Assembly: GCF_000172995.2 (NCBI RefSeq) | Contig: NC_014729.1 | Span: 630,001-662,000, forward strand | DNA length: 32,000 nt | Reading direction: 5' to 3' | DNA from: Halogeometricum borinquense DSM 11551 | Lineage (GTDB): Archaea; Halobacteriota; Halobacteria; Halobacteriales; Haloferacaceae | In this document: positions 1-32,000 of the stretch, one piece after another | Layout: each line of letters begins with the position of its first letter | How positions within the stretch are numbered: position 1 is the stretch's first letter | Program-made: the position numbers and the translations under genes | Notes under the pieces: generated by a model | Told to the model about the DNA's origin: nothing | The model's database searches: none | What the model saw: only the letters and a program-made list of their open reading frames with translations

Positions 1-151
1 AACCACCGAACTCGGAACCGGTTCATCGTCGAGTCCAACAGTTCGATTCAGCGGTCAGATGACCGCCATGAAGTATCCACTGCCGATGCCGGCAGTACTG
101 AACAATGAAGAATCTGGGGAACGGTGGGGAGCAGGCGTCGAAGCGTCTCGG

Positions 152-979
152 TTACAGGACGAACGTTCCTTCGGGGAGCAACTCCTCTTCGGTCCGCTTT
201 GCCTCAGCTCCTTCCTGGACCAGTGTCGCTTCGGTCATGATGTCCTCGAAGCGGTCTACGTCCGGTTCGACGCGTTTGAGCATCGAGGAGAACTCCGATC
301 CCTTCCGTCCTCCGGCACTCACGATACCGCCGGTTTTCCGCTCTTCGAACGGAACCTCGTCGGGGTCGGGGAACTCCTCCCGGATTATCTCTGCGAACGC
401 CTCTAACTCTTCGGCGGCCTCTTTTTGCGAGTACAGGCATTCGCTGGTGTACAGTTCGTCGTGCGTGTCGTTTAGTTCCTCAACTAAATGCTCGGGCGAC
501 TCGTATCGAATCGACTCCGACGTGGTGTGCCCGGCCGCGAATCGAATGTTCACCGTGAAGCAGTCCGGATACCGGAGAATGATCGGGAAAAACAACATCT
601 CCGAGACAGTGATTCGCTGTTGCATCCGCCAGAGCCCTTCGAGATAGTACGCCGCAATGGCTGCAAACGGATCATCCCGCTCGCCGCGAGCGTACGAGAG
701 TGCGACCGATTCGTATTCGTCGCCCACGACGCGCTGGAGACGACTCCGGTAGCTCTCCGCGATTGCTTCGAGTTCACGTTCGTACGCCGTCAACAGTGAG
801 ACGTCCGGATCCGCGAGCATCTCTGCTTTCCGGTCTAGCCCATCCGCCACGCGCATCATATTCTGATGAAACTCGCGTTCGGCCTCCTTGTCGGGTAACG
901 GCGTCCGAACTGCCCGTTCATGAAGGACGTCTATACTCCCATTGAATCGTTCCCTTTGATACCCCATCCGCGAACACAT
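152..979 (-). CDS. hypothetical acidic protein (no family recognised)
   Basis: 275-codon ORF with the Asp/Glu-rich composition typical of haloarchaeal cytoplasmic proteins. The overlapping ORFs 105..647, 204..440 and 488..799 are Arg/Ser/Pro-rich GC artefacts. Met5 (967) is an alternative start. Confidence 0.6.
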   Translation of the reverse strand: MCSRMGYQRERFNGSIDVLHERAVRTPLPDKEAEREFHQNMMRVADGLDRKAEMLADPDVSLLTAYERELEAIAESYRSRLQRVVGDEYESVALSYARGERDDPFAAIAAYYLEGLWRMQQRITVSEMLFFPIILRYPDCFTVNIRFAAGHTTSESIRYESPEHLVEELNDTHDELYTSECLYSQKEAAEELEAFAEIIREEFPDPDEVPFEERKTGGIVSAGGRKGSEFSSMLKRVEPDVDRFEDIMTEATLVQEGAEAKRTEEELLPEGTFVL

Positions 980-1075
980 ACTGTACTTCCGATATATTAA
1001 ATGCTTACATGTTTACGCTCTCATGTGATCGTTCAGGACAGTTAAGCACGTGTCAGGGAGGATGAGTGTATGTCG

Positions 1076-1786
1076 TTACTTGACGGTGTTTTGAAGTTTC
1101 CCGATCCCTTCATACCAGATGGTTACGTCTTCGCCCGGTTCGACCAGTCCGGGGTTGGCGGGGCTCCCAAACGAGACGACGTCCCCCGGTTGGAACGTGT
1201 ACCGTTCGGAGAGGAACGAGATGATCTCTCGCGGCGAGAACAGCATCAACTCGGTGTTCGACTCCTGACGTTGTTCGCCGCCGACGTGAGTCGTCATGTC
1301 GATGCCCTCGGGATCGAGGTCTGTCTCGATCCACGGGCCGAGGGGTGCCGATCCGTCGAACGCCTTTCGCGCTGTTCGTCCCGCTTGATCGAGTGCGTCG
1401 AGGTCGTTCAGAATGGTGTAGCCCCGCACGGCATCGTCAACCTCGTCGATAGCGAGGTCGGTACACCGTTCGTCGATCACGGCGGCGAGTTCGCCCGCGT
1501 AGGTGAGTTCCTCCGTCCACGCGGGATACTCGACCGGTTCGTCGGGCGGATGGACTGACACGGGCGGCTTGATGAACCAGTCCGGAACCTCAGGCGTCTC
1601 ATACTCCATCTGTTCGAGGGTCGCGGCGAAGTTCCGGCCGACGCAATAACACGCCGACGGCTCGCACGGTGCAAGCAACTCGGCATCGTCGCCGACGATG
1701 TACGCGCCATCGTCCGTCTCAACCGTCCCATCGTCGTATTCACCCGTCAGTACCCCGTCGGCGGTCCGGATTCGTGCCAGTCGCAT
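1076..1786 (-). CDS. fumarylacetoacetate hydrolase (FAH) family protein
   Basis: Starting at Met106 of ORF 1076..2101 (MRLARIRTADG...) gives 236 aa with FAH-fold-like blocks (CVGRNFAATLEQ, YAGELAAVI, GYTILNDLDA, SFGSPANPG). The upstream 105 codons are Arg/Thr/Gly-rich and look non-coding. ATG confirmed at 1786-1784. Confidence 0.8.
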   Translation of the reverse strand: MRLARIRTADGVLTGEYDDGTVETDDGAYIVGDDAELLAPCEPSACYCVGRNFAATLEQMEYETPEVPDWFIKPPVSVHPPDEPVEYPAWTEELTYAGELAAVIDERCTDLAIDEVDDAVRGYTILNDLDALDQAGRTARKAFDGSAPLGPWIETDLDPEGIDMTTHVGGEQRQESNTELMLFSPREIISFLSERYTFQPGDVVSFGSPANPGLVEPGEDVTIWYEGIGKLQNTVK

Positions 1787-1814
1787 GTGCGAGCCGTTCA
1801 CGGGGTACCGGACT

Positions 1815-2585
1815 ATGGTTTTCGGTCGTTGTCGCCGGAGTCCGTCAGTGGTGACAGGCAACTTCTCGTGGCTGAATGCGCTCTCTGCCGTGCAGGCGAT
1901 TGCGACGTTCAGCGATGGTGTGCTTACGTCGCTTCTGCCAGTTGCTGCCCCGACGGCCGCGCCGACGCCGGTTCCGCTGCGAGCGATTTCGGTCCTCGTC
2001 GGTCTGCTCGTCCTCGGGTTGAGTATCCGCCCGGCACGGAACATGCTCTCTTCCTCACAGGTGATGAACACGTCGTTCGACCCGTTCAGCCTTGTCAACA
2101 CTTACGGCGCGTTCGGGTCCATTACGCGAGACCGGTACCAACTCGTCGTCGAAGGCACCCATGCGGAGTTTCCGACCGACGACGACTGGACGGCCTACGA
2201 GTTCGCGGGCCAGCCCGTACGAACGGGCGAACGGCCATCGCAGTGGGCACCGTACCACCTCCGATTGGACTGGCAACTCTGGTTCGCCGCGATGCGACCG
2301 CGGCCTGGCCCCCGTCAGCGATGGGTTATCCGCTTTCTCGAACGTCTGCTCGAAGGCGATACGGCTACGCTGTCACTGCTACGGCGGAACCCCTTTTCGG
2401 ACGATCCGCCGGACCGTATCCGAGTGCTTCGCTATCGGTACCGGTTCACGACGCCCGCGGAGCGAGCCGAGACGGGGCAGTGGTGGGTCCGCGAACGCGT
2501 CGGCACGTACGTCCATCCCGTCTCGTTGTCCGACATTCGCTCCGGAAGCCGAACTGCGGTTCGAAGCCCGCTAGTCGGGGACTAA
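1815..2585 (+). CDS. lipase maturation factor (LMF1-like) family protein, C-terminal half only; probably a 5'-truncated remnant
   Basis: The frame of ORF 1698..2585 carries LMF-family hallmarks (GNFSWLNAL, QVMNTSFDPFSLVNTYGAFGSITRDRY, APYHLRLDWQLWFAAM). Similarity starts about 1860, only about 75 nt from the divergent FAH start (1786). Usable ATGs are at 1815, 2043 and 2064. Confidence 0.6.
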   Translation: MVFGRCRRSPSVVTGNFSWLNALSAVQAIATFSDGVLTSLLPVAAPTAAPTPVPLRAISVLVGLLVLGLSIRPARNMLSSSQVMNTSFDPFSLVNTYGAFGSITRDRYQLVVEGTHAEFPTDDDWTAYEFAGQPVRTGERPSQWAPYHLRLDWQLWFAAMRPRPGPRQRWVIRFLERLLEGDTATLSLLRRNPFSDDPPDRIRVLRYRYRFTTPAERAETGQWWVRERVGTYVHPVSLSDIRSGSRTAVRSPLVGD

Positions 2586-2611
2586 GACGGGGTGAGTGCG
2601 GAATATCGGAG

Positions 2612-3025
2612 TTACGACGGGTCGTCGGCTTTCGCCTCGTCTTCGCTCGTCGCCGCTTCCCGCGCCGGGGGGTGTTTCGAGAGCAGTTTCCCCCACAACG
2701 ACCGGTTGTGCGCAACGTGGCGGTACCCCCACTCCCGAACGTCTCGATAGAGTCCGACGCTCCTGAGCGACCTGACGATAGGTCGAGCGCCTGATCCAAG
2801 GTCGGTTCGGAGCATCGCCTCTTCGATGGACGCACCGCACGAGTAGACGGCATCGTCGGTTACGAGGTGCGAACAGGACTCGTAGTCGGGCGGCAGTCGA
2901 TCACGGAGCGATGGGTCGAGTGCAGAGAACCCGACGATTCGAAGGTCCGAGCGAGCTTCGAGGAAGTCGGCCCACCAGGTGCAGAACCCGCAGTCGTCGT
3001 CGTAGACGAGTACGGCGTCGGTCAT
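2612..3025 (-). CDS. DCC1-like thiol-disulfide oxidoreductase (DUF393 family)
   Basis: Met29 of ORF 2612..3109 (MTDAVLVYDDDCGFCTWW...) gives 137 aa with the N-terminal DxxCxxC motif characteristic of DCC/DUF393 proteins. Confidence 0.8.
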   Translation of the reverse strand: MTDAVLVYDDDCGFCTWWADFLEARSDLRIVGFSALDPSLRDRLPPDYESCSHLVTDDAVYSCGASIEEAMLRTDLGSGARPIVRSLRSVGLYRDVREWGYRHVAHNRSLWGKLLSKHPPAREAATSEDEAKADDPS

Positions 3026-3123
3026 ACTATGCCAGATGGGCGCAAGACACATACCTTCCATGCCAATCTCTTGACTGACTGCGTGAGCGGTGACGTTTCC
3101 TCTCGGCAACGAATAGTTCGTGT

Positions 3124-3294
3124 ATGGAGCAGTTCGTCAAGTTACTCGTGGCGGGCGGTGTGACGTTGGTCACCGGTCTCTGGACTGTGACGTTTCTCGA
3201 TAGCGGGTCGCTTCTGTGGGCGTTCGGCGTCGTCCTCGTCGTCGCCGGCGTCGGCGGACTGGCGGGCGGAATCTGGCGAAATATCGAATACTGA
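3124..3294 (+). CDS. small two-helix membrane protein (56 aa), hypothetical
   Basis: This ORF is below the track cut-off: MEQFVKLLVAGGVTLVTGLWTVTFLDSGSLLWAFGVVLVVAGVGGLAGGIWRNIEY. It has ATG at 3124 and TGA at 3292-3294, two hydrophobic segments and GC-rich third positions. Confidence 0.45.
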   Translation: MEQFVKLLVAGGVTLVTGLWTVTFLDSGSLLWAFGVVLVVAGVGGLAGGIWRNIEY

Positions 3295-3387
3295 TAGGAC
3301 GAGACTTGAGGCGGCTAGCGGGTCGTATCCGGTCGCTGCGCTGACAGTGCGTCGGTTGACGGTGTGTGGATGACGGGCGTGCGGCAG

Positions 3388-3639
3388 TTAGGGAATGTCC
3401 TCGAAGAGGTCCCGCTCCAGCGATTCGGTTCGGAACGACGCGAGTGATTGCCGCGTGGTGGCGATTGCAGTGGCGAGCATCCCGATGACGAATACGGCGA
3501 CGAGCGGTGAGTGTGTGCCGTGGACAAGCGCGTTTATGCCCTGTGCGCTGGCGAGAACAACCGGTGCAACCGAAAGCGCTGCCGTCCGACCGGGACGTTC
3601 GCAGAACAGATTCCAGAGCGCAGCGAACGGCTTCGACAT
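3388..3639 (-). CDS. small membrane protein, hypothetical
   Basis: 83-aa ORF with two hydrophobic stretches (AALSVAPVVLASA, LVAVFVIGMLATAIA) and an acidic C-terminus. No family recognised. Confidence 0.5.
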   Translation of the reverse strand: MSKPFAALWNLFCERPGRTAALSVAPVVLASAQGINALVHGTHSPLVAVFVIGMLATAIATTRQSLASFRTESLERDLFEDIP

Positions 3640-3726
3640 GCTTCGCTCATCTCTATTGGAGGTCCATAAAAAAGTCTTTCACCCGCTAGCTGCCGTGAAT
3701 GCCGCAAAAACGAGACGGAACGGGCA

Positions 3727-4101
3727 CTACGCCCGAGGCCCTTCCGTGGTCGCAGCACGAGCCTCCATCCGCGCTTCGTAGGCTTCGTAGCCCGACAGCA
3801 CCGCCACGACGAGGCCGCTGATGACGCTACTCGCCATTACCGTCGTCGCCGCCCCGTACACGAACGGCGCTGCAATCATCCACACGCCGAGCAATCCTGC
3901 GAGACCGGAGGTCCACGTGTTGCCCATTCCAGTCTCACGAGTGCGGTATGCACCGTACCCTGCGAGGAGCGCAATCGCCGCACCGATGATGAGACTGTTC
4001 CAGAACTGTGCGCCTCCCATGCCAAACACGAACGCCGATGCGAACAGCCACGCACCGAACAGTGCGCTGATGCTATTGAACCACTGAGATGTGTCTACCA
4101 T
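3727..4101 (-). CDS. SPW-repeat-like membrane protein
   Basis: 124 aa with two tandem units of the type W-x-N/S-x(5)-G-x-W-[LM]-x-[AS]-x-[PA]-F-V-[FY]-G (WFNSISALFGAWLFASAFVFG and WTSGLAGLLGVWMIAAPFVYG). This is the pattern of the SPW repeat family. It has four hydrophobic helices. Confidence 0.65.
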   Translation of the reverse strand: MVDTSQWFNSISALFGAWLFASAFVFGMGGAQFWNSLIIGAAIALLAGYGAYRTRETGMGNTWTSGLAGLLGVWMIAAPFVYGAATTVMASSVISGLVVAVLSGYEAYEARMEARAATTEGPRA

Positions 4102-4185
4102 TCCGGTAGCACCTCCATATTATGCTAGGGGCTATCACGCAGATATATGTGGTGGTTACTCTCGGTGATGTCCTATCTTTCGCGA

Positions 4186-5025
4186 CTACTGCCGAGAATC
4201 GTACTCTTGATAGATGATGTGTCCACACGATTTGCAGTGGGATGCATCGGGGTCATGATGAGAGAGCCCGCAGTTGGGACAGGTAACGTTGACTTTCTCT
4301 CTGTTCGTCCACTCTCGCACGATTTTCCCCGCCTGCCACGGGACGAGGATAATCGCAGCGAGGACGCTGGCGACGGTCACCCAGCGCCCCGCGCTCGTGA
4401 CCGGGATAATATCACCGAATCCGACCGTCGTGAGCGTGATTACCATGTAGTAGAAGGCGTCTCCGAAGTTGTTCACATCGGGGTTCGTTTGGAACTCGGC
4501 GCTGTAGAACAGCCCCGCCGAAACGAAGAAGACGACTAACACGGTCAATAGCAGTTTCATGACCCGAAGCGTCTCCACCGAGACCGTGCCGAAGAAGAAC
4601 TCCTCGTCTCGCGTGAACCGGTAGAACCGAAGGACGCGGACGACTCGAGCGACCCGCAAGAAGCCCACGGTCAGCACCACCGCGGGAACGGGAAGCAGAA
4701 ACACCGAAATCGTTGGGAGGATCGACAACAGATCAACGACCGTATAGGGGTTCGTGAACTCTTGGAGACGGTTCCGCGAGCCGTACAACCGGAGGACGTA
4801 TTCGACGACAAAGACGGAGGCGATAGCCACTTCGGCGCGCCACAACCACGCGTCGGTCGCGGACGAAACGGGATACGTCTGTGCGACGAAGACGCCGACG
4901 AAGACTAGATTCAGTGCCAACAGCGTCACGTCGATAGCTTTCCCGACTGCCGTCCGGTGGTCCAACAGATAGAACCGAACCTGCTCGCGGAAGTCGTCCG
5001 TCCCAGACGGCGCGTGACTGCCCAT
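4186..5025 (-). CDS. voltage-gated-type (6-TM) potassium channel with C-terminal zinc-ribbon
   Basis: K+ selectivity filter TTVGFGD. S4-like arginine ladder LRVARVVRVLRFYRF. Six hydrophobic segments. C-terminal CPNC-x13-CKSC. Confidence 0.85.
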   Translation of the reverse strand: MGSHAPSGTDDFREQVRFYLLDHRTAVGKAIDVTLLALNLVFVGVFVAQTYPVSSATDAWLWRAEVAIASVFVVEYVLRLYGSRNRLQEFTNPYTVVDLLSILPTISVFLLPVPAVVLTVGFLRVARVVRVLRFYRFTRDEEFFFGTVSVETLRVMKLLLTVLVVFFVSAGLFYSAEFQTNPDVNNFGDAFYYMVITLTTVGFGDIIPVTSAGRWVTVASVLAAIILVPWQAGKIVREWTNREKVNVTCPNCGLSHHDPDASHCKSCGHIIYQEYDSRQ

Positions 5026-5097
5026 ACTCGTATCGGACGGCGGACGATACTGAATCTTACCGGCTTCAGTTCGTTACGGTGACTCGTCTCGGGAACT

Positions 5098-5675
5098 GTG
5101 TTCTCTGAGTCGCTGATTCGGCAACAAGGAGTGGACGAGAAAAATTATAAGAATACTAGCAAGTACCTGCACGAACTGATCCAAGAAGCCCGGGCGACCA
5201 GGGCGGAAGGTTTCCTTGCGCCCCAGAGCAGCGACCAGGAAGTCCAGCGACTCAAGAAGAAAATCGAGAAGTTGGAGGACCGACTGGCGGTGGCGAAACA
5301 GCAGCGCAGGGACTCAGTGACGATTCGGACGATCAAGCGATTCAGGCTGATTCGCCGGGACACGGACCTGGACGACCTATTCGTGGGTATCCGCGACGAC
5401 CGCTTGACGAAGACGGTGATTCAGTGTGCCGTACGTGAAGCGGCAGTCAAGGAGAGCATCCTGGAGGACAGCGAAGACCGATTCCACAAGAAGTTCACGC
5501 CACACACCGTCGGGACTGTGTTCACGACGCTGATGCGGAACCAGGGGAGAAGCAGCACATCCTCCAGTACATCCGTGAGGATGCGGAGAACGAGACGATA
5601 GACTTCTACACGCGGGTCGATAGAGCTGGAGTTAGGGAGGAGTATCTGGACTGCATCAAGTCGCTCGGACTATAG
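5098..5675 (+). pseudogene. decayed remnant of an RHH-like gene + tyrosine integrase module (paralogous to 22783..24206)
   Basis: SKYLHELIQEAR...VQRLKKKIEKLEDRL matches MIQYLQDLIQEAR...VEQLQQRVEELEQQL of the 163-aa protein. VREAAVKESILEDSEDRFHKKFTPHTVGTVFTTLMRNQG matches integrase VREAAVKTGVMEEGETRFHKKFTPHTFRTVFTTLMRNQG. After a frameshift, HILQYIREDAENETIDFYTRVDRAGVREEYLDCIKSLGL (stop 5673-5675) matches HILQYIRGDSESETIDIYTRIDRNQAQQEYLQAIKPLHL. The first ~190 aa of the integrase are missing, and the HxxR arginine is changed (HTFR to HTVG). Confidence 0.8.
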
Positions 5676-5870
5676 TAGGCTTGCACGGTACTGAACCACC
5701 AGAAACACATCTGATTCGGTAACTCCAATTCAAGGTGGTTATCCGAGCCAAACCTGATCACACACATATAAGATAAACTACATATCTTCGGGAGACAAAT
5801 GTTCGGGTGTAGTGATGAACATCACTGATAACCGAAGCCGAACGAACGGCTCGTCCAAGGTGTCGAACTG

Positions 5871-6278
5871 ATGGTGGTCGAAACGTCCCCTGCTGCCGAA
5901 CTCTTTCTCATCGGTCGAGTGTTGCTCGGTGGTGTCCTTGCGTATCTGGGTGTCAGTAACATGCTTGATGCCGAGAACAAAATCGAGTACGCTCGGTCGA
6001 CGGGCATTCCCTTCGCTGGTCTCGCCGTCCCAGTGTCGTTCGTACTACTGATCCTCGGCGGACTTGGGATCCTCCTCGGCGTGTACCCGATGATCGCGAG
6101 CGTCGGAGTCATTGCATTTTTCGCCGGCGTCACGCCCGCGATGCACGCATTCTGGCGGATCGATGACCCAGACGAGCGAAGCCAAGAGAAAACGCAATTC
6201 CTAGTCAACTTTGCGTTGCTGGGGAGTGCTCTGATCGTACTCGTCATCGGTAGCGCAACGTGGCCGTACGCCCCGTAA
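5871..6278 (+). CDS. DoxX family membrane protein
   Basis: 135 aa with four hydrophobic helices. DoxX-like pattern (LIGRVLLGGVLAYLGVSN ... FFAGVTPAMHAFW ... FLVNFALLGSALIV). Confidence 0.75.
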   Translation: MVVETSPAAELFLIGRVLLGGVLAYLGVSNMLDAENKIEYARSTGIPFAGLAVPVSFVLLILGGLGILLGVYPMIASVGVIAFFAGVTPAMHAFWRIDDPDERSQEKTQFLVNFALLGSALIVLVIGSATWPYAP

Positions 6279-6314
6279 CCCACGTCAGAACCACCCTACT
6301 CCACCCATCATACG

Positions 6315-6662
6315 ATGACCACAGACGATTCAACTGAGGCATTCGCTGGATTGTTCGCAGACTCCGACGCTGAGCCGGAGTTCCTGACGAAACTTCGGGC
6401 TCACGACCCAGACTTCGCAGATCACGTCGCTGCAATCGCACGAAACGCTGGAACAGATGACGCGCTGTCCGCACAGACGAAGACACTCATCACGCTCGCA
6501 CTCGATGCCGCCGATGGCAATACGAACGGCGTGAAGGATCTCGCTGCTGTTGCCCGTTCACAGGGCGTTTCCGAGCAGGAACTCGCCGAGACGGTGAAGG
6601 TAATCGCCAATCAAGGAGGCCTCGGGAAACTCGCAGTCGCTGCCCACGCTCTCACGGAGTAA
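6315..6662 (+). CDS. carboxymuconolactone decarboxylase (AhpD-like) family protein
   Basis: 115 aa. FLTKLRAHDPDFADHV...ALSAQTKTLITLALDAA...GVKDLAAVARSQGVSEQELAETVKV fits the CMD/AhpD helical repeat. Confidence 0.75.
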   Translation: MTTDDSTEAFAGLFADSDAEPEFLTKLRAHDPDFADHVAAIARNAGTDDALSAQTKTLITLALDAADGNTNGVKDLAAVARSQGVSEQELAETVKVIANQGGLGKLAVAAHALTE

Positions 6663-6670
6663 CTCACACG

Positions 6671-7078
6671 TCATGCGTTTCTGTGGCATTCTTCGCCATT
6701 CTCGCCCACCCACTCTGCATTCCATTCGTCGATTGCGTCGAACACTGGCTTGAGTGCTGCACCCTTCTCAGTCAGGCTGTAGTGGGTCTCGACGGGCGGC
6801 CCTTCCTCGACACGGCGGTCGACGATTGCGTCTTCCTCGAGTGATTCAAGCACCCGCGAGAGTGTGTACGAACTCGCGCCAGAGGCTCGTTTCAGCTCGT
6901 TAAATCGGTGGTCGCCATCGAACAGGTTGTAGAGAATCCGAAGCCGCCACTTGGTGCCGAACTGATCCAGTGACTGGACGCCTGCACACGCGTTCGGCGT
7001 GAGTTCCCGAACCTCTCGTAGGTTGTCATCGATCTTCTCGTCGGGCGCTGGAACCATACCAGCAATACGGGAACCCAA
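6671..7078 (-). CDS. HxlR-family winged-helix transcriptional regulator
   Basis: FGTKWRLRILYNLFDGDHRFNELKRASGASSYTLSRVLESLEEDAIVDRRV is the canonical HxlR pattern (KW-x3-IL-x2-L-x4-RF-x-EL ... L-x-LE). Confidence 0.85.
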   Translation of the reverse strand: MGSRIAGMVPAPDEKIDDNLREVRELTPNACAGVQSLDQFGTKWRLRILYNLFDGDHRFNELKRASGASSYTLSRVLESLEEDAIVDRRVEEGPPVETHYSLTEKGAALKPVFDAIDEWNAEWVGENGEECHRNA

Positions 7079-7154
7079 TAATGTAAGAATTTGTCTTGAA
7101 AAGACGTGACACGCTCACCTAAGATACGGCGGGTTTTTCTGGACGAACTGAATC

Positions 7155-8096
7155 TTATTCTGTCCGACTATGGGGGGCCGTGAAGTCAATATCCGGGCCG
7201 ACTGGCACGAATCCGGTCGGGTTGATATCCGTATGACTCCGGTAGTAGTGCTTCTTGATGTGGTCGAGAGTAACCGTCTCTGAGACGCCGTCGTGTTGGT
7301 AAATGTCGCGCGTGTACCCCCAAAGGTTGGGATAGTCGACGAGTCGTCGGATGTTACATTTGAAGTGCGTGTAGTAGACGGGGTCGAATCGGACCAGCGC
7401 GGGGAACAGTCGGAGATCGGCGATGGTGAGCGAGTCCCCGACGAGGAAGCGCTGGTCACCGAGCACGCCCTCCCAATGGTTGAGGGCGTCGAACATGGTC
7501 TCGACTGCTCTCTCGTAGGTGTCCTGCGACTCCGCGAAGCCGGCGGTATACGCGCCTTGGAGGATCGGTTCGTGCAGCTTTTCGACGACCGCGTCGATGC
7601 GGTCACGCTTGCCCGCCGGATAGAGGTCGTACTCGTCGCTGTGGTCAGCGAACGCCGTCGCGAGCATCTGCATGATCTCGATGGACTCGTTGTTGACGAT
7701 CGTCCCGTTCTCACGATCCCAGAGGACTGGCGTGGTGACGCCGCCAGAATACTCCGGATCGGCTGCTGTGTAGACTTCGTGGAGGAAGTCCGAATCGTGG
7801 ATGGAATCCGGCGTACAGCCGGGTTTGTCAGGGGTGAACTGCCAGCCACCGGCCCCACGGTAGGGGTCGACGATGTCCAGTGAGATGACGTCCTCAAGCC
7901 CGAGCAGTTTCCGGACGAGGGCAGCTCCGTGTGCCCATGGACAGGCGCGGGCGATGTACAGGTGATAGCGCCCCGACTCCGGGGGATATCGAGAGTCCGG
8001 GGAGATCCGCTCCCGGAACCCATCGTCACTTCGATTCTGGTCGTTCTCGGTCAATTCGTCAGTCGTCTTCCAGTGGCCGTCGATGAGGCGTCCCAT
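7155..8096 (-). CDS. Xi-class glutathione S-transferase / glutathionyl-hydroquinone reductase (YqjG/ECM4-like)
   Basis: Starting at Met144 of ORF 7155..8525 (MGRLIDGHW...) gives 313 aa with the Cys-Pro-Trp-Ala catalytic motif (YIARACPWAHG) and TTPVLWD. The upstream 143 codons are Ser/Thr/Arg-rich artefact. ATG checked at 8096-8094. Confidence 0.85.
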   Translation of the reverse strand: MGRLIDGHWKTTDELTENDQNRSDDGFRERISPDSRYPPESGRYHLYIARACPWAHGAALVRKLLGLEDVISLDIVDPYRGAGGWQFTPDKPGCTPDSIHDSDFLHEVYTAADPEYSGGVTTPVLWDRENGTIVNNESIEIMQMLATAFADHSDEYDLYPAGKRDRIDAVVEKLHEPILQGAYTAGFAESQDTYERAVETMFDALNHWEGVLGDQRFLVGDSLTIADLRLFPALVRFDPVYYTHFKCNIRRLVDYPNLWGYTRDIYQHDGVSETVTLDHIKKHYYRSHTDINPTGFVPVGPDIDFTAPHSRTE

Positions 8097-8136
8097 ATAT
8101 GCTGAACTGTAGTTGGTGGTCGTGTGCGTGCGTCGA

Positions 8137-8541
8137 TTAGGCTGTCTCCGCGACGGGCTCTTTGAGTTCGAGAAGATAGCCGAACGGATCTCGAACGTAG
8201 ATTGCTGGGGCTTCACCAGTCGCACCGTAGGGCGTCCCTTCTCGCTCGATAATGACGCCCGCGTCCTCGAGTTCCTGCTTGACGTCTTTGATATCCTCGT
8301 CCAGGATGATTGCGAGGTGATCGAAGTTCTCCCGTTCGGGGTGGACGAACTCGTCGGTCGGTCTGATGTGGATGATCGTGTCTTCTGTGAGCCGGAAGTG
8401 GAAAATCGGTGTCTCACCCGCTTCGTACTCGTCGAACCCTTCGAGCGGGAACCCGAGGTGGCCTTGATAGAATTCGATTGCGTGCTCGATCTCGTCCTCC
8501 GGAATTCGGAGGTGAACGTGGTCAATTTGTAGTGCGTTCAT
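8137..8541 (-). CDS. VOC (glyoxalase/bleomycin-resistance/dioxygenase) family protein
   Basis: Met59 of ORF 8137..8715 (MNALQIDHVHLRIPED...HLAIILDE...VRDPFGYLLEL) gives 134 aa with the paired beta-alpha-beta-beta-beta VOC pattern and metal ligands (H..H, E). Confidence 0.85.
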   Translation of the reverse strand: MNALQIDHVHLRIPEDEIEHAIEFYQGHLGFPLEGFDEYEAGETPIFHFRLTEDTIIHIRPTDEFVHPERENFDHLAIILDEDIKDVKQELEDAGVIIEREGTPYGATGEAPAIYVRDPFGYLLELKEPVAETA

Positions 8542-8898
8542 CTTTCGTATTAGATATAGAAGGTCTGTCAAATATAGTTCAGGCAATCCGGGTCTGATTA
8601 GGTCACACTCGGCTAACCACCCCGGAACGAGAGGAGCGAAACGGTTCCGCAGGCGGCAAATGGCGAAAACGCCTACAGTATCTGTAATTCCCAGTACATC
8701 CATAAATGAATCCACTCTCCTTGGAGAGCACAGAGCGCGGATGTTATCTCGTCATCTCGGTCCGTGTATGGAAATATGGCCGAATGGTCGCAGTCGAGAC
8801 AGACGCGTGAGAACAATTGTGCGACACCATCGATCGATAATAATCATTCAGGCCTCCCTCGGCTCACTGAAATCCTATGAAAATCAACCACCGGACGA

Positions 8899-9111
8899 CT
8901 ATATAGTCAAGATGCTACACAACTCCCTGAAATTGGATTTCTTGGGTTTATTTGGTCTGAAACGGGACCAGAATGGTCGGCCTCGGCACTCGAACCAGTA
9001 ACTATCACCGACTACCGTCCCCCGTGGGGGTGGAAGCGGATGACCGCTACACCCAGACAGGAGTGAAATCACACCGAGCGGGAGGGCTTTAATCAGAGAC
9101 CGCCTATCCAT
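8899..9111 (-). CDS. short lipoprotein-like ORF (possibly a truncated gene)
   Basis: From Met22 of ORF 8899..9174: MDRRSLIKALPLGVISLLSGCSG..., an RR signal with a lipobox (LSGC). Only about 45 residues follow, and their composition is unconvincing (basic, Pro/Arg-rich). Confidence 0.3.
   Translation of the reverse strand: MDRRSLIKALPLGVISLLSGCSGHPLPPPRGTVVGDSYWFECRGRPFWSRFRPNKPKKSNFRELCSILTI
8979..8991 (+). repeat. GGCCTCGGCACTC, left copy of a 13-bp direct repeat (candidate attL core)
   Basis: Exact copy of 24272..24284. See findings for the chance expectation. Confidence 0.3.
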
Positions 9112-9190
9112 ACGAAAAAATGTGAAATGAGTGTCATAACGTTGTTGGTAGCCTGCATCGCATCGCAGACACACTCTTGTGGGGGTCGTC

Positions 9191-9226
9191 AGCTTCTGAC
9201 GGAGATGAATCTGACGTCAGAAAGCT
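9191..9226. repeat. imperfect inverted repeat (agcttctgacg / cgtcagaaagct, 13-nt loop) downstream of the lipoprotein operon
   Basis: Read directly: 11-bp arms with a one-base bulge. It contains the perfect palindrome ctgacgtcag. Located 74 nt beyond the stop of 9300..9719 on the minus strand. No T-run follows. Confidence 0.3.
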
Positions 9227-9299
9227 TCTCGTCCGGCAGGCACCCAACGTGCTTGAGTGAGGGGATACGGAACCGGTGAATCCATGCCTAAGACCTCAA

Positions 9300-9719
9300 T
9301 CAAGCGGCAGTTTCCGTGAACTCGATACGGTCCTCATAGACGGTTATATCCAGACCCACAGCACCATCCGGTTGGCCTTGGTTGCCCGGTACATCCCACA
9401 CATACTCGTCAGAATTGTCATCTTTCAGCTCCACAGATATGAGATGTTCCCCAGGCTCCTCAATGACCCCTTCAATAGTAGTGACCCGGTTGGCAAGCTC
9501 TTCGTCATAATCGACAGAAACCGACTCGGAATAGACCTCTGCATCTGATGCGACGTTCGTAATGGTTAGTTGGACTGTGATTGGGCTCGTCGTTTGATTC
9601 ACCAGTAAAACCGTCGGAGTTCTGGAATTATTAGATAGACATCCAGCAAGAACAGGGATGGAAAGAGCACCAATCACATGAATCACACGCCGCCTCCGAA
9701 TTTTATCACGTCTTCCCAT
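9300..9719 (-). CDS. lipoprotein, hypothetical
   Basis: MGRRDKIRRRRVIHVIGALSIPVLAGC: arginine-rich n-region, hydrophobic core and a lipobox (LAGC). The mature part is rich in beta-strand-type sequence. Last gene of a three-gene minus-strand cluster. Confidence 0.65.
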   Translation of the reverse strand: MGRRDKIRRRRVIHVIGALSIPVLAGCLSNNSRTPTVLLVNQTTSPITVQLTITNVASDAEVYSESVSVDYDEELANRVTTIEGVIEEPGEHLISVELKDDNSDEYVWDVPGNQGQPDGAVGLDITVYEDRIEFTETAA

Positions 9720-9755
9720 AGGTAAAAATGTGTGGGGAATTATATATACCTTTTG

Positions 9756-10376
9756 TCAAAACAGGTCTGAATGATTGTCCATATAGTCTCGAATAGGCGT
9801 GATGTCACAATCCGAGAATCGGTTTTTTCGAGTCCTGAAGGTATGGTCATTCCCGTTACAGGTCGTGGAACTGGGGTTACCCATTACAGTAAACTCTGCG
9901 ACGCCCCAGTTTTCGTGATCGGAGTGTCTTGCAGAGTACATGTGTCCCATCTCATGAGTGTCAGCCGCAGCTATGAGAGTCCCAGTTGTAGCAATGGCGA
10001 CTGGCTGAGGATTATTGCCAGCAGCGATTTCGTCACTGTCGCCATCAGTGGGTGGTATAGGTGCCATCCCTGTGACGTTGTCATTCCATTTTTCATCATG
10101 GATGACCAGTATGGAATCATATTTACTCGAGAAGGAATAGTTGTTGTGGACATACTCAGCAGCCTCTTGACGGGCCGTACCTGCATCGTCACTCGAAATT
10201 GAGACTGGTTTATCCCAATGAGTGTGAGTTCTCAATGAATAGTCTCCGCTGGAATCCTCAATGTCTGTCTCCCATGCGTTGGAAATGGCGTCGGCCCGGT
10301 TGTTCAACAGTGACGAACTCTCGTTCTGCTTGAACTGATGGGTTGGCAGGATCGCCGCGACAGTGGAAATACTCAT
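9756..10376 (-). CDS. metzincin-like zinc metalloprotease (HExxHxxxxxH), no signal peptide
   Basis: HEMGHMYSARH has the H-E-x-x-H-x5-H spacing of metzincins, with a candidate Met-turn FTVMG 12 residues later. The start ATG (10376-10374) overlaps the upstream stop (TAATG). Confidence 0.6.
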   Translation of the reverse strand: MSISTVAAILPTHQFKQNESSSLLNNRADAISNAWETDIEDSSGDYSLRTHTHWDKPVSISSDDAGTARQEAAEYVHNNYSFSSKYDSILVIHDEKWNDNVTGMAPIPPTDGDSDEIAAGNNPQPVAIATTGTLIAAADTHEMGHMYSARHSDHENWGVAEFTVMGNPSSTTCNGNDHTFRTRKNRFSDCDITPIRDYMDNHSDLF

Positions 10377-11128
10377 TATTCTACCCTCACGAGGTATGCA
10401 TTTCTGTTCTTGTGAATTTCAACAGACATTTTGTCGAATCTTGCACTTCCTTCAACTTGTGACGTAGATTTCTGGACCTTATTGATTAGCCGTGTCGATT
10501 CCTCAGTGATTGGTATGAGAATTCCTTCAGAACTGGAGTAGACCTTACAGTTCCCATGGTAGCTGATTTCGTAATTGACGGTTGCCTCCCCAGAAGGTAC
10601 CTTATGGGTGACTTCCAGTTGTTCAGTGGAGTGTGGCGTTAGTTCAACAGACCGGTTACCAATCGAGACAGTTTTCTTCCCACCACCTACAACTGAAATC
10701 GGGACTGGAGGTGACCGGCTAATTGACGCGCCGGAACCGGCCGCGCTGCCGTCAACGTACGTTCTCGATAGGCTGACCTCATCACTCTTTGTGGTCTTGA
10801 TTCCATCAGGCGTCGACACGATCGTCGATTGAGGTGAGAGATCAGCTGCCAGATTCGACTCAGTAGTGTACACATGAGCCTTATTTTTCGACTTAGGGAA
10901 TGTGATGTGATGCGAGGGCCAAGCGATACTTTGACTCACCACCTGCTCCTTCGCGGTCACACCCACACTTTCCACAGACACCTCAACGAGTGGTGCCTGA
11001 GACTTGCTAATCTTCGTCTCTGCGGCCTTCGCTTCTACGCTGCCTAGCAATCCTACCGCTGCTATACCTGAGGTGCCAGCGAGGACTTGCCTTCGGCTAA
11101 ATTTTGTCTTTCTATTTTCCATCCGCAT
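10376..11128 (-). CDS. Tat-secreted protein, hypothetical
   Basis: Twin-arginine motif FSRRQVLAGTSGIAAVGLLGSVEAKA, followed by a Ser/Thr/Val-rich beta-type sequence. The stop overlaps the start of the metalloprotease-like gene by 1 nt. Confidence 0.7.
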   Translation of the reverse strand: MRMENRKTKFSRRQVLAGTSGIAAVGLLGSVEAKAAETKISKSQAPLVEVSVESVGVTAKEQVVSQSIAWPSHHITFPKSKNKAHVYTTESNLAADLSPQSTIVSTPDGIKTTKSDEVSLSRTYVDGSAAGSGASISRSPPVPISVVGGGKKTVSIGNRSVELTPHSTEQLEVTHKVPSGEATVNYEISYHGNCKVYSSSEGILIPITEESTRLINKVQKSTSQVEGSARFDKMSVEIHKNRNAYLVRVE

Positions 11129-11147
11129 CTCAAAACATGGTGCCTGG

Positions 11148-11157
11148 TTTATATTTC
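11148..11157 (-). promoter_or_regulatory. TATA-like box (minus strand GAAATATAAA) for the 11128 operon
   Basis: TATAAA lies about 20-25 nt upstream of ATG 11128, and about 27 nt from the second in-frame ATG at 11122. This spacing fits a leaderless haloarchaeal transcript. Confidence 0.3.
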
Positions 11158-11342
11158 TTTTTGATTGTCATTATCTCGTTAGTGGCCCCGACTAGGACCC
11201 ACCATTCAACTGGTTGTCACGTTCGTTGGTCGTCATAGTATTGCGCAAATTGTATGAACTGCTCGTGGATACTCGCGTGGCTTCCTACCCATCGATCCTG
11301 GAAGTCATCAATGTCTTAATAGTTTGAAACCACATCCCGATG

Positions 11343-12143
11343 GGCACTGTCTAGTTAGTGACCTCCTCAACCGGCGTTCGTCCGTTGAGCGCTTGATGCA
11401 GTCTCTAAAAATCATAGTATTGCGCAAATTGTATGATCCACCCGTGGACGCTTCCGTGACTGCCCACCCACGAATTATGGAAGCGCTCAACTCGCATTTT
11501 AAGGATATGAAACCACTTTTCGATGAGGTTTCGCTCGACGTAGTCAAGCAGACCGCTCAATCCTAATCGAGAGAGGGCAGTCTGATGGCCGTAGCCATCA
11601 ACCAGAAACACAGTATCTGAGAGATCATGTTTCTCGGAAAGTCGATGGAGAAACGCAGCAGCTGGATCGGTACCATGTCGTCCAAACAATTCGACATCGA
11701 GAATCAGCTTCGTCTCGATGTCTATTGCAGCGTACAACCAAGACCATTCGCCATTGATTTTGACAGCGGTCTCGTCGACCGCAACCCGCTTCGGCTTCGC
11801 CTCAGGCGGGGTGTGACCGCTGTCAGCCAGTCGATGTACCCACTGCCAAAAAGCTTGATGAGAGCGTTCAACGCCGAGTATTCGAAGAATTTCTTTTGTC
11901 TCTCTAAGTGAACACCCGGTCGCGTGGAGCTGGACGGCGAACACCCTGACGGGCGTCCTCAGAACGCTTCGCGTTCTGATGGGCTGCACGAGAGCTCTGC
12001 TCTCGTGAACGTCGCCGTCCGCTCACGCTCCCAAGTTTCTTCTAAATCCGTCGCAAAGCATTCGCTGAGCAGGTCTGCGAGCATCTTCCCAAACTCACTC
12101 AACGACCTGCTCGTTCCTCAAACTGGCTTAACTAGACAGTGCC
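11343..12143 (-). mobile_element. IS6-family insertion sequence, 801 bp, with 15/16-bp terminal inverted repeats
   Basis: IRL ggcactgtctagttag (11343-11358). IRR ttaactagacagtgcc (12128-12143). Flanked by TCCCGATG (11335-11342) and TCTCGATG (12144-12151), an 8-bp target duplication with one mismatch. Encodes an IS6-type DDE transposase (DETAVKINGEWSWLYAAID). Confidence 0.85.
11351..12084 (-). pseudogene. IS6-family transposase, apparently disrupted (N-terminal frameshift + premature TAG)
   Basis: ATG 12084 opens MLADLLSECFATDLEETWERERT..., which is in a different frame from the main ORF (11405..11989, GTG start). In-frame TAG at 11405-11407 is followed by RLHQALNGRTPVEEVTN and the stop at 11351-11353 inside the IR, which is the usual IS6 C-terminus. 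Confidence 0.65.
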
Positions 12144-12650
12144 TCTCGATGAGATTTCGCTCAACGTAGTCAAGCTGATCGCTCTATTCTAATCGATAGA
12201 TATTAGTCTGGTAGTCGTAGCCATCAACAAGAAACACAGAGTCAGAGAACTCCTGTTCTTCCGAGAGTCGATGGAGAAATGCAGCAACCGAATCAGTATC
12301 ATGTCGTCCAAACAATTCGACGTCGAGAATCAGCTTTTTCAGTGTCTACTGTATTCGCTACCCAAGGCCACCCGACATGATTTTGACAGCGGTCTCGTTA
12401 GCAACAACCCGCTTTGGCTTCGCCTCAGGCAGTTGTGATCGCCGCCAGCGCCAATGTACCTAGCGCCAAACTGCCTGATGAGAGCGTTCAACTCCGAGGG
12501 GGCGGACAATTTGTATTGTTTCTCTAACTGAAATTCGGTCGCGTGAAACTGGACGGCAAACGTCCAAACGAATGTTGTTGCCCACCCCACACTCCAGATC
12601 TTCTAATAAACCCGCCGCAAAGCACTGCCTGAGAGATCTGCGAGCGCCAT
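12144..12650 (-). pseudogene. transposase remnant of the older IS6 copy
   Basis: Homologous to the inner copy, but with multiple stops and indels. The only open piece is 12339..12590, ...TFAVQFHATEF... versus VRVFAVQLHATGC. Its 3' part continues at 11199-11342 (...DRWVGSHASIHEQFIQFAQYYDDQRT). Confidence 0.65.
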
Positions 12651-12739
12651 GATCAATTTAATCAATGACCTACTCATTTCTCAAACTGGCTAACTAGACA
12701 GTGCCTGAAATTTCAAAATATTTGGGGCCTGACATCCCC

Positions 12740-13573
12740 CTATGTGGTGATCCGACAAATAATATCGCCAGAGATTGTACATTTGAGAACAAGTTCTCGT
12801 GAATAGGAACAACAGGATTCAACAATTTTTTCAGACACTTCAACTGCTTCACCAGATCTCGGGCATTGAGGAACGAATGGCCGCAGAGAGATTAGAAGCT
12901 GCCCCTTTTGGTCCTTAGGAATATCATTCCACATGGGGAGAAGCCTCTCAAGAACTGAAGCTCCAGTTAGATCTGCGAGCATCGCCGATTCAGAGATCCA
13001 GTGTGCTATGACTGTGTCTCCAGTGGTGACATACACGGTCCCCCCAGTGTTGGAAACCTGATATTCCCCTTCAACGATTGGATATAGCTTCCTTAGAAGT
13101 TCACTGGACAACTCGTTCGTATTCGAAAGGGTATCGCGCCACAATTGCTCTGCCTCCGCGGTCAAACACAGGTCAGCAGAATCACTACAAGGCTCAACGA
13201 CATCATGCTCCGTTAAAAGGTCTTCAAAACTCGCAGATGGAGAGCCCATAGTTCCACCACTTCTCGCAGTCGAGTCATCGGATACGATAGCTCCACTGTG
13301 GAAGCGCCTGAGAAATGATGTTGGGAGATATTTCTTCGTGAGTCCAGGGGTTTTGGGGACTAAATATCCTTTCTGCCAGACCCTGGCCGCACCGAGAACC
13401 GCAAACAAGATCGCAATCAACGGACCGACAAACCAAAGTACAGCCGAGATTGTGATCGTAATGGAAATATTGAGTAGAGTACAGGGAGTACAGCGGTTTT
13501 TCCCAGTATATTCGGGGTCTTTTATTGATTCGAGGTGTTCATTCAAGGTATAGAAACATATGGTAGGAAACAT
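12740..13573 (-). CDS. membrane protein, hypothetical (N-terminal CxxC + two TM helices, Cys-rich C-terminus)
   Basis: 277-aa ORF. NRCTPCTLLNISITITISAVLWFVGPLIAILFAVLGAA forms a hydrophobic hairpin. The soluble domain ends in CPRSG...CCSYS...C...C. No family recognised. Confidence 0.6.
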   Translation of the reverse strand: MFPTICFYTLNEHLESIKDPEYTGKNRCTPCTLLNISITITISAVLWFVGPLIAILFAVLGAARVWQKGYLVPKTPGLTKKYLPTSFLRRFHSGAIVSDDSTARSGGTMGSPSASFEDLLTEHDVVEPCSDSADLCLTAEAEQLWRDTLSNTNELSSELLRKLYPIVEGEYQVSNTGGTVYVTTGDTVIAHWISESAMLADLTGASVLERLLPMWNDIPKDQKGQLLISLRPFVPQCPRSGEAVEVSEKIVESCCSYSRELVLKCTISGDIICRITT

Positions 13574-13698
13574 AAAAAACTACTGTTCAAAGTGTGTTTT
13601 TCCATCCACAGTTTCACGTTTGACTTAGAATCGTGAGCAAGCCCTCAGCTACCGATGTTGACCACTAAGACAGCACGCATCCAGTAGAACAGTCGCTC

Positions 13699-13951
13699 GT
13701 GGTCGTAGAATTGGGGTAGAAATGGACCACTGTGACTCACTCCGCTCGTCACAAGCACCCACTCACCCCGTTCGCGGGAACGGCTCAGATTCGAACTTCC
13801 CTCGCTATCGCTCGGGCGTTCGAATCTTCACCGGGTGAAATCTCCACCACCTCTCGGACCACTCGCTGTCGCTCGTGGTCTGTGAGAGGTGGGGAGAATA
13901 TGGGCCGACTCAGTGTTGATATTGGGAAGAGACGCTCTTCCCACTAGTTTT
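13699..13951 (+). other. cluster of consecutive inverted repeats / stem-loops in a 610-bp gene-free stretch (possible structured RNA or protein-binding array)
   Basis: Read directly. 13699-13704/13725-13730 (6 bp). 13731-13736/13748-13753 (6 bp). cccgTTCGcggg at 13767-13778. 13787-13796/13818-13827 (perfect 10 bp, AGATTCGAAC/GTTCGAATCT). Palindrome TTCACCgGGTGAA at 13827-13839. Composite hairpin 13841-13897 with about 20 bp. GGGAAGAGacgCTCTTCCC at 13924-13942, followed by TTTT at 13948-13951. Confidence 0.5.
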
Positions 13952-13999
13952 CACGGATCCAGATGGAAACTAGCTCCTCGGCAAATCGCCAGATGGGAA

Positions 14000-14018
14000 G
14001 AGGATTTCAACAGAGCCG
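14000..14018 (+). repeat. GAGGATTTCAACAGAGCCG, copy 1 of an exact 19-bp direct repeat
   Basis: Identical to 14164..14182. Spacing is 164 bp. Confidence 0.8.
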
Positions 14019-14163
14019 AATTGGCATAAGAACTCATCCGTGGTTCCAACTGTTGAATGCCAGTTATATCTGCGGCAAAATCACTGCTGACGCCCCCATA
14101 CCGACTAACTCACAGCTGCTTAATAGGCGCTCTATATTCAGCACACAGTTTGTATCAACTACT

Positions 14164-14182
14164 GAGGATTTCAACAGAGCCG
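14164..14182 (+). repeat. GAGGATTTCAACAGAGCCG, copy 2 of an exact 19-bp direct repeat
   Basis: Identical to 14000..14018. It ends one base before the stop codon (14184-14186) of the minus-strand 79-aa ORF. Confidence 0.8.
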
Positions 14183-14183
14183 T

Positions 14184-14423
14184 TCACCACTGTTCGAACA
14201 ATTCGTCGATATCGTTCAACCGAGGACGACTCAGGATTCGTTCGTAGCCTTCGAGTGCCATTTCGTAGTGGACGTGAGGGAAGTAATCGAAGATCTCGTA
14301 CTGGGTCTTCCCGTCGTCCTGTGTGACGAATAATCGGTCTTCAGGACTAGTGTTGTTGTAGAGTGTTTCTGCCTCTATGTATGCGGCTTTGAGCTGTTGG
14401 TACTCCCTTTCGTGAATGGGCAT
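14184..14423 (-). CDS. small acidic hypothetical protein (79 aa)
   Basis: ORF with plausible acidic composition (MPIHEREYQQLKAAYIEAETLY...DELFEQW). Its first 49 nt overlap the end of the start-less ORF 14375..14785. Confidence 0.5.
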   Translation of the reverse strand: MPIHEREYQQLKAAYIEAETLYNNTSPEDRLFVTQDDGKTQYEIFDYFPHVHYEMALEGYERILSRPRLNDIDELFEQW

Positions 14424-14793
14424 ATCTGCGTCTGAAATCGGTGGTTCTCACCTCTCGTCCTCGTTTCGTCGGGTTTGTAGTTTTGACTCCTTTCAAGCTC
14501 GGGTTCGTAGAACGGGGTTAGCTCTTTGTCAAGTAGTTCTCCGCCGTCAGGATAGGGTTCATCCGTTTCAATATCGGTTCTGTACGCGATTGCCTTCTGA
14601 AGTTGTTCTTGGGAGAAGTAGCCCCATTCCCAACGGTCGTAGGTATTCGGAGATTTAACTCGGCCAAAGTACAGACCATCTTCTTTGATATCGTATGCCT
14701 CCCACCACCAATCCGGTAGTAAGAGAACTGCCCATGCCGCTAACGGCTCCTTATACTCATCTTCGTCTTCATATTCTGAAATAAATCATTCAT
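14375..14793 (-). pseudogene. 136-codon coding-like frame with no in-frame ATG/GTG/TTG; probable 5'-frameshifted gene
   Basis: The minus-strand frame is open from 14785 to TAG 14377-14375. It reads FISEYEDEDEYKEPLAAWAVLLLPDWWWEAYDIKEDGLYFGRVKSPNTYDRWEWGYFSQEQLQKAIAYRTDIETDEPYPDGGELLDKELTPFYEPELERSQNYKPDE... I checked every codon and found no canonical start. The nearest ATG (14793-14791, MNDLFQN...) is in another frame and stops after 17 codons. Confidence 0.4.
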
Positions 14794-14907
14794 ATCTTAC
14801 ATTATTCAGAAGCAGGCAATCGAGTAGTAGCAAACGAGACACCACATTTCAATTGATGTCAAACATCATATTGAAGTAGATTCGGTATTCTTATTCTTTT
14901 GGTTTGA

Positions 14908-15252
14908 ATGACTGAGGACCATCATCCCCTGAGAGGGGTAATCTTGTACTGGACCCTCGGCCAACAGCCTCAACAGAAGTTGAAGGACCGAATGTTTTCC
15001 GGCAACTACAGCCACTACTCAACTAAAGACGGTGAATTCACCGACACAAGTAGGTTGAAAACAGGAGAGTACCTGATTATCGAAATCAGCGAAGAACAGT
15101 TAGAGGCGTCCAATGAACCGGTAGAATCCGAATGCCCTGAACTCGAAACCCTCCCAGGAAGCGAGCTCGAACAGTTCTGTCTCTACCGAGAAGAAGACGG
15201 ATACTGTACAACACTCGGGGAAACCTGCGTCCTCTTAGAACCCGATGACTGA
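14908..15252 (+). CDS. hypothetical acidic protein (114 aa) with C-terminal Cys cluster
   Basis: ORF preceded by an AT-rich intergenic region. The stop overlaps the next gene by 8 nt (15245-15252), suggesting an operon. No family recognised. Confidence 0.55.
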   Translation: MTEDHHPLRGVILYWTLGQQPQQKLKDRMFSGNYSHYSTKDGEFTDTSRLKTGEYLIIEISEEQLEASNEPVESECPELETLPGSELEQFCLYREEDGYCTTLGETCVLLEPDD

Positions 15253-15658
15253 AGCACTCGAAAACCTCCGTGAGAAAGACCAGGTTGTACTCAACCAGAT
15301 AGACCAGGGTAACGACGACGTCCAGAAAATCACCGAAGCCACCACTCTAGAAAACTACCACGTCACCTACGCCTTCGAAAAACTCGAAGATCTCGGGCTT
15401 CTAAAGGTTTCAAAACCTGAAGGCACCGTCGAACGGATAATCAACGGTCAAAAACGAGTCTTCCAACATCCCAAACAAGCCGCTCTCACCGAGAAAGGAA
15501 GACAACACCTCGAACAATTAGAGACAGACGGCTTTGACGAGTATGAAAACCTAAGCCACCGAGAACTCGTGAAAAAAACCCACCAACTCGAAGCCGATAT
15601 CAGACAGCTAGAAAACTCGCTCAATACCTTCAGACAGCAAGTCGTGGAAAAACTATAG
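15245..15658 (+). CDS. winged-helix DNA-binding protein with C-terminal coiled coil
   Basis: DQVVLNQIDQGNDDVQKITEATTLENYHVTYAFEKLEDLGLLKV fits an HTH plus wing of the MarR/TrmB-like type. The C-terminus (HRELVKKTHQLEADIRQLENSLNTFRQQVVEKL) is heptad-like. Confidence 0.6.
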   Translation: MTEALENLREKDQVVLNQIDQGNDDVQKITEATTLENYHVTYAFEKLEDLGLLKVSKPEGTVERIINGQKRVFQHPKQAALTEKGRQHLEQLETDGFDEYENLSHRELVKKTHQLEADIRQLENSLNTFRQQVVEKL

Positions 15659-15661
15659 GGA

Positions 15662-16111
15662 TTAAACGTCGGTCTGGTATGGCTCCTCTTTAGCTCTCTG
15701 TACGTCCTCATCCTTCTCAATCTCGGAGCCTGTACGTCCCTTATTCCTCGACGCAACGTTTCTCATCGCATTTTGTTTCTCGTCGAACCCGTCCTTGAGT
15801 TTTGAGAGTCCTTTTGACAACCCCTGAACAAACCTCTCTCCCTTCCCGGTAATCCGGAAACGATGGGGCTCCCTGTCCTCGTCAACATCAGCCATCTCCA
15901 AGTCCTCATACGACTGCATCCTACTCGAAAAACCGGGGTCGAGTGGACCGTGCTCTTCCCTTCTGAACGACCAATCATCAGAGTCAGATTTCGAGTTTCG
16001 GTACTGGTATAGCGACTTGTGAAACTTCAACCGTCCTTCAATCTCGCCGTCGAACTCGGATAGCATCATCAACCGTGTATGTAACTCTTCGTCTCCAATT
16101 TCTTCCTTCAT
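15662..16111 (-). CDS. small acidic protein, winged-helix-like (pattern reminiscent of DUF4065/Panacea-SocA); fourth gene of the candidate defence operon
   Basis: 149 aa. GRLKFHKSLYQY...WSFRREEHGPLDPGFSSRMQSYEDLEMADV...HRFRITGKGERFV. The start ATG overlaps the stop of the upstream ATPase gene (ATGA at 16108-16111). Confidence 0.6.
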   Translation of the reverse strand: MKEEIGDEELHTRLMMLSEFDGEIEGRLKFHKSLYQYRNSKSDSDDWSFRREEHGPLDPGFSSRMQSYEDLEMADVDEDREPHRFRITGKGERFVQGLSKGLSKLKDGFDEKQNAMRNVASRNKGRTGSEIEKDEDVQRAKEEPYQTDV

Positions 16112-17817
16112 AGGAAGTCACCTAATTTGGTTTGAAGCGGTTCCCGTTCCAAGATCTCCACTTGATCAAACCGGGAGTCAATCGAGGTATTAGAGGTGGT
16201 TACAATCATCTGCTTGTCCAAAGATAGAATATACTCTAGGGCTGCATCTCTGTTCTCTTCCTCCTGAAGGTTCGAAAACGGCTCATCTAAAACAATAGTA
16301 TCCCACTCGATAACACCGTTTTCAGTTGCAAAACGACTCAGGGTACAAGCAAAGGATATATTCAGTAGGTGAAATTCCGAGCCACTCAGATTACCTCCTC
16401 TATCATACTCGCGCAGGTTGTTCCTACCAGGGAATTGAATTCGACCCTCCTCGGAAATACTGATTCCAAGCTGCAGGTTTGAATTCATCTGGTTGTACGC
16501 TTCTTCCCAAGCCTCACTGAACTCCTGAATACCAGCCTCAAAGCTTTGTTCAGTCAGTTCTTCGACCATCTCAGAGGCATGGTTATGTGCTTCAGAATAT
16601 GCCTTAGACTTCCGGTTGATCTCCTCAACCTTCTCCTCTAGACTTTGTCGGTCAGATTTGAGTTCGTCCAAACTGCTAGAAATAGATTCTAACTCTTCTT
16701 GGACGTGGTCCTGAATCTGCTGGATATTGTGGTCATAGTTGTCCAGCCTTCGTTTGGTGAATCCGTCTAACTCTTCGAGCTCGGGTTTTTCCTCTTTTAG
16801 TTCGCCAATCTGGTTAGAGACTTCGTCCCGCTGGTCTTGCAGTTCTTCAATCTCTTCTTTCAGCTCATCAAGCAGATCATCGGACTCCTCGATTTTCTGG
16901 CTAAGACGCTGCTTCAATCCTTCCAGAGAGTGGTTCCGACCACAGTAAGGACAGTAACCGCGTTGAATCCTGTTCTTTGCTTTCTCAGTTGTAATCCTGC
17001 GGTCACAGGTCGGACAGACAAAATCATTGACAGCCTCAGCAATAATATCGTTAACCTCGGACTCGTAGTTCTCCTGTTTCCTCTTCTTCCGATGCAGTTT
17101 TCGAAGACGCTTACGCAAACCCTCCTTTTCCTTGAATAACTCATCAAGCCTGTTCTCCAGTTCTTCATCTCTCCTCAACTGTTGGCTGAGCTTAGCCAGT
17201 TCACCTGATTCAATCTGTGACTCAAGTCGGTCGTACTTCTCTTTCTGTGACTCTAAATCACTGACCTGTCGGTCAAGATCGGACTTCTCCTCAGAGAGCC
17301 GTCTTTTCGTATCCTTCGTCTCTACAACGAGTTCGCTTAGTTGTTCCTCGGCATCTTCCAGCCGGGAAATCCTCTGCTCCAGCTCTCGGTTGGTAACGCT
17401 CCGAATCAGTTTGGTTCTTTGACCTCGACTCAACTCGTCCAAAGGCATCTTACCAATATGAGAGTGGACAAAAAGAGATTTCAGCAGAGTAGTATCCCCG
17501 AGGTCCTCGGAGAAGGCTTCAGAAGCATTCGAGCCATCCAGTGTTTCATCTTCTCGTTCGTACTCTGATTCTGGGTTGCCTCGGAAGAATCGGCTGTCGT
17601 TCGTGAATTCGAGTTCAACCTCGTTTTGTCGACCGGTCGCTAAATCGATAGTGTGCTTTGCTCCAAGAAGATTGTAGAGAATAGCGTTGAAAGTCAGTGT
17701 TTTCCCGGTTCGGCTTCCTCCCCTGAGCAGATGAGAATCACTGCTTACTGATTCGATTTCCATGCCTCGGTGCTCGCCGCTAGCGAACTCTTCGATGTTC
17801 AGGGAGTCAATCTTCAT
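16108..17817 (-). CDS. SMC/Rad50-like ABC ATPase with a mid-coiled-coil 4-Cys zinc hook
   Basis: Walker A RGGSRTGKT (aa 32-40, nt 17698-17721). About 230 aa of heptad-rich, charged sequence lie on each side of CPTC-x17-CPYC (aa 268-292, nt 16942-17016). ABC signature LSGSE (aa 477-481). Walker B/D-loop TIVLDEPFSNL (aa 507-517). Confidence 0.8.
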   Translation of the reverse strand: MKIDSLNIEEFASGEHRGMEIESVSSDSHLLRGGSRTGKTLTFNAILYNLLGAKHTIDLATGRQNEVELEFTNDSRFFRGNPESEYEREDETLDGSNASEAFSEDLGDTTLLKSLFVHSHIGKMPLDELSRGQRTKLIRSVTNRELEQRISRLEDAEEQLSELVVETKDTKRRLSEEKSDLDRQVSDLESQKEKYDRLESQIESGELAKLSQQLRRDEELENRLDELFKEKEGLRKRLRKLHRKKRKQENYESEVNDIIAEAVNDFVCPTCDRRITTEKAKNRIQRGYCPYCGRNHSLEGLKQRLSQKIEESDDLLDELKEEIEELQDQRDEVSNQIGELKEEKPELEELDGFTKRRLDNYDHNIQQIQDHVQEELESISSSLDELKSDRQSLEEKVEEINRKSKAYSEAHNHASEMVEELTEQSFEAGIQEFSEAWEEAYNQMNSNLQLGISISEEGRIQFPGRNNLREYDRGGNLSGSEFHLLNISFACTLSRFATENGVIEWDTIVLDEPFSNLQEEENRDAALEYILSLDKQMIVTTSNTSIDSRFDQVEILEREPLQTKLGDFL

Positions 17818-18322
17818 CGGTTATGTCGTACAATTTTACTGAGCTTTTAACTACCTGTCGGAGATTCCGATATTCCCGATAACTGAATAAGTAAATCACG
17901 ACCAGCGATCCAATCAACGAAAAAACGGCATACGTCAAGCCATACAAATCATTCACGGCAAATGGCAGAGAAACCCCGATCAACAGACCAGAAAGAACCG
18001 TTACCAAGTGGCGGTGTGCTTTGCCATCCATTCGATCTATACGGTCCTGAGTATCCTGATCAGCATCCCAGTAGAACTCATCATCTCCCGTTCGTCCATC
18101 GATGCGGTTGAAACTCTCCTCAATAACATCACCCGCGAAAAACTCCATCAAACCATCATTGAAAACCACGCTAAGGAAAACCAGGAAAACAGAAGGAACA
18201 CCAGCAGCAAAAAGGTGAACAGGCTTGCTCAATTCGAAAGACGACAAGTAGAGAAAACCAGCGGCATATATGAATAGAAACAGAGCACCCCAACTCTGCT
18301 GAATCTGCTTACCAAGCTGCAT
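17807..18322 (-). CDS. four-TM membrane protein with acidic central loop
   Basis: 171 aa. Hydrophobic helices WGALFLFIYAAGFLYLSSF, LFAAGVPSVFLVFLSVVF, LVTVLSGLLIGVSLPFAV and TYAVFSLIGSLVVIYLFSY. Loop: DGRTGDDEFYWDADQDTQDRIDRMDG. The stop overlaps the ATPase start by 11 nt. Confidence 0.7.
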   Translation of the reverse strand: MQLGKQIQQSWGALFLFIYAAGFLYLSSFELSKPVHLFAAGVPSVFLVFLSVVFNDGLMEFFAGDVIEESFNRIDGRTGDDEFYWDADQDTQDRIDRMDGKAHRHLVTVLSGLLIGVSLPFAVNDLYGLTYAVFSLIGSLVVIYLFSYREYRNLRQVVKSSVKLYDITDED

Positions 18323-18401
18323 AAAACAACTATCAACATCAAAGAGTTAGATAACTTTCCCTCCACCGGAGTGAATCTGACACTTCGACAGTTAGTATAA
18401 T

Positions 18402-21400
18402 TCAGTCCCAAGCGTGGAAGTCGCTTTCAATCTCCCCAGTGAATTCTCCATCTTCATTAAGTGAATAGACACCTCTGATCTGGCTCTTACCGAACTCATT
18501 GCCGCTAATAGTTCCTGTAGATATTCTTTTCTCGCCTTGCACAAGCCATACTATGGACAAACCTGTTTGAGTTAGTTCCTGTAGGAGGTTGCTATCTCCT
18601 CCGATCATTGTCAATGAATTCACCCTGTCGAGCAGTCCATCTGACTCAGAAACGTCGGCAATCCGAACTGGGTTTGTTGACTGGTTCATGAACATCTTTT
18701 CACCAACAACCCATTCCATTTCAAGTAGTTCCGAGAGATATGGTGATGGCACGAACATTCCATACGATTCGTCTATCGAGCAGTCATACTCGGCTTCCCA
18801 ATGGAGGTCGATTATTGTTTTTTCGGTGTCAACAGGAGATCCTCTGATAGCTTGACCGGCGTCCTCTAACCAATCATCAACAACTGGGTGCCATGGGTAC
18901 TCCCCTCTGAAGACCTGAGTCAGAGTGGCTAACCGAACTAACCCACTTTGAATACTATCGCTCGAAACCCAGTTCTGTCTAACCCATGCCAGCAATTCTG
19001 ATTTGTCTTCTGCATCTACGATAACGGAATCTATCCAGAAGACAATCTTCCGCTCGGCATCAGACTCCTGACTCTCTTTTTCTCCCCAATTGTATGTTCC
19101 ATGCAGCGGTAACCATGATTCCTCATCGATAGATATTTCCAACAAATTGGGTATCTCAGGAAACTCTTGGTCATCTGAGACCCACCCTTCAGTTCCTACA
19201 TCACCAATACGAAGACTGTAATTCGGGACTTGATCAATAGACAGATCAGATTCTGGTTCAGGATTTAGTACAGAGGGGTCTATGTTTCTATCCCAGTTTG
19301 TCCAGGGACCACTATAGGGGGTATCCGTTATTGAGTCGGTGAACTCGCAATCATCCGTTATCCAAGCGACGAACTCGTAGTAAGCAATCCACTGGTACTT
19401 TTTACTGAATTTCTCGGGTTTCCGAGTCCCCCTTCCTGCTCGCAACCTCCAGTTCACGCACTGGTCGAATTCACCAAACGAATCTGGATGCCAACCAAGG
19501 TCAAACACTCTTTTCGTAATCCATCTAAGAGCCTCGTCACCAGAGATGTCATAACCGTGTACATGAGTGCTGTCACTATTCGTTCCAACAACGTACCGAG
19601 CAAAATCACTGAAACCGCCTCCCTCAAAGTCAGATCCCACTAAACCAATCCAAAACTTGGATTCAAGATCTGTATCTGCATCTTCCAACCGTTCTGTTAC
19701 CTGATCTCGTAACTCATCCGGACTTGGAATACCGATACTGAACGAGCTGTCATACGGCGGTCTAATCTTATCAAGGTCTACACTGTAGGTATCAGACTTG
19801 TCGTTTGCCAGTTCAATGATTCCCCTAGCATAGTCTCTTGTCAGGATATGTGGCGTTGGATCACCATCCTCAAACTCCAGTTCAAATACAGTGTCAGCAA
19901 TGTCTGTTACCGAGTTCTCCGTTCTGTTTCGGAGAACCCCACCGTAGGCTGCTGCATAAACTCTCTCCAAAATGTATGGATCGTTCACACCTCGGAAGCG
20001 TTCAATCAAGTCAATATAGATCTCAAGGTCGGAACCTACGACATTGACTATCGCCTTGGTAGATCTATCCCGTAGAAATCTGTTGGGGCAGCAAAGGAAC
20101 CAAGATAAGGTAACCGAGATCAACCGCTTCAATTCGATTGACTCAATTGGATTGTTCTCCAGAGAGAAACCCCAGTTAACCAATCGAAATACCTCGGAAG
20201 TATCTTCACCGAATTCTTCGTGCAGGAACCTAGACCAATCGTGGTCTCTTCCACGAACACCATATTCCATCAGGATGCCGTGGAGATATTCTGTGTTTAA
20301 TGGATGCTCTGAACTCGTTGCTAACGTAAGGAGAACCCGCCAGAGTTCATATAGTTCATCTAATTCCCCGATTTCGCTCCAAAGATAATCCGTGACTTCT
20401 TGACTAATATCGCCATTCGAATCGATCAGTGTTTGGGGATCTCTCCAACCCAGACTCTTAATGAACGGAATCAAAATCGCCTCTGAATCAATGAAATCGA
20501 ATATTTCGACGTTATGTTGCTCAGGAAGATGGATCGATAGCGCTTGAATCAGTCCAGAATACCGGAATGGGTCGTCAAATACCTCCTGCAACTCATCACT
20601 ATCGGATAGAGCATCCCTGAAATCACCGTCCACGTAGAGGTCGAGATACTGCTGTGCCAACATATGGTCTGCAAACTTATCATACGAGAATCTAACCGCT
20701 TCTCCTGCATCCTCATCAAACTGGACAACCTCTGAAATCACACCCTCACTCAAGATATGCCTGTATAGACTCTCTGGGTAGCGTCTTCCTGGTAGAAAGT
20801 CATTGACGATCTGCTTTGCTTTATCCTTGGGCAAGCGTTTGGTGCCGCCTCCCTCTTCAGCCATTTCACGAGCCAGCGCTTCAACAGCAGTTCTTACCTT
20901 GTTATCGCTCGGATCGTACTGTAGCTCCCGCCAGAGCCGTTCGTGGACACCATCAATATATCCTTCAAATATCTGGCTAATGCCTTCAGGACCGTGAGAA
21001 ACCCGGCTCTTTCCCTGTCTCTCCAAGTTCTCACAGAACAGCTTCAAAAACAACGGGACCTGAAACTCTTGTTTCAGAACCGGGATCGAGGAATGGTCTA
21101 TCCCGTGTGCGTCGAAGAACTTTCGAACAGCTTCGTACTCAACTTCTCTGAAGCCATAGTGTCTGGTTTCGATGAGGTCGTCCTCAGTACTTTCGAATAC
21201 TCGGTTTTCATAGCCGGTGCGGCAACTAACACAGATCCCGATATGTGGGTAGTTCTCTAACTTCCGTAGCACTCCTGGAAGCTGTCTCGACCACATCCGT
21301 GGATCAGAACTCTCATTCAAAGCGTCGATCATGATGAGAGATCGAACACCACGTGATTCTCCGAGAGAATCTAGGGCACCTAAGAACTCTTCAGTACCAC

Positions 21401-22601
21401 AAGTCAATCCAAACCGTTCGATAATCTGCGTCCAAATATTCCTGTTATAGAAGTTCTCGCCGAGCAACAATACAGTCGGGTAACCTTCCTCAATTCGGTC
21501 TTTAGCGACATTGCATAACAGGTGTGTTTTCCCCATCCCTGCTTCCCCAAGCAACTTCAAAGCAGGGTCCTGAGCTACCTGCAAATCCTTCGATTGAACA
21601 TATCTTTGAAAGCTGTATACTTCACTCTGGACTTGACGGAAACGATTCAGGGTATGTTTTTCTGTTGTACCTACTGAATCCTGTTCTTCCTCTGCCTGTT
21701 CTTTGAGAGTTCGAAGCTCCGGTTCCAGTGAACTGATCGCTTGCTCTGCCTGTTCAAGAGTATCAACTAACTCTTGAATAGGGATGTCTGTATCCACCTG
21801 TTCAATATCTTGGAGAAGGACTGGTATCTGTTCTATTGCATCGTGTAACTCATGAAAAGATTCCTCATCAGCCTGCTTCAACACCTCAATACTTCTCTGG
21901 GTGAACAAGCTACTTGCTTCCTCACTGAGAGCATCTAAACGATCTTTAACGTCCCCAACGAAAGCTGGGGTTCTCCCTAATGGCTCAAAAATATCCGATG
22001 CTTTGATATCAACGTGAAGCTCTGGTGTGTACCGCTCACTAGCATTAGAAATCGTTTCTTCTAGCTCTGACCGTAATTTGGATCCAGTTAGTTGGTTTGT
22101 GTTGAACCAGAAGTAGAGCCGACCTTTGTGCTTCTCCTTACTTAGGAGTTCTAATAGTCGGGATTGACCCCAGAAAACGAACTCCACATCCATGTCACGT
22201 TCATCCGCCCACCTTTCCCATTTCTCCTTCCGGTCATTGTACTTCTCAAGTGCGGTCTTAACCCCTTTACGCGGGCTGTGAGGTCGGTCGCATGGGACAC
22301 ATACAAAATACTTGGTTAGTCCTGGATAGGTGTCTAGTGCTTTTTTAACAGATCTGTCGACTTGTGATAGGCTGCTATTATCGATTCTATCTACGTATTT
22401 TGCTTGCCAACCCCATACATCTCCTTCCGGGGACTCCCATTTGCATTCGATTCCTGCGTCTGGGTCGCCAATACGGGTATATTTCCATGAACCAGATATG
22501 TCTTCAAATTGGTGTGCAATCTGGCTACAGAGTTCCTCGAAGCCCTTCCTGCGGGAAGTTTCAACCGGTCTAATATTGTTAAAGTTGATAGAAATGCTCA
22601 T
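18402..22601 (-). CDS. 1399-aa Mrr-like PD-(D/E)xK nuclease + NACHT/STAND-like P-loop NTPase + large C-terminal region
   Basis: N-terminus: GFEELCSQIA...IGDPDAGIECKW...WGWQAKY (helix Glu, Asp, Q-x-K). Walker A LLGEAGMGKTHLL (aa 350-362, nt 21525-21548). Walker B SLIMIDALNES (aa 421-431, nt 21312-21338), of the hhhhD[GA]LxE NACHT type. Alpha-helical repeats follow, then a Trp-rich C-terminal domain of about 450 aa (KYQWIAYYEF). Confidence 0.85.
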   Translation of the reverse strand: MSISINFNNIRPVETSRRKGFEELCSQIAHQFEDISGSWKYTRIGDPDAGIECKWESPEGDVWGWQAKYVDRIDNSSLSQVDRSVKKALDTYPGLTKYFVCVPCDRPHSPRKGVKTALEKYNDRKEKWERWADERDMDVEFVFWGQSRLLELLSKEKHKGRLYFWFNTNQLTGSKLRSELEETISNASERYTPELHVDIKASDIFEPLGRTPAFVGDVKDRLDALSEEASSLFTQRSIEVLKQADEESFHELHDAIEQIPVLLQDIEQVDTDIPIQELVDTLEQAEQAISSLEPELRTLKEQAEEEQDSVGTTEKHTLNRFRQVQSEVYSFQRYVQSKDLQVAQDPALKLLGEAGMGKTHLLCNVAKDRIEEGYPTVLLLGENFYNRNIWTQIIERFGLTCGTEEFLGALDSLGESRGVRSLIMIDALNESSDPRMWSRQLPGVLRKLENYPHIGICVSCRTGYENRVFESTEDDLIETRHYGFREVEYEAVRKFFDAHGIDHSSIPVLKQEFQVPLFLKLFCENLERQGKSRVSHGPEGISQIFEGYIDGVHERLWRELQYDPSDNKVRTAVEALAREMAEEGGGTKRLPKDKAKQIVNDFLPGRRYPESLYRHILSEGVISEVVQFDEDAGEAVRFSYDKFADHMLAQQYLDLYVDGDFRDALSDSDELQEVFDDPFRYSGLIQALSIHLPEQHNVEIFDFIDSEAILIPFIKSLGWRDPQTLIDSNGDISQEVTDYLWSEIGELDELYELWRVLLTLATSSEHPLNTEYLHGILMEYGVRGRDHDWSRFLHEEFGEDTSEVFRLVNWGFSLENNPIESIELKRLISVTLSWFLCCPNRFLRDRSTKAIVNVVGSDLEIYIDLIERFRGVNDPYILERVYAAAYGGVLRNRTENSVTDIADTVFELEFEDGDPTPHILTRDYARGIIELANDKSDTYSVDLDKIRPPYDSSFSIGIPSPDELRDQVTERLEDADTDLESKFWIGLVGSDFEGGGFSDFARYVVGTNSDSTHVHGYDISGDEALRWITKRVFDLGWHPDSFGEFDQCVNWRLRAGRGTRKPEKFSKKYQWIAYYEFVAWITDDCEFTDSITDTPYSGPWTNWDRNIDPSVLNPEPESDLSIDQVPNYSLRIGDVGTEGWVSDDQEFPEIPNLLEISIDEESWLPLHGTYNWGEKESQESDAERKIVFWIDSVIVDAEDKSELLAWVRQNWVSSDSIQSGLVRLATLTQVFRGEYPWHPVVDDWLEDAGQAIRGSPVDTEKTIIDLHWEAEYDCSIDESYGMFVPSPYLSELLEMEWVVGEKMFMNQSTNPVRIADVSESDGLLDRVNSLTMIGGDSNLLQELTQTGLSIVWLVQGEKRISTGTISGNEFGKSQIRGVYSLNEDGEFTGEIESDFHAWD

Positions 22602-22660
22602 GGACGTAATCCAACTCGTGCTTGTGTTTCAAGTAAGTGTCTGGTTCTGAGACAGGTTTG

Positions 22661-22670
22661 AGTATAATAG
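22661..22670 (-). promoter_or_regulatory. TATA-like element (minus strand CTATTATACT) upstream of the 1399-aa gene
   Basis: The only AT-rich box in the 181-bp gap between the integrase stop and ATG 22601. It lies 60-69 nt upstream of the ATG. Confidence 0.25.
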
Positions 22671-22782
22671 TTTGGTCGACTGAAGGCTTGGAATCAGGGT
22701 AGAATAATTTGAACCGGTCTGACTCGCAGGTTTGAGCCAGGTTCGAAACAGGGGTGCGACTAAGTGGTGTATTCCGGTTCTT

Positions 22783-23715
22783 TTAGAGGTGAAGTGGTTT
22801 GATGGCTTGTAGGTATTCTTGTTGTGCTTGGTTACGGTCGATGCGTGTGTAGATGTCTATGGTTTCTGACTCGGAGTCGCCTCGGATGTATTGGAGGATG
22901 TGGTCGGGCATTCCTTGGTTTCTCATGAGGGTGGTGAAGACGGTTCGGAAGGTGTGTGGTGTGAATTTTTTGTGGAACCGTGTTTCGCCTTCTTCCATGA
23001 CCCCGGTTTTAACGGCTGCCTCCCTGACTTTCCGCCGGATTCTTTCCCGTGTTAGCTGGTTTCCGGTTCGACTGGAGGCAAACAGGTATTCCGAGGTGTT
23101 CTGGTCGATGAACTGGAGGCGTTGAATCATTCTCACTGTTTCATCGTCAACGGGTATGACGGTGGTTTTGCCTCCTTTCCGGTTGGTAAGCCGAATAAAA
23201 CCGTCTTCGAGCAGTAGGTCTTCGCGTGTGATGGTGAGTGCTTCTGTGACTCGGCACCCGGTTTTAGCGAGTACTACTGCCACGGTCTTGTCCCGCGGAT
23301 CATCGATAGCGTGAACAATCTTCTCAGCGTTTTCCCATGTGGCGCAGTCAGGTCGGTCGTGGATCTGCTTAGGAACTTCTTCGAGTACGACCGCGGCAGG
23401 GTTCCCGGTGATGTCTTCGTATCGGGGTCGTTTCATTGCCCAAGCGTAGAAGCTGCTGAGTGATTCGAGGTAGCGGCGTTTGGTGTTTTGTGCCAAGTCT
23501 CGTTCTACGAGTATTCTCAGGTACTGTTCAACGTGGTGTACTTCGACGTCTTCCGGGTCAAGTTCGGGGAAGTGTTCGTGGAAGAACCGTTGAAGTGTCC
23601 GGCTGTACTCATTGATTGTCCGATGGCTTCTACCGGTCGTGGTCTTGCTTGTAAGGAACTCGTTGATCGAGTCGTGCTTGTTCTCGAACCGGGTTTTGTA
23701 CCAGTCATCACCCAT
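22783..23715 (-). CDS. tyrosine recombinase / phage-type integrase (XerC/D-like)
   Basis: 310 aa. N-terminal SAM-like core-binding part (INEYSRTLQRFF...). Catalytic region with ...GCRVTEAL..., HKKFTPHTFRTVFTTLM (HxxR) and IDIYTR (nucleophile Tyr). Confidence 0.9.
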   Translation of the reverse strand: MGDDWYKTRFENKHDSINEFLTSKTTTGRSHRTINEYSRTLQRFFHEHFPELDPEDVEVHHVEQYLRILVERDLAQNTKRRYLESLSSFYAWAMKRPRYEDITGNPAAVVLEEVPKQIHDRPDCATWENAEKIVHAIDDPRDKTVAVVLAKTGCRVTEALTITREDLLLEDGFIRLTNRKGGKTTVIPVDDETVRMIQRLQFIDQNTSEYLFASSRTGNQLTRERIRRKVREAAVKTGVMEEGETRFHKKFTPHTFRTVFTTLMRNQGMPDHILQYIRGDSESETIDIYTRIDRNQAQQEYLQAIKPLHL

Positions 23716-24206
23716 TACTTGTCACCTCCTGAGTTGTGTTTCCAGCCTTTACCACGCCGGAACACCACCCTTGCTTCGTCTCCGAGTTTGTAGAGACCGG
23801 TCTCCAAGTCAAGACGAACCCTTCTCCGAAACTCCGGCTGCTTCAACAACTCTTCGAGAAGTTGGTCGAACGGAGTGTAGTTCTCAGACAGAATCTTCTC
23901 AACCAGTTCCTCATCGATCGTTTGAGTCTGGGAGGTTACCCTGTTGGATGACTGGCTTTCAAGCTGCTGCTCAAGCTCCTCAACCCTCTGCTGTAACTGT
24001 TCGACTTTTCGTTTGTCACCGAGTTTCAACTGACCTTGTTCTCGGAGGTACCGAGCCTCCTGAATCAAGTCTTGGAGGTACTGGATCATCGAGGTACCGC
24101 GCTCTTCGGCCTCTGCTTTCCACGTTTCTTTGTGGGTTTCCGGCGGGTAGAGCTTCACCAACGAAGTGTCATCACTGATGCCACTGGACGATTTCCAACC
24201 AGTCAT
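23715..24206 (-). CDS. small RHH-like / coiled-coil protein coupled to the integrase (possible excisionase or regulator)
   Basis: 163 aa. LVKLYPPETHKETWKAEAEERGTSMIQYLQDLIQEA has a strand-helix-helix pattern, followed by the heptad region VEQLQQRVEELEQQLES. The stop overlaps the integrase ATG (TAATG at 23713-23717). A paralogous fragment is present at 5150-5290. Confidence 0.6.
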   Translation of the reverse strand: MTGWKSSSGISDDTSLVKLYPPETHKETWKAEAEERGTSMIQYLQDLIQEARYLREQGQLKLGDKRKVEQLQQRVEELEQQLESQSSNRVTSQTQTIDEELVEKILSENYTPFDQLLEELLKQPEFRRRVRLDLETGLYKLGDEARVVFRRGKGWKHNSGGDK

Positions 24207-24242
24207 TTAAAGATCAATCCTCCAAGTAAACGTATGTAAACT

Positions 24243-24253
24243 TATTCTTATAA
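24243..24253 (-). promoter_or_regulatory. TTATAAGAATA box upstream of the RHH-like/integrase module
   Basis: TATA-like 11-mer 37-47 nt upstream of ATG 24206. The same 11-mer is retained at 5145-5155 in front of the decayed copy. Confidence 0.4.
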
Positions 24254-24271
24254 GTCTAGTACTGTATTGAA

Positions 24272-24284
24272 GGCCTCGGCACTC
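24272..24284 (+). repeat. GGCCTCGGCACTC, right copy of the 13-bp direct repeat (candidate attR core)
   Basis: Exact copy of 8979..8991. It lies exactly at the AT-rich to GC-rich transition, beside the integrase module. Confidence 0.3.
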
Positions 24285-24770
24285 ATAGGGTTCGTCACTA
24301 CCGAGTGCCTAGTTCGGTTCGGAACGGTGCCGTCGTCATCGGCCACGCGGAGGTACCGGAGCCATCGTCAAGAGCATTCCGAGAGTCCGCTCGAACTACG
24401 TGTCAAACCCCGTCCGGCATCGCGTGGTTCTCCTCGTCGGCGAGATTGTGGAGCCGGTCCGTGCGGCCGGCGTCGAACTGTGACTGGCATTGAGCCACCC
24501 ACGACCCAGAGCGTTCAGCGGAGTTCGGCGTGTGGGCTGTGGTTGTCGTCTCGGGCGTCGGCTTTGGTTCGGTCGCGTGTCGGGTATGTGTGCTCACGTG
24601 TGAATGGTGTTGTGGGACGGTCTGATGGCTGTACGGCCGGAAAACAGTTATTCGCGTACAGATACGACCGACATGAGGTATCAACACATCCGAAGACAAA
24701 CATAATAAATGTTACTGTACAATTTGACGATTTGTTTCTCACCCGCTGGCGAGCGATAGAGTGGAGTGTT

Positions 24771-26366
24771 TCAGAACGTGAGCGGTTCCGACTCGATCAT
24801 CTCGACGTTGGTAAACTCGAACCGGACGCCACCGTCGGGACTCTCCGCGAGCGACACCGTCCAGCCGTGAGCCTCGGCGATGCTCTTGACGATGTTGAGT
24901 CCGAACCCGGTTCCGTCCTCGTTCGTCGAATATCCCGCCTCGAACACTTCCTGACGGTCAGCGGCCGGAATACCGGGTCCGTCGTCCTCGACGGCGAACC
25001 CGGAATCTATCGGCCTGACGATGATAGTGACGTCTGACCCTGCGTGTTCGCGGCTGTTTCGGAACAGGTTCTCGAACAACTCGCGCAGTCGGCTTCGGTC
25101 ACACGCGACCGTTCTGAGGTCATCGAGCAGTCTGAGCGTTGCTGACGGCGACCCGGCCGTCTCCCAGGCATCTTCGGCGACAGTCTCGAGTGGTACCTTG
25201 TCGAACTCATCGATTGCCGTTCCTTGCTGTGCGAGCGTCAGCAAGTCTTCGATGAGTTCGTTCATGCGCGCTAGCGCGTCTGCGACTCGGTCGAAGTACT
25301 GTTCGTCGCCGTGTTCCTGTGCGAGTTCGAGGAAGCCCTCCGCGACGTTCAGCGGGTTGCGCAAGTCGTGTGAAACAGCCCCTGTGAACTCCTCTAACCG
25401 TTGGTTCTGTCGTGCCAGTTCGCGCTCGCGTTCTGCGAGTTGTTCGTGGGTTTCTATCGAAGTAATTGCGTGACCAATCGTGTCTCCGAGTTCTGAAAGA
25501 ACCTCCTTTTCACGTTCGTCGAAGACGTTCTGTCGGTCCGCATAGATGCTGATGAGACCGTACACGGTTTCGTCGTCACGTATCGGCACGACTGCCAGCG
25601 ATTCGGCATCGAGCGCCTCGAACTGATCCCACCACGGTTGCATCGTCGGGTCCTCGAATACGTTCGGAATACACTGTATCTCGCCGCTCTTGATCGCTCG
25701 GCCTCCTGCTCCCTTGCCGGTCGGGTCGTCGTCTACGGTGACGACGAGCGATTCAAAATACTCCTCGTCGAATCCAGTCCACGCAACGGGTCGAACGCGC
25801 GAGTCAGTTGGGTCGTATCGACCAATCCACGCGGCGTCGTACGGGCCTGATTCGATCACGCGGTCGCAGACTGCCTGTTCGAGCGCAGATCGCTCGGAGT
25901 TGCTCACGAGCTCTTGGGTTGCGATTCGCAGCGTGTCGTTGATGCGATTCAACTGTTCTAGAGAACGCTGTTGCTCCAACCCCCGAGCATCGTAGACACC
26001 GACCAACAACCCGATGAGCGCCCCAGCCGTTGCAACGTTGAGCATCGGGACCACTGGGTCTATCAACGGAAATCCTCGGATGACGGTGGCGACGAACACC
26101 CAGCCGCCGAGTATCGTGAGCGCTACGACGCCGGCGCTCATCCACGCCAGTATCCGCCCCACAAACTGGTTTCCGACGAACTGCCCACGGGTTATTAGCA
26201 CACCAACGAATAGTAACGAAGTTGATAGAACGAGCGGAAACAACTCCACAGTCAACTGCGCTGGTTCTGCGAACAGTCCGATGGTGTTGTACAGGTGATA
26301 CAGGCTGGGGAGCAGACCGATACAGATGACAAACCAACCCCCAGTGCGTGCCGAGATCCCCCTCAT
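24771..26366 (-). CDS. membrane-bound sensor histidine kinase (multi-TM N-terminus, GAF, HisKA, HATPase_c)
   Basis: Five to six hydrophobic helices are followed by a GAF-like region, the H-box AVSHDLRNPLN, the N-box LFRNSREHA, and the G-boxes EDDGPGIP and GTGFGLNIV. Confidence 0.9.
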   Translation of the reverse strand: MRGISARTGGWFVICIGLLPSLYHLYNTIGLFAEPAQLTVELFPLVLSTSLLFVGVLITRGQFVGNQFVGRILAWMSAGVVALTILGGWVFVATVIRGFPLIDPVVPMLNVATAGALIGLLVGVYDARGLEQQRSLEQLNRINDTLRIATQELVSNSERSALEQAVCDRVIESGPYDAAWIGRYDPTDSRVRPVAWTGFDEEYFESLVVTVDDDPTGKGAGGRAIKSGEIQCIPNVFEDPTMQPWWDQFEALDAESLAVVPIRDDETVYGLISIYADRQNVFDEREKEVLSELGDTIGHAITSIETHEQLAERERELARQNQRLEEFTGAVSHDLRNPLNVAEGFLELAQEHGDEQYFDRVADALARMNELIEDLLTLAQQGTAIDEFDKVPLETVAEDAWETAGSPSATLRLLDDLRTVACDRSRLRELFENLFRNSREHAGSDVTIIVRPIDSGFAVEDDGPGIPAADRQEVFEAGYSTNEDGTGFGLNIVKSIAEAHGWTVSLAESPDGGVRFEFTNVEMIESEPLTF

Positions 26367-26391
26367 TGGCGTACCTGACGCCGGCTTCGTG

Positions 26392-26398
26392 ATATAAA
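26392..26398 (-). promoter_or_regulatory. TATA box (minus strand TTTATAT) for the histidine kinase gene
   Basis: Centred about 29 nt upstream of ATG 26366. This spacing is typical of a leaderless or short-leader haloarchaeal promoter. Confidence 0.35.
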
Positions 26399-26861
26399 TT
26401 TCGGCAACAAGTTAGAAAACAAACATTACTGCGACGGTGGTATTCGGTTACTTTGTGGGCGGAAAGTACACTTTGTCGAGTGGTGGGGTAATTTGCTGTA
26501 CGAACTCAGACAATAATTATGTTAATTGGTATTCTGGGGCAGTAACCAATAGATGATGGGTGGACGGATGGCCGACTCACAGACGGCATCGGCCGACGAC
26601 CGCTGCTTGCATGGTATCTACGGGAGATCCGTGTACAGCAATGTCTCTATCTTCCATCAGACGGGCACGCTCGGAGACCGACAACGTCTGACTTCCGCCC
26701 TCTCTCGCACCCCAAGGGAGGTCCGCAAAAAGGAACGCGTCACGACGTAACGTGGCCGCAGGCCCTCTCGTGGTTTGGCTCTCTCGTCGCATCTGTAGCG
26801 GAGTCGTCATCCGATCGCACGGTATCGAACAGATGAGACGCGTGCTGACGTGCAGGCGCGA

Positions 26862-27470
26862 CTATACCTTCCGAGCGAAAGCGAGCGTTCCGCTGGTACG
26901 TTCGATGATCGCGCGGACCGTGTCGCCCTCGCGTGCACCGGTGACGAAAATCGTGTACTTGCCCTTCTCGGCAACCCCGTCACCCTTGCGACCGGTGCCG
27001 GTAATCTCCAGTTCGTACGTCTTGCCCTCCTCGATGGCGGGTCCGGTCTGCGTTTGCGTTTTCGCGGCCTGTTTCTGAACCGGCCGGAACGCACCACACG
27101 CCTCACAACGGAGCATGTCCACGCCGTCCTCGGTGACGAGACGCGTGTCCGGCAGGCCACACTCCGTACAGGTGACGTACTCGGCGACGTATTCGTCGAT
27201 GGCCGCCTCGAAGTTTGCGACGCTGAACGACCCGTTGTATCGGGCACGGTCACCGTCGAACTGGCCGTTCGTCCCGAGCTCTCGCTGGATGTTTCGGTGG
27301 AGATGGCTCGCTTCGCGCCCGAGGGCGTCAGCGATCTGCCCGAGGTTGGTCAGTCGGGTGAACGCGCCGTCTGTCTCGCCTTCGGGGTCGGGAACGCTGA
27401 GGCGTGACTCTTCGTAGTTTCGCTCCGGAAGTGTGTCGAACGCTCTGTCGAGAGAATCTGCGTAGTCCAT
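26862..27470 (-). CDS. translation initiation factor aIF-2 beta subunit with C-terminal TRAM domain
   Basis: From Met30 of ORF 26862..27557 (MDYADSLDRAFDTLPE...). aIF2-beta core with zinc ribbon CTECG...CEACG. The C-terminal GKTYELEITGTGRKGDGVAEKGKYTIFVTGAREGDTVRAII is TRAM-like. Confidence 0.85.
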   Translation of the reverse strand: MDYADSLDRAFDTLPERNYEESRLSVPDPEGETDGAFTRLTNLGQIADALGREASHLHRNIQRELGTNGQFDGDRARYNGSFSVANFEAAIDEYVAEYVTCTECGLPDTRLVTEDGVDMLRCEACGAFRPVQKQAAKTQTQTGPAIEEGKTYELEITGTGRKGDGVAEKGKYTIFVTGAREGDTVRAIIERTSGTLAFARKV

Positions 27471-27614
27471 ACGCACGAGAATGGGTGCGGACCTAAAGCC
27501 GTTCCGTGTGCCGTGGTTAACGCGGACACGCCGGCGATGGGAGCAAAACTCCGTCATACGGGCCTCTCAGCACTTTCTCTGGGGGTCCGACAGATTCGGC
27601 CTGAATCAGGCTCT

Positions 27615-28688
27615 TCACCCGCCGGTTCGAGTGATATCGAGTGTTTCGATCAGTGGGAGCGCGCGTTCGTAGCGCGTCGCTCGTGTCTTCCCGCGGACGA
27701 CGCCCCAGACGGTCACCGTCTCGTTCTCCAACAGACGGACGCTCATCGAGTCGTCGAACAGCGTCCCGATTTCCCACCGGCAGGCCACCGCGTCAGTCCA
27801 CTCGTCGGCCTCCGTTTCGGCCACGAGGAGGTCAATCTGAAACGTCTCTTCGCGTTCTTTCACGCTATCAACTGTCCCCTCGTATCGAACGGCGTCGCCG
27901 CTGAATGCCGCGGTGTCGGCCGCCAACTCGTGATACGGAATGCGCGTCGCGTTGGCCGGACGGTCGCCCCCCGACGCGGACTGCCGACTCGGCATCGCTT
28001 CGTTCATCCGGGTCTGGTTCGTCACGTTCGGGTCGAACGAGACATCCATCCTCGGTAGTCGCCCGCGCAAGTCGGTCATATGGCGGCGGATAGCGGCCCG
28101 TGCCTCCGGCGACGACTGCACGTAGTCCGACAGTCGCTCGACGGCTAGATAACTGCCGAGACCCACGAGAACGTACGATGCAACCGTCTTCACCGCTTCT
28201 CGACGGTCGATCTCCTCTGTCTCCTCTTCATCGTCGTCGGCGTCGTCACCGTCACCGTCTACGGGTTCACCTAACCAGTCGGTTTCCTGTTCTTCCTCTG
28301 TCGTCTCATCATCTTCGGGTTCGACACCCGCCTCGCGCAGTTCCACGGCGAGACCGCTCGCGTCGAACGTTGCGATTCCCGGTGGAATGACCCCCGAGTT
28401 GAGACCGGTCTTGGCGGCGACGACGTGCGGTTCCACCTCGTCGCGGTCGCAGGCGTTGACGAACACGCGCAACTGTCGCTCCGTCGCGCCGTCGGCATCG
28501 ACCCACGTCCGAACCGTCCGTGTGGCCCCCTCGTCTGTCTCCCCTACCGCTTCGACGTGTATATCCGGGCCACTGAATGTGAGAGTCGTTTCGTATCCCC
28601 GCTCCTCCCAGAGTCGCTGTACCAACGAGGCGACATCTACTGCTGACGCATTCGATATCACCTCGTGTATCGACCCCTCTCTCATCAT
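27615..28688 (-). CDS. hypothetical protein with a poly-acidic linker and one TM helix
   Basis: 357-aa ORF with haloarchaeal acidic composition. Central run DGDGDDADDDEEETEE, followed by VKTVASYVLVGLGSYLAV. No family recognised with confidence. Confidence 0.65.
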   Translation of the reverse strand: MMREGSIHEVISNASAVDVASLVQRLWEERGYETTLTFSGPDIHVEAVGETDEGATRTVRTWVDADGATERQLRVFVNACDRDEVEPHVVAAKTGLNSGVIPPGIATFDASGLAVELREAGVEPEDDETTEEEQETDWLGEPVDGDGDDADDDEEETEEIDRREAVKTVASYVLVGLGSYLAVERLSDYVQSSPEARAAIRRHMTDLRGRLPRMDVSFDPNVTNQTRMNEAMPSRQSASGGDRPANATRIPYHELAADTAAFSGDAVRYEGTVDSVKEREETFQIDLLVAETEADEWTDAVACRWEIGTLFDDSMSVRLLENETVTVWGVVRGKTRATRYERALPLIETLDITRTGG

Positions 28689-28831
28689 CAGATCTCAATG
28701 ATAGGGGCAAAATACTGTTCCGGCCTGAGTATCAATCTTGATTTTACTGTTATGCCTAATTGACAGAAATCTCCAGCAGGCCGATCTTCGAACGGGCCGC
28801 GTTTGGTCTAGCGTCGATATCGGTTCTTCAC

Positions 28832-29359
28832 TCAGCGTCGATACCGGTCTTCATCGACGACGGCGGCGCGTTCGCGCTCGGCGCGCGCATCGTCCACCGA
28901 ATCGTTTGCCACCAATCTATCGAGTTTCCGTTCGAACTCCGCTTCGGTGATTTCGTCTTCGACGTACTGCCGTTTCAGCGACGCCAGCGCGTCCTCTCTT
29001 CGTTCTTCGGGCGTCGGTTCGGGTTCGGAGAACACGTCGGCGACGCCGAACATTCGGAGGATGGGGAACATCCGCTCGGCGCGCCGGGCGATAGACTCGA
29101 CTCGGCCACCACGGGGGAGCGACGCCTGTCGGGCGAGACCGTAGACGACCCCAACGGATGAGACGACGGCAACGATGACTGAGAGGGCGAATACGGGGAG
29201 TTCGGGAAAGGCGAGGTCGAGGAGTACGGTGACGAGCGACCCGCTGAGGAACGCACCGCCGACAACGACGGCGGCGTACGCGAGGAGAACGACCGCGAGC
29301 GTCCCTGAGACGAGGAGCGACAGGAACGACACCAGTACCAGTCGATTCCGGAGGACCAT
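28832..29359 (-). CDS. SHOCT-domain membrane protein
   Basis: From Met41 of ORF 28832..29479 (MVLRNRLVLVSFL...). Three hydrophobic helices, then LASLKRQYVEDEITEAEFERKLDRL, the SHOCT short C-terminal domain pattern. Confidence 0.75.
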   Translation of the reverse strand: MVLRNRLVLVSFLSLLVSGTLAVVLLAYAAVVVGGAFLSGSLVTVLLDLAFPELPVFALSVIVAVVSSVGVVYGLARQASLPRGGRVESIARRAERMFPILRMFGVADVFSEPEPTPEERREDALASLKRQYVEDEITEAEFERKLDRLVANDSVDDARAERERAAVVDEDRYRR

Positions 29360-29465
29360 GTGACCGTGTCCGTTCCCGACCCGGCTATATCTATCGGATA
29401 ATAGTGCGTAATGACACGTTTCGTTTCTTTCGTCTCGTCTCGGGTCACACGATACACTCGATAGG

Positions 29466-30548
29466 ATGTCTATACTCATCCCCGCGGATTACGACCTCTT
29501 TTTCGATATGAGTATTCCCGCGCGACGCCTCCGCTCAGCGGTGGTCGTCCTCGTCGTCCTCGTCATCGGGGCGAGCGTCGGCGTCGGTGGTGTCACCTTT
29601 CTCGATACTAACTGGTTGTTCCCCACTTCGGATTCGACATCGCCGCCGGCTGCGACACCTGATGCGACGGCGGATGCCGCAACACAGACGCCCGCTGCAC
29701 CAACCACGACCCCACGTCCGTCTTCCGCGGCGAACACTACGTGGAAAGAGTACCAACTCGTCGCCGTCTTCCGGAATGACGATATCAAACCGAACCCTGA
29801 CCCGACGACGATGCAGGCGGTTGACCGCGTGTTCGCTGACGAGAATGTCCCGGTGACGAACGCAGTCATCCCGTTCCCCGGCGGCGAGCCCATTTCCTCA
29901 TCCAAGGAGACGTGCAGTTACCTCCGCGAGCTTCGCCGTGACAACCCTACCACGTTTGAGTTCGCTCTCCACGGCTATACTCACGAGAAGCGAACGGAGT
30001 TCTACGGGGCCAGTGAGTTTGGGTCCGTCCCATCCGAGACACAGCAGGAGTGGATAACAGTCGGAACCAGGGAACTTACGGTGTGTACGGGTGTCCGGCC
30101 AACGACGTTTGTCCCGCCGATGAATACCTATGACAAGAACACGACGCGGGCGGTGGCTGCGTCGAATCTCACTGTTATCTCCGGTGGGTCGTGGTTCACT
30201 GAACCCTACTACGGCGAACGAGGTGTGTTCCGAGCGAGTAATGTTGTTCACGTCGGTAATACCACGGGATATGTGGCAAACTGGACGACAATGGAGACGA
30301 AGTCTCGCTCCGACTTGCGCGCAGACTTCGACAAGGCGTATGCTGAGGGAGGTACGTATGCGATGATGCTTCACTACCCTCACTTCGACACCGCGGAACG
30401 TCGGAGTGATCTCCGAGCACTGCTCCGCTACGCGAAGTCACACGACGGTGTTCGCTTCATGACGGTCGGAGAAGTCGGGTCACGTCTCTCGAACGAGACG
30501 ATGGAACGAACGGACGAGGGGTGGCGCGTCCTCGAATCGGAACGTTAG
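29466..30548 (+). CDS. polysaccharide deacetylase-like (DUF2334/NodB-like) protein with N-terminal anchor
   Basis: VAVFRNDDIKPN...FALHGYTHE...TTFVPPMNTYD is the NodB/DUF2334-type pattern. A signal-anchor follows RRLRSAVVVLVVLVIG, then a Pro/Thr/Ala linker. ATG 29508 is an alternative start. Confidence 0.7.
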   Translation: MSILIPADYDLFFDMSIPARRLRSAVVVLVVLVIGASVGVGGVTFLDTNWLFPTSDSTSPPAATPDATADAATQTPAAPTTTPRPSSAANTTWKEYQLVAVFRNDDIKPNPDPTTMQAVDRVFADENVPVTNAVIPFPGGEPISSSKETCSYLRELRRDNPTTFEFALHGYTHEKRTEFYGASEFGSVPSETQQEWITVGTRELTVCTGVRPTTFVPPMNTYDKNTTRAVAASNLTVISGGSWFTEPYYGERGVFRASNVVHVGNTTGYVANWTTMETKSRSDLRADFDKAYAEGGTYAMMLHYPHFDTAERRSDLRALLRYAKSHDGVRFMTVGEVGSRLSNETMERTDEGWRVLESER

Positions 30549-31627
30549 AACCGCTCGTCGGCACGTTCACGCGCCGCGGCGGCGACGAACGGGAGCGTGA
30601 TGGTGGCGTCGCCGACGACGGTGACGTTTTTGGCGGATTTCTCCAGTTTCCCCCACGACCGGGCCTCGTCTAACGTCGCGCCCGACAGCCCGCCGGTGTG
30701 ATCGGGGTCCATCGTCAATTGGACGCCGTAGTCGTACGCGTCAGGGATGGTCAGCATCGTCTGGAGGACGTAGTTTTTCGGTACGCCGCCGCCGACGACC
30801 ATCGCTCCAGCTTTCTCCGCCTCGAACGCGAGGTCTGAGAGATGCGTCATATCCGTGAGGGCGTCCAGCGTGAACTCGGACGTCTGCGAGTAGATCCACG
30901 CCTGAATGCCCAGCACGGAGTCCTGAATCGCCGGACAGTAGATGGGCACGTCGTGTTCGTAGGCCGCGGCGGCGATGCCGGCGTCCTCTTCGATTCCCTC
31001 CGCTCGATTGCGTTCGAGGTTCGCCCGCCCGAGTTCGGCGGTGAACTCCCGAATCGACACCGTGCGTTCGATTTCGGGGAACACGTTCTCGCGGAGGTGG
31101 CTCTCGAACAGGGCGAAGTACTCCTGCGGGAGATAGACGTTGTAGATGCGGTCTACTTGCTCGTCGCGCAAGTGTTCGTCGTGGTCGCGCAGCGTCTCAC
31201 CCGTCGGTTCTGCGTCCTCGTTCGTTGGATGCGGATCGTGCGGTTCCGCCCGCCCGTGATGGTGTTTGCCGCCGATAGCCTCGATAGCGTCGTGAGTCAG
31301 ATTCGCCCCCGTCGTGACGAGCGCGTCGATGTGGCCCTCTCGGATGAGGTCAACGACAATCTGACGCATCCCTGCCGGTACCATCGCGCCAGCGAGACCG
31401 AACAGATTCGTCACGTCGTCTCTGCCGATCATTTCGGCGTACACGTCCACCGCACGCTGGAGGTTCGCCGCACCGATGCCCGCCTTGCCGTACTCGCCCG
31501 CGAGTTCGCCGACGCTCATGCCTCCACGGACCTGTGCGTGACCGATTGGGTTCTCGTGGAACTCCTCGCGGTGTGGTGGGTGGTATTCGTCGTGGTCGTC
31601 CGTATCCTCGTGACCGTCGTCGCTCAT
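30545..31627 (-). CDS. dys: deoxyhypusine synthase
   Basis: From Met17 of ORF 30545..31675 (MSDDGHED...). VTTGANLTHDAIEA, GGGVPKNY and EARSWGKL (catalytic Lys motif) are characteristic of DHS. Confidence 0.85.
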   Translation of the reverse strand: MSDDGHEDTDDHDEYHPPHREEFHENPIGHAQVRGGMSVGELAGEYGKAGIGAANLQRAVDVYAEMIGRDDVTNLFGLAGAMVPAGMRQIVVDLIREGHIDALVTTGANLTHDAIEAIGGKHHHGRAEPHDPHPTNEDAEPTGETLRDHDEHLRDEQVDRIYNVYLPQEYFALFESHLRENVFPEIERTVSIREFTAELGRANLERNRAEGIEEDAGIAAAAYEHDVPIYCPAIQDSVLGIQAWIYSQTSEFTLDALTDMTHLSDLAFEAEKAGAMVVGGGVPKNYVLQTMLTIPDAYDYGVQLTMDPDHTGGLSGATLDEARSWGKLEKSAKNVTVVGDATITLPFVAAAARERADERF

Positions 31628-31685
31628 ATCTCTCGGTGCGCATCCCGTCTGTTTAGTGGTCGCGGTCCGCGCCAAATCGCGCCGC

Positions 31686-32000
31686 CTACAATCCGGTCGG
31701 GAAGTCCAGATACGTCGTCTCTAGTCCCCACTCCTGCGCGAGCGCCGCGAGGTTACGCACACCGAACGTCTCAGTCGCGTAGTGTCCCGCCAAGAAGACG
31801 TTCAGGCCTGCCTCGCGCGCCTCGTGGTACACTTGCTGTTTCCCCTCGCCGGTTACGAGTGCGTCCGCACCGACGGCCTCGGCCTCCGAGAGCCAATCGA
31901 CGCCGGAACCGGTGACGATTGCAATCTCGGAAATCTCGTCGGGGCCGAAGTCGAGTACCTGCGTCGGAGTACCGCCGTTGTCGAACTCGTCTAACGCCTC
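31686..32000 (-). CDS. NIF3-like dinuclear-metal-centre protein, C-terminal part (gene continues beyond the window)
   Basis: Manual translation of the minus strand gives ...IAIVTGSGVDWLSEAEAVGADALVTGEGKQQVYHEAREAGLNVFLAGHYATETFGVRNLAALAQEWGLETTYLDFPTGL, with the stop at 31688-31686. It is absent from the ORF track because it has no start inside the window. Confidence 0.75.
   Translation of the reverse strand, partial: EALDEFDNGGTPTQVLDFGPDEISEIAIVTGSGVDWLSEAEAVGADALVTGEGKQQVYHEAREAGLNVFLAGHYATETFGVRNLAALAQEWGLETTYLDFPTGL

Follow-up and report, generated by a model that had tools for sequence, protein, structure and literature searches.

A probable 15.3-kb integrative genomic island with antiviral defence genes at the 3' end of the sR-tMet guide RNA gene of Halogeometricum borinquense

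Introduction

A 2021 review of archaeal tyrosine recombinases gives only tRNA genes, protein-coding genes and intergenic sites as their targets. A locus of Halogeometricum borinquense DSM 11551 raises the question of what else such an enzyme might use. In the 32,000-nt stretch that we analysed (NC_014729.1:630001-662000, hereafter the window), a first-pass annotation had proposed an AT-richer island at 8542-24271, horizontally acquired, with an intact integrase module at its right end and no tRNA gene at either edge. We asked where the borders of this island lie, what it carries and into what it might have integrated. We assign a probability of about 0.8 to the reading that positions 8992-24271 are a 15.3-kb integrative genomic island with antiviral defence genes, sited at the 3' end of the gene for sR-tMet, a C/D-box sRNA. 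PMC4033218 lists sR-tMet as the guide for 2'-O-methylation of C34 (Cm34) of elongator tRNA-Met and cites Joardar 2011, through which this role is known in Haloferax volcanii.

Results

Composition step and borders of the island

The sharp change in composition that had been judged by eye was borne out when computed. The G+C content was 47.9% for 8992-24271 (and also 47.9% for 8542-24271), as against 58.9% for 1-8136 and 60.2% for 24272-32000. Non-overlapping 500-bp windows averaged 0.479 +/- 0.027 inside the island (n = 30) and 0.594 +/- 0.033 outside it (n = 32; Mann-Whitney p = 2e-11), and GC3 was 0.45-0.62 in island genes compared with 0.67-0.80 in flank genes. A two-breakpoint maximum-likelihood segmentation placed the edges at 8460 and 24270 (log-likelihood gain 215), close to those of the first-pass annotation.

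Comparison with four other H. borinquense strains upheld the right edge but moved the left one. Homology with RZHH01 ended at 8991 and restarted at 24271, the positions of a 13-nt repeat, and the right boundary was identical for CP048739.1, JAXCMF01 and SRR26441317. The exchangeable unit is thus 8992-24271 (15,280 bp), and its left border differs from the left compositional edge (~8460-8540). The 450 bp at 8542-8991 form the end of an older, decayed element outside the younger island.

The att core and the sR-tMet gene

The prediction that the target is not the usual tRNA 3' end agreed with an ARAGORN search, which detected neither tRNA nor tmRNA genes in the window. Instead, an exact 13-nt direct repeat, GGCCTCGGCACTC, bounds the exchangeable unit, and the copy on the right forms the 3' end of an sRNA gene.

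24272-24344, minus strand: sR-tMet gene, C/D-box sRNA and predicted integration target (Rfam RF02163, 59.9 bits against a gathering threshold of 50, model positions 1-72 of 72)
24272-24284: sRNA-proximal att core GGCCTCGGCACTC (exact repeat; homology with the four other strains resumes there)
8979-8991: distal, displaced att core (exact repeat at the end of RZHH01 homology; no full sRNA gene)
24230-24271: element-side arm that separates the core from the p163 gene, probably the P arm with the promoter region (conserved in metagenomic elements)

These are the only two 13-nt cores in the window. By our own arithmetic, the chance of a common 13-mer within ~100 bp of two given points is ~1.5e-4, and the repeat also stood at both boundaries in RZHH01 (where it is 16 nt long) and JAXCMF01. 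The sRNA match exceeded its gathering threshold over the full length of the model, and the alignment shows a C box (AUGACGA), a C' box (GUGACGA), D and D' boxes (CCGA) and a GGCC/GGCC terminal stem. In RNA sense the proximal core reads GAGUGCCGAGGCC and spans the last part of the D guide, the CCGA of the D box and the GGCC of the terminal stem. At each of nine comparison loci a single full sRNA gene was present, and none of the distal repeat copies is a gene. We predict that sR-tMet of H. borinquense likewise guides modification of C34 of elongator tRNA-Met, and that the 3' end of its gene is the target of the island, used as classical islands use tRNA genes.

Integrase and accessory gene

The integrase module was present at full length, as the first-pass annotation had described it, and consists of Int and a preceding small gene.

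22783-23715, minus strand: Int, tyrosine recombinase, XerA/XerC/D-like (PF00589, E = 1.2e-24, and SAM-like N-terminal domains)
23715-24206, minus strand: p163, accessory protein of 163 aa (stop overlaps the int start; homologues lie upstream of Int homologues)

Int scored 87.5 bits against PF00589 (cut-off 27.1) and also matched PF13495 and PF02899, which identifies it as a tyrosine recombinase. Its residues R155, K180, H254, R257 and Y289 were invariant across four homologues, and the fifth catalytic position, usually His or Trp, is D280. The closest solved structure was that of Pyrococcus abyssi XerA (4a8e). We rejected an assignment as a XerA chromosome-dimer resolvase, as the score against NF040815 (XerA_Arch) was 200.8 bits, below the cut-off of 220, and the gene lies inside a strain-variable island. 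A tblastn search of 50,697 phage records, a collection in which the presence of SNJ2 is unconfirmed, returned bacterial phage integrases at no more than 30% identity, with no haloarchaeal virus among the matches listed, and the Int family had no relatives in IMG/VR.

No match to p163 was found in Pfam, PHROG or NCBIfam. Its sequence suggests a ribbon-helix-helix N-terminus followed by a coiled coil, and it is probably a recombination helper or directionality factor. Homologues were found directly upstream of Int homologues in metagenomic loci L161, L177, L173, L216 and L226, in JAXCMF01 (40% identity, E = 4e-35) and in H. volcanii, so that the pairing is kept in at least seven loci.

Defence genes and other cargo

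18402-22601, minus strand: Avs2 (AVAST type 2), STAND NTPase for antiviral defence (PADLOC, PDB, NCBIfam)
15662-18322, minus strand: three overlapping genes p171/p569/p149, candidate defence module (partial PADLOC LmuB match; conserved arrangement)
17807-18322, minus strand: p171, membrane protein (no PADLOC match)
16108-17817, minus strand: p569, SMC/LmuB-like ATPase with coiled coil (PADLOC LmuB, E = 1.5e-24, residues 285-547 only)
15662-16111, minus strand: p149 (no PADLOC match)
14908-15658, plus strand: p114 and p137, small divergent genes (p137 with a weak winged-helix, Csa3/CARF-associated signal, E = 2e-4 to 3e-3)
12740-13573, minus strand: p277, DUF8054 protein, orphan cargo (precomputed Pfam PF26236/PF26238)
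9300-11128, minus strand: p250, p206 and p139, cargo genes without assigned function (no PHROG matches)

Avs2 resembled its class over the full profile length, including the N-terminal effector, the STAND ATPase and the C-terminal sensor. It scored 1443 bits against PADLOC PDLC02164, matched PDLC02162 (a 1379-position profile) over residues 4-1393 with E = 5.6e-262, and matched the Avs2 structure 9o4e_A with E = 1.4e-136; its score against the NCBIfam equivalog NF041813, 934 bits, was under the cut-off of 1000. The order p171-p569-p149 was also found in Halorussus, Haloferax larsenii and Halobacterium. We did not classify these genes as Lamassu, as p569 matches LmuB only in part and the LmuA and LmuC profiles were unmatched by p171 and p149. 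Among the remaining genes, p250 is signal-peptide-like, and p206 has an HEMGH motif and a weak M12 metallopeptidase signal (Reprolysin_5, E = 0.0018, under the cut-off).

IS6 copies and internal structure

11343-12148, minus strand: intact IS6-family element (16-nt inverted repeats GGCACTGTCTAGTTAG, 194-aa transposase, 8-bp flanking duplication TCCCGATG / TCTCGATG)
11233-12705, minus strand: older degenerate IS6 copy, in pieces 11233-11342 and 12149-12705 (direct-repeat families D1-D7; alignment)

Two IS6 copies are present, as had been reported, but only one is intact; it sits inside the other, which is degenerate and split by it. The transposase scored 181.7 bits against NF033587 (cut-off 125), and the 16-nt inverted repeats are 100% complementary, which places the element in the IS6 family. 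Such insertions may have changed the island. The first-pass annotation had noted a GC-richer part left of the IS6 cluster; the direction held, but the difference is small (49.4% versus 47.3%). The proposal drawn from it, that the island is a mosaic joined at the IS6 copies, is possible. The absence of the left end of the older IS6 copy, at 11232/11233, would be compatible with it. Positive support for a mosaic was not found: the window holds no internal att remnant, and the G+C gap amounts to just 2 points.

The same slot in other strains

Across five H. borinquense strains the slot held four cargo sets. Avs2 with the SMC-like module occurs in the window and in one more strain; the remaining sets are SMODS-SLATT, McrBC with a methyltransferase, and an nSTAND NTPase. 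Antiviral systems dominate the cargo of the slot, and relatives do not all carry the block seen here. Two occupants lacked an intact integrase gene, since RZHH01 had none and JAXCMF01 had only a 59-aa Int stub beside its p163 homologue, and the slot of CP048739.1 included a primase/D5-helicase gene. In CP050274.1 the island was 100.0% identical over 9018-11280 and 12210-24229, while the flanks were ~95-98% identical. The homology breaks at the repeat, the varied cargo and this identity all agree with the first-pass view of a horizontally acquired, integrase-bearing island outside a tRNA gene. The identical block in CP050274.1 stopped short of the repeats, by 26 nt at one end and 42 nt at the other. 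Its distal core was missing, and the 46 bp adjoining the sRNA gene come from the end of another island, which replaces the element-side arm. These chimeric ends are not explained by simple core-to-core recombination. An empty site was not found in the strain comparison, nor was a circular junction.

To the left of the island, the same locus holds the older element.

5100-8978: older, decayed tandem element (relic p163-like/Int fusion and cargo DoxX, CMD, HxlR, GST and VOC)
~5100-5675, plus strand: relic p163-like/Int fusion (nucleotide identity to metagenomic Int and p163-like genes)

This element was present in all five strains. At the nucleotide level its relic matched the Int sequences of L180, L197 and L206 at 81% identity and the p163-like gene of L216 at 86%. 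Over the distal core and 17 further nt, 29 of 30 positions agreed with the arm of L197 that lies next to its sRNA gene. In other haloarchaea, sR-tMet is followed directly by the ion-channel gene that lies here at 4186-5025.

Metagenomes and other haloarchaea

We surveyed 120 metagenomic sR-tMet loci, 97 of them with at least 1 kb of downstream sequence. Extra copies of the 13-mer were direct and downstream in 19 cases, upstream in 1 and inverted in 0, with 0.006 expected; an extra downstream core was found in 16 of the 97 longer loci. Int-family genes occurred at 10 of the 120 loci, in all 10 on the downstream (3') side. L161 and L177 share the layout of the window (core, 42-bp arm, p163, Int), and the arm at 24230-24271 was ~80% conserved in elements whose Int was 85% (L161, L177) or 77% (L117) identical. 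L216 is a 3.5-kb minimal element whose two cores enclose Int, an ApeA-HEPN gene and a p163-like gene. An H. volcanii-type contig had the exact core 85 bp upstream of a p166-Int pair and an Avs2 orthologue 65% identical to ours, while on a Natrinema plasmid, whose Int is 64.5% identical, the exact core was lacking within 12 kb. The docking site is common to different islands across haloarchaea.

Discussion

We propose that Int, probably aided by the presumably co-transcribed p163, would recombine the 13-nt site of a circular element with its exact counterpart, the final 13 nt of the chromosomal sR-tMet gene. The element would supply its own 13 nt and so leave the sRNA gene whole at one junction, here that at 24272-24344, while the displaced copy would mark the far junction at 8979-8991. 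The hot spot would grow by accretion, with each newer element inserting beside the sRNA gene and shifting older ones outward, and an IS6 element would later have entered the older IS6 copy within the island. Several observations weigh against this reading: the search for an empty site or circular junction found neither, the ends in CP050274.1 are chimeric, two occupants of the slot lack an intact integrase gene, Int has D280 at its fifth catalytic position, IS6 insertions may have altered the element, and the Natrinema plasmid has no exact core near its Int. The 13-nt core is also short, and the crossover may fall inside or beside it. We infer that the island may be mobile at present.

It is unlikely that the variation of this defence hot spot instead reflects homologous or short-homology recombination through conserved flanks, which would swap its contents between strains, with the integrase a passenger or relic and the 13-nt repeat left by one ancient event. 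Large chromosomal tracts are exchanged among haloarchaea, two slot occupants have no integrase, and the ends in CP050274.1, without the distal core, switch at a common CGTT(T)AC string. However, exchange through the flanks predicts identical flank tracts, whereas the 100% tract of CP050274.1 ends within the island; one 13-mer terminates each of the unrelated cargo sets, metagenomes from many lineages repeatedly show extra cores and Int genes on the 3' side only, and conservation of the integrase extends to the core-adjacent arm. An integrated provirus or plasmid, as opposed to a non-replicative island, is highly improbable. The integrase at one end, the low G+C, the primase/D5-helicase gene of CP048739.1 and a TraG/TrwB-like gene in the H. 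volcanii relative would fit one, but ten island ORFs had no PHROG matches, Pfam, NCBIfam and PADLOC scans found no capsid, terminase, replication-initiator or partition domains, and the searches above gave Int no relatives in IMG/VR and no halovirus among the listed matches in phage records.

The metagenomic arrays bear on a further explanation, in which the sR-tMet locus would capture genes in the manner of an integron: an integrase would insert and shuffle in trans short, mostly single-gene cassettes ending in an imperfect palindrome and the 13-mer, the window island being one large cassette. Core-separated segments of 0.5-2.9 kb do form arrays (four cores in L190) with GmrSD, an M23 peptidase and a UDG-like protein among their cargo, and 'Class B' segments begin with ACCGATTTACTGGTAC and finish with inverted GGTACCGGTAAATC. 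Yet the window has only its two cores, and the integrase travels within elements rather than staying fixed beside the site. An integron-type integrase is absent, and we rejected integron membership: Int, inside the mobile segment, scored 71 bits against TIGR02249 (cut-off 265) and 28 against NF011946 (cut-off 435). Bacterial elements with flanking att sites and no integrase have been described as products of tandem accretion followed by deletion, which explains the arrays equally well, and we consider the gene-capture explanation distinctly unlikely.

The integrative island that we favour resembles Islander-type tRNA/tmRNA islands (PMC4383910) in its tyrosine integrase at one end, atypical G+C and tandem accretion. 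Like them, it has an internal integrase, a target RNA gene regenerated by the element and a displaced 3' fragment as far-end direct repeat, but a C/D-box methylation-guide sRNA gene takes the place of the tRNA or tmRNA gene as target, and the repeat in H. borinquense is only 13 nt. With SNJ2-type modules (PMC5861418) it shares a haloarchaeal host, an int gene overlapping a co-oriented small accessory gene with a coiled coil, a core at an RNA-gene 3' end (14 bp, of tRNA-Met, in SNJ2), integrase subgroups coupled to specific att sites and varied cargo. It differs in having one accessory gene, p163, in place of Orf2 and Orf3, in its sRNA gene target, and possibly in its Int, which scores as XerA/XerC/D-like. 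Attachment sites in ssrA and in ffs (4.5S RNA) likewise use a small conserved non-coding RNA gene as attB (PMC12540744), but are bacterial and involve a different RNA class. As in E. coli defence-island hot spots (PMC10121019), one slot receives antiviral systems that vary between strains, by mobile-element delivery; here the host is archaeal, attB is an sRNA gene and the SMC-like module falls outside the Lamassu definition.

In the literature we encountered neither a C/D-box sRNA gene described as attachment site nor an archaeal small-RNA example akin to ssrA or ffs. By analogy, the strategy of classical islands at tRNA and tmRNA 3' ends would here be applied to a methylation-guide sRNA gene.

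Composition and borders of the island

The first-pass annotation had described an AT-richer block at 8542-24271 with sharp composition changes at both edges, and calculation confirmed this step. The sliding G+C value fell from approximately 0.58-0.64 outside to 0.44-0.53 between approximately 8.3 kb and 24.3 kb. G+C content was 47.9% in 8992-24271, compared with 58.9% in 1-8136 and 60.2% in 24272-32000, and GC3 was 0.45-0.62 in island genes as against 0.67-0.80 in flank genes. As the G+C of 500-bp non-overlapping windows also differed between the island and its surroundings (p = 2e-11), and the best two-breakpoint segmentation placed the changes at 8460 and 24270, the composition step is real and lies where it had been drawn by eye. 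The features to which we refer are as follows.

4186-5025: ion-channel gene
approximately 5100-5675 (+): fused relic of a p163-like gene and the Int C-terminus
8979-8991: distal core, the displaced copy of the 13-nt repeat
8992-24271: island
11233-11342 and 12149-12705: older IS6 copy, left end missing, split by the intact one
11343-12148: intact IS6
15662-18322: overlapping trio p171 (membrane), p569 (SMC/LmuB-like ATPase) and p149
18402-22601 (-): Avs2
22783-23715 (-): Int
23715-24206 (-): p163
24272-24284: proximal core, on the sRNA side
24272-24344 (-): sR-tMet, a C/D-box sRNA gene

The window was 100% identical to contig AOHT01000032.1 of H. borinquense DSM 11551, and both flanks carry ordinary haloarchaeal genes (VOC, GST, HxlR, CMD, DoxX and the ion channel on the left; the GAF histidine kinase HK, aIF2-beta-TRAM and deoxyhypusine synthase on the right). 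In the H. borinquense sequence RZHH01, identity to the window was 98.5-99.6% up to 8991 and resumed at 24271, with an unrelated 6,662-bp segment between these breaks; the right-hand break of CP048739.1, JAXCMF01 and SRR26441317 fell at the same position. The RZHH01 break points coincided with two identical 13-nt copies of GGCCTCGGCACTC in direct orientation, at 8979-8991 and 24272-24284; this repeat was also found at both ends of the slot in JAXCMF01 and RZHH01. The strain break points and the direct repeat therefore define an exchangeable unit of 15,280 bp at 8992-24271. The right edge of the annotated block was thus retained, whereas its left edge moved from 8542 to 8992. We conclude that the island is real and was horizontally acquired, with borders at 8992 and 24271.

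Exchange of slot occupants between strains

CP050274.1 contains the same island, with 100.0% identity over 9018-11280 and 12210-24229, whereas most 500-bp windows of its flanks were 95-98% identical (a few were 80-88% identical, where small indels occur). The two chromosomes have diverged and the island has not, which is evidence for its recent horizontal movement. Four occupants, unrelated to each other in sequence, were found among five H. borinquense genomes.

Occupants of the slot in H. borinquense
DSM 11551 and CP050274.1: Avs2 island
RZHH01: SMODS plus SLATT and other genes
CP048739.1: N6/N4 methyltransferase, McrBC, primase-helicase
JAXCMF01 and SRR26441317: 1252-aa nSTAND NTPase

In JAXCMF01 a p163 homologue (40% identity) survives together with residues 1-59 of an Int, and no remnant of p163 or Int was found in the RZHH01 slot. 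Comparison with related genomes, which had been proposed as a means of finding an empty site, thus yielded swapped occupants but no empty site: the slot was occupied in all five strains and in several read-set assemblies reached by exact-protein look-ups with HK, VOC, aIF2-beta and p206. Species-representative genomes searched with the HK protein gave only other genera, with identity of at most 61%, in which synteny was uninformative except in Halarchaeum. In Halarchaeum salinum (L012), sR-tMet (9866-9939) immediately precedes the HK homologue, whereas it lies downstream of HK in H. borinquense, so that the linkage is kept in both and the order differs.

Two further differences between strains were observed in the flanks. 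RZHH01 has a 1.4-kb IS200/IS605-type insertion (L018, 16690-18111; OrfB/TnpB, 404 aa) for which window position 1849/1850 is the unoccupied site. A second presence/absence polymorphism in the window is the DUF2334 gene at approximately 29426-30526: alignments of CP048739.1, JAXCMF01 and SRR26441317 pass directly from 29425 to 30527, and these three lack the gene.

The ends of the island did not fit simple exchange at the repeats in every strain. The identical block of CP050274.1 falls short of the repeats by 26 nt and 42 nt, and the distal core is absent from that sequence. The 46 bp adjoining its sRNA gene are identical to the island end of CP048739.1, with the switch at a common CGTT(T)AC string, and its left junction comes after GAAAGGCGGAGTGAC, a string shared with the distal end of the island in JAXCMF01. 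The latter strain carries an inner 11-nt repeat, ACGTTAGTTAT, in addition to the 13-mer. When the strain-varying ends (window 24226-24271 and 8992-9017) were compared with CP050274.1, CP048739.1 and JAXCMF01, junctions recurred at AGT(G/A)AC|G. These chimeric ends may reflect either a second exchange site or short-homology recombination between successive occupants.

The sR-tMet gene as the probable integration target

A search against Rfam identified a full-length sR-tMet gene at 24272-24344 (-), with a score of 59.9 bits (gathering score 50) and coverage of model positions 1-72 of 72. In haloarchaea, sR-tMet is described as guiding Cm34 of elongator tRNA-Met (Joardar 2011, as cited in PMC4033218). 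The last 13 nt of the gene are the repeat, in RNA sense GAGUGCCGAGGCC, and span the last part of the D guide, the CCGA D box and the terminal stem. In each of nine comparison loci exactly one complete sRNA gene was present; none of the distal repeat copies was a gene. Since the sRNA gene is intact and the repeat is its 3' end, the island sits immediately 3' of sR-tMet, with a displaced 3' fragment at its far end. The arrangement is that of classical tRNA-gene islands, from which it differs in the class of RNA. A tRNA target was rejected, as ARAGORN found no tRNA or tmRNA gene anywhere in the window, in agreement with the earlier remark that neither edge has a tRNA gene.

The integrase module described at the right end proved intact. 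Int is a 310-aa tyrosine recombinase, closest to XerA/XerD with a score under the XerA cut-off, and its R, K, H, R and Y residues are conserved in four homologues. The stop codon of p163 overlaps the Int start; p163 matched no family, and its sequence pattern suggests a ribbon-helix-helix N-terminus followed by a coiled coil. Judging from this anatomy, delivery by the integrase is the most likely route of the island, and the predicted circular attP junction would read, in RNA sense, …GATAGTTACTGGTTC-GAGTGCCGAGGCC-TTCAATACAGTAC….

Island gene content

The 1399-aa Avs2 protein scored 1443 bits in PADLOC, matched a second Avs2 profile over its full length and matched PDB 9o4e with E = 1.4e-136. 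N-terminal effectors have been swapped within the haloarchaeal Avs2 clade: alignments of forms of approximately 1345 aa, annotated as HNH (PF13391), cover only 88% of the query. In the window protein the N-terminus differs, and its D..ExK..QxK pattern, read by eye, looks like that of a PD-(D/E)xK nuclease. Other haloarchaeal Avs2 orthologues were found in unrelated mobile-element contexts, with no core there.

The p171/p569/p149 trio recurs in Halorussus, Haloferax larsenii and Halobacterium (L229, L231, L232 and L233); in Halorussus it adjoins a NACHT NTPase and three integrases, and in Halobacterium it lies among housekeeping genes. No LmuA or LmuC was detectable in the trio, which is therefore not Lamassu by definition, and no described system matching it was found. 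The remaining cargo consists of small orphan genes, a DUF8054 protein, the IS6 cluster and three secreted-looking proteins. We rejected a provirus signature: no viral or replicative genes were detected in the island, and ten ORFs had no PHROG match.

Both IS6 copies that had been noted were recovered, one inside the other. The intact copy has 16-nt inverted repeats, an 8-bp duplication (7/8 positions matching) and a transposase scoring over the IS6 cut-off of NCBIfam. In CP050274.1 the IS6 lies at the same position, and over window 11281-12210 it is only approximately 82-95% identical in a surrounding island that is 100% identical, suggesting replacement or conversion by another IS6 copy. It had also been proposed that the island may be a mosaic joined at these elements. 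The part left of the cluster is indeed slightly GC-richer than the part to the right (49.4% vs 47.3%), but no internal att remnant, which would have proved a two-part mosaic, was found in the island with up to 2 mismatches. A two-part origin is possible, and we found no support for it.

Related loci across haloarchaea

We scanned metagenome contigs with the last 19 nt of sR-tMet and oriented the resulting loci, at least 120, in RNA sense. Among those listed, extra direct 13-mers numbered 19 downstream, 1 upstream and 0 inverted, with approximately 0.006 expected by chance, and an extra core copy was present in 16 of the 97 listed loci having at least 1 kb downstream. Int-family genes occurred at 10 of the listed loci, all downstream (433 kb were searched downstream and 360 kb upstream). 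The window layout of core, 42-bp arm, p163 and Int was repeated in L161 and L177, with Int 85% and the arm approximately 80% identical. The 3.5-kb element L216 has two cores enclosing nothing but Int, a p163-like gene and an ApeA-HEPN gene, and L182 carries GmrSD as cargo. In 'class B' loci the repeat is extended by ACCGATTTACTGGTAC, and each segment terminates in an inverted GGTACCGGTAAATC. Locus L190 has cores at 865, 2086, 4232 and 5143, with short, mostly single-gene segments between the 13-mers; metagenomic arrays of this kind, cassette-like and on contigs without an integrase, were also seen in L128, L140, L199, L217 and L220.

At E <= 1e-60 the Int family comprises no fewer than 286 clusters, spread over many genera, and it is represented on the Haloferax volcanii DS2 chromosome. 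In a Haloferax volcanii-type contig (L234, SRR11888957), the exact 13-mer (9404-9416) is followed 85 bp downstream by a p166-Int pair whose Int is 67% identical to that of the window; the element (9404-18621) continues with an 853-aa methyltransferase and an Avs2 orthologue that is 65% identical to the window Avs2 over 1397 aa. On the opposite side of the core from p166-Int there is a type I R-M operon, and no sR-tMet was found within 21 kb.

On the Natrinema salinisoli plasmid NZ_CP084471.1 (L228), whose Int is 64.5% identical to the window Int, there was no exact core within 12 kb. A 31-nt string, GAGTGACGAGACCTATGAGTGCCGATTGGCC, at approximately 20712-20742 (-), 7.8 kb from int, resembles the 3' half of sR-tMet from the C' box to the 3' end; Infernal gives it no score, and it may be an attP. 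A scan of viral contigs with GGCCTCGGCACTCAT as attP gave 70 matches, all attributable to chance (bacterial phage contigs), none of which extended into sRNA sequence. Relatives of Int were absent from IMG/VR in single-protein and alignment searches, and phage records gave only matches of at most 30% identity, to bacterial phage integrases.

An older insertion at the same site

Beyond the distal core, reading down from 8978, 17 nt correspond to the arm on the sRNA side of L197 (29/30 identical, counting the core). The relic at approximately 5100-5675 matches Int from L180, L197 and L206 at 81% nucleotide identity and the L216 p163-like gene at 86%, and the ion-channel gene is located directly 3' of sR-tMet in several other haloarchaea. 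Because of this arm match, relic and ion-channel position, we regard approximately 5100-8978 (VOC, GST, HxlR, CMD and DoxX) as an earlier, fixed insertion at the same site, now decayed; all five H. borinquense strains have it. The AT-rich stretch at 8542-8991 lies outside the exchangeable unit because it is part of this older insertion, which the present island would have pushed outward, in tandem. A degenerate distal core of the older element was sought near 5026-5100 and rejected (best match 6-7/13, not significant).

Discussion

As a genomic island the element is ordinary; its attachment site, together with the use of that site as a defence-cargo slot shared across haloarchaea, appears to be a novel form of a familiar arrangement. 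It is a known principle that a tyrosine integrase can use the 3' end of an RNA gene as attB and regenerate the gene (PMC4383910), and in haloarchaea the SNJ2-type systems, which have small accessory proteins and 14-bp cores, target tRNA 3' ends (PMC5861418). The targets named in a 2021 review of archaeal tyrosine recombinases are tRNA genes, protein-coding genes and intergenic sites; the words sRNA and snoRNA are absent from that review. Two surveys of archaeal C/D-box sRNAs make no mention of integrases, and one states that mobile features 'remain to be discovered'. In the literature of a limited text collection, we found no C/D-box sRNA gene linked with an integrase or att site, which is not proof of novelty.

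We tentatively propose a broader model, to which, taken as a whole, we assign a probability of only about 0.15. It holds that Halobacteria in general have, at the 3' end of sR-tMet, a site dedicated to gene capture; that XerA-like integrases, each with its p163-type partner, insert, stack and exchange self-contained modules there, among them single-gene cassettes that lack an integrase and are moved in trans; and that the AGT(G/A)AC|G junction of CP050274.1 and JAXCMF01 is a second exchange site, at which cargo is swapped and the ends are unmoved.

C/D-box sRNA genes would be added to the known archaeal chromosomal attachment sites, and island finders restricted to tRNA and tmRNA genes will miss such elements. 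The last 13-19 nt of sR-tMet offer a sequence handle for defence islands in haloarchaeal genomes and metagenomes, and the Int, p163 and 13-mer set is a possible tool for site-specific insertion in haloarchaea. As a related integrase, the 13-mer and an Avs2 orthologue occur together in a Haloferax volcanii-type sequence, integration, excision and defence are genetically testable. The slot cargo so far includes Avs2, SMODS-SLATT, McrBC, nSTAND, GmrSD, ApeA-HEPN and an uncharacterised SMC-like module. If the broader model is true, the sR-tMet locus, with a methylation-guide RNA gene as its anchor, would be a haloarchaeal counterpart of the integron or defence-cassette array.

Follow-up and report, generated by a model that had tools for sequence, protein, structure and literature searches.

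A haloarchaeal Avs2 gene beside a probable new Lamassu-like immune module of three genes

Background

Given the tight spacing of four minus-strand genes beside an integrase gene in Halogeometricum borinquense DSM 11551, we asked whether they constitute a single immune system or a chance neighborhood of separate ones. The genes lie in a window of 32,000 nucleotides (contig NC_014729.1, positions 630,001 to 662,000), whose coordinates are used throughout. The original prediction had joined all four, namely a giant nuclease-STAND protein, a four-helix membrane protein, a zinc-hook SMC-like ATPase and a small winged-helix-like protein, into one undescribed defence system. Using profile searches, structure models and comparison of gene-neighborhoods across genomes, we arrive at a different reading, to which we assign a probability of about 0.6: two immune modules, independent of each other, adjoin in this interval, namely an Avs2 gene and an autonomous, three-gene Lamassu-like cassette (hereinafter the trio).

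Results and discussion

Organization of the locus

The four reading frames and their lengths were recovered exactly as predicted (Table 1), and so were the 79-nt gap separating the Avs2 stop from the membrane-protein ATG (18401-18323), the 11-nt overlap of the membrane-protein and ATPase genes (17807-17817), and the ATGA overlap between the ATPase gene and the small gene (16108-16111); translational coupling of the last three genes is likewise supported. The GC content is 0.46-0.50 from ~9 kb to ~23 kb of the window as against 0.57-0.64 in its flanks. The proposed AT-richer, defence-type island adjoining an integrase is supported. The integrase itself is context and lies outside both modules.

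Downstream, the trio is followed by a T5 run that might serve as an archaeal terminator. Within the window sequence no comparable run was found between the Avs2 stop and the start of the membrane-protein gene, and in the absence of an oligo-T terminator there, read-through co-transcription could still occur. The trio faces two convergent genes that are not part of it; weak Csa3/CARF-type wHTH matches were seen here, and in two related loci (L007 and L009) both genes belong to an intact six-gene operon.

Table 1. Features of the locus in window coordinates
Feature	Position	Strand	Basis or remark
Avs2 gene, 1399 aa	18402..22601	minus	ORF list
Trio gene 1, 171-aa 4-TM membrane protein	17807..18322	minus	ORF list
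Trio gene 2, 569-aa predicted LmuB-like SMC/Rad50-superfamily ATPase	16108..17817	minus	ORF list
Trio gene 3, 149-aa acidic winged-helix protein	15662..16111	minus	ORF list
Tyrosine recombinase/integrase, bordering the low-GC island	22783..23715	minus	Pfam Phage_integrase 1.2e-24 and SAM-like N-domains
BRE/TATA-like putative promoter element GGAAAG-TTATCT-AAC	18346..18360	minus	conserved in 9 close-clade loci
Oligo-T run (T5), possible archaeal terminator	15648..15652	minus	sequence reading, 10 nt past the stop of trio gene 3
Convergent neighbour outside the trio, 137-aa wHTH protein	15245-15658	plus	intact operon in relatives
Convergent neighbour outside the trio, 114-aa remnant of a 640-aa HerA/mad8-like ATPase	14908-15252	plus	intact operon in relatives

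The giant protein is assigned to Avs2

The 1399-residue protein matched the PADLOC Avs2 profile PDLC02164 with E=0 (1443 bits) and a further profile, PDLC02162, with 871 bits over residues 4-1393 of 1399, the C-terminal sensor region included. It also recovered a solved Avs2 (PDB: 9o4e_A; 1.4e-136, 460 bits) and the NCBIfam Avs2 model NF041813 (1.8e-280), where its 933.9 bits fall just under the equivalog cut-off of 1000. On the strength of these matches we assign it as a bona fide Avs2 (AVAST type 2), a known single-gene STAND sensor, which removes it from any undescribed system. It has the three-part Avs2 layout, with an effector at the N-terminus, a STAND NTPase and a sensor at the C-terminus: a domain of residues ~1-170 is followed by a helical extension, a central P-loop NTPase with the Walker A motif GEAGMGKT (residues 352-359, with K358) and weak AAA_22/NB-ARC/NACHT matches in Pfam (residues 347-426), and the sensor repeats. 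The N-terminus is predicted to be an Mrr-like nuclease, the effector type of most Avs2 proteins. Inspection reveals a D48...Q66-x-K68 motif; residues 16-160 weakly match the N-domain of the Avs4 model (NCBIfam, 1.4e-4), and a weak match to the N-domain of EcAvs4 (PDB: 8dgf_A; E=0.06) aligns GWQAKY with GWQSKF. The earlier description of the giant as a nuclease-STAND protein is in keeping with all of these features.

Avs2 proteins act as single genes (PMC13601566, PMC11564622), and the bacterial ones are activated by binding of the viral large terminase and oligomerisation (PMC13601566). The member described here differs in being haloarchaeal, with a haloviral terminase as its presumed ligand.

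Components of the trio

The ATPase comprises an N-terminal head (residues 1-130) with the Walker A motif GGSRTGKT (K39), an antiparallel coiled coil (131-264/299-444), and a C-terminal head bearing the signature LSGSE (477-481) and the Walker B motif IVLDE (508-512); an alignment of Rad50 motifs showed the H-loop histidine to be absent. At its apex are two invariant CPxC motifs, C268/C271 (CPTC) and C289/C292, spaced by 21 residues, which gives each chain four cysteines. The lysine and the CPTC motif originally singled out are thus present, and of the proposed zinc hook the CxxC at 268-271 stands, but not its singleness, given the second invariant motif at 289-292.

In PADLOC the best match of this protein was LmuB (PDLC03859, 1.5e-24), which is also the best match of every orthologue and extends end to end in those from methanogens; the LmuB scores are modest, at 68-85 bits. 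Foldseek searches with its AF2 model (pLDDT 85.6) returned SMC, LmuB and Rad50 chains, the LmuB structures 9hqu_A, 9uxh_F and 9hqx_B being among the top matches, a comparison that cannot tell LmuB from SMC and Rad50 heads. Profile and fold matches together support the predicted SMC-like character, and by its profile affinities the ATPase is classified as a divergent LmuB-like protein. Three other identities were considered and rejected: Rad50/SbcC (27-42 bits with the NCBIfam Rad50 models against cut-offs of 700-1087), the archaea-specific SMC-related proteins, ASRP (54 against 300 bits with NF045487, which covered the coiled coil at 145-423 alone), and Wadjet (weak coiled-coil matches to JetC, E ~4e-6, with no JetA, JetB or JetD matches in PADLOC).

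The small protein had been thought to be winged-helix-like, and its AF2 model (pLDDT 87.4) agrees, displaying a MarR/PadR/YwgA-like winged helix with additional C-terminal helices; the top Foldseek matches were 7yk3_D from a DarTG complex and MarR/PadR-type wHTH proteins. Its gene lies 3' of the ATPase gene in 40 loci, and the methanogen cassettes code for distant homologues. One distant homologue weakly matches LmuC (PDLC03874, 8e-4); the protein from the window matched neither an LmuC profile in PADLOC nor a solved LmuC by sequence, and solved LmuC structures were not within its top 50 Foldseek matches. We regard it as a probable subunit of the ATPase with a DNA-binding or adaptor role.

Four hydrophobic segments in the 171-residue protein support its description as a four-helix membrane protein. 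Its central loop is acidic and conserved (TG..FY.D...ID..D.KA), its C-terminal tail is basic, and it had no match in Pfam, PADLOC, NCBIfam or PHROG. Its gene lies 5' of the ATPase gene in 43 loci, as well as in methanogens. It is a candidate effector or membrane anchor.

Comparison with Lamassu and Rad50 complexes

The short or type II form of Lamassu (LmuA-LmuC-LmuB) is also called ABC-3C or DdmABC. The trio resembles it in being centered on an SMC-like ATPase of ~570-620 residues with LmuB as its best profile, in combining this with a small HTH-fold partner comparable to LmuC, and in its location in defence islands. The two apex CxxC motifs recall those of some short LmuBs, which possess 0, 1 or 2 such motifs (PMC12663957), and LmuC has an HTH-type fold and binds DNA together with LmuB (PMC12663957). 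The canonical order is LmuA-(LmuC)-LmuB (PMC12663957, PMC10586767); in the trio, by contrast, the four-TM protein occupies the first position in place of LmuA, and the small gene follows rather than precedes the ATPase gene, with homology to LmuC undetected. Other differences are the canonical DE of Walker B, the missing H-loop histidine, and the restriction of the trio to archaea in our searches. No profile match to LmuA was found in the trio or its neighbors, nor was an effector or C-terminal docking domain detected. With Rad50-Mre11/SbcCD the ATPase shares the ABC-ATPase head, the antiparallel coiled coil and a cysteine-bearing apex, but at 569 residues it has a much shorter coiled coil, and it carries two CPxC motifs per chain rather than one hook CxxC.

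Conservation and independence of the trio

Across 51 haloarchaeal loci the three trio families were the only ones conserved. The order membrane protein, ATPase, wHTH protein holds in all loci, with the coupling kept in ~50 haloarchaeal loci and in methanogens. The same trio was found in Methanococcus voltae, Methanococcus sp. CF, Methanosarcina sp. and one ENA contig, with Walker A and two CPxC motifs retained in the ATPases. The three genes recur as a group in over 50 loci, spread across three archaeal classes, so that their arrangement is far beyond chance. The family is nonetheless sparse (21 species matches in 185,579 species genomes), and it was absent from the viral contigs searched.

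The proposed co-occurrence of four families was not recovered, as the trio alone recurs: ~46 of the 51 haloarchaeal loci, and the methanogens, have it with no adjoining Avs2. In the five loci where Avs2 does adjoin, it lies upstream (the window, L007 and L028) or downstream (L011 and L030), and the four besides the window carry an HNH N-domain in place of the Mrr-like one.

The 79-nt gap contains a BRE/TATA-like element 27-38 nt before the ATG of the membrane-protein gene, which in 9 close-clade loci is kept irrespective of the upstream gene and is likely to be the promoter of the trio; its TATA-like hexamer at -32..-27 implies a leaderless transcript. Of the single transcription unit argued from a shared strand, coupling overlaps and one upstream AT-rich gap, the coupling of the last three genes holds, whereas the gap before them is occupied by this conserved promoter-like element. 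In the comparison with L008, the homologous part of the window starts at 18358, 36 nt before the same ATG, and ends at the stop of the small gene. Nucleotide identity to the closest loci also falls at the trio/Avs2 junction, from 80-88% to 68%; with L007 it amounts to 80-88% in the trio, 68% in the Avs2 body and 44% in the Avs2 N-domain. The trio and Avs2 are modularly independent.

The flanks of the trio are hypervariable, with known defence genes dominant in a plain tally of neighbors. They include STAND genes (Avs2 and a NACHT protein), TmtA (Tiamat), type I and type IIG R-M, HamB (Hachiman), HmaB/C and MkoA (Mokosh), along with a DpdJ/BrxH-like helicase, PDC-S39, mad8/HerA-like ATPases, integrases and transposases.

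Alternative explanations

A single new system made up of all four genes would use the SMC-like/wHTH pair as its DNA sensor and the STAND nuclease, the membrane protein or both to execute the response. This reading gains some color from the shared strand, the gap of just 79 nt and the lack of an oligo-T terminator past Avs2. Moreover, ~12 close-clade loci include 6 with a same-strand STAND NTPase gene immediately next to the trio (five with Avs2, L008 with NACHT), a frequency that could exceed mere island clustering. We nevertheless consider this very improbable, because most trio loci, and those of the methanogens, have no adjoining STAND gene, the side on which Avs2 stands and its effector domain vary by locus, a promoter-like element of its own is conserved ahead of the trio, divergence is discontinuous at the junction, and Avs2 proteins act singly. 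Only slightly less improbable is a trio that serves as a sensor or accessory without an effector, for instance a modulator, acting in trans with whichever defence gene is nearby (STAND, R-M, Hachiman or others). The cassette has no enzymatic effector, other defence genes are always its immediate neighbors, and an effector-less clade is known within short Lamassu (PMC12663957). However, as the partner genes are unrelated between loci, specific protein-protein coupling to neighbors is unlikely, and a more economical candidate for the output is the membrane protein, which is translationally coupled and strictly conserved.

A non-immune role, with the trio as island cargo for DNA maintenance or a mobile element, such as a Rad50/SMC-like complex tethered to the membrane and serving repair, segregation or the maintenance of plasmids or integrated elements, appears unlikely on balance. 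The ATPase family profile has Rad50 heads as its best solved-sequence relatives, its PHROG match is SbcC-like, and the archaea-specific SMC-related protein model gives the weak match noted above; integrases and transposases are common nearby, a Natrinema plasmid carries one of the loci, and no toxic effector domain could be recognised. Against this, no Mre11/SbcD-type nuclease and no kleisin/ScpAB-like partner is conserved near the trio in the haloarchaeal loci, the scores lie far under the Rad50 and ASRP cut-offs, LmuB profiles outscore all other PADLOC SMC-like profiles in every lineage, the distribution is patchy and sparse, and the hypervariable flanks are dominated by known defence genes.

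Proposed functions and conclusions

Under the preferred reading of two adjacent modules, the C-terminal repeats of Avs2 would, by analogy with its characterised counterparts, bind a viral protein that is conserved, in typical cases a tailed-virus large terminase. Its NTPase would then drive tetramerisation, joining and activating the N-terminal Mrr-like nucleases and aborting the infection. The trio would be transcribed from its own promoter as a translationally coupled cassette, its ATPase dimerising through the apex of the coiled coil, with zinc probably bound by the pair of CPxC motifs there. Together with the winged-helix subunit, the ATPase might recognise foreign DNA ends or replication structures in the manner of LmuB/LmuC, and the signal would pass to the small membrane protein, which could either permeabilise the membrane in abortive infection or tether the sensor at the envelope. 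We found no published description of such a three-gene Lamassu-like cassette. The trio recurs in archaeal defence islands and probably represents a new Lamassu-like immune module, probably one that senses DNA and has a membrane partner.

Gene-neighborhood analysis separates two modules

The window sequence bears out the layout behind the original prediction: four consecutive minus-strand ORFs joined by a 79-nt gap, an 11-nt overlap and an ATGA overlap, with a tyrosine recombinase beside them, in an island where GC falls from ~0.6 to 0.46-0.50 across ~9 kb to 23 kb. The same locus is found in two Halogeometricum borinquense assemblies and several read sets. The interpretation, which took all four genes for one undescribed defense system, survives only in part. 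We instead resolve the interval into two modules (probability about 0.85), namely an Avs2 STAND NTPase and a three-gene cassette, hereafter the trio, coding for a four-TM protein, an LmuB-like SMC-family ATPase and a small, acidic winged-helix protein. The outcome is the correction of an over-merged prediction.

Coordinates of the features discussed (window positions unless prefixed by the name of another locus with trio homologues)
Feature	Position	Strand	Remark
Avs2	22601-18402	-	1399 aa
TM protein	18322-17807	-	171 aa
ATPase	17817-16108	-	569 aa
ATPase H-loop region	16195-16212	-	residues 536-541
Small winged-helix protein	16111-15662	-	149 aa
Tyrosine recombinase	23715-22783	-
ORF abutting the integrase start	23715-24206	-	163 aa
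wHTH protein, then short ORF	14908-15658	+	137 aa; 114 aa
DUF8054 protein	12740-13573	-	277 aa
Tandem partial duplications	11233-12706
DDE_Tnp_IS240 transposase fragment	11405-11989
Direct repeat	8396-8422; 24721-24747		TTCTCACCCGCT
Avs2 N-domains compared	22095-22601; L007:5382-5729; L011:12344-12700
Intact six-gene operon	L007:12176-19183; L009:12159-19126	-
Decayed trio, Haloferax larsenii	L012:9491-11988
Decayed trio, Salinibaculum litoreum	L026:8277-11593
Second SMC-like protein, metagenome locus	L047:18923-21631	+	903 aa

Retrieval with an alignment of ATPase homologues covered 20 loci from haloarchaeal species and 30 metagenome loci. Clustering of all neighboring ORFs recovered just three conserved families, the TM protein (~170 aa), the ATPase (~570 aa) and the acidic protein (~150 aa), whose order is constant in the haloarchaeal loci and whose stop and start codons nearly always overlap or abut. 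Avs2 adjoins the trio in only five loci, all in the clade closest to the window, lying upstream in the window, L007 and L028 and downstream in L011 and L030; at L008 an unrelated NACHT protein stands in its place. The 40-nt stretch leading up to the TM ATG is conserved regardless of the upstream gene and features the block GGAAAG-TTATCT-AAC, with a TATA-like hexamer at -32..-27 from the ATG, which fits a putative archaeal BRE/TATA promoter yielding a leaderless mRNA. Homology between the window and L008 runs from 36 nt before the TM ATG to the last trio stop codon, and a T5 run follows the last trio gene. Against L007 and L028 the trio retains 80-88% nucleotide identity, as compared to 68% for the Avs2 body, and the Avs2 N-domain is unrelated. 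Co-occurrence, promoter conservation and this break in divergence together contradict a single four-gene system, which we therefore reject. In the window, Avs2 and the TM gene are not separated by an oligo-T run, and read-through is therefore possible in this strain. Scans for sigma-70 promoters and intrinsic terminators gave counts no higher than the shuffled expectation and are uninformative for an archaeon.

The giant protein is a member of the Avs2 family

The 1399-aa protein, previously counted as part of an undescribed system, falls within a named one by its PADLOC and NCBIfam profiles. It matches the PADLOC Avs2 model PDLC02164 (E=0, 1443 bits), aligns with PDLC02162 over its full length (residues 4-1393), scores 933.9 bits with the NCBIfam Avs2 equivalog (slightly under the cut-off of 1000) and recovers the solved Avs2 structure 9o4e_A (1.4e-136). 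Its Walker A motif, GEAGMGKT, contains K358, and its first ~170 residues show a weak likeness to the Mrr-like N-domain of Avs4, with a D48...Q66xK68 motif. Given the profile and solved-structure matches, we assign it on sequence grounds to Avs2, an already known system. Avs2 has been described as a single-protein system in which binding of the viral large terminase to a TPR-like sensor at the C-terminus results in tetramerization and activation of the N-terminal effector (PMC13601566; PMC11564622). The N-domain is of the HNH (Cap4/SAVED-HNH) type in L007, L028, L011 and L030 and Mrr-like in the window, while the rest of these four proteins is 62-67% identical to that of the window. The locus thus offers a clean case of Avs2 effector swapping (Mrr-like versus HNH) beside a stable neighboring module.

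Sequence and structure of the trio proteins

The ATPase family is sharply bounded: no member scores below 500 bits with the family profile, and Rad50s, next in rank, reach ~50 bits. Its invariant residues include G38-K39 of Walker A, S478 and E481 of the signature LSGSE and D511-E512 of Walker B, along with C268-P-x-C271 and C289-P-x-C292. These two invariant CPxC motifs exclude a Rad50-type single zinc hook; since the CxxC motifs reported in short LmuBs number zero, one or two (PMC12663957), the double motif fits a short LmuB better. The AF2 model (pLDDT 85.6) displays a split ABC head and an antiparallel coiled coil of ~135 residues, with a low-confidence cysteine apex. In Foldseek searches SMC, LmuB and Rad50 chains score alike, with the LmuB chains 9hqu_A, 9uxh_F and 9hqx_B ranking 2, 3 and 6. 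The best PADLOC model in every lineage is LmuB PDLC03859, the alignment extending end to end in the methanogen ATPases; current PADLOC models recognize only this one of the trio proteins. In an alignment with Rad50, both the signature and Walker B agree, and T/S takes the place of the H-loop histidine. In the H-loop region, where Q536 and T540 are invariant, Rad50 ITHH aligns to T-T-S, and the methanogen orthologues likewise have no histidine at this position. Although Walker B has the canonical DE, the absence of this histidine suggests that ATP is hydrolyzed slowly or under regulation.

The small protein is modeled (pLDDT 87.4) as a winged helix with extra C-terminal helices. The structures most like it come from the DarTG complex 7yk3 (one chain) and from MarR/PadR-type regulators. 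LmuC is described as HTH-like in fold and as contacting both LmuB and DNA (PMC12663957). The small protein matches neither solved LmuC, by sequence or among its top 50 fold matches, nor the PADLOC LmuC model; one Methanococcus homologue shows a marginal LmuC match. The TM protein has no match in Pfam, NCBIfam, PADLOC or PHROGs, and combines four hydrophobic segments with a conserved acidic loop and a basic C-terminal tail, both of which would face the cytoplasm by the positive-inside rule.

Phyletic range and genomic context

Searched exhaustively as a profile, the small protein turned up distant relatives in Methanococcus voltae, Methanococcus sp. CF and a Methanosarcina sp. In these loci a multi-TM protein (176-194 aa) is followed by an ATPase (601-619 aa) that has Walker A and a pair of CPxC motifs spaced by 21 residues, and then by a 154-167-aa protein, the junctions again overlapping. 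The trio is a compact, sharply delimited cassette kept from Halobacteria to Methanococci; the ENA locus L061 has a variant orientation. Carriage by viruses was not borne out: the IMG/VR scan of viral contigs gave no trio copies and only spurious coiled-coil matches, and PHROGs only an SbcC-like match for the ATPase. Decayed copies occur in Haloferax larsenii, with the TM gene broken into two ORFs of 79 and 101 aa and the small gene cut back to 85 aa, and in Salinibaculum litoreum, where a ~1 kb insertion bearing a 330-aa ORF in the opposite orientation breaks the ATPase after ~48 codons. One metagenome locus codes ~7 kb downstream of the trio for a second member of the SMC-like BLAST cluster, which may be Rad50 or another SMC-like paralogue.

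The flanks of the trio vary by locus and are rich in recognized defense genes, a qualitative guilt by association that draws mainly on the large neighbors. Besides Avs2 and the NACHT protein these include Tiamat TmtA, type I R-M with HNH, HmaB/HmaC, type IIG R-M, Mokosh MkoA, Hachiman HamB, a DpdJ/BrxH-like helicase, PDC-S39 and mad8/HerA-like ATPases, with type IIG and type I R-M and SLFN/AlbA_2 in non-halophile loci, as well as integrases and transposases.

Convergent to the trio in the window lie a wHTH protein with weak matches to the Csa3/CARF C-terminal wHTH and a short ORF that is a remnant of a 640-aa HerA/mad8-like ATPase. In L007 and L009 their intact counterparts head a six-gene operon that codes for two HerA/mad8-like ATPases and three proteins of unknown function, possibly another uncharacterized system that has decayed in H. 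borinquense. Further into the island, tandem partial duplications (79-191 nt, 74-89% identity, spacing ~620 nt) surround the transposase fragment as IS debris, and here the gene calls differ between the two assemblies. The 277-aa protein carries DUF8054_N/DUF8054_M in precomputed Pfam data and had no match in our Pfam, PADLOC and PHROG scans at the thresholds used. The ORF abutting the integrase start, with weak coiled-coil-type matches only, is conserved alongside the integrase across the H. borinquense assemblies and is possibly an excisionase or accessory protein. A search of the window for att sites returned only a weak 12-nt direct repeat, shared TTCTCACCCGCT, near both edges of the low-GC island (~8.8-24.3 kb), which could be an att remnant; the window has no tRNA genes.

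Functional implications

Scores and missing partners exclude the trio from the Rad50/SbcC, ASRP, SMC and Wadjet systems. It would work most like Lamassu; however, it has no LmuA and its gene order differs, which places it outside Lamassu in the current sense, as a new Lamassu-like form with a divergent LmuB at its core. Our literature search found no named system combining LmuB with a membrane protein and no account of this cassette in haloarchaea, the ABC-3C classification (Krishnan et al. 2020) lying outside this comparison, and a survey recorded Lamassu in only seven archaeal genomes (PMC12663957).

By analogy with Lamassu, which recognizes DNA ends or replication intermediates (PMC12663957; bioRxiv 2025.06.23.660979), the ATPase would dimerize via its zinc-binding apex and survey DNA along with the winged-helix subunit, and its conformation would change once foreign DNA ends or replication intermediates were recognized. 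From there the signal would go to the membrane protein, which is predicted to be co-translated with the ATPase and occupies the gene position held by LmuA in Lamassu; this protein would either depolarize the membrane or anchor the complex. We consider an immune function of the trio reasonably probable. The wider proposal of an unrecognized, archaea-wide SMC-based immune system that directly links detection of foreign DNA ends or structures with a membrane effector or anchor is tentative, and a membrane-effector step by the TM protein is slightly more doubtful still. In one haloarchaeal clade the trio may cooperate with the neighboring STAND nucleases.

Experimentally characterized archaeal immunity besides CRISPR and R-M is scarce. 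If the proposal is true, the trio would be the first system of the Lamassu type to have its output at the membrane and its sensor/adaptor genes in reversed order. If it is a defense system, SMC/Rad50-derived immune sensors would extend to archaea with a small membrane protein, rather than an LmuA enzyme, as output, and Haloferax and its haloviruses would provide a genetically tractable case of an SMC-like sensor signaling to the membrane.

What the first reader, a model, noticed from the sequence alone, without database searches (positions are those of the whole stretch)
16108..17817. Compact SMC/Rad50-like ATPase whose coiled coil is interrupted at its midpoint by a complete 4-Cys zinc ribbon
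Walker A (aa 32-40) and signature/Walker B (LSGSE aa 477-481, IVLDEP aa 508-513) lie at opposite ends of the 569-aa protein. Two charged, heptad-rich arms of about 200 aa lie between them. CPTCDRRITTEKAKNRIQRGYCPYCGR (aa 268-292, nt 16942-17016) sits at the expected apex. Rad50 contributes only one CxxC per chain and builds its zinc hook by dimerisation. Here a single chain carries both CxxC pairs. This suggests either an intramolecular zinc knuckle capping the hairpin or a different dimerisation or DNA-contact mode. The arms are also much shorter than in Rad50 or SMC.
Basis: partly seen in the sequence, partly recalled or inferred. Interest (0 to 1): 0.7.

Follow-up and report, generated by a model that had tools for sequence, protein, structure and literature searches.

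The report
Short Rad50-like ATPase with double-CxxC tip
This gene encodes a short Rad50/Lamassu-type DNA-sensing ATPase with a conserved four-cysteine zinc site at the tip of its coiled coil, and it always sits between a small four-helix membrane protein and a small soluble protein in archaeal mobile islands, so it looks like an undescribed Lamassu-like immune module with a membrane partner.

Summary
ORF 16108-17817 (-) encodes 569 aa with Walker A (33-40), LSGSE (477-481) and IVLDEP (508-513). Two heptad-periodic helical arms cover aa 144-264 and 299-444. The apex carries CPTC-x17-CPYC (C268/271/289/292). All 92 full-length relatives, down to about 30% identity, keep both CPxC motifs, and 82 keep the 17-residue spacer.

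The arms are 121 and 146 aa, not about 200. The "zinc ribbon" fold is unproven: the AF2 apex has pLDDT 59-69 and a helix in the linker.

The apex is not new as a class. Haudiquet et al. 2025 (PNAS) report short LmuB proteins with zero, one or two CxxC copies. The best HMM match here is LmuB (PADLOC, 1.5e-24). Rad50, ASRP and SMC models fall far below their cutoffs.

The operon does appear new. A translationally coupled cassette recurs in all 19 genome loci fetched, on a Haloarcula plasmid, and in non-halophilic relatives, one in a Methanosarcinales-like gene context. It consists of a 4-TM protein (171 aa), the ATPase, and a 149-aa protein. Neither partner matches LmuA, LmuC or ABC-3C models. 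Neighbours include Avs2, an integrase and other defence-type genes.

Best reading: a Lamassu-like surveillance module with a membrane partner. Function is inferred, not shown.

The parts
16108..17817 (-). 569-aa short Rad50/LmuB-like coiled-coil ABC ATPase (the finding)
   Evidence: ORF. PADLOC LmuB PDLC03859 E=1.5e-24. PDB Rad50 profile hit 1.3e-8. AF2 mean pLDDT 86. Foldseek matches to SMC, Rad50 and LmuB at E 1e-11 to 1e-7.
17698..17721 (-). Walker A GGSRTGKT (aa 33-40)
   Evidence: G33, G38 and K39 are invariant. This is the most conserved 30-aa window of the protein.
17026..17388 (-). Ascending coiled-coil arm, aa 144-264, with a near-invariant G205 kink
   Evidence: AF2 helices 144-204, 206-249 and 251-264. 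Heptad periodicity z=5.8.
16924..17025 (-). Apex module, aa 265-298: CPTC (268-271), a conserved linker TEKAKNRIQR predicted helical (277-286), and CPYCGR (289-294)
   Evidence: Apex conservation (mean top-residue frequency 0.64) equals that of the signature/Walker B region.
16486..16923 (-). Descending coiled-coil arm, aa 299-444
   Evidence: AF2 helices 299-343, 352-360 and 365-444. Heptad periodicity z=9.8.
16726..16788 (-). Conserved break in the descending arm (aa 344-364, motif PELxxLDGF, P345 invariant); possible elbow or folding point
   Evidence: The analogy to the LmuB folding points described is an inference.
16279..16389 (-). Signature LSGSE (aa 477-481) through Walker B IVLDEP (aa 508-513)
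   Evidence: S478, E481, D511 and E512 are invariant.
17807..18322 (-). Upstream partner: a 171-aa protein with four hydrophobic TM-length segments and a conserved acidic loop of about 49 aa between TM2 and TM3. It overlaps the ATPase start by 11 nt.
   Evidence: A homologous or equivalent 4-TM ORF lies directly upstream of the ATPase in all loci examined.
15662..16111 (-). Downstream partner: a 149-aa acidic soluble protein, possibly winged-helix. Its ATG overlaps the ATPase stop codon (ATGA).
   Evidence: It is conserved next to the ATPase in all loci, including convergent arrangements in L022, L024 and L029. No family hit was found. The AF2 model is unusable (pLDDT 46).
18402..22601 (-). 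Neighbouring Avs2 (AVAST type 2) gene. It is context, not part of the cassette.
   Evidence: PADLOC Avs2 E=0, and NCBIfam Avs2 933.9 bits against a cutoff of 1000. It is adjacent to the cassette in only 2 of the 19 genome loci (L001, L005), besides this window.
22783..23715 (-). Tyrosine integrase at the edge of the low-GC island
   Evidence: Pfam Phage_integrase 1.2e-24. GC is 46-50% across about 8000-23000, against 57-63% in the flanks.

Best explanation
The ORF encodes the ATPase subunit of a conserved archaeal three-gene cassette: a 4-TM membrane protein, a short Rad50/LmuB-type coiled-coil ABC ATPase, and a soluble protein of about 150 aa.

Shown:
- The ATPase has an intact Walker A, signature motif and Walker B (D-E).
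- It has two arms of about 18 nm with a conserved mid-arm break.
- It has an invariant apex of two CPxC motifs separated by a conserved 17-residue linker.
- The three genes are translationally coupled, diverge in parallel, and travel together in variable or mobile regions rich in defence-type genes.

Inferred: the cassette works like a Lamassu/ABC-3C system.
- An ATPase dimer surveys DNA with its heads, for example DNA ends or abnormal structures.
- The four cysteines most likely bind one Zn within each chain. This would give a rigid cap at the tip of the hairpin.
- The conserved surface of that cap, together with the 149-aa protein, would dock the cytoplasmic loop or tail of the membrane protein.
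- DNA- and ATP-driven rearrangement of the arms would then release or activate the membrane protein, which would compromise the membrane as in abortive infection.

The apex would therefore serve as a partner-docking and structural module rather than as a Rad50-type inter-chain hook.
For: Superfamily and architecture.

Closest HMMs are LmuB. PADLOC LmuB gives 1.5e-24 for the window protein and 1e-16 to 1e-33 for its relatives. Rad50, ASRP and SMC NCBIfam models score 18-54 bits against cutoffs of 300-1087.

Apex conservation.

Cassette conservation:
- 19 of 19 genome loci.
- A Haloarcula marina plasmid.
- Non-halophilic tier-2 relatives (D+E about 0.17), one in a Methanosarcinales-like gene context.
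- The small gene stays adjacent even where it is inverted.
- The three proteins diverge in parallel: 89/90/88% identity in the closest locus down to about 30/30/31% in the most distant.
- Gene overlaps of 11 nt and 4 nt.

Island context:
- Low GC, an integrase and an IS fragment.
- Avs2 next door in this window, L001 and L005.
- Neighbours elsewhere hit HamB-like and DpdJ-like helicases, type I REase, TmtA, IetA, PD-Lambda-4, mad2/3/8, and SLFN, NYN and HsdR domains.

Lamassu precedent:
- In solved Lamassu complexes LmuA and LmuC sit at the LmuB hook or apex.
- Short LmuB proteins with two CxxC copies exist.

The TM protein's long loop carries conserved motifs (TG..FY, ID.fDeK) and, by the positive-inside rule, faces the cytoplasm (the topology is an inference).
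Against: - There is no functional data.
- Neither partner matches any LmuA, LmuC, ABC-3C CTD or ABC-3C MC model in PADLOC or Pfam.
- The gene order differs from lmuA-lmuC-lmuB.
- The LmuB match is modest and partial (85 bits, aa 285-547).
- The structure search does not separate LmuB from Rad50 or SMC.
- The defence-neighbourhood census is qualitative. It has no background control, and PADLOC single-HMM hits are over-inclusive.
- The plasmid copy lies next to an orc1/cdc6 gene, which would also fit a replicon-maintenance role.
- Intramolecular Zn binding is not demonstrated: the apex pLDDT is 59-69 and no coordinates were available.
- The switch (H-loop) His of Rad50 aligns with a conserved Ser (S542), so ATP turnover may be atypical.
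Confidence: 0.5

Rival explanations
1. It is simply a bona fide short Lamassu system. The ATPase is an LmuB of the already noted two-CxxC type. The 171-aa and 149-aa proteins are highly divergent LmuA (CTD-only or replaced effector) and LmuC that current HMMs miss.
For: - LmuB is the best PADLOC hit.
- Length (569 aa), Walker B hhhhDE and two CxxC copies all fall within the published range for short LmuB.
- The same paper describes a short-Lamassu clade whose LmuA lacks the effector domain, and it notes that LmuC is too diverse for sequence methods.
Against: - There are no LmuA, LmuC, CTD or MC hits, even at permissive thresholds.
- The upstream protein has four TM-length hydrophobic segments in an otherwise very acidic proteome. 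The short LmuA CTD is described as a bundle of 5-6 helices with no membrane segments mentioned.
- The gene order differs.
- The accessible Lamassu papers list no membrane effector.
Confidence: 0.2
2. It is not immunity. It is a membrane-anchored DNA-handling module of mobile elements or chromosomes, for example replicon tethering, segregation or DNA transfer. The TM protein anchors the SMC-like ATPase, and the small winged-helix-like protein binds DNA or closes the ring like a kleisin.
For: - Other archaeal SMC-related proteins (ClsN, Sph) organise chromosomes or affect cell shape.
- The cassette occurs on a plasmid next to orc1/cdc6 and in integrase-bearing islands.
- The small protein gives weak winged-helix-type hits: AF_1382 at E=0.12, and DUF4364 and HVO_A0261_N at about 0.006.
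- No recognisable toxic enzymatic effector is present.
Against: - Distribution is patchy: only 19 loci among the 185,579 species genomes of the collection scanned by pattern.
- Defence-type neighbours recur.
- The closest HMM family is a defence ATPase.
- The ASRP model is not met: 54 bits against a cutoff of 300, over the coiled coil only.
Confidence: 0.2
3. Apex alternative: the two CPxC motifs do not form one intramolecular site. Instead they build a domain-swapped double zinc hook, with two Zn per dimer and each Zn bound by motif 1 of one chain and motif 2 of the other. This would give an unusually rigid Rad50-like tip-to-tip dimer.
For: - The second motif, CP[FY]CG[RQ], followed directly by the descending helix, resembles what I recall of the Rad50 hook consensus (own knowledge). 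The LmuB hook is described as CPxCG or similar.
- Hook-mediated dimerisation is the norm in the superfamily, and the LmuB zinc hook is required for defence.
- AF2 confidence at the apex is low, as would be expected if the site forms only in the dimer.
Against: - A CxxC-x17-CxxC pattern in one chain is a typical single-site C4 spacing. The weak hits in this region are to C4 ribbon or knuckle families (ribosomal L33, eL42 and eL37, LIM, PRK14890).
- Intramolecular chelation is entropically favoured (inference).
Confidence: 0.3
4. It is a Rad50 paralogue working in double-strand-break repair.
For: The ABC head matches archaeal Rad50 structures (E=1.3e-8), and there are Foldseek hits to Rad50.
Against: - There is no Mre11 or SbcD neighbour.
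- Rad50 NCBIfam equivalogs score 27-42 bits against cutoffs of 700-1087.
- The arms are less than half the Rad50 length.
- It has two CxxC motifs rather than one.
- It sits in a patchily distributed island.
Confidence: 0.03

Closest known systems
Short-type LmuB of Lamassu / ABC-3C defence systems (e.g. V. cholerae DdmC, Salmonella enterica LmuB, PDB 9hqu/9hqx/9nyg/9uxh)
   Same: - It is a coiled-coil ABC ATPase of about 570-650 aa with arms of about 20 nm.
- LmuB is its best HMM family (PADLOC).
- CxxC motifs sit at the apex, and two-copy variants are reported.
- It is part of a three-gene operon in defence islands.
- In solved complexes the partners dock at the apex, and the arms have folding points.
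   Different: - The partners are a 171-aa 4-TM protein and an unrelated 149-aa protein, with no LmuA, LmuC, CTD or MC signature.
- The gene order is TM-ATPase-small rather than A-C-B.
- The host range seen is haloarchaea plus non-halophilic relatives, one in a Methanosarcinales-like context.
- Walker B keeps the catalytic Glu.
- No enzymatic effector is present.
Rad50 / SbcC
   Same: It has the same ABC head fold and motif order. The second apex motif, CPYCGR, resembles what I recall of the Rad50 hook (own knowledge).
   Different: - It has two CPxC motifs per chain instead of one.
- Its arms are 121 and 146 aa, against roughly 250-300 aa per arm (own knowledge).
- It has no Mre11 or SbcD partner.
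- It scores far below the Rad50 equivalog cutoffs.
- The H-loop His is replaced by Ser.
Archaea-specific SMC-related proteins (ASRP: ClsN, Sph1/2)
   Same: They are archaeal, SMC-related, of similar size, and carry a zinc hook at the apex.
   Different: - The NCBIfam ASRP model scores 54 bits against a cutoff of 300, and the match covers only the coiled coil.
- The ASRP paper describes a zinc hook motif and does not mention a doubled one.
- The accessible text on ASRPs mentions no TM or small-protein partners.
RexAB-type and other abortive-infection systems with small multi-TM effectors (named from my own knowledge)
   Same: The proposed logic is the same: a cytoplasmic nucleic-acid sensor controls a small 4-TM membrane protein.
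   Different: No sequence relationship was found in PADLOC. The analogy is functional only and was not tested here.

Membership tests
Lamassu (LmuB) / ABC-3C | SMC/Rad50-like ABC ATPase with N-terminal Walker A, C-terminal signature and Walker B, and an intervening antiparallel coiled coil | tested here: met
Lamassu (LmuB) / ABC-3C | Sequence membership in LmuB HMMs | tested here: inconclusive
   PADLOC LmuB PDLC03859 gives E=1.5e-24 at 85 bits, but only over aa 285-547 in three stretches. Other LmuB models give 1e-8 to 1e-15. PADLOC has no curated cutoff. No LmuB chain appeared among the 60 PDB sequence hits listed, of 137 with E<=1.
Lamassu (LmuB) / ABC-3C | Short-type features: about 600 aa, Walker B hhhhD[Q/S/T/E], and 0-2 CxxC motifs at the apex | tested here: met
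   569 aa, IVLDE and two CPxC motifs, against the definition given.
Lamassu (LmuB) / ABC-3C | LmuA partner: an N-terminal effector domain plus a conserved C-terminal domain (ABC-3C CTD) | tested here: not met
   The upstream 171-aa protein has no PADLOC LmuA hit and no Pfam CTD hit. It has four TM-length hydrophobic segments.
Lamassu (LmuB) / ABC-3C | LmuC / middle-component partner | tested here: not met
   The 149-aa protein and 21 relatives have no PADLOC LmuC hit and no Pfam MC hit at E<=10. The fold test was not possible because the AF2 model has pLDDT 46. LmuC is known to be hard to detect by sequence.
Lamassu (LmuB) / ABC-3C | Operon order lmuA-(lmuC)-lmuB | tested here: not met
   The order is TM-ATPase-small in all halophile loci and in L020 and L031. 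The small gene is inverted in L022, L024 and L029.
Lamassu (LmuB) / ABC-3C | Anti-phage or anti-plasmid activity that depends on the ATPase and the effector | not testable with these tools
   This requires experiments.
Rad50 / SbcC | Equivalog-level sequence match | tested here: not met
   NCBIfam Rad50 models score 27-42 bits against cutoffs of 700-1087, and SbcC scores 36 against 920.
Rad50 / SbcC | A single CxxC hook per chain, long arms, and an adjacent Mre11/SbcD nuclease | tested here: not met
   It has two CPxC motifs, arms of 121 and 146 aa, and neighbours without a phosphoesterase.
ASRP (ClsN/Sph) | NCBIfam NF045487 at or above its cutoff | tested here: not met
   54 bits against 300, and the match covers only aa 145-423.
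Canonical SMC | Hinge dimerisation domain at the apex | tested here: not met
   The apex is a 34-residue Cys4 segment. TIGR02168/02169 score 18-22 bits against cutoffs of 567-729.
C4 zinc ribbon | Two CxxC knuckles 10-25 residues apart in one chain | tested here: met
   CPTC-x17-CPYC, invariant across the family.
C4 zinc ribbon | Beta-hairpin ribbon fold with all four Cys around one Zn | tested here: inconclusive
   AF2 shows a beta-bridge around the first knuckle but a helix (277-286) in the linker. pLDDT is 59-69 and no coordinates were available. Only weak hits to Zn-ribbon families were found.

The most novel reading that the evidence does not exclude
The cassette is a distinct archaeal immune system in which a Rad50-like DNA sensor directly controls a small 4-TM membrane protein instead of an enzyme. 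The coiled-coil tip of the sensor is capped by an intramolecular Cys4-Zn module. That cap has replaced the inter-chain zinc hook and serves as the docking site for the membrane effector and a new adaptor protein. If so, it would link SMC-type DNA-end or DNA-structure sensing to membrane disruption, and it would show a second, non-dimerising use of the hook position.
Probability: 0.3. Interest if true: 0.7.

Novelty: new variant of a known kind. Interest (0 to 1): 0.5.

Why it matters
Lamassu is one of the commonest SMC-based immune systems. Published structures cover LmuB proteins with no hook or a single hook, paired with nuclease effectors.

This family offers two things:
- A natural, strictly conserved two-CxxC apex. 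With it one can test whether the hook position can act as an intramolecular Zn cap or a docking platform rather than as a dimeriser. The Lamassu literature raises this question explicitly and leaves it open.
- A compact archaeal three-gene cassette whose only candidate output is a membrane protein. If it is defensive, the effector repertoire of SMC-like sensors would extend to membrane proteins. It would also add an unannotated system to the haloarchaeal (and probably methanogen) immune inventories; it is currently labelled 'hypothetical' or 'SbcC/MukB-like'.

Tried and rejected
- Pfam, NCBIfam and PADLOC scans of the two partner proteins, and of their relatives from distant loci, gave nothing above noise.
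- The weak SocA_Panacea hits (2 of 22 members, best E=0.037) and winged-helix hits are leads only.
- The AF2 model of the 149-aa protein failed (pLDDT 46), so I did not attempt a fold search on it.
- A PDB sequence search with the small-protein profile found no LmuC or kleisin.
- hhalign of the small-protein family against the upstream proteins of a sister double-CxxC clade (L026, L025) put the motifs in register but was not significant (probability 0.4%, E about 0.15).
- A PDB search with the apex peptide gave only generic Cys4 proteins at E>0.3.
- No phage record carries a relative. Only one plasmid does.
- The Krishnan et al. 2020 ABC-3C paper could not be read. I therefore cannot exclude that this exact clade, or a TM effector, is mentioned there.
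- The supplementary tables of Haudiquet et al. are not held. I could not check which clades carry two CxxC copies or which archaeal genomes were listed.
- Foldseek could not discriminate LmuB from Rad50 or SMC.
- I considered Avs2 as a functional partner and rejected it. It is adjacent in only two of the 19 genome loci besides this window, and on either side of the cassette.
- I rejected ASRP, canonical SMC and Rad50 membership on curated cutoffs.
Full report
**1. Observation**

ORF 16108-17817 on the minus strand encodes 569 aa.
- Walker A GGSRTGKT, aa 33-40.
- Signature LSGSE, aa 477-481.
- Walker B IVLDEP, aa 508-513.
- Cysteines at 268, 271, 289 and 292, plus a fifth at 491.

The coordinates given for aa 268-292 are right. 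The peptide as quoted runs two residues further, to R294.

Random placement of five Cys in 569 residues gives two CxxC motifs within 30 residues in 1.5e-5 of trials.

The protein is 100% identical to Halogeometricum borinquense GL213_03495. It is very acidic (22% D+E), as expected for a haloarchaeon.

**2. Conservation**

The word-indexed homologue search found 62 proteins. All of those that carry a source name are haloarchaeal, and nearly all are about 570 aa. In a 32-sequence alignment reaching 30-32% identity, C268, P269, C271, R283, C289, P290 and C292 are invariant.

An exhaustive HMM search of 1.84 billion representatives found three things:
- A tight family at E<1e-93.
- A second tier at E 1e-70 to 1e-29, of 593-628 aa and with non-halophilic composition.
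- More distant LmuB-like, Rad50-like and SbcC-like proteins.

All 92 full-length members of the first two tiers carry C[PR]xC-x16-22-CPxC, and 82 have exactly 17 residues between the motifs. Apex conservation equals that of the signature/Walker B region, and the arms are the least conserved part. Several more distant clades also carry two CxxC motifs. These include proteins of about 680 aa with Walker B hhhDS, and a CEFC-x15-CPLC group. Most Rad50/SbcC-sized hits have one motif.

**3. Architecture**

AF2 on the family alignment gave mean pLDDT 86 and pTM 0.65:
- An ABC head formed from aa 1-143 and 445-569.
- An ascending helix at 144-264, with kinks at G205 and 250.
- An apex at 265-298, with pLDDT 59-69.
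- A descending helix at 299-444, with a conserved break at 344-364 (invariant P345, motif PELxxLDGF).

The arms show strong 3.5-residue hydrophobic periodicity, with z=5.8 and z=9.8. The heads show none.

In the apex, the first CPTC sits in a small beta-bridge. Residues 277-286 (TEKAKNRIQR, conserved) are predicted helical. The second motif, CPYCGR, leads straight into the descending helix. It resembles what I recall of the Rad50 hook consensus, and the LmuB hook is described as CPxCG or similar. A 'zinc ribbon' fold is plausible but unproven.

The Rad50 switch (H-loop) His aligns with a conserved Ser, S542.

**4. Family assignment**

- No Pfam family reaches its gathering score.
- NCBIfam Rad50, SbcC, SMC and ASRP models score 18-54 bits against cutoffs of 300-1087.
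- The best match in any library is PADLOC LmuB PDLC03859, at 1.5e-24 and 85 bits over aa 285-547. The same model is the top PADLOC hit for nine of ten relatives tested, at 1e-16 to 1e-33; for the tenth (P0166) other LmuB models rank first.
- By sequence, the nearest solved structures are archaeal Rad50 heads at 1.3e-8.
- By fold, the SMC head, Rad50 and five Lamassu LmuB entries (9hqu, 9hqx, 9uxh, 9ux7, 9nyg) all match at E 1e-11 to 1e-7 with TM-scores of 0.3-0.4. The fold therefore confirms the superfamily but not the family.

**5. What the literature already says**

Haudiquet et al. 2025 (PMC12663957) split LmuB into a long type (about 800 aa, one CxxC) and a short type (about 600 aa, Walker B hhhhD[Q/S/T/E]). 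They state that short LmuB proteins encode zero, one or two CxxC copies. They conclude that short LmuB may use divergent dimerisation strategies. They found Lamassu in only seven archaeal genomes.

Both structural studies place LmuA and LmuC at the LmuB hook or apex, and both describe kinked or folded arms. In the Salmonella system the hook is required for defence.

It has not been resolved structurally. The structures described in these two studies cover a hook-less LmuB and a LmuB with a zinc hook, neither described as doubled.

**6. The operon**

The ATPase start overlaps the stop of a 171-aa ORF (17807-18322) by 11 nt. Its stop overlaps the ATG of a 149-aa ORF (15662-16111) in an ATGA.

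The 171-aa protein has four TM-length hydrophobic segments arranged 2+2. Between them lies an acidic loop of about 49 aa carrying conserved motifs. By the positive-inside rule, the loop and the basic C-tail should face the cytoplasm. That topology is an inference.

The same three genes, in the same order and abutting or overlapping, occur widely:
- In all 19 genome loci found in the GTDB species set, all Halobacteria or Halobacteriales by record title.
- On a 187-kb Haloarcula marina plasmid, where RefSeq calls them 'hypothetical', 'SbcC/MukB-like Walker B domain-containing' and 'hypothetical'.
- In second-tier loci from non-halophilic contigs. One of these has a gene context that looks Methanosarcinales-like to me. 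In three of these loci the small gene is inverted but still adjacent.

Identities of the three proteins fall in parallel across loci, from 89/90/88% to about 30/30/31%. They are therefore inherited as a unit.

Neither partner hits any PADLOC, Pfam or NCBIfam family. This includes LmuA, LmuC and the ABC-3C CTD and MC families. The small protein gives only weak winged-helix or Panacea-type hints, and its AF2 model is unusable.

**7. Context**

The cassette lies in a low-GC island at about 8000-23000, with 46-50% GC against 57-63% in the flanks. The island holds a tyrosine integrase and an IS240 transposase fragment. A full Avs2 gene sits immediately upstream.

Avs2 is adjacent in only two other loci, and on either side of the cassette. 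It is a neighbour, not a partner.

Across 22 loci, the neighbouring ORFs of 180 aa or more include the following:
- HamB-like and DpdJ-like helicases.
- Type I restriction subunits.
- TmtA, IetA, PD-Lambda-4_A and PDC-S27.
- mad2, mad3 and mad8.
- SLFN/AlbA, NYN and HsdR.

This points to defence or mobile islands. It is a qualitative census without a background control.

**8. Mechanism**

Most likely, at a confidence of about 0.5, this is a Lamassu-like three-component surveillance module. The ATPase would be the DNA sensor. The Cys4 apex would be an intrachain Zn cap and docking surface. The 149-aa protein would be an adaptor, and the 4-TM protein would be the output.

Shown here: the motifs, the architecture, the conservation, the operon linkage and the island context.

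Inferred: DNA sensing, apex docking (by analogy with LmuACB structures), Zn stoichiometry, membrane action, and defence itself.

Rivals:
- An ordinary but divergent short Lamassu system (0.2).
- A non-immune, membrane-anchored DNA-handling module of mobile elements (0.2).
- An inter-chain double zinc hook instead of an intrachain site (0.3, for the apex question only).
- A repair Rad50 paralogue (0.03).

**9. Verdict**

The apex feature is known as a class but is mechanistically open. The cassette with a membrane partner is unannotated and, in the literature I could access, undescribed. The Krishnan et al. 2020 paper was not readable, so this point has a gap.

I rate it a new variant of a known kind, with interest 0.5.

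Noticed in passing
window 18402-22601 (-): A full-length Avs2 (AVAST type 2) gene of 1399 aa lies 79 nt upstream of the cassette. PADLOC gives E=0. NCBIfam Avs2 scores 933.9 bits, just under its cutoff of 1000, and covers aa 184-1011.
   Followed up: partly
window ~8000-23715: A low-GC island (46-50% against 57-63% in the flanks) is bounded by a tyrosine integrase (22783-23715) and contains an IS240-family DDE transposase fragment (11405-11989). ARAGORN found no tRNA gene in the window.
   Followed up: partly
window 14908-15252 (+) and 15245-15658 (+); L001 9176-15680, L003 9159-15644: The 114-aa ORF matches only the C-terminal ~85 residues of a 646-aa mad8/HerA-like ATPase. In L001 and L003 that ATPase is intact and heads a four-gene cluster (about 646, 325, 738 and 320 aa; two of them hit mad8) next to the cassette. 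The 137-aa winged-helix-like ORF is also conserved there. The window seems to keep only a truncated remnant of that neighbouring system.
   Followed up: partly
window 16192-16209 (aa 537-542 of the ATPase): The Rad50 switch/H-loop His (ITHH in PDB 3aux) aligns with TTS in this protein. S542 is at least 90% conserved in the family, so ATP hydrolysis may be slow or regulated differently.
   Followed up: no
L022 2996-3475, L024 2615-3112, L029 9853-10323: In three non-halophilic relatives the small-protein gene lies directly downstream of the ATPase but on the opposite strand, convergent. In L029 it overlaps the ATPase 3' end. The linkage has survived an inversion.
   Followed up: partly
L019 5277-8593; L006 6693-9196: These look like decayed copies. 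In L019 (Salinibaculum litoreum) the TM gene and an N-terminal ATPase fragment are separated from the rest of the ATPase by about 1 kb. In L006 (Haloferax larsenii) the TM ORF is truncated and the small gene is split in two.
   Followed up: no
L026 1-4465; L025 1-2794: A sister clade of ~685-aa ATPases (CPxC-x17-CPLC, Walker B hhhDS, acidic composition) has a different upstream set: a multi-TM protein with a C-terminal coiled coil, a 187-aa protein and a 313-aa protein. The 313-aa protein shows the same K..lY / F...GP motif order as the 149-aa protein, but hhalign was not significant (E about 0.15).
   Followed up: partly
window 16933-17166 (aa 218-295 of the ATPase): The PADLOC candidate family PDC-M14A, a 152-position model, aligns at E=3.8e-6 to the upper ascending arm plus the double-CPxC apex. 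A stand-alone coiled-coil-plus-Cys4 protein may therefore exist in candidate defence systems.
   Followed up: no
P0060: One database protein of 663 aa joins about 37% of this ATPase to RNA polymerase beta-prime domains on a 2.2-kb metagenomic contig. It is probably an assembly or gene-calling chimera.
   Followed up: no
window 4186-5025 (-): A 279-aa voltage-gated-type ion channel (Ion_trans and Ion_trans_2) has a C-terminal zinc-ribbon hit below the Pfam cutoff (Zn_ribbon_3, 22.2 bits against 27). It lies outside the island and is unrelated to the finding.
   Followed up: no

Follow-up and report, generated by a model that had tools for sequence, protein, structure and literature searches.

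A haloarchaeal protein assigned to the Avs2 antiviral STAND family, carried by a decayed mobile element beside an apparently autonomous three-gene cassette

Introduction

Avs2 is a well-characterised and widespread pattern-recognition family of bacteria and archaea. Most Avs2 proteins use an Mrr-like effector (PMC13601566), and in KpAvs2, the protein of Klebsiella pneumoniae, the Mrr N-terminus leads to non-specific degradation of DNA and abortive infection, while the mutations K71A (nuclease) and K337A abolish defence (PMC11564622). Avs2 proteins may also respond to proteins other than terminases and need accessory proteins, as KpAvs2 does (PMC11564622). For EcAvs2, it has been reported that the helical extension adjoins the bound terminase, and the roles assigned below to the contact residues E1362, E1444, E1462 and W1266 are taken from the same study (PMC13601566).

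The locus described here belongs to the chromosome of the haloarchaeon Halogeometricum borinquense DSM 11551. It very probably encodes a canonical single-protein Avs2 of the Mrr type, which would be carried as cargo of a mobile element and would cleave DNA when triggered by a terminase, with the three genes downstream being separate from it.

Results

The window, that is, the whole stretch of 32,000 nucleotides that was analysed (NC_014729.1, positions 630,001 to 662,000), contains on its minus strand the 1399-residue open reading frame that the first-pass annotation had reported, and every motif quoted from it was found exactly where it had been placed. The protein has more than 1000 homologues at E<=1e-5, and an identical 1399-aa protein is carried by two H. 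borinquense assemblies; thus, this is a real gene and not a chance open reading frame. Its features are as follows.

18402..22601, minus strand: Avs2 gene, intact, 1399 aa (open reading frame plus profile and structure matches)
22092..22601, minus strand: predicted Mrr-like PD-(D/E)xK nuclease effector, aa 1-170 (AF2 and Foldseek)
22398..22538, minus strand: putative catalytic residues (invariance in a 22-sequence alignment)
22536-22538, minus strand: E22, putative catalytic residue
22458-22460, minus strand: D48, putative catalytic residue
22446-22448, minus strand: E52, putative catalytic residue
22398-22406, minus strand: Q66-A67-K68, putative catalytic residues
21582..22079, minus strand: helical extension linking effector to NTPase, aa ~175-340 (EcAvs2 counterpart: aa 169-~330)
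20742..21581, minus strand: STAND P-loop NTPase module, aa ~341-620 (Walker motifs, EcAvs2 alignment)
21525-21548, minus strand: Walker A GEAGMGKT, aa 352-359 (aligns with EcAvs2 GKAGIGKS)
21312-21338, minus strand: Walker B LIMIDALNE, aa 422-430 (aligns with EcAvs2 LVFIDAINE)
19566..20741, minus strand: alpha-helical TPR-like sensor region, aa ~621-1012 (collinear with the EcAvs2 TPR region to aa 994; within NF041813 positions 1-829)
18402..19532, minus strand: C-terminal beta-rich sensor, aa ~1024-1399, including KYQWIAYYEF at aa 1068-1077 (aligns with EcAvs2)

Profile and sequence matches assign the protein to the known Avs2 (AVAST type 2) antiviral STAND family, of which it appears to be an ordinary member. 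Six Avs2 models of PADLOC match it, among them PDLC02164 (E=0, 1443 bits, aa 3-1010) and PDLC02162, which spans the protein from end to end (E=5.6e-262, aa 4-1393 of 1399), while the best non-Avs2 model reaches E~1e-4 and whole-protein Avs4 models of PADLOC and NCBIfam give negligible scores. The NCBIfam Avs2 family NF041813 scores 933.9 bits, with its best stretch aligning aa 184-1011 to model positions 1-829 of 1317, and the runner-up family has only 19 bits. The score lies below the equivalog cut-off of 1000 because the C-terminal sensor is divergent; this narrow miss (934 versus 1000 bits) counts against the mechanism proposed below. The cryo-EM structure of EcAvs2 (PDB 9O4E) is matched at E=1.4e-136 overall, with the helical extension, NTPase, TPR and C-terminal sensor all covered, and chain A aligns to aa 175-1012 (E 4e-113) and aa 1024-1395. 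The effector-NTPase-sensor logic of an antiviral STAND protein, which had been proposed from the letters of the sequence, is thus borne out as that of Avs2, but the protein is not novel, as the Mrr-Avs2 arrangement is the majority architecture of the family (PMC13601566).

The N-terminus is predicted to be an Mrr-type PD-(D/E)xK nuclease domain. An AF2 model of its 175 residues (pLDDT 85.9, pTM 0.82) has a PD-(D/E)xK nuclease fold, and its top Foldseek match is the N-terminal nuclease of EcAvs4 (8DGF; E=7.8e-6, TMq 0.63), followed by the PD-(D/E)xK nucleases NucS/EndoMS and EcoO109I. EcAvs4 aa 5-97 is also matched by sequence and profile (E=0.015). The residues that the first-pass annotation had picked as an Mrr signature (E22, D48 and Q66-x-K68), together with E52, are invariant in an alignment of 22 archaeal and bacterial Avs2 N-termini. 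They lie within the segments GFEELCSQIA (aa 20-29, nt 22515-22544), IGDPDAGIECKW (aa 44-55) and WGWQAKY (aa 63-69, nt 22395-22415), and GWQAK aligns with GWQSK of EcAvs4. Of the 120 best Avs2 homologues, about 105 have the same domain at 37-84% identity, bacterial proteins named Avs2 among them, and Mrr and HNH effectors are swapped among homologues that are 62-69% identical.

The helical linker that had been claimed between nuclease and NTPase is found in the EcAvs2 alignment. In the NTPase that follows, the Walker A and Walker B motifs are both intact, and this module is the most conserved segment among haloarchaeal homologues (72-81% identity). It had been called NACHT-like: a P-loop of the STAND family is indeed present, but the NACHT label applies only loosely, as the isolated segment scores 17.9 bits with Pfam NACHT (PF05729; gathering cut-off 26.7) and 17.3 bits with NB-ARC (cut-off 23.5), both below threshold and confined to the P-loop. 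The STAND assignment rests on homology to Avs2 and not on Pfam NACHT.

The long C-terminal sensor that had been proposed is also present, with a helical and a beta-rich part. When searched alone, the beta-rich part matches EcAvs2 aa 1102-1482 at E=7.9e-24 with many indels, and the motif KYQWIAYYEF is common to both proteins (KKYQWIAYYEY in EcAvs2). Four terminase-contact residues of EcAvs2 were mapped: E1362 and E1444 are conserved, a Q conservatively replaces E1462, and the position of W1266 is within an indel. That only two of the four are conserved counts against the proposed mechanism. The sensor and the helical extension, which is among the most divergent segments (43-61% identity), diverge fastest among the haloarchaeal homologues, and the most divergent segments are the target-facing ones.

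These observations bear on the identity of the trigger. The haloarchaeal Avs2 might sense a target other than a terminase, such as another halovirus protein (compare KpAvs2 and Ksap1) or a protein of a non-tailed halovirus or a plasmid, just as several phage proteins, unrelated to one another, are recognised by KpAvs2 (PMC11564622). The distance of the C-terminal sensor from EcAvs2, the missing W1266 and the fast divergence of sensor and helical extension would fit such a target. Nevertheless, it is rather unlikely, in that tailed haloviruses encode canonical large terminases and the equivalents of E1362 and E1444 are conserved. In addition, a clade-specific sensor type has been reported for Avs2 (PMC13581612), and recognition of the terminase ATPase relies on shape and charge, even where terminases are very divergent (PMC13601566). 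By homology, a terminase is the probable trigger.

The gene lies in a decayed remnant of a conjugative-type element in the H. borinquense chromosome, which is low in GC and bounded by an integrase. The GC content is 46-53% across ~8-23 kb of the window versus 56-64% in the flanks, and a tyrosine integrase is located directly upstream of the Avs2 locus. The ORF at 14908-15252 matches only the C-terminal end of a TraG/TrwB-like coupling protein that is intact in a Halorubrum element (L016), nt 13.6-14.9 kb contain only short overlapping ORFs, and IS copies are found at 11.2-12.7 kb. Homologues adjoin T4SS, ArdC, ParA and integrase genes, and are thus found on mobile elements and not as housekeeping genes in core positions. 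Avs2 occupies a variable cargo slot of the element, which at another locus (L018) is filled by an AAA+/DUF6414 pair. This mobile-island setting agrees with a defence role, of which it is no proof.

The visible decay of the element (the TraG-like fragment, the short ORFs and the IS copies) raises the question of whether the Avs2 gene itself is an inactive relic. This is highly improbable: the reading frame of 4.2 kb runs without interruption and is collinear with homologues of full length, none of the catalytic or nucleotide-binding residues has been lost, and independent H. borinquense assemblies carry one and the same sequence.

The three further genes that had been noted after Avs2, on the same strand, are present.

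17807-18322, minus strand: trio gene 1, 171-aa membrane protein with 4 TM segments
16108-17817, minus strand: trio gene 2, 569-aa Rad50/SMC-like zinc-hook ATPase
15662-16111, minus strand: trio gene 3, 149-aa protein

The first gene of this trio begins 79 nt past the Avs2 stop, and there are overlaps of 11 and 4 nt between the trio genes. The product of 569 aa, a Rad50/SMC-like ABC ATPase, contains a coiled coil and a CxxC...CxxC zinc-hook-like motif. Its matches to LmuB defence models of PADLOC reach E=1.5e-24 and cover chiefly aa 285-547. No PADLOC model, LmuA and LmuC included, is matched at E<=0.01 by either the 171-aa or the 149-aa protein. Lamassu was rejected as an identity for the trio, in that the LmuB-like match has neither an LmuA nor an LmuC partner. 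The accessory families Avap1 (radical SAM, PF04055) and Avap2 (DUF6375, PF19902) are absent from the three downstream proteins and from the upstream 163-aa protein, and an operon of the KpAvs2 type (Avs2, Avap1 and Avap2) was likewise rejected.

It had been suggested that Avs2 heads an operon with these genes, and the four might form one defence system in which the trio would take an accessory role or that of a second effector, like Avap1 and Avap2 in the case of KpAvs2. The shared strand and the short gap fit this, as does the lack of a terminator-like site between Avs2 and the trio in a scan for bacterial-type sites, and therefore read-through transcription is possible. The same order with a similar gap of ~76-80 nt is found in Halorubrum sp. 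DTA46 (L016), whereas in Natrialba taiwanensis (L034) the trio comes first and Avs2 after, and at a further locus (L017) a different, 1500-aa NACHT protein follows the trio. Among the 20 trio loci, three have an Avs2 beside the trio and a fourth has another NACHT protein there. This is more often than expected for unrelated genes, and thus some functional cooperation is possible. The match to LmuB models and the precedent of accessory-dependent Avs2 operons (PMC11564622) also count in favour.

Nevertheless, a four-gene system is quite improbable. Of six other haloarchaeal Avs2 contexts, four (L004, L005, L006-8 and L009) are without the trio, and the trio recurs in 19 other genomes, in 17 of which there is no Avs2 within 8 kb; the 15 more distant of these trio loci have no STAND/NACHT family among the top-listed flank families. 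A palindromic motif, GTTATCTAAC, is conserved at -33 to -24 from the trio start codon, irrespective of whether the upstream gene is Avs2-Mrr, Avs2-HNH, DUF6414 or another. The L016 trio shares 88-90% identity with that of the window, whereas the L016 Avs2 shares only 67% with its counterpart and bears another effector; trio and Avs2 therefore have separate histories. The AAA+/DUF6414 pair in the Avs2 slot of L018 and the failure of the trio to match either Avap family point the same way. The operon claim is thus not upheld, and the trio appears, from sequence and gene order, to be an autonomous conserved cassette with its own upstream element, which adjoins T4SS-like genes in intact elements.

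A related and very unlikely reading is that the trio is a module of integrative/conjugative elements that cooperates with whichever STAND sensor is its neighbour (Avs2-Mrr, Avs2-HNH or another NACHT protein). If it were true, the trio could be a second, DNA-sensing or membrane-acting arm, or alternatively a regulator that keeps Avs2 off the element's own transfer DNA, and trio and sensors would make up a new composite archaeal system of defence or element maintenance.

Discussion

An antiviral defence function of the haloarchaeal Avs2 is likely, and so is, by homology to EcAvs2, terminase binding followed by tetramerisation. In the uninfected cell, the protein would be a latent monomer. Once a tailed halovirus has infected the cell, the ATPase domain of its large terminase would be bound jointly by the helical extension, the TPR region and the C-terminal beta-rich sensor; another viral trigger may act instead. 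Binding would license ATP-dependent tetramerisation via the STAND module, and the tetramer would gather and activate the four N-terminal Mrr-like PD-(D/E)xK domains, which would then cut double-stranded DNA non-specifically, resulting in abortive infection and loss of the cell. Each of these steps is proposed by homology. The three downstream genes would belong to the same mobile-element lineage but form a cassette of their own, with its own promoter, and be dispensable for the mechanism.

With this gene, the commonest (Mrr) Avs2 architecture gains a haloarchaeal representative that is clean and intact; the practical value of the gene is modest, and standard defence-annotation tools would already label it. 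In a tractable haloarchaeal host-virus system, it could help to address whether Avs2 still senses terminases in archaea at high salt, and how Mrr/HNH swapping and the divergence of the sensor follow the diversity of haloviruses. Less settled than Avs2 itself is its neighbourhood, that is, the cassette of membrane protein, SMC-like ATPase and small protein and the haloarchaeal elements with T4SS-like genes that carry it.

Among the known systems, Lamassu (LmuA/LmuB/LmuC) has an LmuB-like SMC ATPase in common with the trio, but its LmuA and LmuC have no counterpart there, and, unlike Lamassu, the trio ATPase has the zinc-hook-like motif and the cassette stands beside T4SS-like genes in intact elements. 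The EcAvs4 nuclease (PDB 8DGF) is the best structural match of the effector and also its best, though weak, sequence match, with FE..C, GIE and GWQ(A/S)K shared, whereas the NTPase and the portal-binding sensor of EcAvs4 do not match the protein. EcAvs2 (PDB 9O4E; PMC13601566) has a homologous helical extension, NTPase, TPR and C-terminal sensor and shares the Walker and KYQWIAYYE(F/Y) motifs; however, its N-terminal effector is rare and uncharacterised, the first ~170 residues of the haloarchaeal protein do not align with it, and two of the four mapped contact residues differ. KpAvs2 (Bechon et al. 2024, PMC11564622) has the same Mrr endonuclease, helical bundle, STAND NTPase and Avs2-type C-terminal sensor. 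Its Walker A lysine K337 and its catalytic lysine K71 are at positions very similar to those of K358 and K68 here, and we infer from this similarity of position, and not from a direct alignment, that K68 is the counterpart of K71. The host differs, being a haloarchaeon here, and KpAvs2 needs Avap2 (DUF6375), plus Avap1 (radical SAM) for some phages, neither family of which is found here. In haloarchaeal HNH-type Avs2 proteins, such as those of Natrialba taiwanensis, Halococcus sp. AFM35 and Halorubrum sp. DTA46, an HNH_2 endonuclease domain replaces the N-terminal Mrr effector, but from aa 170 to the end they are 62-69% identical to the protein described here, and two of them occur in the same element context.

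The 1399-aa protein belongs to the Avs2 family

The reading frame at 18402..22601 (-) runs through 1399 codons without interruption, and every motif quoted in the first-pass annotation lies in it at exactly the position claimed, the Walker motifs being intact:

aa 20-29 (-), GFEELCSQIA
aa 44-55 (-), IGDPDAGIECKW
aa 63-69 (-), WGWQAKY
aa 352-359, nt 21525-21548 (-), Walker A GEAGMGKT
aa 422-430, nt 21312-21338 (-), Walker B LIMIDALNE
aa 1068-1077 (-), KYQWIAYYEF

Two Halogeometricum borinquense assemblies encode an identical protein, one on contig AOHT01000032 (DSM 11551) and the other on chromosome CP050274, and the full 1399-aa frame was called in both. The GenBank protein of DSM 11551 (hypothetical protein C499_09072) has 1263 aa and starts at residue 137; without aa 1-136 (22193-22601 (-)), that annotation misses the entire nuclease catalytic core.

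The protein is a member of the Avs2 family. The PADLOC Avs2 models PDLC02164 (E=0, 1443 bits) and PDLC02162 (E=5.6e-262) matched aa 3-1010 and aa 4-1393 of 1399, respectively, and positions 1-829 of NCBIfam NF041813 ("AVAST type 2 anti-phage system protein Avs2") aligned with aa 184-1011 at 933.9 bits, slightly missing the strict equivalog cut-off of 1000. Among solved structures, the sole real match was Avs2 chain A of 9O4E (EcAvs2; E=1.4e-136), covering aa 175-1012 and aa 1024-1395. The C-terminal 386 residues, searched alone, matched EcAvs2 1102-1482 (E=7.9e-24), with KKYQWIAYYE(F/Y) common to both, and are homologous to a terminase-binding sensor.

Five parts make up EcAvs2 (PMC13601566): the effector, the large helical extension, the STAND ATPase, the TPR domain and a "C-terminal sensor" rich in beta structure. 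What had initially been described as a helical linker, helical repeats and a Trp-rich domain maps to the helical extension, the TPR domain and the sensor. The proposed "NACHT-like NTPase" maps to the STAND ATPase, but the NACHT label was loose, Pfam NACHT being below threshold. Neither the whole protein nor its separate segments gave a Pfam domain above threshold, and aa 1-200 and aa 641-1399 gave no Pfam match; AAA_22, NACHT and NB-ARC were sub-threshold and confined to the P-loop, and STAND membership is therefore assigned by homology to Avs2. Pfam alone would leave the protein unannotated.

The N-terminal effector is an Mrr-type nuclease

Residues 1-170 did not align with 9O4E, because EcAvs2 carries a different, rare effector (PMC13601566). 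Sequence searches were too weak to settle the fold of this region: the best matches included a weak one of the NCBIfam Avs4 N-terminus to aa 16-160 (E=1.4e-4), and a PDB search with aa 1-200 weakly retrieved EcAvs4 (8DGF; E=0.067 with the single sequence, E=0.015 with a 22-sequence profile), in an alignment that pairs FE..C, GIE and GWQ(A/S)K with the Avs2 N-terminus. The fold was settled by a structure model and Foldseek. An AlphaFold2 model built from the 22-sequence alignment was confident (pLDDT 85.9, pTM 0.82), and its best Foldseek matches were EcAvs4 chains (E=7.8e-6 and 6.1e-5, TM 0.61-0.63 over 173-176 columns), followed by the PD-(D/E)xK nucleases NucS/EndoMS, EcoO109I, SfsA and McrC. 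Thus, the earlier assignment of a helix Glu, an Asp and QxK as an Mrr-type active site was right, and the signature is intact: the invariant residues of the alignment include F21, E22, C25, Q27, D48, G50, E52, C53, W55 and Q66-A67-K68. The same domain occurs in about 105 of the 120 best Avs2 homologues (37-84% identity), including bacterial and Asgard proteins named Avs2 by NCBI.

The three downstream genes are probably independent of Avs2

It had also been proposed that the gene heads an operon with three more genes. Three same-strand ORFs do follow, but across loci this trio appears independent of Avs2:

17807-18322 (-), 171-aa protein, by eye apparently with four TM segments
16108-17817 (-), 569-aa protein, Rad50/SMC-like ABC ATPase
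15662-16111 (-), 149-aa protein, third gene of the trio

The ATPase has Walker A GGSRTGKT, a coiled coil with a zinc-hook-like CxxC...CxxC motif (CPTC...CPYC), the signature LSGSE and Walker B VLDEP, and matched models of LmuB, Rad50 and ASRP only partially. For the 171-aa and 149-aa proteins, no Pfam or PADLOC family was matched. The AlphaFold2 model of the 149-aa protein (24 homologues) was poor (pLDDT 46.6), and one UniRef name for a homologue is "PadR-like". An identification of the trio as Lamassu was rejected, as counterparts of LmuA and LmuC are absent. A KpAvs2-type Avap operon was likewise rejected as the identity of the Avs2 locus.

Scanning GTDB representative genomes recovered the ATPase from 19 further haloarchaeal loci; Halorubrum sp. 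DTA46 has two copies of the trio, and one copy is on a Natrinema plasmid. By tblastn, the 149-aa gene lies beside the ATPase gene in 19/19 loci, and the 171-aa gene was detected there in 14 of the 19, at identities down to about 27-30%. Avs2 is absent within 8 kb at 17 of these 19 loci, and haloarchaeal Avs2 homologues 62-68% identical to the protein in the window occur without the trio:

L004, a Natrialbaceae genome
L005, another genome
L006-8, metagenomic plasmid-like contigs with ArdC and ParA genes
L009, Halococcus, adjoining TraC-like and TrbL genes

At the remaining two trio loci, Avs2 is an HNH-type variant. In Natrialba taiwanensis (L034) the trio comes first and Avs2 after it; Halorubrum sp. 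DTA46 (L016) shares the gene order of the window and has a similar gap (about 76-80 nt), the trio being 88-90% identical to that of the window and Avs2 67% identical, with a different effector.

Two further loci carry other genes next to the trio. In Halobaculum saliterrae (L018), an AAA+ ATPase (PF00004) and a DUF6414 protein (4817-7419 (+)) lie between integrase and trio, the slot occupied by Avs2 in the window; they are possibly a defence pair, as yet uncharacterised. In Halorussus halobius (L017), the trio is followed by an unrelated 1500-aa NACHT protein (10256-14758 (+); Pfam NACHT E=1.2e-8, weak match to Avs1b), with two integrases flanking.

In 6/6 close loci, the approximately 40 nt preceding the 171-aa gene contain a conserved element, GGRAAAGTTATCTAAC..TTTG (18340-18361 (-) in the window), whichever gene lies upstream (Avs2-Mrr, Avs2-HNH, DUF6414 or another). 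Its palindromic core GTTATCTAAC is at -33 to -24 from the ATG (nt 18346-18355 (-)). Judged against what is generally known of haloarchaeal promoters, this position would suit a leaderless transcript driven from an archaeal BRE/TATA promoter or controlled by an operator; the element is a candidate for either. A bacterial-type promoter/terminator scan, whose model does not include archaeal promoters, gave counts at or below shuffle expectation.

The divergent identities in Halorubrum, the constant upstream element and the different occupant of the slot in Halobaculum argue that the trio is independent of Avs2, and we conclude that a variable cargo slot, filled here by Avs2, lies beside a backbone cassette. 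Read-through transcription from Avs2 into the trio may occur. Integrases are mixed with DEAD/Hachiman-like helicases and ordinary metabolic genes in the flanks of the 15 more distant trio loci, whose top-listed flank families include no STAND/NACHT family; thus the adjacency of trio and STAND genes is confined to one element lineage.

The locus lies on a decayed mobile element

GC content is 46-53% at about 8-23 kb, versus 56-64% outside. A small ORF and a tyrosine integrase, which overlap, lie directly upstream of Avs2. In Halorubrum (L016) and Halobaculum (L018), the genes that come after the trio, convergent to it, encode a 137-aa winged-helix-like protein, a TraG/TrwB-like coupling protein (640-646 aa, at the head of an intact T4SS-like cluster), a VirB4/AAA_10-like ATPase and a TrbC/VirB2-like pilin. 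From this series, the window retains only the 137-aa gene and a 114-aa ORF, which matches the coupling protein at its C-terminal end only:

22783-23715, tyrosine integrase
14908-15658 (+), counterpart in the window of the T4SS-like cluster (L016 10176-17186; L018 10159-17129)
14908-15252, 114-aa ORF

With these T4SS genes lost and IS240-type transposase copies present, the island is judged to be a decayed integrative element of conjugative type, with intact relatives in Halorubrum and Halobaculum. No attachment-site direct repeats were found at 6-26 kb, apart from IS-related duplications at 11.2-12.7 kb, and no tRNA genes around the island; its ends are therefore set by GC content and integrase only.

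The IS240-type copies at 11.2-12.7 kb comprise a DDE transposase gene (11405-11989) and, at a distance of about 620 nt, a second copy that is degenerate (region 11233-12706), with direct-repeat blocks 74-89% identical, indicating insertion and decay inside the island. At its far end, 9300-11128 (-), are three consecutive low-GC genes unrelated to Avs2, encoding proteins of 250 aa (twin-arginine-like signal RRQVLAG), 206 aa (zincin-like HEMGH motif) and 139 aa (lipoprotein-like).

Discussion

Defence-annotation tools would label the 1399-aa protein automatically, and what modest value it has as a test case comes from its setting in a high-salt archaeon. A preprint on haloarchaeal defence systems (10.1101/2025.11.08.687337) mentions neither Avs nor Halogeometricum. 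The trio and the T4SS-like haloarchaeal elements, which lie outside the finding as stated, are the less understood items of the locus.

Among six haloarchaeal Avs2 homologues, the NTPase is 72-81% identical, and at the N-terminus the effector is conserved in some (Mrr) and wholly swapped in others (HNH). The most divergent segments, as expected for virus-facing surfaces, are:

21582-22076 (-), aa 176-340, helical extension, 43-61% identical
18405-19151 (-), aa 1151-1399, C-terminal sensor, 49-56% identical

Mutation of four contact residues weakened defence by EcAvs2 (PMC13601566). Assuming that PDB numbering equals that of the paper, E1362 and E1444 are identical in the 1399-aa protein, which has Gln in place of E1462 and an indel at W1266.

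By analogy with EcAvs2, KpAvs2 (the Klebsiella pneumoniae protein), Avs3 and Avs4 (PMC13601566, PMC11564622), Avs2 would bind the ATPase domain of the large terminase of a tailed halovirus and form a tetramer, whereupon the Mrr domains would assemble and degrade DNA non-specifically, and the infection would be aborted. The trigger is the least certain of these steps, since KpAvs2 also senses non-terminase proteins (PMC11564622).

In KpAvs2, the mutations K71A (nuclease) and K337A (NTPase) each abolish defence (PMC11564622). Its layout is exactly that of the 1399-aa protein, which thus represents not a new fusion but the majority architecture of Avs2: itself uncharacterised, it has the commonest form of a family that is known and now understood structurally.
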